NCBI RefSeq assembly: GCF_001194135.2
Contig: NC_068982.1
Span: 69,734,322-69,778,141, forward strand
DNA length: 43,820 nucleotides
Direction: 5' to 3'
Source: Octopus bimaculoides
Lineage: Eukaryota
Numbering within the stretch: the first letter of the stretch is position 1; each line of letters opens with the position of its first letter. This document shows, one piece after another, positions 1 to 43,820 of the stretch. A program made the position numbers and the translations under genes. Under the pieces are notes generated by a model, which saw only the letters and a program-made list of their open reading frames with translations, was not told the DNA's origin and did not search any database.

Positions 1-44
1 TATATATATATATATATATATGAAAATACTCCCCATTGAAAATA

Positions 45-792
45 CTCTCCATTGATGTTGTGGCCTTTTAAAGATCGTCAATGAACAAAATGCAACCCCA
101 AAACTGAGGCCATCACCTTCTCCATAGATGAAACGACCTCCGCCCTCTTTGGAAAAGGCGAGAAGGAGTGTTTCCACTGCATGGAGTGTATCAAGGAAAC
201 CAGCTGGATCTGACTTGAACAATGTCAAATTTTCACGTGCTGTGAACAGCCCGGTGGGTTTTTGAACAGGTCTCAGGTGTGTTACTTACCGAGCAGAAAC
301 TATCGTCATGTCAAGTTCATCACGCTCAATATTCTCAATTCTCTTACAATATATGCTAACAGCGTACCGCCAATCATCCGTAGTGAACACAACCAATGTT
401 GACACGGTTGTGGAAGTTGCAGGACGTCCGACCTTAGGTCATCTTCAAGACTCTCCGTTCCCTTCCTAAATTCAGCTACCCACTTTGCACTCTTGATAAA
501 GCTGCAATGCCAACCCCTAATGTAGTAACCATGCCAGCATGAATGTCGCTGGGGGCTAAATCTTTTTTCTGCAGGTACTTGATAACAACACGATGGCAAA
601 TATTGTCGATTTTCAAGAGAGGTTGCTACTACTTACATTTGAAGTGTTCTTTGAACATCTAGGTGTGAGTTTACCCGGAACGAAACAAAGCAGTTACTAA
701 TTAGAAGAGTTGAAATTAATACCTGCAAGATTTCGCAGCTCTAACATCACTCCTTCATAGTCAGCCTATGAACCTTTCAACTCACCCTCGTG
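45..792 (-). mobile_element. Mariner-family transposon remnant (5' TIR plus N-terminal/central transposase, internally deleted, 3' end missing)
   Basis: Minus-strand decayed frames read RVVIKYLQKK..., KWVAEFRKGTESLEDDLRS (HTH, EDxxRSGRP-like) and QWKHSFSPFPKRAEVVSSMEKVMASV..LFIDDL*KGHNIN. TIR-like CACGAGGGTGAGTTGAAAGGTTCATAGGC starts at 792. Confidence 0.85.
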
Positions 793-1417
793 TTTAGTTG
801 TTAAAAATTCTCCCTTTTTTCTTCGTGGCACTCCACTATCATATGTCTGAAAAGAGGTAAAATTTATTCAACTTTCAAAAATGACGAACAAAATTTTTAG
901 AGGAAGAGTACAACCACAAAAAGAAAAAAACAAACTTTATGAAAAGTATTTTTCGCGTTAATTCAACAACTAAAATAAATAAAAAAAAAAGTACGAAATT
1001 AACTAAGAACAGAATATAATGTAGCCAGTATACATGAAATATAAAGCTGTTGCAGATTTAATTCTTTATATTCTACACCTCAAAGTGTCATTTTCATAAA
1101 TGATCAATACCTCTTGTTTAAAGAAAACACATAAGCTTTATCGGATTAGCGTTATATTGAAGAAAACAAATTTACCTTCCCGCGCCTTAACTGATCCGCA
1201 ACATTTACATGTAATCAGCCGATAAAACCTTACTTTATACCAAATTCTTTGTGTTGTACTTATGGGATCTAATGCAAAAGAAAGCCATCCAACGGACTGG
1301 CAACAGTCCATTAATTGACACATAAGCTGTAATATCTAGTGAGCTGTATACTTATTCTGCCATTTCTATTGTCACAATTTCCTGTGTTTCTTAAATGTAT
1401 CTTATTTTCCTCCTCAG

Positions 1418-1610
1418 TTCAGATTTAAATTGACAAAAAACAACAAGACCGATTACAAAGACACCAATGTATACAATGACATTTTAAAATTATCGCCTAA
1501 TGTATTGACTAATTACGTGGAAATACAAGTGAACAGCGTGTATCCTAAATGTGATAATCGAAAAGACAAAGAAAATGTTGGCCTGAGAGAAATAGCGTTT
1601 CTTGGATTCG
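1418..1610 (+). CDS. Exon F1 (phase 0 to 1): C-terminal half of a discoidin/F5-8 type C-like (galactose-binding-like) beta-sandwich domain
   Basis: ttttcctcctcag acceptor and G|gtaaga donor; open frame FRFKLTKNNK...VLTNYVEIQVNSVYPKCDNRKDKENVGLREIAFLGF. The paralogous exon at 13266-13455 keeps both splice sites and has about 10 synonymous changes. The domain call rests on the T-x-YV-x-I-x-V-x-SVY...N-x-GL-x-EI-x-F-x-G pattern only. Confidence 0.85.
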
Positions 1611-1817
1611 GTAAGAATAGACAGTTGTTTATGTTAATGTAGTTTTATATGTCTAATTAATGTGTTAATTACTCATTATTTTCTTTCAGATCTCATTTGT
1701 GCTTACGTTTGTACGTTTATTACAAATTAAAAAATGAAAAATGGAAACATACATGTTCCCTTAATCAAAACCAAGATGAGTTTGCGTTGAAAAAATTAAT
1801 CAAACTTCCAATTTTGG

Positions 1818-1905
1818 GTAGTGGTTTTCTGATTGCAGCCCTCCCGTGAAATCCGGCTTTGTGCAGCTCCTGGCGAACAGTTTTTGTGGAAACAGAGTTT
1901 CCGAA
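1818..1905 (-). mobile_element. Tc1 transposase fragment
   Basis: NSVSTKTVRQELHKAGFHGRAAIRKPL; matches the Tc1 copies at 5861, 32040 and 37166. Confidence 0.85.
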
Positions 1906-1989
1906 AGTCGGATGCGTGGTTCGAGTCCTGTGGTGGGTTAGAGGAGTAAAGTTAGGCAAGTCGATATACAAAAGATATTAAATACATTT

Positions 1990-4800
1990 AATACAAAAAA
2001 TGTACATATGTTTACGTATAAAAAGGTCCGAATTACACAGAATGGAAATTATATCAGGAATTAAAGGGGTTGAATAAGAGTTTTATGTGTCCAACAGCTG
2101 TTTTGGAGGGCTTGGTAATCCAAAATAATGATTGTAAATTGATTCCATTATCGGATAATACAGCCTCCGTCCTCAAGGAAGAATTCTACATTTGAGGTGT
2201 TGACAGAATGGAGTTTAAAGATGGAATGATTTTGTGGAGAACTAAGTGTATTAGAAAGGGGAGTTGGGGGTATTTAGACAGAGTAGTGAGAGAAGAAAAT
2301 AAATTTCAGGGTTAGGATTAATAATTAGGTTAGTGATAGTAATAGAGGTGGAAAGTGAGAGGAAGAGGGAAGGTTGTTTTAGGTAGTATGTGAATGGTGA
2401 CGTTTGTGTTTATTTGTATGAGGGCTATCGAGTTAAAGGTTGAGATAATGAAAATGGGGATGGCTATTATTTGAAAGTTGACTGGTTTAGTGGTTGAGGG
2501 AGATTAGTAAGGTGTGTAAAGAGGAATGAGAGATGGAGGGGGATAGAGTGGGGATGAGAAGGTGGTCAAAAAGTGATTATTTGTGGGACAAAGGAATTTG
2601 GTTGGTATTGAAGGTGGGGTGTTATAGTAAAGAGAAGTGTATGAAATTGAATAGAGGGGTGTGAATATGGAGGGGGCAGATGTAGATTGGTTAGTTTTCG
2701 AAGGAGTGAGGTACCGTCAAGTAGTTTTTTAAACTGGGGAGGGTGGAGAGGTTAAGAGGGAAGTGGGAAGTAGTTGATTTGAAGAATTTGGAAGTAATTG
2801 GAAATGTGTGTATGAGAAAGACTAAGAGTGGAGGAGTAGTATTTTTTTAAGTAGTAGGTTGTTAGGATGACTTTGTTTTAATTTAAGGTTTTTTGGATAT
2901 GGAAACTTATCTTGGGATTACAAAGAATTAGCGAAGTGCGTGAAAGATGACTAGTAGTACTTGTGTTTGCAAGAATAAATAACCTCTGAGAATCTATTAA
3001 ATAATGAGGAGTTATGAAGGCGAAGAATGGTTAATGATTCTTTTAGACATAAATTTCACTTGCCGATGTTTGCATTGTACGAGGGAACTTCGCTTACTAT
3101 GGACCAGGATAGGGTGTATGGAATATTTTGAGATTTAAAGTTGCGTATATACGTTGCTAAGGAGGTTGATAATTTAGAATTTGGATTGGAGAAAGAGTTC
3201 ATGTGTGCACGGTAGCAGCGCTTGAAATCTACGGTGCCGCCGATATATGTCTTTGTTTGGTGGGAGCGTGGTGTTATAACACGGCACTTGTAGATTACAT
3301 TTTTGCGTAGACGGGAGACTGCAAGAGGGCATAATTGAGAGACGCGACGATTTCAAGTTTTCCTACCGGTTCCATGGTTGGGGTTTACTGCTAGTGAGGT
3401 TGAGCTTCGTTGGTTCATCGTTAGTGGGGGAGAACCTGAAGTGTAATCTGTATTTGTATTAGATTGGGAAATGGTATTGCAGCTAATATTTGTCGTTGCG
3501 TGGGTAGGATTGTGGGATGATGGCTTGAGTCTGGTATAATTTAATTGAGTGGGGTTACTAAGGGTTGTGTTGTTGCTACTATGTGGGCTTACTTGGGGTG
3601 CAGTGTGAGAGTTTAGATGTTCAGAGGACTGGTGTTGGAGTTTGTGTTTGTTCGAGGAGGCGATTATGAATCCAAAATTTGGTGTGGCAGAGTAGGAGAT
3701 TTTCACGGATGATTTGTTAAATATGGGATAGTATTTATGCTGTGATGGAAAGTTAGATTTCAAGATGTTAAAGAAGAGTTTAAGTAGATATTTAAGTTGG
3801 AGAGAGAAAGGTAGTGCGAACCATAAAATTTCCCGTACCTGGCTTTAGAATGTTTAGAGTATATGGCTGAAGTGAGTTGATCAGGAAGGGGTGCTTATAG
3901 TTGTTATAGGCTCGGGTGGCCAGTAGGGCTGCCGGGTGTGATATGTAAGGGTTTTTTAGAGTTGTTGGATTGGTGTAGAGTGAAAGTAATGTCCGTAGAT
4001 TCAAGGTTAGTATTGGGAAAGAGATCTGTTATTTTAGTTTTAAGTTTAGTGCTGGGGTATGATAGTTTTTTCTCGTGGAAGTCGCTTATTTGGTTAAAAA
4101 TTTCTTAGTAGGCAGATAAGTTAGAGATTCAGATAGCTATGACTGTGACTACGCTATTAAAAGTAAGTTTAGGGTGATTAAAGAGGACATTTATATATTG
4201 TAAAGATTGATTGGGTTTATGAAAAGGGTGATATAGATTTGTGTTTAAGTCGAAAGTAACGTCTAAGAAAGTAGTCCCCTTAGTGTCAATTTCGAATGAA
4301 ATTCTCAGGTTATAGTTTTCAAAAAATTTGTGTGGGATTTTCTTGGTGCATTTCACTAACGGTCGAGATGATCCAGTTGATGAAAGGAGTGCATCGTCCC
4401 TGTATAATCCACTGGAGAGGTTGGGGAAGTATTGTTTAATTTGGGAGAGAAGGAATAGGTCAATTAGGTCATGCACCCATGGTTATATCGAAGAAATCCG
4501 TAGATGAGTTTCAGGTTCAATTATTATCCTTAAAATGAATCAGAATCTTCTTTGTAGCCAGGATGATATTGATGTCCGATTCAGAGATGGGACCATATTT
4601 TCGGGTGAAGATTAAGGCCTTATTTAAGAGAATTGGTGGTATAGATGAATAATAATTTGAGATGTCAAAGTGAAGGAAATGATTGTGTTGCTTATCATGA
4701 AGAGAGTGAAACCAAATGATGACATCTCCTGTGCAATTTCAGAGCGGAAGCTTAACGTTAATCCTAACAAGGGGTAGAATACGGTCAATAATGCATATAT
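1990..4800 (-). mobile_element. Penelope-like retroelement, 5'-truncated and decayed (RT, linker, GIY-YIG, CT-rich 3' region)
   Basis: DVIIWFHSL..FLHFDISNYYSSIP..LLNKAL..FFDITMG, YRDD, FLDVTFDLNTNLYHPFHKPN..YINV..NHP (4130-4760). GIY-YIG-like YKCRV...KTYIGGT..FKR.YRAH at about 3200-3300. Confidence 0.9.
2093..2178 (-). ncRNA. Decayed minimal hammerhead ribozyme near the 3' end of the Penelope-like element
   Basis: Minus strand: TTGAGGA-C-GGAGGCT...AGCCCTCC-AAAAC-AGCT-GTT. Two core mutations (C3, G12); helix III is capped by the palindrome AGCT. Confidence 0.55.
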
Positions 4801-4970
4801 TAATTCGACCTAAGTCGGATTTAGTGGCACAAATTAACACAAAAGTTATGATTCAGATATTACCTTAGCCCCCCTTCCCTCTTCCTCCCACCTTCCAACT
4901 CAGACAACATGACTGAAACAAGTAAAATTATAAAAGAGTAAAAGAAAAAAAGAATATATATATGCATGTA

Positions 4971-4997
4971 TACACACACACAGACATACACACACAG

Positions 4998-5076
<79 letters not shown>
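4971..5076 (+). repeat. (CA)n microsatellite
   Basis: Directly visible. Confidence 0.98.
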
Positions 5077-5080
<4 letters not shown>

Positions 5081-5087
5081 CAGTATC

Positions 5088-5285
5088 ATATATCCATCAC
5101 GGCTGATCTTACCAATCGGTTTCGCGCTAGGAATACAACGGAGTGATAGGTAACAATCCGATTATATAACCTTACGCTCATCAGGCGATATGGAAAGGAA
5201 TGTGGTGACTGCACTCTATTATCGGAAGTGAATGGACACATCCAGTTTGCGGTTCCTGTGTAAAAGATGGTGAAACGAAAATGAG
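5088..5285 (-). mobile_element. Dispersed hammerhead-bearing repeat, copy A (pLTR/retrozyme-like)
   Basis: Inverted homologue of about 26955-27162 by eye alignment. Confidence 0.75.
5094..5193 (-). ncRNA. Type I hammerhead ribozyme motif, copy A
   Basis: CTGATGA-GCGTAAGG...CCTAGCGC-GAAA-CC-GATT-GG-TA: intact catalytic core and GUA cleavage triplet. Helix I is shortened relative to copy B. Confidence 0.75.
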
Positions 5286-5588
5286 CAAGGGATTAGATTA
5301 GGAGTTATGTCCCTTGGTTGGATCCGCTGTAAAGCCGGTAAGAGTTATCTTGAAGTGTTTGTGGGAAATGTGTGCATTATTAAGTGTGGTACTCCTGTGG
5401 AGATGAGATATATATTTATTGCCGTAATGAACCAACTCTCTGTTTAAATGCTATGAGATCCCCTTTTCTTTGATTTCTTTCGGAGTAATATTTAAGTGAT
5501 GGCCCTGCAAGGGGACATACATTATGTAAACATATCAATCGTTTCAGCAAACATATTGATAATATTTAAAGATATTGATTCATTTTAG

Positions 5589-5714
5589 CTCCATCAAAAT
5601 GCTTTATAAACCAAAGTGCAATTGAGAATTCTGTGAACGACATACTAATTAATTGTACAGGGGAAAAAGGAATTCTAAGACAGATGAAGAATGGAGATGT
5701 AAAATTCAATTTGT
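5589..5714 (+). CDS. Exon A1 (phase 1 to 1): Cys-containing linker
   Basis: cattttag acceptor and T|gtaagt donor; 126 bp, open: APSKCFINQSAIENSVNDILINCTGEKGILRQMKNGDVKFNL(C). Duplicate at 16322-16447 has the same length and sites. Confidence 0.85.
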
Positions 5715-5860
5715 GTAAGTAAAATGTATCGATATCTTAAAGTTGACTATATATTGATAAAGTAGATGTGGGAAAATGCTTAGAACGGGAGAAAAATATG
5801 GCGTATACCACACATATGCATACAGATAACTGCACAAGCGCACCCTTTCGCATACACATA

Positions 5861-7031
5861 CAGGGGTTGGACAAAATAATGGAAACACCATAGCATCATC
5901 ATTTTGAAATATCTATAAAACCGCCAAATGCTTGATTATTTTTATGTTTTCAAAGAGGTCAAATAATTGGTGCTCGTAAGGCAGGTGCTAGCGTAACGAA
6001 AACAGCCGAAATGTTTGATGTATCAAGAAGTACTGTCACGAAAGTAATGACAGCCTTTGAGAAAGAGGGAAAAACCTCCTCGTCGAAACAAAACTTCGGA
6101 AGAAAACCAAAACTTTGAGACAGGGACCGTCGGACTCTTACGCGAATTGTTAGAAAAGATCACAAAAGTACAATTCCCAAAATTACTGCAGAGCTTAATG
6201 ACCACCTCGAGAACTCAGTTTCCACAAAAACTCTTCGCCGGGAGCTGCACAAAGCCGAATTTTACGTGAGGGCTGCAANNNNNNNNNNNNNNNNNNNNNN
6301 NNNNNNNNNNNNNNNNNNNNNNNNNNNNNNNNNNNNNNNNNNNNNNNNNNNNNNNNNNNNNNNNNNNNNNNNNNNNNNNNNNNNNNNNNNNNNNNNNNNN
6401 NNNNNNNNNNNNNNNNNNNNNNNNNNNNNNNNNNNNNNNNNNNNNNNNNNNNNNNNNNNNNNNNNNNNNNNNNNNNNNNNNNNNNNNNNNNNNNNNNNNN
6501 NNNNNNNNNNNNNNNNNNNNNNNNNNNNNNNNGGGGGGGGGGCTATATCTTGGAAATCCGCCGGGCCCAATGGTTTCCCTTCATGGCAGAATTAATAGTC
6601 AAGACGATTTAAGCATTTTATCTGATGAAATTCATCCTATGATTGCGGAATTGTTTCCGGAGGGAAATGCAATCTTTCAGGCTAATAATGCACCAATTCA
6701 CACAGCTAAAGTTGTTACTGAATGGCCTGAGGAACATTCTAGTGAACTTGAACATCTTATCTGGCCACCAGATCTCAATATTATTGAATATATAAGGTGC
6801 ATTTTAGAAAAACAAGTAAGGAGTCGATATCCTCCACCATCATCACTACAAGAAGTGGAGACTGTTTTAGCTGAAGAATGGACTAAATTCCTTTGGAAAC
6901 AATTCAAACTTTGTACGAGTCCATAACTGGTAGAATTCAAGCTGTAGTTACTGCCAAAGGCGACCCTACTCTATATTAAAATAAATTTGTTTGAAATTTA
7001 AAGATGTTTCCATTATTTTGTCCAACCCCTT
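5861..7031 (+). mobile_element. Full-length Tc1-family transposon (decayed, central assembly gap)
   Basis: TA-CAGGGGTTGGACAAAATAATGGAAACACC ... GATGTTTCCATTATTTTGTCCAACCCCTT-TA termini. Transposase pieces GAISWKSAGP, IFQANNAPIH, DLNIIE; frameshifts present. Confidence 0.95.
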
Positions 7032-7875
7032 TATATAAATGTTAAAAGTAATCTTTGAACAATGCAAGTTAAGAAATAGACAAAATTTATAAGTGATGTC
7101 AATGATGAAAACAAAAATAAAAGAAATTGTCTTACTCAGTATAGCTTGCTTAATAATCCCCAAATATTTCTGATAAGATTCTCAAAAGGTATTGCAATAT
7201 CCTTTTGCGTTGCCGGCAACTCCTTACATATTTTGCCTCAAATCTAACCCGCATTACTGAAAGGATTTTCAAAAACCCCATTTAACGCACTGTAACGCTT
7301 CATTCAATTTATAACACAAACATATATATAAATGCGTACATAATATATACATACATAGATACACACACATGCACACAGATGCACAGACAACATACTCATA
7401 CATATATATATATTATAAATTTACACACACACACACACATATATATCATTATATATATCATTGCATATGCGTATACAAGTAAAGAAAATTACGTATAACT
7501 GACATTCTTTTTCCAGATATAATCTGCTTGTATTTTTTTCCTTTGACAACGCAGACCACCACTACTTGTCTCCAATTCTAAGTTTTTCTTTCCCTAAAAT
7601 AAAACAGATTGTACAAGATTTCTTATTTGCTAATGAATATTTTGACGAGAAATTCAACTTGCATTTTAGGAGCTTACTTAAAAAATTCTGTTATATCTGA
7701 CCTTTAATTCTCAAGATAGGAAACATTTATGCATATATAGTCAAACTTGTAAGATATTTATGTTAATTATAATGAACTGTTCTGATTTGTTATATGATTG
7801 TGTTACTATGTAACTACGAATACACAAACCTTAAAAAAAACCTTGTGTTCTATTTTACTACTTTTTGAATACCAG

Positions 7876-7953
7876 GTGACCAACCAGCGGAAATGGAAAC
7901 AACAACTGATCAATTGAGCACAACCGAAAGTTATAATGTTCCTGCAATATCTA
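7876..7953 (+). CDS. Exon B1 (phase 1 to 1): Thr/Ser-rich stalk
   Basis: ttttgaataccag acceptor and A|gtatgt donor; DQPAEMETTTDQLSTTESYNVPAIS. Duplicate at 20133-20210. Confidence 0.8.
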
Positions 7954-8721
7954 GTATGTATTGCTTGTCTTTTACTTAACGTTGATTTCAAATATAGATA
8001 GATCAGATGTTGCAGGAGCAGAAATACGGATATTGATTTATCAATACTCTAGGTAAGTGCACGATTTCTTGTTCTGCACCATAAATCAGTAGATATTTAT
8101 TTTACAGAACAAAAATAGTCTGCACGAAACCGGAGTATTGATAAATTCACTCCACTGCCTATCTGTTTTCTGCAAGTATCAACTTGCAGCAATTTAAGCG
8201 GAATAATAACGGTATATATATATATCAAAGGTCTCGGAGACATCTGTGAAGGCCGATGTCGCTGTCCCTTCATCCACAGCCAGTAAATTAAAAAAAGTAT
8301 AAAAGTATCTACTAACGTGATCTATGAAAATACATTCAGGAAATATTTTAATGTTCATTTTGATGCGGAAATCTTGAAATTGCTTAATTTCGTTAAAAAA
8401 ATTTATGATGAACTAGATATCTGATTTAAGTTATAGAAAAATTACGATTAGCGTTAGTTACGATATAATAAATACCAAACACAACTTGTCATTTTGATTT
8501 CTTCTCTCTCTGACTGTTTCCACCTTTCCACCATTAACATTGGTTAACTCACTGTTTTACCGTCTTCCTCTCCGCCTACAACAGATATCTGCGATGAAAA
8601 TGAGATTAATTTCCTTCGGACACACACTGTGACAATGGGATTAATATTATAGATTGGCATGAGATGGACAACGATTTCTTTGTTGAACACCCAAGCAGTC
8701 TCTTATAGTAATATTACAGAG

Positions 8722-8866
8722 TGGAATAAGTACTTCTTACGTTCTGATCGACTTTGCCTTTCATTCTTTCTGGGTCGATAAAATAAGTACCAGTTGAACG
8801 CTGGGGTCGATGTAATCGACTTACCCCTTTCCCGAGACTGCTTGTCTTGTACCAAAGTTTGAAATC
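8722..8866 (+). mobile_element. SINE (core plus tail type A), specific to gene module 2
   Basis: GACTTTGCCTTTCATTCTTTCTGGGTCGATAAAATAAGTACCAG core. Flanked by aatattacagag / aatattatagag TSD-like repeats and absent from the homologous intron at about 20815. Confidence 0.85.
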
Positions 8867-9642
8867 AATATTATAGAGCGGAGGTGGTGACCTGTCGGGA
8901 CATGTTTTTCTTAAAACTAAGACAGCATATTCTACACATGAGTATAATAAGAATGTGCTTTCCTCACAACGTGAAAAACAAAAACGATTGCAACAGCAGC
9001 AGCAACAACAATGTCATAAAATGAATATAAATATATTTCTCGAAATATTTCACGGATCACACTAGAAAACAGAAATCCTATATATTTCTGTGAAAAGAAA
9101 ACAAAAGACAAACAAACCAAAAAAACAATTACAATATAGATCGATGGTCTTGTAGAAAAAGGGAAAATGACACGTTTTAGCGATATAATTGACATATAAT
9201 CGATGTGTGTGTGTGGGTGTTTATATATATATATATNNNNNNNNNNNNNNNNNNNNNNNNNNNNNNNNNNNNNNNNNNNNNNNNNNNNNNNNNNNNNNNN
9301 NNNNNNNNNNNNNNNNNNNNNNNNNNNNNNNNNNNNNNNNNNNNNNNNNNNNNNNNNNNNNNNNNNNNNNNNNNNNNNNNNNNNNNNNNNNNNNNNNNNN
9401 NNNNNNNNNNNNNNNNNNNNNNNNNNNNNNNNNNNNNNNNNNNNNNNNNNNNNNNNNNNNNNNNNNNNNNNNNNNNNNNNNNNNNNNNNNNNNNNNNNNN
9501 NNNNNNNNNNNNNNNNNNNNNNNNNNNNNNNNNNNNNNNNNNNNNNNNNNNNNNNNNNNNNNNNNNNNNNNNNNNNNNNNNNNNNNNNNNNNNNNNNNNN
9601 NNNNNNNNNNNNNNNNNNNNNNNNNNNNNNNNNNNNNNNNNN

Positions 9643-9688
<46 letters not shown>

Positions 9689-11299
9689 GTGGTGTCAATT
9701 AGACCGAGAGGTTTCAGGTAATGCTGAGTAAGTGCTATGGATAGACCATAGTTAAGCTCCAAGTTCGCATAATCACCGACTCCTTATTCGTATATGTATG
9801 TATATATACATTCTGGCGTTAGCAAAAATTTTTGAGAACATATTCTCCGTGGTAAAGCAATTTGGCGTCTTCTTCTAGCATATTAGGAATCCACCTTGGT
9901 GGCTATTCCTCTTATTTTTATATGTTATATATGTATATTACCGACCACACATACTTATCAACCGATAAGTATGAATCGAGCCGGGGAGTGGGTGGGCTGG
10001 AATTGTCCCCTAAGAGCTATACCACAGCGAATAATAGATACTGGGACGATGTGCTTTGCAGACGACACAAATTGAAAATCATTTTCATATTTCTTAATCA
10101 GAATATTTATCTCACTAAGTATAATTTTTTTATATACACATACACATAGAAAACACACACATACTTATATACACGTGAAAAGATTCAGTTATATATTGAT
10201 ATAAATACAGAGGTTGGCATAAGAAGCTATATAGTGGTTGGAATGGTAATGTTTTGTTTGGTAAGAATATAGAAATGCTACATAAATTTTTGGAGAAAAC
10301 ATTTCGAACATTTATGTATTGTGGCACGACTTACGCTGACAGTTTACTGATTTCTGCTATTTACACGTGTTTTTTGTTTTTGCTTTTTCATAAATTCCGT
10401 ATTTAATGTCAGATAAGACCCACTTTTTTTCACAAAAAATCCGTCTCAAAAAAATGAATAAAAACCAACATGCTCCAGCATGCGTAGTCGAGCCGATTTT
10501 TATATGTTTTAATACAGTCAAAACTTATGTTTCTGAATAAGAGCTGCAGATATTGGGGTTTGTTTAATATGCCCATGCATTTTTATGCCATCAAATACGG
10601 TACATAGGCTGTTAATGAATTATCTTCCAATANNNNNNNNNNNNNNNNNNNNNNNNNNNNNNNNNNNNNNNNNNNNNNNNNNNNNNNNNNNNNNNNNNNN
10701 NNNNNNNNNNNNNNNNNNNNNNNNNNNNNNNNNNNNNNNNNNNNNNNNNNNNNNNNNNNNNNNNNNNNNNNNNNNNNNNNNNNNNNNNNNNNNNNNNNNN
10801 NNNNNNNNNNNNNNNNNNNNNNNNNNNNNNNNNNNNNNNNNNNNNNNNNNNNNNNNNNNNNNNNNNNNNNNNNNNNNNNNNNNNNNNNNNNNNNNNNNNN
10901 NNNNNNNNNNNNNNNNNNNNNNNNNNNNNNNNNNNNNNNNNNNNNNNNNNNNNNNNNNNNNNNNNNNNNNNNNNNNNNNNNNNNNNNNNNNNNNNNNNNN
11001 NNNNNNNNNNNNNNNNNNNNNNNNNNNNNNNNNNNNNNNNNNNNNNNNNNNNNNNNNNNNNNNNNNNNNNNNNNNNNNNNNNNNNNNNNNNNNNNNNNNN
11101 NNNNNNNNNNNNNNNNNNNNNNNNNNNNNNNNNNNNNNNNNNNNNNNNNNNNNNNNNNNNNNNNNNNNNNNNNNNNNNNNNNNNNNNNNNNNNNNNNNNN
11201 NNNNNNNNNNNNNNNNNNNNNNNNNNNNNNNNNNNNNNNNNATTTATGTATGTATGTATGTATGTATAACCCTTCCTGCTTATCGATATTTTTGACCAG

Positions 11300-11431
11300 C
11301 AAAATGTCCACAACTCAATAATTCTATACTGTCCATGGAGTTGGAATCTTGTAAAAGTCTGTATTTCCAAACTGACGATGTGAAAAAACTTAAATGTGAC
11401 GGAAACAGATTCGACGGAGAATATTTAAAAG
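11300..11431 (+). CDS. Exon D (phase 1 to 1): Cys-containing extracellular segment
   Basis: tttttgaccag acceptor and AAAG|gtaagt donor; 132 bp, open: KCPQLNNSILSMELESCKSLYFQTDDVKKLKCDGNRFDGEYLKG. No second copy in the window to confirm it. Confidence 0.7.
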
Positions 11432-12403
11432 GTAAGTTAACTTTTATCATAATTCATTTAATGTCATCCCCTCGGCAATATCGTGGTGAATAGGTAGTAA
11501 TAATTGAGATAAAACCATGTACATTCGTAACTCTTAACAAAAATAAGAGCAAAAGAATAACCTAAGAATATTGAGCATCCACAAGTAATGCAACGGAAAC
11601 GTTATAGATATGAAAAATAATCAATCCAAACTAATTCTATAGATTTGTACAGAATGTTTTTTTTTTAATCTCTTTCCTGCAAAGTAAAAAAATATATAAG
11701 CCTACAGTTATATGTTTGAAAGTTATTTCCTTTTATCAACGTTGTTACTATTATTGAGAAATTCTTAGTCACTATATTTCCATTAAGAAATTATATTAAT
11801 GTATTTTTTTACAATAATAATTCAAATTATTCTTTCATATTTCTTTANNNNNNNNNNNNNNNNNNNNNNNNNNNNNNNNNNNNNNNNNNNNNNNNNNNNN
11901 NNNNNNNNNNNNNNNNNNNNNNNNNNNNNNNNNNNNNNNNNNNNNNNNNNNNNNNNNNNNNNNNNNNNNNNNNNNNNNNNNNNNNNNNNNNNNNNNNNNN
12001 NNNNNNNNNNNNNNNNNNNNNNNNNNNNNNNNNNNNNNNNNNNNNNNNNNNNNNNNNNNNNNNNNNNNNNNNNNNNNNNNNNNNNNNNNNNNNNNNNNNN
12101 NNNNNNNNNNNNNNNNNNNNNNNNNNNNNNNNNNNNNNNNNNNNNNNNNNNNNNNNNNNNNNNNNNNNNNNNNNNNNNNNNNNNNNNNNNNNNNNNNNNN
12201 NNNNNNNNNNNNNNNNNNNNNNNNNNNNNNNNNNNNNNNNNNNNNNNNNNNNNNNNNNNNNNNNNNNNNNNNNNNNNNNNNNNNNNNNNNNNNNNNNNNN
12301 NNNNNNNNNNNNNNNNNNNNNNNNNNNNNNNNNTATATATATATATATATATATATACAGACACACAGAAACAGACACACACACACACACACACACACAT
12401 ATA

Positions 12404-12737
12404 TTTTTATATACAAAAAATACAAAAATGGGACAAGAACGCAAAACATCTAGACAGTTAGGTGATAGAAAAAAGGGACAACAAAACATCCAGATAGACG
12501 ATGCAAAGAAAACAAGGACGGGTCATTCGGAGTTTTCTATCCTCAGTCGAGTTCCAGATTATCTTTGCAATTTCGACTGGTTATACTCGAGATTGCTCAA
12601 CTGAGGATAGAAAACTCCGAATGACCTGTTCTTGTTTTCTTTGTATCGCCTGTCTGGATGTTTTGTTGTCCCTCTTTGTATCACTTGTCTGGATGTTTTG
12701 CGTTCTTGTCCCATTGTATGTTTTATATATAAAAAAA
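12404..12737. mobile_element. Foldback/MITE element with ~145-bp inverted arms
   Basis: Left arm ...AATGGGACAAGAACGCAAAACATC...GGTCATTCGGAGTTTTCTATCCTCAG (to 12551) is the reverse complement of the right arm (12596-12737); 44-bp spacer. Confidence 0.9.
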
Positions 12738-12789
12738 CATAGCGGCGTACGTACACTTTGGTCTCTTATATGTAAGTAAATATATATCT

Positions 12790-13165
12790 AAATTTTGTAC
12801 GACTCTATTATTCTTTCTATTGTTTTATTCTTTCGTTCTTTCTATTAGCCCTTTCACGCTTACTTCATTCATTCCTCTCTTCGTTCTTTCGTTTCACCTC
12901 TCTCACATTTCCTGGCCTTCTCTTCATGCTCACTTTCCCTCCTCTCTCACTTCACTGCGTCCCTTTCATTTTTCTCGCCCCTCCTTAATTTTTCTATCCC
13001 TCTGCCTCTACCTCTCCCTCTTCTCTCCCCACGTGATCGGTGTTCGGCCAAGCCTGACCTTACTTTCTTGGTTCGACTACCATCCATGCAACATCTATAT
13101 TCCTCCCTGTGTCTGTCAAATCTTATGTCCCTGCCGTAAGGCTTTACTTCCACACACGCCAGCTT
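12790..13165 (+). mobile_element. CT-rich Penelope-like 3' fragment
   Basis: Pyrimidine tract followed by gcctgacc..ctacca..aacatc..ctgtcaaatcttatgtccctg; related sequence lies inverted at about 24330-24420. Confidence 0.45.
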
Positions 13166-13265
13166 AATAATTTTTAACATACAACGAGCTGCATATTCGT
13201 TCTGCCTATTCTATTGTTACAACACCTGACTTTGGATGTCAAATTTGTTTTATTTTCCTTCTCAG

Positions 13266-13455
13266 TTCGGGTTTAAATTGACCCAAAACAACAAGACCAA
13301 TCACTATCAAACTGATGTTTACAACGACATTTTAGTATTATCTAATGTATTGACTGATTACGTGGAAATACAAGTGAAAAGCATGTATCCCAAATGTGAT
13401 GATCGACCAGAAAGTGAAAGTGTTGGTTTGCGAGAAATATCGTTCCTTGGATTCG
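13266..13455 (+). CDS. Exon F2 (phase 0 to 1): paralogue of F1
   Basis: ttttccttctcag acceptor and G|gtaaga donor; FGFKLTQNNK...VLTDYVEIQVKSMYPKCDDRPESESVGLREISFLGF. By hand count, 33 substitutions plus one 3-bp gap versus F1. Confidence 0.85.
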
Positions 13456-13479
13456 GTAAGAATAGACAATTATCTTTTA

Positions 13480-13714
13480 TCTTTTATCTTTTACTTGTTT
13501 CTGTCATTTGATTGCGGCCGTGCTGGGGAGCCGCCTTGAAGGGTCTTTAATCGCACATATCAACCCCAGGACTTACTTTTTTAAAGCCTGGTGCTTATTC
13601 TCTCTTTAGCCGAACTGCTACGTTACGGGGACGTAAATACACCAGCACTGGTTGTCAAGCGGTGGTGGGGAGTCAAACATAGACACAAAGACACACTCAT
13701 ACACACACACACAC
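13480..13714 (-). mobile_element. SINE-like repeat with CR1-type 3' tail
   Basis: CCGAACTGCTA.GTTACGGGGACGTAAA.ACACCAGCAC.GGTTGTCAAGC motif shared with 25615-25860 and 28178-28300. Confidence 0.85.
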
Positions 13715-14367
13715 NNNNNNNNNNNNNNNNNNNNNNNNNNNNNNNNNNNNNNNNNNNNNNNNNNNNNNNNNNNNNNNNNNNNNNNNNNNNNNNNNNNNNN
13801 NNNNNNNNNNNNNNNNNNNNNNNNNNNNNNNNNNNNNNNNNNNNNNNNNNNNNNNNNNNNNNNNNNNNNNNNNNNNNNNNNNNNNNNNNNNNNNNNNNNN
13901 NNNNNNNNNNNNNNNNNNNNNNNNNNNNNNNNNNNNNNNNNNNNNNNNNNNNNNNNNNNNNNNNNNNNNNNNNNNNNNNNNNNNNNNNNNNNNNNNNNNN
14001 NNNNNNNNNNNNNNNNNNNNNNNNNNNNNNNNNNNNNNNNNNNNNNNNNNNNNNNNNNNNNNNNNNNNNNNNNNNNNNNNNNNNNNNNNNNNNNNNNNNN
14101 NNNNNNNNNNNNNNNNNNNNNNNNNNNNNNNNNNNNNNNNNNNNNNNNNNNNNNNNNNNNNNNNNNNNNNNNNNNNNNNNNNNNNNNNNNNNNNNNNNNN
14201 NNNNNNNNNNNNNNNNNNNNNNNNNNNNNNNNNNNNNNNNNNNNNNNNNNNNNNNNNNNNNNNNNNNNNNNNNNNNNNNNNNNNNNNNNNNNNNNNNNNN
14301 NNNNNNNNNNNNNNNNNNNNNTACATACATACATACATACATACATACATACATACATACATACATG

Positions 14368-14755
14368 ATGGCTGCCCCATCGTTATCGAGTATGGCCATT
14401 GCACGAAGCTTAACTTAACGGTGCTGTGATCGAATGTGACTTTTTAGCCCAGCCAAAGATCTACAATGTCTTGCACAGAGTTGGTGTCCAAAACCTTTAC
14501 TGGCAATAGCTGGCTGTTGTAATTGGGCTCCATGTACCTTTTCGTGTCGTTTAAGTCCTCCTGCAGAATCACACTCCCTTCCACATGCCCGACAGACATG
14601 ATTAGTATGGTGTGTAGCATCATCACCAGCGGCCTGGTAGTCAATCATCGGTCTTGCTTTATGACTACTAAGATGACTCATGAGTCCAGCTTTACTGAGG
14701 CACGGTCTTGCACAGACACTGCATGTCAGTGTCATAGGAAGACCCTTACATATAA
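14368..14755 (-). mobile_element. 3' end of an RTE-type non-LTR retrotransposon with C2H2 zinc-finger repeats
   Basis: CSVCARPCLSKAGLMSHLSSH, CRACGRECDSAGGLKRHEKVH and a third degenerate finger LCARHCRSLAGLKSHIRSQH, then stop, short UTR and (TATG)n. Confidence 0.75.
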
Positions 14756-14798
14756 ATACATAATACATACATACATACATACATACATGCATACATAC

Positions 14799-15148
14799 CA
14801 AAGAAAAAGAAGATATCTATGGACAACTGCTTCGAAACCTCAAGCTTCTATATCCGGAATATGAATTCATATTCATACCAATAATAATTGGAGCACTAGG
14901 TTTTGTTAGTAAATGCTTAAAGGAGAATCTGGATAAACTGGGATTTTCAGAAAGAGAAATCGACCGGCTAATTCGTACATTGCAAGTGCAATCTGTGAGT
15001 GGAACAGTAAAAATATGCAAGACTTTTCTCAAGTTCCAAATGTGAATTTGCATGTGTTAAATACATCCCAAAGACGGAGCCTTGTATCTTTGTTAGAAAC
15101 TGGCTCCCTCCTAAGTGGAAGATTTATAATAATTAAAAAACAGAAGAG
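14799..15148 (+). mobile_element. 3' end of an R4/Dong-like non-LTR element with restriction-like endonuclease
   Basis: KEDIYGQLLRNLKLLYPEYEFIFIPIIIGALGFVSKCLKENLDKLG...LQVQSVSGTVKICKTFLKFQM* (stop at 15043-15045). Confidence 0.8.
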
Positions 15149-16011
15149 ACATACATACATACGTTTACGCGCATACAAACACCCACCTACCCACCTATAC
15201 ANNNNNNNNNNNNNNNNNNNNNNNNNNNNNNNNNNNNNNNNNNNNNNNNNNNNNNNNNNNNNNNNNNNNNNNNNNNNNNNNNNNNNNNNNNNNNNNNNNN
15301 NNNNNNNNNNNNNNNNNNNNNNNNNNNNNNNNNNNNNNNNNNNNNNNNNNNNNNNNNNNNNNNNTATATATATATATATATATATTATACATATACATCT
15401 ATATATGTATATACATATATGTATGCATGTATATAAATATGCATATATATATACACATCTATAATTATCTATCCATCTATCTATCTAGTTATCGATCTAT
15501 ATGTCTATTTATATCTATATATATATGTGTGTGTGTATATACATATAAATATGTGTGTGCGCGAGAGAGTGAGAGAGTAAGAGAGAGACAGAGAGAGAGA
15601 GAAGGGAGAGAGAGCGGATGAAACATGTATTTGTAGTTTTCCAAAAAAAAAAAAAGCACTTAGTTTACTGAACTTCATCCTCGATTTCAATCAGTCAACC
15701 TGTCTTTGTGCCTCCTCGTTTCATTGACTCACTCTTTTATATCAGTTTTCTCTCACCCTCTCTGCTTTCCTCTTGCCCATTCTCTCTCTGTGTCTCTCTC
15801 TCTTTCTTTATCTCTTTCTTTTTCTCCATACGTCTCCTTCACTCTCTCCGAGATATAATATTTTCACCTCCATATCTCAGTTTATTTCGTTCACGTTTCT
15901 TTCGGAATGACTACTTAACTGATGATCTTTACACCTGCGATAAAATTCCCGAATATTCTTTGAAGCGAAAATGACCTGAGTTGTTAAGCTGGTACAATGA
16001 TGCATTCCTAG

Positions 16012-16053
<42 letters not shown>

Positions 16054-16321
16054 CAGTACACACATGTAGGCTAAACAGCGCCTGCTTAACACAACTACCT
16101 GAATCTTAGGTGCTCATTCACACAATATATTAGGTGTTTTCATGCTATTTCTTGCCGTAATAAACCAACTTTCTGTTTAAATGCTTTGAAAAATCCTTTT
16201 TTCTTTGATTTCTTTCGAGGTAATATTCAAGTGTACACTGCAAGAGTACATAAATTATGTAAACATATCGATCGTTTTAGTAAACATATTGATAATATTT
16301 AAAGATATTGATTCATTTTAG

Positions 16322-16447
16322 CTCCATCAATATGCTTTATAAACCAAAGTCCAATTACGAATTCTGTGAACGACATACTAATTAATTGTACAGGGAAAAA
16401 AGGAATTCTAGGACAGATGAAGAATAGAGATGTAAAATTTTATTTGT
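16322..16447 (+). CDS. Exon A2 (phase 1 to 1)
   Basis: cattttag acceptor and T|gtaagt donor; APSICFINQSPITNSVNDILINCTGKKGILGQMKNRDVKFYL(C). Confidence 0.85.
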
Positions 16448-17109
16448 GTAAGTAAAATGTATCGATATCTTAAAGTTGACTATATATTGATAAAGTAGAT
16501 GAGGGAAAATGCTTAGAACGGAAGAAAAATATGGCGTATATCACACATAGACATACAGATACACGCACGGACGCACTCTTTCACAAACACATATATAAAT
16601 ATTAAACGTAATCGTTGTATAATGCAAGTGGAGATATAGGCAAAATTTAAAGCATTTTCAAACATCTCTCATGCGCATTGTATAATGTTTCTTGCAAATT
16701 ACAACATACACACACACATACACACACACATACACACATACACATACACACTAACAAATGTATATATATANNNNNNNNNNNNNNNNNNNNNNNNNNNNNN
16801 NNNNNNNNNNNNNNNNNNNNNNNNNNNNNNNNNNNNNNNNNNNNNNNNNNNNNNNNNNNNNNNNNNNNNNNNNNNNNNNNNNNNNNNNNNNNNNNNNNNN
16901 NNNNNNNNNNNNNNNNNNNNNNNNNNNNNNNNNNNNNNNNNNNNNNNNNNNNNNNNNNNNNNNNNNNNNNNNNNNNNNNNNNNNNNNNNNNNNNNNNNNN
17001 NNNNNNNNNNNNNNNNNNNNNNNNNNNNNNNATATATATGAGAATTTACGAAACAAACAACAGACGAGGACAGCTGGTGTAAACAACAAAAGGATGTATT
17101 AGTTTATAT

Positions 17110-19450
17110 ATATATGAAGAAAAGTGGGGGGAGAAGGTTAGCACCTAATCTAACCCTAGTACTAGGGTCATGGAATGTTCCTGGGTGCGGTACAAATAAG
17201 GGAAAAAGGAGAGAGAGAGGGATTGTGATGATGAGGAGAAGGATGGATGTGCTTGCACTGAGCGAAACTAAGATGAAAGGTAAGGGAGAGTGCCAGTTTG
17301 GTGATGTGACTGGACGAGTTTCGGGAGTGAGAGGGGGGAGGTCTCGTGAAGGAGTGGCATGGTGAGTGAGCGTGAAACGGGAGATAGGCGATGTGAAGGA
17401 GTGGGAAGCCTTTAGAGAGGCAGTAATAATATGTACCTCTGAGGTAAGTGGTACACGAGTGGTTGGAATGGGTGTCAGGAAAGGTAGTGAGTGGTGGAAT
17501 GAGCGGTGGCAGAGAAGAAAAGAGCTTTTGAAGACTGGTTGCTGGAAAGGGATGGAGTGGCTTATGGTCGCTACAGAGAAGTGAAGAGGAGAGTGAAGAG
17601 AGTGGTGAGTGTGGCGAGATGGGAGGCGAGTGAGAGGTACAAAGGGTAAAGTAGGTGATTATGGAAGTGAAGAAAAGGTGAAGGGTGTCAATGGAAATTT
17701 GTTGAAAGGAAGTGAGGATGTGCAAAGGAGATGAACAGAGTATTTTAGTGAGGATGATAGAGAGATAATTATGGTGGCTGTATGAGGAGAGAGGAGAATA
17801 CCTGTTGTTGGGAAATAGAATTATGGTGCAATTGGAAGGGAGGAGTTGAGGAAATTCTTGCGGTAGATGGCAAACCGAAAGGTGCCAGGTATAGATGGGT
17901 GTACAGTGGAATGCCTAAAGAAAGGAAGAGTGACAGTGGTTGAATGGTTAGTGAGGCTTATGAATGTTTGTTATATGGCTGGAAGAGTACCAGAGGACTG
18001 GTGCAGTGCCTGTATAGTGCCACTGTACAAGGGGAAAGGGGATAAATGTGAGTGTGGAAATTTTAGGGGTATAAGTCTGTTGCATGTGGTTAGTAAACTG
18101 TATGGGAGAATTCTGATTGTAAGGGTGAGGAACCAGACAGAGAGTGTACTAGGGAAGGAACAGTGCGGTTTTAGGAGTGTGCAGATCAGATATGTGTTGT
18201 AAGACAGATGTATGAGAAGTTTTTGGCAAAAGGGAGGGATGTGTATTGGGCCTTTATGGACCTAGAGAAGGTATATGACCGTGTGGATAGGGATGCAATG
18301 TGGCAGGTGTTTCGGTTGTATGGAGTAGATGGTAGATTGTTGAGAGCTGTACAGAGTTTCTATACAGAAAGTAGGGCGTGCGTTAGGGTGGGTGGTGAAG
18401 TGAGTAGTTTGATATGAAGGTGGGGTTAAGATGGTTGTGTGCTGTCTCCGTGGCTGTTTAATCTATACATGGATGGTGTGGTGAGAGAGGTGAATGCTAC
18501 AACTTTTGGTAGGGGAGCCCAAATGGTGACAGAAAATAGAGAGAACTGGCAGGTGAGTCAGTTGTTATTTGCTGATGATACAGCACTGGTGGCGGATTCG
18601 GAAGAGCAACTGAGGAGACTGGTGGTAGAGTTTGGAAGAGTGTGTGAGAGAAGGAAACTGAAAGTGAATGTAGCTAAGAGTAAGGTGATGCGATGTTCGA
18701 AAGATGGAAGGGCTGGTAGGATGGATGTGAGTATAAATGGTGAGATGTTAGAGGTGGTGAGTGCTTTTAAGTATCTAGGATCACATGTGACGGCGGATGG
18801 GGGGCGGGGCGGTTATAGCAGCAGGATATAGGGTGAGGGAGGGGAGTAAGATACTTGGAGTTGTGAAAGGTATGCTGAGAGATAAAAGGTTGAGTATTAA
18901 AGCGAAAGGAGGTGTGTATGGGGGTGTGATTGCGCCTACAATGTTATATGGTGCAGAGACGTGGGGTCTGAGAGAAGCGGAAAGGAAGCGACTAGGTGTG
19001 TGCGAGATGAGATGTTTGAGGGCTATGGTTGGTGTGACACGGATGGACAGGTGAGGAATGAGGAGGTGGAAGGAGAGCAGGAATAAGAGAAAATCTAACA
19101 ACCAGAATGGATAGACGAATGTTGAGATGGTTTGGCCACATGGAAAGGCTGGATAAGAAGCGGATAGTAAGGAGGGTGATTAAAGAAGTAGTGGTAGGCA
19201 GCAGAACCAGAGGCAGACCTCAGTTTGTGTGGATGGATGGCGTGAGGAAAGCTTTGGTGGTTAGAGGTGCTGGAGTGAGAGAGGCAAGAGAGTTTATTAA
19301 TGATAGGAAAGCTTGGAGAGTGTTTATGGACGGATGAGTGAATTGGTGTTGTTGAAAGGAGTACAGAACCATGATGCGGTGCGGGTAAATTAGCATATGC
19401 TATCGGGCCCCGCTGCTGATGTCGGGGGTTGCAAATAATAAATAACAAAT
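17110..19450 (+). mobile_element. RTE-clade LINE, decayed, with most of the APE domain deleted
   Basis: LGSWNV..MDVLALSETKMKGKGE (APE start); VPEDWCSACIVPLYKGKGDKCEC.NFRGISLL, AFMDLEKVYDRV, LLFADD, FKYLG, LRWFGHMER, RGRP..W.D; (AAAT)-like tail at about 19435-19450. Confidence 0.95.
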
Positions 19451-19699
19451 CGGAGCGTACCAGGGAACCACAATCTTTTGCACAGATGTGACAAATGCAG
19501 GTGTCCCTTGCAGAAGATCTACAAAGAACGTACGTTGACACATGCTTTCATTCCATCATGGAATTTTTCATTGAAATGTTTTACCTTAGTAGGGATGCTA
19601 ATAGACATGTGAAAAAATCTAGTGAAATCCTATGCCTGAAACTTTTTAAAGTGATGAAGGCCTTGCACTACGTATATACATAGATGCATACATGCATGT

Positions 19700-19785
19700 A
19701 TGCATGCCTACATACATACATACATACATACATACATAATACATACATACATACATACATACATACATACATACATACATACATA
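19700..19785 (+). repeat. (TACA)n microsatellite
   Basis: Directly visible. Confidence 0.97.
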
Positions 19786-20132
19786 ATTTGTGATAGAGAA
19801 GAGAAACTGTACAGTAATGGAAATCAACTGCCCAGCGGATGTTAACATAAATATATATATATTTACATACAAATATGGCATTGTATATGACTTCTGATTT
19901 GCTAGTGAATATTTTGACGAAGAAATTCGACTTGCATTTTAGGAACTTAAAAAATTCTTTGATATTTTACTTTTAATTCTCAAGGTAGCAAACATTTAAG
20001 CATATATTGTCAAACTAGTAAGATATTTATGTTGATTATAATGCCTTGTTCTGATTTGTTATATGGTGATGTTACTATATAACTACGAATACACAAACCT
20101 TGTGTTCTGTTTTACGACTTTTTGAATACCAG

Positions 20133-20210
20133 GTGATCAACCGGCGCAAATGAAAACAACAACTGATCATCCGAGCACAACCGAAAGTTACAGTTTTCCT
20201 ACAATATCTG
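20133..20210 (+). CDS. Exon B2 (phase 1 to 1): stalk
   Basis: ttttgaataccag acceptor and G|gtatgt donor; DQPAQMKTTTDHPSTTESYSFPTIS. Confidence 0.8.
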
Positions 20211-21265
20211 GTATGTATTGCTTGTCTTTTACTTAACGTTGACTCAAATATAGACACAAAAGTAAATGTTAAAGTAGAAATACGGATATTAATTCATCAA
20301 TACTCTAAGTGAGTGCATGATTTCTTGTTCCGCACTATGAATCAGTAGATATTTATATTACGGAATAAAAATATTCTCCATGAAACCGGAATATTGATAA
20401 ATTCACTCCACTGCTAATATGTTTCCTGCAAGTATCAACTTGCAACAGTTTAAGCGTAATATTAGCGGTAACAATATCAGAGGTTGCGGAGATATCTCTA
20501 AAGGCCAAACTTAATGCCCCTTTATCCACAGCCAGTAATTAAAAAAAAAATAAAGAAAAGTATAAAAGAAATCTACAAACTTGATCTGTGAAAATACATT
20601 CGAGAAATGTTTTAATTTTCATTTTGATGCATAAATCTTCCTGAAATTGTTTAATTTCATTAAAGATTTTTATGATAATGAACTAGAGAATTGATTCAAA
20701 TTACAGAAATATTAAGATGTAAATAATTGATTAACATTAATTACGATATCATAAATATTTAACACAACGTGTTTTTTGTTTCGTTTTCTTGTTAAACTCC
20801 CATGCAGTCTCTTATAGTCTTATTGGGGAGCGGAGGTGATGACCAGTCGGGACTTGTTTCTCTTAAAATTAAGATAATACAATCTGTATTAGTATAACAT
20901 GAACAACAACGACAACAACTGCAGCAACATCATAAACCAAGCAAATAAACAAAAGAAAATAGAAATCCTATATATTTCTGTAAATGAAACAATAACAAAA
21001 TATTCGATGGTCTTGTAGGATACACTTTATTATTAAAGGAAAGAAAACATGTCTGAATGACCGAAATGATATATGCATGTACACATACTTTACTTACATT
21101 AGCTTGCTTATGACAACCCATCAAAGGTGATGACAGTCGATCCAAGACATTCATCCTCCTCCGCTTTCATCATATTGTTTCTCATGGGAGTAGACGTAGC
21201 TGACAGGAACGATACGAGATAGGCAGTCCTGTGATATTGAGGGCACTAAACAACAGCCGCAGGGG

Positions 21266-21432
21266 GTTGATAGTGAAAAGAAGATTTTTTTATTGAGCTA
21301 ACCCTATAGTATTATTCTACGTGTTCGTTCACACTTTACCGTTAGCTTGGAAGCGTGGAGGAGATGGAGCGATTGAGAGGAAGAGAGGGAATGTGAGAGA
21401 GGAGTAGGTGCAGCTTATATGGCTTTCCTATA
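21266..21432 (-). repeat. LTR-like repeat (TATAA, CT-rich tract, AATAAA, ..CAAC); may continue at 22573-22757 after the inserted DNA element
   Basis: Near-identical to 24570-24715. On the minus strand, TGTGACG at 22757 is a possible LTR start. No TSD found. Confidence 0.45.
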
Positions 21433-22572
21433 AGTAGGTTATCTCCCTTGGCTAGGCGGCGCTCCATGTAGATAATTAAACTTCCGGAGGCTAACCCACG
21501 CCATTGTTATTGTTTTACGTCTTATCATGGATATAAAGCAGCTTGATGATTCAGCTATCGAAGTACTTACTGTGCCTGAGTTAAAGAAATATTTAAGATT
21601 ATATGGACAGTATGTTACTGGAAGAAAGGTGGACTTGACTGAAAGGTTGAAAGGAATAAAAATTCTGTCAATGAAGAATGTCAACAAAGTAAATTCATCG
21701 GACGATAAGTCTGAAGTATCGGACGATACTTCAGACAGGAATAAGCAGAAGCTTATATCTCCTCTCGGTGANNNNNNNNNNNNNNNNNNNNNNNNNNNNN
21801 NNNNNNNNNNNNNNNNNNNNNNNNNNNNNNNNNNNNNNNNNNNNNNNNNNNNNNNNNNNNNNNNNNNNNNNNNNNNNNNNNNNNNNNNNNNNNNNNNNNN
21901 NNNNNNNNNNNNNNNNNNNNNNNNNNNNNNNNNNNNNNNNNNNNNNNNGAATTTCACAGATAATGACATAATTACCTCGTGCTACGGATGAAAGCAAAGC
22001 AACAGTTAAGGAGTGGTATATTTTACCACGACAGACACGTACACAGCATCGAATACCACGATGTGAGTGAAAGCTGCTTTCACTGTATTGTCCGGTGTCT
22101 GGTAATCCCTTCGATACCGACATCAAACCAAAAAAAGAATCCTGACCACAGAGTGTGGGTAATTATGTCAAATGTCACTGGCAACGTGCATTCAGCTGAT
22201 TGCAACTGTTAAAACAAGTCACTGAGCATGCGTACATGTCATACGGGAGAGTTCCAATCAGGGGTGGATAACACCTTATAGGAAAGCCCTATAGGGCTAA
22301 CATGGAGCAAACACATCGTTAGACAATCAATAAAGATCGTTACATATGTAACAATGGAATAAAGTATTACTAAGTTATGCTCATGTCTTTTTCTCTTATT
22401 ATTATTGCTGCGTTCTTTGTATCATGTCATAACCCACCATCGAATACGGGCAACATGTGTGTAGAAGCGACGATGGAAGCTTAACATGAATAATCCCATA
22501 TGATATTTGCATATCATATAGGATTATTATTTTTGTAAAATAATCAATAGCTGTATGCAAGGAGTTACCACC
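21433..22572 (+). mobile_element. Internally deleted DNA transposon encoding a SAP plus SWIM-type protein N-terminus (ISL2EU/Kolobok-like accessory ORF)
   Basis: ATG at 21527; LTVPELKKYLRLYGQYVTGRKVDLTERL (SAP); VWVIMSNVTGNVHSADCNC followed by frameshifted ACVHV (SWIM). Imperfect TIRs; TTCCTATA/TTTCTATA flanks. Confidence 0.65.
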
Positions 22573-23004
22573 TTTCTATAATATATATGTTTAGAGTAAA
22601 CTCGAGTGAAGTATTAAGAAAACTAGTATTACATTGTAAATTGAGAGTTACTTCCCATCGTGTACAACTCTCCACTAAAACTACAATCAAGAGAAGATTA
22701 CTTAATAGCAGATGAGAAATTGAATAGCCATGTAAAACCATTTGTGATAACGTCACACACATAAACACACATAGACACATATACATACATACGTATTACA
22801 CACACACACACACACACACACACGTAAGTATGTATGTATTTATTTATACGGACAGCGACCTATTATTGAAAGAAATTATTCATCAATGCGATTTTAAGCA
22901 ATCTTTCTTTTTGTTCCCGACTAACGCGAGGTTGTATGCGCGCGCGTATGCGTGTGTGTGCTTGTGCACGCGCGCGTGTGTATATGTGAGTGTGTGTGCA
23001 TTTG

Positions 23005-23081
<77 letters not shown>

Positions 23082-23608
23082 TATATATATGTACACACAC
23101 ACATGCACACACACACACACGTATTAGTTTCAAATTTGGTTACAAGGTCAGAAATTTTTTTCAGGGTACGTGGGTAAGTCAATATGTGCATACATATCTC
23201 ACTGTTGCTTTCGTTTTAGCCCCGGGATAGGTCTGATCGAACAGGCCTTTCATAAGATGTCGAATAATTCGAGATAGTAACGTAATTTTATTTATCTGTG
23301 ACTATCTTAACACATCTGTTTGTCTTTTATTGAAAGAGTAAGATGTGACTTGAGGAAAATTTGAGGATTATTCTTAGCTGACTGAGTACTGCCCCTTTCC
23401 CATTGATTATACAATGTTTATCATAAATGATGTCAGGAAACAGACATATCGATCAAAATCGTGTTAAGCTTTTCAGCACAGCAAACCAGTATTTCTCTGT
23501 TCTATGGCGTTCTTCTCCAAAACCCAAGTTAGATAGAACATTTATATAATTCATTCTTTATAAAAGGGTATTTCAATTTATTTGTTTCAAATTTTATATT
23601 CCCGTCAG

Positions 23609-23874
23609 GATTGAATGGATCCAAATGCATCTGTCCCTGTAAAGGACAAATAACAGAGACTCAAGCCGAATTTAAGAAACGAATGGAAAACACTCGAAAA
23701 GAACTTACAGTGAAAAGGAACGCAACTTCACAATACATAGCTACGAAAATCAGTGCTCCAGATGAGCGAGTGTCTTCTCAGACTATGGGCGCATTAGCAA
23801 TTATCATGCTTTCAGTAATTGCTGGATTAATTATCATTCCAGACATCTTATATTTCTTGAAGAAAATTTTTTAG
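23609..23874 (+). CDS. Terminal exon: CxC, juxtamembrane helix, single TM, KKIF tail
   Basis: ttttatattcccgtcag acceptor, phase 1, which fits exon B2. GLNGSKCICPCKG...RKELTVKRNATSQYIATKISAPDERVSSQTMGALAIIMLSVIAGLIIIPDILYFLKKIF*. ATTAAA about 80 bp downstream. Confidence 0.9.
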
Positions 23875-24081
23875 TACTTTGTAAACTCTTTATTAAGAAA
23901 ATACCTAAAAGTCACCTACAGTTTGGTTTTTCACGTTTTATATATAAACTGCCATTAAATTTACTTATTATGTTTTTGTTATAGTGTTGCAGTTGTTGAT
24001 ATCACTTCTGAGACTAAAGACAAAGACAACGAAATAGTAATGCAATACGAATTGATGTAATAGTTTGTTCGTTCGTTCAGC

Positions 24082-24420
24082 TGTTATACTTTAGTTAATA
24101 AGAGAGTTGGAGTGAGTGAGAGGTGGAGTAAAAGTGAGAGAGAGGAGGAGGAGTGTGAGTAGGTGAGGAAGGAGCAGAGAAAGATGTATAATAAGGCCAA
24201 ATGCACCGCGTTATTAGTTGAAAGGAGAGGCAAAGAGCGAGAGAAAAAAATGACGAGAGAAAAGAAAGAGAGAGAAGTATTAACGACGTGCTGTAGGGTG
24301 TGAAGGGAAGGGTAAAGAGAGATATGTTTAGGATACAATATTTGGCAGAGGGTGATGTTCTGGTAGTGAGTTTAAGAAAAGACAGATAAAGAGAGATGGT
24401 CAGGCGAGGCAGTTACATTA
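24082..24420 (-). repeat. GA-rich repeat, Penelope-tail or LTR-like fragment
   Basis: Strong purine bias; partial similarity to 13050-13130; TG...CA ends but no TSD. Confidence 0.35.
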
Positions 24421-24424
24421 AGAA

Positions 24425-24458
<34 letters not shown>

Positions 24459-24569
24459 GTAGTTCGCATTTGTATTGTCAAAGTAGAAATACATCCACAA
24501 CATGGAAATGAAATGTGCTTTGTTACTGAAAACTATAGTGATGATGATGATGATGATGATGATGGGGAG

Positions 24570-24715
24570 TGTTGATAATGAAAAGAAGATCTTTTATTGA
24601 ACTAACTCTATAGTATTATTCTACGTGTTCGTTCACACTTTATGCGTTAGCTTGGAAGCGTGGAGGAGATGAAGCGATAGAGAGGAAGAGGGAATGTGAG
24701 AGAGGAGACAGCCAG
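24570..24715 (-). repeat. Second copy of the LTR-like repeat
   Basis: Aligns with 21266-21410. Confidence 0.6.
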
Positions 24716-25614
24716 CCGATTCATTATGCTGTCACCCATGTGGTTAGTGGAAGTGAGAGGTGAAGAGAAAGAGAGAAATGTTAAAGACATGAAGAGAGGT
24801 ATTATAAGGTTAAAAAGTTAGTTGAAAAGGTAGAGAGAAAGAGAGAAATACAAAGTACTTAGCAGAGAGAAATTTTAAAATCGTATTATATATTATTGTG
24901 ACTGGAAGTGAAATAACTTAGCGAAATAAAAATAAAAAGACAAATCAACCTTTCTTTCTTAAATAGTTTCTCTTAATATTCTTCGTTCTGTGGAATTTCC
25001 ACGGGCCCACTAGTATTGTTTATTACGTTAGCAAAAAACTTGACATGAAGAGAGAATTTTTGAGTAGGAAAACATAGCCTTAACACCTTTTCGAATGTTA
25101 TTAGCGATGTAAATAAATCGAAATCGCTCTAGTTAAGCTTAGTAAAAATATATTTACATGGAGCACAGAAAAGAAAAAGAAAAAATACAGAATACGAAAT
25201 ACGAAAATATATGAATTCATAATTTGACAGTTGTTTCAGGAAACCCGGAGTTATCTAATAATCATAATCATAAATTGCAGACGAAATATGCAAAATGTCA
25301 TGGGTATATAACCGGTAAACAGTCATATAGTGATATTACAATAAATCCGGCTTCCCTCATCAAGAGAACATAGGCAAATGCGGTTCATGTAGTAATGGTA
25401 GCGAAAACAAACTGTTAAAGAGGAAAGGAAGCAGAACGAGATCAGGGATCAATTAATGTATTGCAGTGAAATTCTTGTTTCTGTCATGGTTCTTTCGATA
25501 TATCACAATCAGATTTTACTGTAGTTAGTTTGCCCTGGAATTTATTAAAGAATTTTAATTAAACATCAGTTATTTTGTTCTTGAATAAAAATAAGTTGAC
25601 TAACCTAATTTTAT

Positions 25615-25859
25615 TCTTTTATTCTTTTCTCTTTCACTTGTCTCAGTCATTGGACTCTGGCCGTGCTGGGACACTGCTTTAAATGGGTTAACTAATCACA
25701 ATGATTCCAGTTCTTATATTTTTTTAACGTCTGATACTTATTTTATGATTGTCTTTTGTTGAACCGCTAAGTTACGGGGACGTAAACACAGCAACACCGG
25801 TTGTCGAGCAGTGATGGGAGACAAACACAGAAACAAAGACACACACATAGGTATATTGG

Positions 25860-25860
<1 letters not shown>
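25615..25860 (-). mobile_element. SINE-like repeat with CR1-type tail
   Basis: Homologous to 13480-13714. Confidence 0.8.
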
Positions 25861-25891
<31 letters not shown>

Positions 25892-26709
25892 NNNNNNNNN
25901 NNNNNNNNNNNNNNNNNNNNNNNNNNNNNNNNNNNNNNNNNNNNNNNNNNNNNNNNNNNNNNNNNNNNNNNNNNNNNNNNNNNNNNNNNNNNNNNNNNNN
26001 NNNNNNNNNNNNNNNNNNNNNNNNNNNNNNNNNNNNNNNNNNNNNNNNNNNNNNNNNNNNNNNNNNNNNNNNNNNNNNNNNNNNNNNNNNNNNNNNNNNN
26101 NNNNNNNNNNNNNNNNNNNNNNNNNNNNNNNNNNNNNNNNNNNNNNNNNNNNNNNNNNNNNNNNNNNNNNNNNNNNNNNNNNNNNNNNNNNNNNNNNNNN
26201 NNNNNNNNNNNNNNNNNNNNNNNNNNNNNNNNNNNNNNNNNNNNNNNNNNNNNNNNNNNNNNNNNNNNNNNNNNNNNNNNNNNNNNNNNNNNNNNNNNNN
26301 NNNNNNNNNNNNNNNNNNNNNNNNNNNNNNNNNNNNNNNNNNNNNNNNNNNNNNNNNNNNNNNNNNNNNNNNNNNNNNNNNNNNNNNNNNNNNNNNNNNN
26401 NNNNNNNNNNNNNNNNNNNNNNNNNNNNNNNNNNNNNNNNNNNNNNNNNNNNNNNNNNNNNNNNNNNNNNNNNNNNNNNNNNNNNNNNNNNNNNNNNNNN
26501 NNNNNNNNNNNNNNNNNNNNNNNNNNNNNNNNNNNNNNNNNNNNNNNNNNNNNNNNNNNNNNNNNNNNNNNNNNNNNNNNNNNNNNNNNNNNNNNNNNNN
26601 NNNNNNNNNNNNNNNNNNNNNNNNNNNNNNNNNNNNNNNNNNNNNNNNNNNNNNNNNNNNNNNNNNNNNNNNNNNNNNNNNNNNNNNNNNNNNNNNNNNN
26701 NNNNNNNNN

Positions 26710-26746
<37 letters not shown>

Positions 26747-27051
26747 ATGTGTGTATATATATATATGTGTTTAAAAGGTACCCAATACCCGGATGTTTAC
26801 CTGAATAGCAAGAGTGAGGTGTTTAACACTTGTCTGCATGAAAGGAAGTGCATTCTATCGTAACTGCGCGCACCACCATGACTATAGCCACAGGTCCCCT
26901 GCCTCGACCTTCCGCAAATGACTTTCCACCAATGACCTTGGGCCCTACAAAAGGAGTTGGATTTTTTCGTTCCACCACCTTTTTCACACCAACCGCTGAC
27001 CGGTTGTGCTAATCCACCTCCTACAATAGAGAGCAGTCACTATATTCTTTT

Positions 27052-27157
27052 CCATATCGGCTAACTCTGAAGAGCGTAAAGTTATATAATCGGCTTGTTA
27101 CTTAATACTCCATTGTATTCTTTACACGAAACCGATTGATAAGACCAGCTGTGATGG
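27052..27157 (+). ncRNA. Type I hammerhead ribozyme motif, copy B (within a repeat at about 26955-27162)
   Basis: CCATATCGGCTAACT-CTGAAGA-GCGTAAAG...CTTTACAC-GAAA-CC-GATT-GA-TA-AGACCAGCTGTGATGG. Helix I is largely formable; G16.2 is changed to A. Confidence 0.7.
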
Positions 27158-27165
27158 ATATTTAA

Positions 27166-27751
27166 TCTATACATACACAAACGCAAGTTGTCTGTTTGGA
27201 TGTCTGTTTGTTGTCGTTAACGAATTTTCGTGAAACTTTGCAAACATATTAAAATAACATTCAGTTTGTTACTAGGCTCATTGAAGTTTAATAAAAAAAC
27301 TTATAATTGGATGGCTAGGGCCCCTAGAAGGGGTCCACATATATAACCAATATATTTTCCTTTAACAGCCAAGGGAAATAACCCATTCATTTTCCTTTCA
27401 TCACCCTAAACACTACCAAGCTCAAAGTTAATGGTCAAGGGATGGAAACTGACAACAGGAGAATCGTGCCCTACAACCCATTGCTGTCTAAAATATTGCT
27501 GGCCCATGTTAATTTTGAGTCGTGCATCTCTATAAAAAGTATTAAATATGTATGTAAATACATCAATAAGGACTCAGACATGGCGGTTTTGGGACTTGAA
27601 CAGGAGGGTAGGCAGGCAGATGAAATTCAGCAATATAAGTTGGGCAGATGAAATTCAGTAATATAAGTTTGTCATCAATAACTCTATTTACTTAGTTGTA
27701 AGTAGGCAATACAGTGATAGAGTTCAACGTCTGTACTAGAAATTTTTCTAG
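27166..27751 (+). mobile_element. Non-autonomous Helitron with a RepHel fragment
   Basis: A|TCTATAC 5' end with GTCTGTTTG repeats; DNRRIVPYNPLLSK..AHVNFESC.SIKSIKYVCKYINKDSDMAV...DEIQQYKLGR (27442-27651); CTAG at 27736 and 27748. Confidence 0.85.
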
Positions 27752-28177
27752 TATCGTAAACATTGCACTTCAGAATTGGTTTTTGATATCACCAAAGCCT
27801 TCCCTTTCTCTCAATAGGAATCTATCCAAAGAAAAGTAACCAGTCATTCCCACGAAAATCAGTATTTCAGATCCTGACAACTTTAAATATATTACACTCA
27901 CTTCTAGAATTTCAAACTTAATATAAATAGTCATACACAACCACGATAGTCATCTATAGGAGTTCGTCTTCCTGCTCAATAACAACAAGTATCAGTAGAA
28001 CCATGTCTAGAGAATATCTACTCTCTTTTATTAGGTATTATAAATATTAACATCAGTAAAATAATGTATTGTTCTATTATGTAACTCCCAGGAGTAGGCT
28101 GCACTTACATGTCACGTTTTGGATTGCAAATTTCCTGTTACTCTATTGCAATAGTCACCGATATTGGTTTCACATCG

Positions 28178-28300
28178 GCACCAGCATTTTATTAAAGCCT
28201 GGCACTTATTCTGTTGATATCTTATATCGAACCACTAGGTTACGGGAATGTAAACAAACCAACACCGATTGTCAAAGACAAACACAGACACTCACGCACA
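28178..28300 (-). mobile_element. Partial SINE-like repeat
   Basis: Homologous to 13560-13700. Confidence 0.75.
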
Positions 28301-29602
28301 CATACACACATATACACACGTATATATATATATATATATATATGCATACGACGGGCATCATTCAATTTCCGTCTACCAGATCCATTCACAAGGATTTAGT
28401 GAACCAGAAGCTACAGTAGAAAACACTTGGCGAAGGTGTCACGCACTGGTTGGAAACCAAATGCTTAGCGGTACTTCGCTTGACTAATACACTAAACACT
28501 TAGTTCAATCATTCCTGACCAGAACGGTAACTTCTACAAATTCTCTCACCGTTCGCATTTTACCTTCGAATCTACTGAAGTTTAAACTAAACAATAATCG
28601 CGCCCTTCTACGAGTCTGAGAATGACCTACAAAGTTCATAGGCAATGTCACATCTACCAAGAAATGCCTTGAGGTAACATGGTGGCAAAATTCTGCTGAG
28701 TTGAGTTTGCGACACGAGTTCGACCTTAATTTACTTCCTCTTCAAAATTTTGTTAGCAGTCAGCTTGACTGTAGTCTCCACCCTCAGGATGATTTTTCTT
28801 TGACACCTTAGTTTATAAAGTCTTCCGTGGGGACCTAACTGTTATTATATTATATTATCAAGCAAAATATTGAATAGAACACAGTAAGAATATGAAGTCT
28901 ATGTAAAAAACAAAACGTATCGATGCAAACAATAGATACTTTTTCGTAGATAACATGCAAAGAAAGGAACCAACAAAAAATAGAGTAGCACTGGAGCTGA
29001 GCATGAAACTTGGTCGCATTTGGGTGACGAAAATTTTGACACTTCATGAAATAAATTTAAAGGAAATACAAGAACTTTGTATGTTATTAAATTATTCTTC
29101 CTAGATGTAACTGCTTCAGTTTCAACACAGTCGCAGATTAAGTCATTTGCTTGACAAATAGATAGGTACAACTCCGAAATAAAGCTAATTAACAGGAAAC
29201 ATTTTTAAGGAGCCTATCAAACATTGAAATAAACTCTAGGTAATTTCTCTTTGCTTGTATTAGCATTTCAGTTCAAAGTGCCAGTAACCATTAAAATTTT
29301 AGTTGTTCTGATGTCTAACAATACAATTTATAATCCATATTATCACAAAGAGGCGGCATGCAAGATCATTTTAATGACCTGTTAGAACTTGCTTATATTA
29401 AACTCATATGTTCACTGAATGATAACGGAAACAACAAAGAGGACCTTGATGTACTGCAAATGCGAAAATATATTAAAATACGAGAAAAAAGTAATACATA
29501 AAAAAAAAATATATATATTTAAAAGAACACAGTTCTAAGTGGCGTTGTTATAATAAAAGAATTGATTTATTATTAAACAGTACAATGACGATTGCATGAA
29601 AG

Positions 29603-29643
<41 letters not shown>

Positions 29644-30085
29644 ATATCTATNNNNNNNNNNNNNNNNNNNNNNNNNNNNNNNNNNNNNNNNNNNNNNNNN
29701 NNNNNNNNNNNNNNNNNNNNNNNNNNNNNNNNNNNNNNNNNNNNNNNNNNNNNNNNNNNNNNNNNNNNNNNNNNNNNNNNNNNNNNNNNNNNNNNNNNNN
29801 NNNNNNNNNNNNNNNNNNNNNNNNNNNNNNNNNNNNNNNNNNNNNNNNNNNNNNNNNNNNNNNNNNNNNNNNNNNNNNNNNNNNNNNNNNNNNNNNNNNN
29901 NNNNNNNNNNNNNNNNNNNNNNNNNNNNNNNNNNNNNNNNNNNNNNNNNNNNNNNNNNNNNNNNNNNNNNNNNNNNNNNNNNNNNNNNNNNNNNNNNNNN
30001 NNNNNNNNNNNNNNNNNNNNNNNNNNNNNNNNNNNNNNNNNNNNNNNNNNNNNNNNNNNNNNNNNNNNNNNNNNNNNNNNNNNNN

Positions 30086-30225
30086 NTCCGTCGACGTCAA
30101 GTTTGCTTCTCATCCTTTCGGGGTCGATAAAATAAGTACTAGTTGAGCACCGGGATCGATGCAGTCGACTAGTACTTTCTCCCAACATTTCAGGCCTTGT
30201 GCCTTCAGTAGAAAGAATTATTATT
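30086..30225 (+). mobile_element. SINE (core plus tail type B) followed by (ATT/ATC)n
   Basis: TCATCCTTTCGGGGTCGATAAAATAAGTACTAG core; tail TTTCAGGCCTTGTGCCTTCAGTAGAAAGAATTATT. Confidence 0.85.
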
Positions 30226-30249
30226 GTCATTATTATTGTCATTATCATT

Positions 30250-30298
<49 letters not shown>

Positions 30299-31010
30299 CC
30301 ATCATCATCCTTATTATTTGTATAAAAAATACTGATTTCTAATATTAGCACGAAGTCACGAATCAATGTATATATGACAAGTACTTCATTTTCCGACTTC
30401 GGAATGATGAAAAGCAAACTTATCTATTGTAGATTCGAACTCTTTTATGTTTCCGCGATCATAATGCCATGAGATCCTTGCCTGTACCAGGCAAAGGGTT
30501 GTGTCTGAACGATGTACTTCATTTAACGTTGTTCCAGTTTACTCAGCTGAAAATGCGTAACAGCTTAGTATATATATATATATATGCAAACGTACATTTA
30601 TATGTATGTATATATATATTTATATATATTAATCAATGAAGTTCTAACTTAGTCTGATATTCACGTTTTATTATTTACAATTTTTACAATTTTTACAATT
30701 TTACAATATTGAAATAAACTACTACTTTCATGCGTTACACAATTATCAAGTTTATGTAGTGACAGCCGTGTTCCACAATTGTCAACTGTAGTGAAACAGT
30801 TTTATCCTTCAAATACCAACCGACAGGCTCCTAACTCTGCAGGTAGACATGACATACGCATTCAGTACAATACACACACCATTCATATACGCACAAATCA
30901 CACAACAGCACAACGATACATATCGCTACAATACCAACAGATGTTAATCAATACGGTAACTGACATACATACACTTCCATGTACTAATAGACAATTCTCC
31001 TATACTTATA

Positions 31011-31036
31011 CAGGGTGTGCACAAAGTCTGGGGACA
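31011..31036 (+). mobile_element. Isolated Tc1/mariner-like TIR
   Basis: TA-CAGGGTGTGCACAAAGTCTGGGGACAC; no partner found. Confidence 0.35.
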
Positions 31037-31099
31037 CGGCGATTAACGCATACTTTAAGAGATTATTATTTCTTATATTTAATTGTTTATGTTATGATC

Positions 31100-31965
31100 T
31101 TATTTACTCCATGTACCCACATGGGGATTAACACCACCCTCCTCACCGGCACCCATCATCGACCCTACCACATCACCTAATCCTTCAACTGTTCTTCTAC
31201 CAATATCATCTATTGCATCTCCTGCTCTCTCTGCCATTCTCTGTATATCGGACAAGCGAGACGCTGCTTGGCTGACCGGTTCGCGGAACATCTTCGAGAC
31301 ATCCACCTCGGCAATGACACCTCGGTCTCACGCCATTNNNNNNNNNNNNNNNNNNNNNNNNNNNNNNNNNNNNNNNNNNNNNNNNNNNNNNNNNNNNNNN
31401 NNNNNNNNNNNNNNNNNNNNNNNNNNNNNNNNNNNNNNNNNNNNNNNNNNNNNNNNNNNNNNNNNNNNNNNNNNNNNNNNNNNNNNNNNNNNNNNNNNNN
31501 NNNNNNNNNNNNNNNNNNNNNNNNNNNNNNNNNNNNNNNNNNNNNNNNNNNNNNNNNNNNNNNNNNNNNNNNNNNNNNNNNNNNNNNNNNNNNNNNNNNN
31601 NNNNNNNNNNNNNNNNNNNNNNNNNNNNNNNNNNNNNNNNNNNNNNNNNNNNNNNNNNNNNNNNNNNNNNNNNNNNNNNNNNNNNNNNNNNNNNNNNNNN
31701 NNNNNNNNNNNNNNNNNNNNNNNNNNNNNNNNNNNNNNNNNNNNNNNNNNNNNNNNNNNNNNNNNNNNNNNNNNNNNNNNNNNNNNNNNNNNNNNNNNNN
31801 NNNNNNNNNNNNNNCTCTTCTCTCTTACTCTCTTCTCTCTTACTCTCTTCTCTCTTACTCTCTTCTCTCTTACTCTCTTCTCTCTTACTCTCTTTCTCTC
31901 TTCTCTCATACCCACCTTCCCCTTCCCCCTTCATCGTCAACCCTCCCTCATAAGCCCACCCCACT
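31100..31965 (+). mobile_element. Penelope-like GIY-YIG endonuclease fragment and CT-rich 3' region (spans a gap)
   Basis: FNCSSTNIIYCISCSLCHSLYIGQARRCLADRFAEHLRDI; 15-bp CTCTTCTCTCTTACT tandem repeat at 31815-31895. Confidence 0.85.
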
Positions 31966-31967
31966 GG

Positions 31968-31998
<31 letters not shown>

Positions 31999-32039
31999 AA
32001 TGATAATGACAATAATAATGACAATAATAATTCTTTCTA

Positions 32040-32727
32040 CTTTTGGCCGTCTTCACACGTATACTCAGCCGGTGGCCAGAAATAAAGTGAAGGATGACTC
32101 GTCCGAAATAATAACATTCTTCCACTGCTCTAGGTTTTTACTCCACTCTAAATGCTTTGCAACGTTTGCTTTTGAACGTAGAGCTTTTCTGGTTGCAGCC
32201 CTCCCGTGAAATCCGGCATTGTGCAGCTCCCGGCTAACAGATTTTGTGGAAGCTGTGTTCTCGAGGCAGTCATTAAGCTCTGCAGTAATTTTGGGAGCTG
32301 TACTTTTCTGATCGTTTCTAACAATTAGCGTAAGCATCTGACGGTCCCTATCTGAAAGTTTTGATTTTCTTCCGGAGTTTTGTTTCGACGAGGAGGTTTT
32401 TCACTCTTTCTCAAAGACTGACATTACTTTCGAGACAGTACTTCTTGATACACCAAACATTTCGGCTGTTTTCGTTACGCTATCGCGTGCCATACAAGCA
32501 CCAACAATTTGACCTCTTTGAAAGTCCGATAGATCTGTCATTTTAATGACTTTTAATTACATTTTTCTGATGATATCTGGAAAGAAAGAGCAATTTCAGC
32601 AAAACATATCAAGCAACACTAATAATAAATGGAAAAAATTAAAATAAACAAGCTTTTGAGGGTTTTATAGATATTTCAAAATTACGATGCTATGGTGCTA
32701 GGTTTCCATTCTTTTGTGCAACCCCTG
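32040..32727 (-). mobile_element. Tc1 5' half, truncated
   Basis: TIR CAGGGGTTGCACAAAAGAATGGAAACC next to TA; APKITAELN..RELHNAGFHGRAA..WKNVIISDESSF. Confidence 0.92.
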
Positions 32728-32928
32728 TATACACACACACACACACATATATATATGCATAGATATATGTATGTAGATATACATACATATATCTACATTC
32801 ATATATATATATATATACATCCATATATATATAGATACATATACATACATATATATACATACATACATAAATATATACATACACACACATATATATATAT
32901 ATACCTATATATATACATAGATACATAC

Positions 32929-32964
<36 letters not shown>

Positions 32965-33937
32965 NNNNNNNNNNNNNNNNNNNNNNNNNNNNNNNNNNNN
33001 NNNNNNNNNNNNNNNNNNNNNNNNNNNNNNNNNNNNNNNNNNNNNNNNNNNNNNNNNNNNNNNNNNNNNNNNNNNNNNNNNNNNNNNNNNNNNNNNNNNN
33101 NNNNNNNNNNNNNNNNNNNNNNNNNNNNNNNNNNNNNNNNNNNNNNNNNNNNNNNNNNNNNNNNNNNNNNNNNNNNNNNNNNNNNNNNNNNNNNNNNNNN
33201 NNNNNNNNNNNNNNNNNNNNNNNNNNNNNNNNNNNNNNNNNNNNNNNNNNNNNNNNNNNNNNNNNNNNNNNNNNNNNNNNNNNNNNNNNNNNNNNNNNNN
33301 NNNNNNNNNNNNNNNNNNNNNNNNNNNNNNNNNNNNNNNNNNNNNNNNNNNNNNNNNNNNNNNNNNNNNNNNNNNNNNNNNNNNNNNNNNNNNNNNNNNN
33401 NNNNNNNNNNNNNNNNNNNNNNNNNNNNNNNNNNNNNNNNNNNNNNNNNNNNNNNNNNNNNNNNNNNNNNNNNNNNNNNNNNNNNNNNNNNNNNNNNNNN
33501 NNNNNNNNNNNNNNNNNNNNNNNNNNNNNNNNNNNNNNNNNNNNNNNNNNNNNNNNNNNNNNNNNNNNNNNNNNNNNNNNNNNNNNNNNNNNNNNNNNNN
33601 NNNNNNNNNNNNNNNNNNNNNNNNNNNNNNNNNNNNNNNNNNNNNNNNNNNNNNNNNNNNNNNNNNNNNNNNNNNNNNNNNNNNNNNNNNNNNNNNNNNN
33701 NNNNNNNNNNNNNNNNNNNNNNNNNNNNNNNNNNNNNNNNNNNNNNNNNNNNNNNNNNNNNNNNNNNNNNNNNNNNNNNNNNNNNNNNNNNNNNNNNNNN
33801 NNNNNNNNNNNNNNNNNNNNNNNNNNNNNNNNNNNNNNNNNNNNNNNNNNNNNNNNNNNNNNNNNNNNNNNNNNNNNNNNNNNNNNNNNNNNNNNNNNNN
33901 NNNNNNNNNNNNNNNNNTATATATATGTACACACAAA

Positions 33938-33980
<43 letters not shown>

Positions 33981-34134
33981 CTCCGAAGGGAGATACTGGC
34001 TCTTTTAAAAATAAATGAAGTCTTTTTAAAATAAATGGAGAGTCTAAGCGTGATAATTTTTATATGCTACTTTCAAATTAACAATAAGTAAATGAAGGGT
34101 CGAAGGATGTAAACTTTATTGGATTAATACCACT

Positions 34135-35765
34135 TTTTTTATCGGTTTCACTTCAAAGCTACGGCCATACTGGGGCACCACCGTTTTGCTACACACTTAT
34201 TTATTGAGAGCCTCCTCTGATATATGACATGTGGTGAATAATGGAGTTTGATGTTGCTGCCCTCATTTGTGTCTCCTGTCGCGAGGTAGCTTCATCTGCG
34301 ACTCTCGACAGGAAGAGATCCACTTTTCTTTTGAAAATACTTACATCCACTTTGTGTAGGCCCCACAGGCTCTTTGGGAGAATATTAAAAAGCTGTGGGC
34401 CCTTGATACTCAAGCTGTTGCAGTAACTGGTCCTGAAGCGCGACAGAATTGTTGGGATCTTTGACACTGTGCAGGAGCGACCCGTTCTGGCATTTGTGTA
34501 GCTTTCAATGCCAAAATTTTGCACAAACCCTTTCAAGTTCTTCCAGATGTATATTACTGCATATCTCTCCCACCTTCGCTCCAGAGAGTAGAGTCTTAGC
34601 TGTTTCAGCCTTTCCCATTAGTAGAGTTGTTGCAATGAGACGATCTTCTTTGTGAAGCTACGTTCGATTGCTTCATGGTCCGCTGTTAATTTTACACCGT
34701 GCGGTGACCATAGTCGGGATCAGTAGTTCAGGCGGTGGCGGACGAATGTTCTCTAGAGAACCATCATGGTTTCCTACTCTCTGGTTTTTAAGGTTCACGG
34801 GATCCAGCCAGCCAGCCAGCCGTATGTACTTTGTTGCCATCTTGGTAATGTGCACTTGGAAAGAGGCATTATCACTCAAGTCGATACCTAGGTCACGCAC
34901 TGATTTACTTTCTGGGATTGGAATACCCACTGGGCCAATGTACCCTGTAAGTTTTTCGTTCAGCTTTGGGTGCTGGTTACACAGAGCTTGGAATTTGCCA
35001 GCATTAAACTGCATATTATTGTCCTCAGCCCATCTGTGAATTGCAACCAACTCCTGTTGCAGGCGTGCAACATCGCTAGGGTTTTATATTTTCTGCGAGA
35101 CTTTCGGGTCGTCTGCGTAGCTAGCAAGGGTGGCTATCCGGGCAGCTGAGGGCATATCTGAGAGGGCCACTATGAAAAGCAGTGGTCCCAAGACAGTGCC
35201 CTGTGGAACACCACTCACTATTTGTGTTTCCTATGAGATGGTTCCATTGGCCACCACTGCCTGACTTCTATCTTTCAGAAAATCATGTAACCACTCTCCA
35301 ATATTTCCAGCTATGCCAAAATCGTGCAGTTTGTGGCATATCATACCATGATCAACTCTATCTAACGCTTTTTCAAAGTCAAAGTATATTACGTCCACAT
35401 TTGAGTTGTCGAGCAACTGCTTCAACAGTCAGTCATATTGCTGTAGGAACTGTGTCAGGCAGCTTTTACCTGGTCGAAAACCATGCTGGGTATCACTCAG
35501 CAAGTCGTTTTCTTCAAGGAATGCGATTAGTTTCGCTCTGATTATTCGTTCCGTGACTTTGCTGAAGCGTGAAGTCAGAGAGATAGCCCTCTGATTTTTG
35601 GCATCTGCTCTGCTTCCTCCTTTATGGATTGGGCATATTATTCCCTCCTTCAGTTTGCTTTGCAGCTTGCCATTTGCAAGAAAACTCTGGAAGAGAATCT
35701 GTGGTGGTTTTGCCAGAGCAAGTTTGCACGATTTGAGGAGGATTGCTGGGAAACCAAATAACACC
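34135..35765 (-). mobile_element. CR1-clade LINE, 5'-truncated and decayed
   Basis: ICPIHKGGSR..AISLTS, QHGFRPGKSCLTQ, VIYFDFEKALDRVDH, SGVPQGTVLGPLLF, YADD; 3' tail GGTGGTGCCCCAGTATGGCCG. Confidence 0.95.
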
Positions 35766-36773
35766 AAATTGAAAATAAATAATCTGCCTAAGGGACATAA
35801 TTTTTATAGGATTATTATATTTCTTCATTTAATTTTAAAATACGGTGAGGCACTCTTCTGTAGGTATGCCATATGTGTAATATAACGACACAAATAATAA
35901 CGTGTATGTGTGTATGTGCGTGTATGTGTGTGTGTGGGAGGGAAGGTGTATGACTGTAATAAGCTCCACTACTTCATATTGTTATAAGTATTACTTAATA
36001 AGTATTATTTTGCATTCATTCTATATTTATATCTGTAGAAGATCAGTTTTCATTTTTTCGCTGTCTACCTTCACAATAGAAACCATAGAAGATCACTTTC
36101 GTTTTATTCCCTACCTACCTTCAGAATAGAAACCGTAACTTAGATTTCACTCCGTTTTTCCTTTCTTTTACGTATTCCGCATCAGAATTTATAAGGTCAG
36201 CTGTCATTTTCCTATCTTACTTCAGCATATTTGTACAACTTTTCATTTGAAAATACCCATTTCTCCTAAATACAAGAAGAAACAATTTCTGTGGGGCACA
36301 TTTCATTGAGCTGTACTTTCTCACATTTACTATTGACTGATACATACATAGTGACGTTATAAGGTATGTATTTTACAAGAGACACGGTGTCAAGAACTAC
36401 GCACATGAAATCTTCAATTAAAACGGGAGTAATCTAATGAATGTGATACACGTTGTGTTGGTTACATTTTTCTACATCAGTAACTTCACGCCTGGACAAT
36501 ATATTCCGAATCTGAGAACATTTTAGGGGCTGGCAATTAAACTGCTAAAATAAGCTAGTGTTTTTCTATATTGTTCTTTTGGTATTGATTTACAATTATT
36601 TGAGAACATGATCGAAATAATGATCATAATGACGCTAAGTTCTTGTCTATATATATATATTCATTTATCCGTCAATCATCTATCTGTTTATATATCTATC
36701 TATCAATATTGTTTATATATCTATCTATCAATGTCTGTATTCTGGCTATCAATATAACACAGGCACACACGCT

Positions 36774-36815
<42 letters not shown>

Positions 36816-36888
36816 TGTGTGTGTGTATGCATGTATGTATGTATGTATGTATGTATGTATGTATGTGTGTATGTATATCTCTATCTAG

Positions 36889-37128
36889 CTACACTTGGCA
36901 ACTCCGTAGGCACCACAATCTCTACTAGCGACGATGAAGAATTACCACCAAAACTCAAAGAAGACAGCAAACACTCTGACCCTGATGATCTGTCAACAGA
37001 TATTCATGAAGAATTAATATCTTATTCAACAGCAAGAAGCTACTCAACAGAAAATCTGCACTCATCGCCACCTACCGACACGAAACACACGATACTTTCA
37101 ACTACCAATCTGGATTCCACCAAGCAAG
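36889..37128 (+). CDS. Acidic Ser/Thr-rich (mucin-like) exon, copy 1 (phase 1 to 1)
   Basis: ctctatctag acceptor and CAAG|gtaatt donor; 240 bp, open: ATLGNSVGTTISTSDDEELPP...STNLDSTKQ. Confidence 0.7.
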
Positions 37129-37165
37129 GTAATTTGAAATTTAGCCTCATTCACATATCCATGTT

Positions 37166-38240
37166 TATAACTCAACATATCGACTCCTTACTTGTTTTTC
37201 TAAAATGCACCATAAATGTTCAATAATATTGAGATCTGGGGACTGTGGTGGCCAGATAAGATGTTCAACATAACTAGAATGTTCCTCGTGCCATTCAGTA
37301 ACAACTTTAGCTAAGCGAATTGGTACATTATCAGCTTGAAAGATTGCGTTTCTCTCCGGAAACAGTTCCACAACCATAGGATGAATTTGATCAGATAAAA
37401 TGCTCAAATAGTCTCGACTATTAATTCTGCCGTGAAGGAAAACCATTGGGCCGGCGGATTTCCAAGATATAGCCCCACAAATCATCACAGATCCTCATCC
37501 ATGTTTAACAGTTGGAAGAAGGCTGTCTGAGTCAAATGCTTCTTTTGGCTGTCTCCACACGTATACTCGGCCGGTGTTCGGAAATATGGTAAAGGATGAC
37601 TCGTCTGAGAAAATAACATTCTTCCACTGCTCTAGGGACCAATTCTCTAGGTTTTTACTCCACTCTAAATGCTTTGCAACGTTTGCTTTTGAACGTAGTG
37701 GTTTTCTGATTGCAGCCCTCCCGTGAAATCCGGCATTGTGCAGCTCCCGTGGAAACTGGGTTCTCGAGGTGGTCATTAAGCTCTGGAGTAATTTGAGAGC
37801 TATAATTTTGTGATTGTTTCTAACAATTAGCGTAAGCGTCTGACGGTCCCTATCTGAAAGTTTTAGTTTTCTTCCGGAGTTTTGTTTCGACGAGGAGGAT
37901 TTTCCCTCTTTCTCAAAAACTGACATTACTTTCGAGACAGTACTTCTTGATACACCAAACATTTCGGTGGTTTTCGTTACGCGATCGCGTGCCATACGAA
38001 CACCAACAATTTGACCTCTTTGAAAGTCCGATAGATCTGTCATTTTAATGAATTTTAATTACCTTTTTTTTTTATTATATCTGAAAAGAAAGAGCAATTT
38101 TAGCAAAACATATTAAGCAACACTAATAATAAATGGGAAAAAAATAAATAAACAAGCTTTTGACGGTTTTATATATATTTCAAAATTACGATGCTATGAT
38201 GCATTATTTCCATTATTTCCATTATTTTGTCCAAACCCTG
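37166..38240 (-). mobile_element. Tc1 copy lacking its 3' end; near-complete transposase with one in-frame stop and a compensated frameshift
   Basis: MTDLSDFQRGQIVG..., SDES / FQADN / SPDLNIIE (DD34E-type triad); GGA to TGA at 37495-37497. Confidence 0.95.
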
Positions 38241-38348
38241 GATACACAAAGTTTTTAATTATATAAATAAAATTACATGAGCAACTACTGGGATGCTCCA
38301 CATGCTAGAAGACGCCAAATGGCTCTAAAACTACCTTATTTATCGCAT

Positions 38349-38885
38349 AGACACGGACTGAAGGCGTGGGAATGAACAAACAAAGATGTTTTTTAAAATG
38401 TTTTGCCGTAGATCGATTTCTGGTTTAGGTATGTAATACCCTTTACCGTCCTCAGTATGACATAACTGAAAGTACATAATTATAAGGTTGTCAAGAAAGT
38501 TCTTGCGGATTTTAACCTTTAAATTCGGATGCACATATCTTGGTTCAAACAAAACTTTATTAATCGAAATAAACACCATCAAAATCAACACACTTTTGCC
38601 AATGTGAAACAAGTTTATTTATGTCAGTAGCGAAAAATCCTGCGTTTTGGCGGCGATGAAGTTGTTGAAGGCATGTTTGGCATCGTCTTGGCTTTTGAAG
38701 CATTTCTCACGCAGGAAGTTGTCGAGATGCTTAAAAGAGTAGTAGTCGGTAGACACGGGCTGAAAACGAGGGAATGAACAGAAAAAGATTTTTTAAAAAA
38801 TGTTTAGCCATAGATCGATTTCTGGTTTAGGGATGTAATACGCTTTTACCGTCATCAGTATGACATAACTGAAAGTACATAATTA
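38349..38885 (+). repeat. Pair of ~134-bp direct repeats (38349-38482 and 38751-38885) bracketing the mariner fragment
   Basis: AGACACGG...GATCGATTTCTGGTTTAGG...CAGTATGACATAACTGAAAGTACATAATTA occurs twice. Confidence 0.9.
38483..38752 (-). mobile_element. Hsmar1-like mariner 3' end with TIR
   Basis: PTDYYSFKHLDNFLREKCF..INKLVSHWQKCVDFDGVYFD*; TIR TAAGGTTGTCAAGAAAGTTCTTGCGGATTTT next to TA. Confidence 0.9.
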
Positions 38886-39054
38886 AAAACATTTAAACAC
38901 ACCATACAAACACAATGTATCCACATTGCATATACAAATGTTCACATTTATACACAAGTTATAATTCAATACATCGTATTAATTTTTACCTAAATGGTTT
39001 TTTACATGCTAGCTACTTAATAAAATCCTATATAGATTTTATCATTGATTATAA

Positions 39055-39085
<31 letters not shown>

Positions 39086-39421
39086 NNNNNNNNNNNNNNN
39101 NNNNNNNNNNNNNNNNNNNNNNNNNNNNNNNNNNNNNNNNNNNNNNNNNNNNNNNNNNNNNNNNNNNNNNNNNNNNNNNNNNNNNNNNNNNNNNNNNNNN
39201 NNNNNNNNNNNNNNNNNNNNNNNNNNNNNNNNNNNNNNNNNNNNNNNNNNNNNNNNNNNNNNNNNNNNNNNNNNNNNNNNNNNNNNNNNNNNNNNNNNNN
39301 NNNNNNNNNNNNNNNNNNNNNNNNNNNNNNNNNNNNNNNNNNNNNNNNNNNNNNNNNNNNNNNNNNNNNNNNNNNNNNNNNNNNNNNNNNNNNNNNNNNN
39401 NNGAGAGAGAGAGAGAGAGAG

Positions 39422-39478
<57 letters not shown>

Positions 39479-41170
39479 CAGATATTACAGGGAACCCGTA
39501 ATGGTTCGAGGCATATCAAAGTGATGCTGCGTCAGAAATTGTCAAGGTGGAACGACACAAAGCAGACAGTTATTCAATCCATTATCATGGCATAAAATGC
39601 ATCGATGAAGGGAAGTTCACTGTTGTTAGGTAATCCACAACCACGATTGTATCCGAAAGTATCCAACAAGGAATGAAACTTAAAGCGTGACCTAAAACAT
39701 ACTGAAAACAGATGAATTGGTTATCTGGTATCGTCACAATTGTTTCATTAACTTTCTTTATTGTGACCTGAAGATAGTACAGCCACTATGCAATATTAAC
39801 GATAGCTATAAGATTACGTAATATATTATTCAACTTTCAATTCACCAGCGAGCAGTGGCATGTTCAGTGATCAACAGTCTATCAACAAGTGACATTTTAA
39901 ATAGAGTTACCAGCGTTTAAATAGTGTAAAGTAGATGAACCCTTAATCGATCGATCAACAAGTGTATGTAGCAAAGTGGTGTTGTAAATTAAAGAATAGT
40001 TTATGACATTTCCATACCAACAATGTCATTAAATTTCGTCACCTGATTGATCAAGGCTAGCAGTGTCAGAAAATGCTTGTATACTAGCGGAGAGCAGGCA
40101 CCAAGAATAGCATTTGACCCTATCAAAAGATATTCAAAGAACAGCCACTAACCCTATTCATCGAAGATCCATTTACATTACTATATTGTTTTGAAGTTTT
40201 CTACACTATGGACCAGCCTGACTAATAAAAACTAGCGTTTTCTATCTAGCGTTTTCTATCTAGCGTTTTCTATCTAGTTCCTTAATTAATTAATTTTGAT
40301 ACAACTACTCCAATTAATTGTTACAGAACTGACTGAATATTAGCCGTAGTCAATGCAGAATCAGCTAATTATAAGTCAAGAATAAATAATGAACACCTTA
40401 TAATTCTACGCCCTACCGTTCTATTTTTCATTATTTCGTTTTTCGCTTTAATTTTAACTACTTCTGATATAATTCGTGAATATTTTATCCTCTGATGTTT
40501 AAACAATAATTGTCTCCTTCTTATGAGTGGTTTTGTATATTCAATCTGTTAAAGAAGAAAACTTCATAAATAAAGATTATTCAAAGGTGTTGACAAGTTA
40601 GCATTTGAGTCTGATAGTTTCACGGAATATTGGGTAAATGACCAGCGTTTGAGAAGCTCCTGCATACAAAGCATAATTGTACTTGACATTCAACTCAAGA
40701 TACTTAGCATAAAACACTGCATAGCCATTTCAGTTCTTTGACAGGAATATTACTTCAGGAACAGATTTTCTCATTAACAAATTTAAAATCAACACTTTTA
40801 AAATGAATTAAGAACGAAACAGTTTTCTCACAGCATACAATCCTACGCTGCACATATCATTGAGCTGTACTTTCTCACATTTACTATTGACTAAAACACA
40901 CATAGTGAGCTTATAAAATATGTATTTTACAAGAGACACGGTGTCACGAACTACGCACATGAAGTCTTCAATTAAAACGGGAGTAATCTAACACGTCATG
41001 TTAGTTACAGTATTTTACATCAGTAACTTCACGGCTGAACAATATATTCCGAATCTGAGAACATTTTAGGGGCTGGTAATTAAACTGCTAAAATAAGCTA
41101 TCGTTTTTCTATAATGTTCTTTTGATATTGATTTACAATTATTTGGGTACATAATCGTAATAATGATAAT

Positions 41171-41387
41171 TATGGTTTCAAATTTTCCACAAGAGCAGCC
41201 ACTTTGGGGGAGGGGATGTGTCGATTACGTCGACCCCAGTACTCAACTGGTACGTAATTTATCGACCCCGAAAGGATGAAAGGCAAAGTCGACCTAGGCG
41301 GAATTTGAACTCAGAACGTAGCGACAGGCGAAATAACGCGAAGTATTTAGCCTGCAGTGCTAATGAGTCTGCCAGCTCGCCGCCTTT
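41171..41387 (-). mobile_element. Full-length tRNA-derived SINE, tail type A
   Basis: AAGGCGGCGAGCTGGCAGA head, B-box GTTCAAATTCC, and conserved core. Confidence 0.9.
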
Positions 41388-41399
41388 GTAACAATGATA

Positions 41400-41620
41400 A
41401 TAATCCTTTCTACTATAGGCACAAAGCCTGAAATTTTGGGGGAAGGGGCCAATCATTTAGATCGACCCTAGTACGCAACTGGTACTTATTTTATCGACCC
41501 CCGAAAGGATCAAGGGCAAAGTCGGCTTCGGCGGAATTTGAACTCAGAACGTAGAGACGGGCAATATACCGCTAAGCAATTCGTCCAGCGTACTAACGAT
41601 TCTGCCAGCTCGCCGCCTTT
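41400..41620 (-). mobile_element. Full-length tRNA-derived SINE, tail type B
   Basis: Same head and core as the neighbour; tail matches 30190-30220. Confidence 0.9.
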
Positions 41621-41730
41621 GTAACTATGTTCGTGTCTATATTTACATCTATCTGTTTATTTATCCGTCTATCTATTTGTGTGTCTGTTTCTCTGGCTAT
41701 CAATATAACACACATACACACACACACACT

Positions 41731-41812
<82 letters not shown>

Positions 41813-41831
41813 TATGTATTTTTCTATCCAG

Positions 41832-42175
41832 CTACATCTGGCAACTCCATAAACATTACAACCAGTACCAGCGAAAATAACAAACACTCTGACACTGAGG
41901 AATCACCAACAGATATCGATGATCCATCAACAGATATCGATGGTCCATCAACAGATATCGATGGTCCATCAACAGATATCGATGGTCCATCAACAGATAT
42001 CGATGGTCCATCAACAGATATCGATGGTCCATCAACAGATATTGATGGTGAAGAATTTATACCTTATTCGACTACAAGCAGCTACTCAACAGAAAATAAG
42101 CATTCATTGCCATCTACTGACATGAAACACTCGATACACCAAACTACCAACCTGAATTCCCCCCCAGCAAGATAA
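41832..42175 (+). CDS. Mucin-like exon, copy 2, with expanded TDIDGPS repeats; donor lost, reads into a stop (terminal exon or pseudo-exon)
   Basis: ttttctatccag acceptor; frame open through the repeats. One extra base in the C-run and ag|ataagt in place of ag|gtaatt; TAA at 42173-42175. Confidence 0.55.
41909..42049 (+). repeat. 21-bp coding minisatellite, about 6.7 copies (ACAGATATCGATGGTCCATCA)
   Basis: Directly visible; in frame. Confidence 0.98.
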
Positions 42176-42520
42176 GTTGAAATTTAGCCTCATTCATGTA
42201 TTCATGCTTATAACACAACACACAGTCGGCCCACACGACCACATCAAAGACAACTACGTATATATGAATGGTGGGTAATATCTGCGTTACTCGTGCATTC
42301 AGAAAAACGTGCGCAGATCCATCTGTCGGCATGAACATATCAACAGAAGTTTCCACAAAACCTGACTGCTACACACACTCTCACATGGTTATATATATAT
42401 ATATATATATNNNNNNNNNNNNNNNNNNNNNNNNNNNNNNNNNNNNNNNNNNNNNNNNNNNNNNNNNNNNNNNNNNNNNNNNNNNNNNNNNNNNNNNNNN
42501 NNNNNNNNNNNNNATATATA

Positions 42521-43820
42521 CGACTGAGTACCCAAAAGTAACCGTAAACGTTCCCTGTGGAAGCCGGTTGTAGTTCATGTTTCTACTGCTAAAGGCCACT
42601 CGATGCCACCGTACAGCATTAGTTTGCCAACCGACGTTGTTCGGTGAGGTCATACTGCCACGTGGTACGTCTTTGTTTTGCAGTGCTCCTCCGCTGTTCG
42701 TCGATTTTTGCGATTGCTGAAACGAAGGAACAACGTGCTTCCGGGAAATTCTGTTTTCCGCTGGGGAAAACGGTGGCCGAAACAGTTGCAATGCTTCACA
42801 TACCTTACAAGGATACTATCACGAGCAGAACACGAGTTAACTAGTGGTTTCCATGCTTTTGGAATGGTCACTTGTGGCTTGAAGACCAACCTCATTCAGG
42901 ACGACTGTCGACCTCCTGAACAAATGAGAACATTATGAAAATTCATGAACTGACCTTGGAGGAGAGGACCGTCACCGAATACTTAACGAACGTGTTGATA
43001 TGACTGGAGCTCCTGCCAATGAATTTTGACCAAGGGATGAAAAAATTTGCAGCAAAATTTGTGCCTCGCCTGCTTACGGAAGATCAAAAACAGTCACGAC
43101 TGAATGAGTGGCGTGAACTGAAAGAACTGTTGAAAATTGATCCGAACCTTTTGTGACGGTCATCACTGGTGAAAAAGCAGGTGCTATGGCTTCGACTCCG
43201 AAACGAAGCGGTAATCAAGTCAATGAAAGCATTCGATGTCTCCACGTCCTCCAAAAGCATTTCAAGTGAAGTGCAATGCCAAGCTGATGCTAATTTGTTT
43301 AATCGATGCGAAAGACATTGTCCACACAGAATTTGTTCCTCCCTGTCAAACTGATAACCAGACATTTTACTTGACAGTTCTGAAGCGTTTGCGAGATGCG
43401 GTGAGACGAAAACGCCCCGACCTGTGGCAAATTGGAGAGTAGTGGCTTCATCACGGCAATGCACCGGCACACACTGCCTTGAGTGTGAGACAGTTTTCGC
43501 CAAAAAATGGCATGATCTCGCTGACCCACCCTCCCTATTCGCCCGATCTTAGTCACTGCGACCTTTTCTTGTTCCCCCGAATGAAAAAGTCTTTATAGGA
43601 AAACGTTGTGCAGATGTGGAAGAGGTGACGAAAAAAAACGACGGAGGCGTTAAAAGGCATCATTTCGCAAAGCGTTCCGGGACTATTTCGAACAGTAGAA
43701 AATGGGTCTGAACCGATGCATTGCTTCAAATGAAGAATACTCTGAAGGCAATAAAAGTGTAAACATGTAACAACTAAGTGAATAAAATAATATTGCAAAA
43801 TTACGGTTTCTTTTGGGTAC
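42521..43820 (+). mobile_element. Full-length mariner (D,D34D type), decayed; right TIR runs off the window
   Basis: TA-CGACTGAGTACCCAAAAGTAACCGTAA matches TTACGGTTTCTTTTGGGTAC at the window end; KFVPRLLTEDQK, HPPYSPDL motifs; multiple stops. Confidence 0.95.

Follow-up and report, generated by a model that had tools for sequence, protein, structure and literature searches.

We analysed a 43,820-nt stretch of Octopus bimaculoides DNA (contig NC_068982.1; hereafter the window), which carries fourteen N gaps in its 43.8 kb. Eight coding exons, each placed on the forward strand, lie between positions 1418 and 23874:

1418..1610, + strand: exon F1, phase 0 to 1, C-terminal half of discoidin-like domain 1, read from its splice sites and open reading frame
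5589..5714, + strand: exon A1, phase 1 to 1, 42-aa Cys-containing cassette with sequons NQS and NCT
7876..7953, + strand: exon B1, phase 1 to 1, Thr/Ser-rich stalk segment
11300..11431, + strand: exon D (D2), phase 1 to 1, 'KCPQL...EYLK' segment
13266..13455, + strand: exon F2, phase 0 to 1, C-terminal half of discoidin-like domain 2
16322..16447, + strand: exon A2, cassette exon, left out of XP_014770379.1
20133..20210, + strand: exon B2, Thr/Ser-rich stalk segment
23609..23874, + strand: last coding exon (TM exon), with the stop codon TAG at 23872-23874

In all eight exons, AG acceptors follow a pyrimidine tract and donors read GTAAG or GTATG. The chains F1-A1-B1-D and F2-A2-B2-TM each translate stop-free. 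The preliminary description had proposed that these exons chain in phase, and their positions, AG/GT borders and phase compatibility were confirmed. Its finer observations were reproduced as well: the A/B junction reads T|GT and creates a Cys in both copies, the six sequons that it named (NKT, NQS, NCT, NNS, NGS and NAT) are all found in the exons, and the flanking introns are duplicated, with three pairs of intron-spanning regions aligning at 80-90% (1341-1626 with 13186-13471 at 80% identity, 5413-5860 with 16146-16593 at 90%, and 7608-8507 with 19880-20789 at 80%). The introns of the model hold every gap of this range except the one at 11848-12333.

The window exons correspond to two RefSeq loci, LOC106869236 and LOC106869241, whose proteins XP_014770372.1 and XP_014770379.1 match 100% inside the exons. 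The gene is therefore not hidden, as had been supposed; RefSeq and UniProt already list it, though split and truncated at the gap. LOC106869236 carries F1 (residues 139-202 of XP_014770372.1), A1, B1 and D2. LOC106869241 (XP_014770379.1; UniProt A0A0L8HQF1) carries part of F2, B2 and the TM exon, and its protein begins at an internal Met of F2 without a signal peptide. Both RefSeq models of LOC106869236 include, as model output, the B1-to-D2 junction PAIS|TKCPQL. In module 1 the D-type segment comes after the signal peptide, whereas D2 is spliced in frame to B1. In the newer isoform X2 (P0005), A1 is skipped and the model runs past D2 to end in the following intron, perhaps because real transcripts stop there. 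As exon A is skipped both in X2 (A1) and in XP_014770379.1 (A2), it is best read as a cassette exon.

D ends in phase 1 but F2 begins in phase 0, so that joining D2 directly to F2 breaks the frame, with a stop after 'VRV'. An unseen exon of 3n+2 nt is therefore required to complete the chain. The older LOC106869236 model (XP_014770372.1) ends in 'EYLKVRV*', the exact product of this direct join; the old model thus ran module 1 into F2, and the missing exon, E2, broke the frame. The orthologous locus of O. vulgaris (L001; OX597815.1, about 74.73-74.78 Mb, annotated fragment P0002) is gap-free, and the gap flanks of the window are collinear with it. Its E exon is 224 nt long (L001 8317-8540, phase 1 to 0). 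The left flank of the gap, window 11763-11845, aligns to L001 8229-8311, the 83 nt just upstream of that exon, and on the right a microsatellite at 12334-12429 resembles L001 8599-8693, just after it, although this repeat also matches elsewhere. E2, absent from the sequence read, is thus predicted from the gap flanks and the needed frame, and should belong here:

11848..12333, + strand: assembly gap, predicted home of exon E2 (~224 nt, N-terminal half of discoidin-like domain 2)

Our reading uses the same exons as the database models, which are split and truncated, and joins them through the predicted E2; across 11848-12333 the two-module ORF is likewise a prediction.

The domain was characterised on XP_014770372.1. 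DUF7402 (PF24135) matched residues 83-198, encoded by exons E1 and F1 (43.9 bits, E=3e-11, cut-off 27). F5_F8_type_C (PF00754) was marginal at 28.3 bits against a cut-off of 28.2, F5_F8_type_C_2 fell below threshold (26.0 bits vs 27.8), and the F exon alone gave no Pfam hit. The AF2 model is nearly all beta, with pLDDT >90 for most of residues 60-205 and dips in two loops, and agrees with a compact jelly-roll sandwich of about 130-150 residues. A Foldseek comparison of this model with the PDB, which had been suggested beforehand, gave a top 50 made up of CBM32, F5/8 type C, APC10/DOC, muskelin discoidin and F-lectin structures, at probability 1.0 and with TM-scores relative to the target of about 0.7, up to 0.75. 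Exons E and F accordingly encode, jointly, a galactose-binding-like beta-sandwich, of which F supplies the C-terminal half only. The F exon had been taken for a discoidin-like beta-sandwich; this holds for E plus F by structure model, Foldseek and DUF7402, but not for F by itself, which is a half-domain. The proposal of two tandemly duplicated discoidin-like modules is likewise supported, with E2 of module 2 predicted.

For module 1, the E exon, encoding the N-terminal half, precedes the window; for module 2 it is predicted in the gap. Cys residues stand on both sides of the domain (NCS...REC before, ...FLGFAPSKC after). In eukaryotic FA58C domains, a disulfide ties the N- and C-terminal domain ends. 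Cassette exon A encodes the Cys C-terminal to the octopus domain, and the A-skipped isoforms lack it. The motif D..(K)ATEW...G.GAWI.. is common to the octopus domain and CBM32-type modules. Among sequence relatives, the top scores went to long proteins that matched in 3-6 stretches; because one of these is annotated as an LmbE-family deacetylase, they are probably prokaryotic. Unlike them, the octopus domain is split over two exons within a small type I membrane protein, and sugar binding by it is only putative.

The last coding exon encodes CxCxC, a charged stretch (ETQAEFKKRMENTRKELTV), a conserved segment (KISAPDERVSSQTMG), a transmembrane helix, the tail KKIF and the stop, and its sequence is conserved across paralogues. 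The hydrophobic segment ALAIIMLSVIAGLIIIPDILYFL directly precedes KKIF and forms a single helix close to the C-terminus that is followed by basic residues at its cytoplasmic end; its Kyte-Doolittle 19-residue mean reaches 2.6, calculated on the O. vulgaris orthologue, in which the segment is identical. The N-terminus of XP_014770372.1, MRGNIMVAILMLYLKIEA|KCPQL, shows a typical n-h-c pattern by eye, with a helix predicted at residues 3-19, and by this model the putative signal peptide is encoded upstream of the window. The earlier assignment to a multi-exon type I membrane glycoprotein is supported by this putative signal peptide together with the helix and 4-residue tail in the last exon. The C-terminal pattern CxC...L.V...SAPD.R.SS..G-TM had been described as resembling that of many uncharacterised molluscan membrane proteins. 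It does exist outside this gene, but a search of 5.8 billion proteins gave four non-octopus-like predicted carriers rather than many. If this exon is a portable anchor, other invertebrates would have the terminal exon (CxCxC, charged stretch, KISAPDER.SS..G, TM) attached to ectodomains of unrelated type. On an uncharacterised ENA contig, an ORF with a Methyltransf_FA domain is followed ~2.6 kb downstream by one distant copy of it.

The two modules probably arose from a tandem duplication of ~12 kb, whose copied unit comprises the upstream region, the signal-peptide exon and D-E-F-A-B. Two features mark the second copy between B1 and D2:

9000..9236, + strand: start of copy 2, 81% match to L001 1-226, ~0.9 kb upstream of the O. 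vulgaris signal-peptide exon
10219..10260, + strand: relic of the copy-2 signal-peptide exon, 42 nt, phase 0, aligned to the O. vulgaris signal-peptide exon (L001 1094-1145)

Copy 2 joins the post-B1 intron at about 8950-9110; similarity of copy 1 to the post-B2 intron extends to about 8953 and reappears at 9059-9112. The relic has ATG changed to ATA and a 10-nt deletion, keeps the donor GTAAGA and is out of frame with D2. By its sequence, the copy-2 signal-peptide exon reads as a dead relic. Copy 2 also carries a private reverse-transcriptase insertion. A tblastn search of the sequenced stretches of 7954-11299, which separate B1 from D2, found no relic of a TM exon. The gaps at 9237-9642 and 10633-11241 might conceal a small exon; by collinearity with O. 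vulgaris, the gaps at 9.2-11.2 kb fall upstream of the signal-peptide exon and in the intron between it and D, and no TM exon is therefore expected there. Exon phases are 1 to 1 for D, 1 to 0 for E (in O. vulgaris), 0 to 1 for F, 1 to 1 for A and 1 to 1 for B, and the signal-peptide donor and TM-exon acceptor are in phase 1. The D-E-F-A-B block thus opens and closes in phase 1.

Joined together, the O. vulgaris exons give an intact single-module ORF of 359 aa, SP-D-E-F-A-B-TM, and the next gene downstream, a paralogue (P0004), has the same exon plan. Both share with the window gene this plan, the phases and the tail KISAPDER.SSQTMG plus TM, and the non-coding identity of the orthologue to the orthologous parts of the window is ~90%. 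Unlike O. bimaculoides, the O. vulgaris genes have one module each. An additional B-like exon of O. vulgaris, B' (L001 26882-26953), was not found in the window. Around F1, window 999-1820 shows 91% identity to the F region of O. vulgaris, and around B2, window 19853-21271 shows 90% identity to O. vulgaris. In three-way site patterns of the F segment, private changes of copy 2, copy 1 and O. vulgaris numbered 42, 6 and 14; in the B segment, those of copy 1, copy 2 and O. vulgaris numbered 96, 27 and 40. The single O. vulgaris module is therefore nearest to copy 1 in its F part and to copy 2 in its B part. Since it is a mosaic of both copies, the duplication predates the split between O. bimaculoides and O. 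vulgaris.

Taken together, the range studied is probably the 3' two-thirds of one gene that RefSeq has split, encoding a type I protein of ~600 aa with the order SP-D1-E1-F1-A1-B1-D2-[E2]-F2-A2-B2-TM. Each module would consist of a short Cys-containing D, an E+F beta-sandwich of the DUF7402/CBM32 type, an optional cassette A that bears the Cys and N-glycan sites, and a Thr/Ser-rich stalk B. The ~12-kb duplication would have started ~1 kb before the signal-peptide exon and ended ~1 kb past B. Because the signal-peptide donor, D acceptor, B donor and TM acceptor are all in phase 1, transcripts from the upstream promoter can splice B1 to D2 in frame, and the copied signal-peptide exon, being a first exon, would have no acceptor with which to compete. 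That exon would then have decayed after the duplication. In O. vulgaris, B1...A2 may have been lost by unequal crossing-over near exon A, which fits the mosaic module.

The preliminary description had left the choice between in-frame module duplication and two tandem paralogues. Under the second reading, which we consider unlikely, gene 1 (SP-D1-E1-F1-A1-B1, perhaps with a terminal D2) would give a secreted or truncated product, and gene 2 (D2-E2-F2-A2-B2-TM) would have its own promoter and a first exon concealed in a gap or unrecognised. The duplicated unit did take in the region upstream of the signal-peptide exon, and a second promoter was therefore copied; RefSeq lists two loci, isoform X2 of the first stops just after D2, and single-module genes of the family stand in tandem in O. 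vulgaris. However, the copied signal-peptide exon lacks an ATG and, with its deletion, cannot be read in frame into D2; the sequenced parts after B1 hold no TM relic; the RefSeq 'gene 2' protein starts inside F2 without a signal peptide; and the old 'gene 1' model already continues into F2. Purifying selection on D2 and F2 also means that they need a signal peptide from somewhere. In-frame duplication is therefore favoured, by the dead signal-peptide relic, the absence of a TM relic, the phase-1 block and the 'VRV*' end.

We also compared the divergence of the two copies, which differ by 10-20%. F1 and F2 share 73% amino acid identity with dN/dS 0.42, and D2 compared with O. vulgaris D gave dN/dS 0.14. 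Between the A1 and A2 regions, identity is 90% and dS is 0.04, values suggestive of gene conversion. When the observed number of differences was placed at random, 0.23% of 40,000 trials kept D2, F2, A2 and B2 open and all eight splice dinucleotides intact. The copy-2 exons have thus been preserved by selection. Between the species, the dN/dS of orthologous exons was about 1.8, which does not differ significantly from 1 (p about 0.12-0.18); recent constraint on the ectodomain is therefore weak. These figures bear on a reading in which both modules exist but are only partly used, with D-E-F-A of module 2 or B of module 1 skipped or removed by nonsense-mediated decay, a single-module product such as SP-D1-E1-F1-A1-B2-TM, and the rest slowly decaying. 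O. vulgaris manages with one module of just that mosaic type, A is already a cassette exon, the module borders are all in phase 1 so that skipping B1...A2 keeps the frame, and the between-species dN/dS is about 1 or higher. Such partial use is nevertheless improbable: after ~20% nucleotide divergence the four sequenced copy-2 exons and B1 are open with intact splice sites, an outcome rare in the random trials, D2 is constrained, and the B1-to-D2 junction is present in the RefSeq models. An assembly artefact, with the copies representing uncollapsed haplotypes or resulting from a mis-join in a draft scaffold rich in gaps, would agree with the number of gaps and the single-copy state in O. vulgaris, but is very improbable given a copy difference far above allelic divergence, a nearest O. 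vulgaris relative that changes from copy to copy by segment, the private insertion and decayed signal-peptide exon of copy 2, and the retention of the B1-to-D2 junction in a RefSeq model built on the later assembly, which is of chromosome scale (192 Mb).

The single two-module gene is predicted to encode a glycosylated surface protein carrying two carbohydrate- or ligand-binding beta-sandwiches on mucin-like stalks. Its 4-residue cytoplasmic tail would suit an adhesion or recognition molecule or a co-receptor rather than a signalling receptor, and a function as a lectin-like surface receptor may be proposed. The Argonauta hians hypothetical protein GAB1601953.1 (P0082) and similar predicted proteins, apparently metazoan, have one such domain, with 39% identity across about 100 residues, and resemble the octopus protein further in their signal peptide and C-terminal TM. 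They differ in having thrombospondin type 1-like repeats (by eye, WSxW...C motifs) instead of A and B and a longer cytoplasmic tail, and in lacking the D segment and the KISAPDER tail motif. The vertebrate proteins DDR1/2, DCBLD1/2, neuropilins and CASPR are, like the octopus protein, single-pass with extracellular domains of the F5/8 type C fold. They have additional CUB, LCCL, MAM, laminin-G or kinase domains and substantial cytoplasmic parts, in contrast to the 4-residue tail of the octopus protein, and we know of no detectable orthology between them and it.

More tentatively, the gene might belong to a fast-evolving octopus family of lectin-like surface proteins for recognition, in which unequal crossing-over sets the module number (two in O. 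bimaculoides, one of mosaic type in O. vulgaris) and the phase-1 terminal exon serves as a portable membrane-anchor cassette. The locus is of curation interest and biologically ordinary. The two RefSeq loci of the reference octopus, both labelled 'uncharacterized', most likely form one gene split by an exon-hiding assembly gap, and the corrected product would have two discoidin-like modules, a signal peptide and a membrane anchor. The locus would also offer a clean example of domain-repeat gain, in which module and first exon were duplicated together, the equal phase at both ends of the block kept read-through splicing in frame, and the redundant first exon later decayed; the sister species later went back to one module. 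Should the product turn out to bind glycans as a surface receptor, its family might be relevant to cell recognition or innate immunity in cephalopods.

The window is a eukaryotic, gap-rich scaffold: its G+C content is 37%, 14 runs of N interrupt it, and microsatellites are numerous. The preliminary description had placed a hidden multi-exon gene for a type I membrane glycoprotein with duplicated discoidin-like modules at 1418-23874. We recovered all eight exons that it had named, each with an AG acceptor after a pyrimidine tract and a GTAAG or GTATG donor.

Exons of the gene in the window
1418-1610, + strand, F1, 193 nt, phase 0 to 1
5589-5714, + strand, A1, 126 nt, phase 1 to 1
7876-7953, + strand, B1, 78 nt, phase 1 to 1
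11300-11431, + strand, D (D2), 132 nt, phase 1 to 1
13266-13455, + strand, F2, 190 nt, phase 0 to 1
16322-16447, + strand, A2, 126 nt, phase 1 to 1
20133-20210, + strand, B2, 78 nt, phase 1 to 1
23609-23874, + strand, TM exon, 266 nt, phase 1 to stop (TAG at 23872-23874)

The chains F1-A1-B1-D and F2-A2-B2-TM are both in phase and free of stops, the A/B junction creates a Cys codon (T/GT) in both copies, and the N-glycosylation sequons described earlier were all found. Intron sequence is duplicated as well: a self-comparison showed three collinear blocks, 80-90% identical, at an offset of 10.7-12.3 kb, which identifies a tandem segmental duplication. The observation was thereby confirmed and its structural interpretation as a whole supported. 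The gene is not hidden, however, because the exon translations are 100% identical, within exons, to the Octopus bimaculoides proteins XP_014770372.1 (LOC106869236) and XP_014770379.1 (LOC106869241), so that the DNA comes from this species and RefSeq already holds the exons, though split and truncated. Exon A behaves as a cassette, being absent from isoform X2 of LOC106869236 (P0005), from the protein P0001 and from an annotated Octopus vulgaris protein fragment (P0002). A candidate micro-exon after B ('VEIRILIYQYS', 7998-8053, with a twin near 20255-20310) has good AG/GT borders in both copies, yet was rejected: the orthologous O. vulgaris stretch has an in-frame TGA, the paralogue shows no conservation, the phase 2 end is incompatible with the TM exon, and the sequence occurs in no database protein. 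Literature searches found no paper on the locus or the protein accessions, and for octopus, discoidin and tandem duplication returned only an unrelated match.

The window was compared with the gap-free orthologous locus of O. vulgaris (L001; OX597815.1, ~74.73-74.78 Mb).

Exons of the O. vulgaris orthologue, positions on L001
1094-1145, SP, signal-peptide exon
6877-7008, D
8317-8540, E, first part of the discoidin-like domain
9974-10166, F, second part of the discoidin-like domain
18681-18806, A, cassette exon
20540-20617, B, Thr/Ser-rich stalk
26882-26953, B', extra B-like exon
35293-35567, TM, last exon

Joined without B', these exons give an intact ORF of 359 aa with one module, and the adjoining downstream gene has the same exon plan. 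B' ('SEPTGRENGQLSNTSNSSTFTTP') replaces A and B in P0002; a counterpart was not seen in the window, whose B2-TM intron measures ~3.4 kb (with a gap at 21772-21948) versus ~14.7 kb in O. vulgaris.

The two modules could belong to one gene that grew by in-frame duplication or to two tandem paralogues. Downstream of B1, the window tracks the O. vulgaris post-B intron for ~1 kb, then switches at 9000-9236 to the region ~0.9 kb upstream of the SP exon (81% identity), and ~1 kb beyond, at 10140-10287, it matches the SP exon region itself. The duplicated unit thus extended from upstream of the SP exon to ~1 kb past B. Copy 1 lacked a TM exon from the start, and tblastn found no relic of one in the sequenced parts between B1 and D2. 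The first exon of copy 2 is dead: its relic at 10219-10260 has ATA for ATG and a 10-nt deletion, and although the donor is intact, the remaining 42 nt end in phase 0, out of frame with D2. A short alternative start in this relic (ATGGTAATGTTTTGTTTG) was discarded, since it ends in the same phase and reaches a stop. The B1-to-D2 splice ('PAIS/TKCPQL') is present in both RefSeq models of LOC106869236, and a direct D2-to-F2 join yields exactly 'VRV*', the C-terminus of the older one, so that this model already reached F2 from module 1 and failed only because E2 is missing. The LOC106869241 model lacks a signal peptide and starts with a Met inside F2. Taken as a whole, these results favour a single gene, SP-D1-E1-F1-A1-B1-D2-[E2]-F2-A2-B2-TM, of ~600 aa with E2 predicted, over two paralogues.

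Collinearity with the O. vulgaris locus places all gaps in the gene range except one within introns. Because D leaves off in phase 1 and F2 resumes in phase 0, the frame requires an exon of 3n+2 nt between the two. Window positions 11763-11845 align to the 83 nt immediately before the 224-nt E exon of O. vulgaris, and a microsatellite at 12334-12429 aligns to one right after it, although the same repeat matches elsewhere too. With its flanks aligning on either side of the O. vulgaris exon, the gap at 11848-12333 is predicted to contain E2 in full.

To assess constraint on copy 2, the observed substitutions were placed at random, and the ORFs of D2, F2, A2 and B2 and eight splice dinucleotides were scored. 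All four exons were open in 2.8% of trials, all eight dinucleotides were kept in 9%, and both held in 0.23%. D2 compared with O. vulgaris D had a dN/dS of 0.14, and F1 compared with F2 one of 0.42. As copy 2 is without a usable first exon, this constraint fits the use of its exons as internal exons.

The upstream parts of the protein, read from XP_014770372.1, are a signal peptide (MRGNIMVAILMLYLKIEA), D1 ('KCPQL...EYLK'), E1 and F1. Pfam matched DUF7402 on this protein (43.9 bits, E=3e-11, residues 83-198) and F5/8 type C at 28.3 bits versus a cut-off of 28.2, while single exons (F1, F2, TM exon and D) gave no meaningful Pfam match. Because a match was obtained with E and F joined and none with F alone, the domain consists of E plus F. 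An AlphaFold2 model from an alignment of 33 sequences reached pLDDT >90 for most of residues 60-205, which form a beta-sandwich, and had low confidence for the D, A and B parts. Foldseek against the PDB returned CBM32 modules, bacterial F5/8 type C domains, APC10/DOC, the muskelin discoidin domain and an F-lectin, with probability 1.0 and TM-scores relative to the target of up to 0.75. By sequence, the best PDB matches were CBM32-type chitosan-binding modules at only E ~0.4. The gene belongs to a known domain superfamily.

A HMMER scan of 1.84 billion representatives yielded 178 relatives, every match being confined to the domain. The best-scoring ones are long proteins with several matched stretches and are probably prokaryotic, as one bears the name LmbE-family deacetylase; small predicted proteins with animal-type features are also included. 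Horizontal transfer from bacteria, considered in view of the prokaryotic look of these top relatives, was set aside because predicted proteins with animal-like features also have a domain of this type: in a predicted Argonauta hians protein it is combined with a TM segment and, by eye, thrombospondin-like repeats, and others carry kringle-like or TSP1-like sequence (by eye).

The TM exon is the best-conserved part between paralogues. Its product has CxCxC and a charged stretch, followed by an NAT sequon and the strictly conserved KISAPDERVSSQTMG, and closes with a 23-residue hydrophobic helix and the tail KKIF. The preliminary description had likened its C-terminal motif to that of many molluscan membrane proteins. 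The motif does exist elsewhere, since four distant, non-octopus-like proteins retain '...L.V...TS.Y..KISAPDER.SS..G-TM', but the profile search matched only eight predicted proteins, these four included, too few to call it common. One of the four is preceded, ~2.6 kb upstream and on the same strand, by an ORF with a Methyltransf_FA (PF12248) domain on the eukaryote-like contig L003 (ENA ERZ26168041; 517-1011 and 3592-3909), and on this arrangement the tail exon may accompany other ectodomains as well. The -KKIF end (23860-23874) of the O. bimaculoides protein agrees with KKXX, the di-lysine pattern for ER retrieval in type I membrane proteins. The corresponding ends are -KKMFDTL in the O. vulgaris orthologue and -KNISERF in the paralogue, so that the pattern lacks conservation and may have arisen by chance.

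The history of the duplication was examined by three-sequence site patterns, each of which counts changes private to one branch.

Private changes by segment
F: copy 1, 6; copy 2, 42; O. vulgaris, 14
A: copy 1, 15; copy 2, 22; O. vulgaris, 20
B: copy 1, 96; copy 2, 27; O. vulgaris, 40

The blastn identities to O. vulgaris agree (F1 91%, F2 77%; B1 79%, B2 90%), with A1 and A2 each at ~88-89% and A1 at 90% to A2. The single O. vulgaris module is a mosaic, F being nearest copy 1 and B nearest copy 2. In the simplest account, unequal crossing-over near exon A would have removed B1...A2 in the O. vulgaris lineage; the A region may also have undergone gene conversion. The dS is ~0.23-0.38 between copies versus ~0.06 between orthologues, and a rough molecular clock would make the duplication several times older than the species split. 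Between species, dN/dS of orthologous exons was ~1.8 overall and 2.1 for ectodomain exons, an excess over 1 that is not significant (Fisher p = 0.12-0.18); we therefore do not claim positive selection and state only that the ectodomain evolves fast.

The window also carries transposable elements and other open frames. The A2-B2 intron contains, at 17042-19334 (+) and immediately behind the gap at 16771-17031, a degenerate reverse-transcriptase element of non-LTR type with frameshifted ORFs and an RVT_1 match at 18430-18828 (E=4e-15). It has no match in copy 1 or the O. vulgaris locus and is thus probably a later insertion private to copy 2. A second reverse-transcriptase element at 34204-35803 (-), with a weak RVT_1 match and frameshifted ORFs, marks the G+C maximum of the window (0.43). 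Three copies of a Tc1-like DNA transposon lie at 5858-6830, 32037-32735 (-) and 37168-38248 (-); the last has HTH_Tnp_Tc3_2 and DDE_3 matches (37168-38058), and the copy in the A1-B1 intron is also found at the orthologous O. vulgaris site. The F1-A1 intron contains, within 1999-5950, a stretch rich in G (GC skew ~+0.58) in which long ORFs on the minus strand (2254-4482) have no Pfam match; 1999-5950 is 89.5% identical to L001 15152-19048, which indicates an old shared insertion or element. Between two gaps in the F2-A2 intron, an open frame of 133 aa with three zinc-finger motifs of the C2H2 type (14418-14816, -) adjoins a plus-strand ORF (14764-15042) and is probably part of a transposable element. 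An open frame at 309-632 (-) ('...WVAEFRKGTESLEDDLRSD...') resembles the N-terminal HTH region of mariner-type transposases; Pfam gave no match for it, and the O. vulgaris E-F intron has nothing that corresponds to window 1-998. Two related segments, 36296-37223 and 40850-42220 (+), are 81-88% identical and each hold a long Ser/Thr/Asp/Glu-rich open frame ('...STSDDEELPPKLKEDSKHSD...'; '...PSTDIDG' x 6.8 from a 21-nt tandem repeat at 41907-42049). Both may be exons of a further duplicated gene downstream, or mere repeats.

The predicted architecture, two CBM32/discoidin-type sandwiches with Thr/Ser-rich stalks, many N-glycan sites and almost no cytoplasmic tail, suggests a putative (lectin-like) protein for adhesion or recognition at the cell surface, or a co-receptor. 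What is new is that two RefSeq loci probably merge into one gene, that a dead signal-peptide exon records the origin of the repeat, and that O. vulgaris carries a one-module mosaic.
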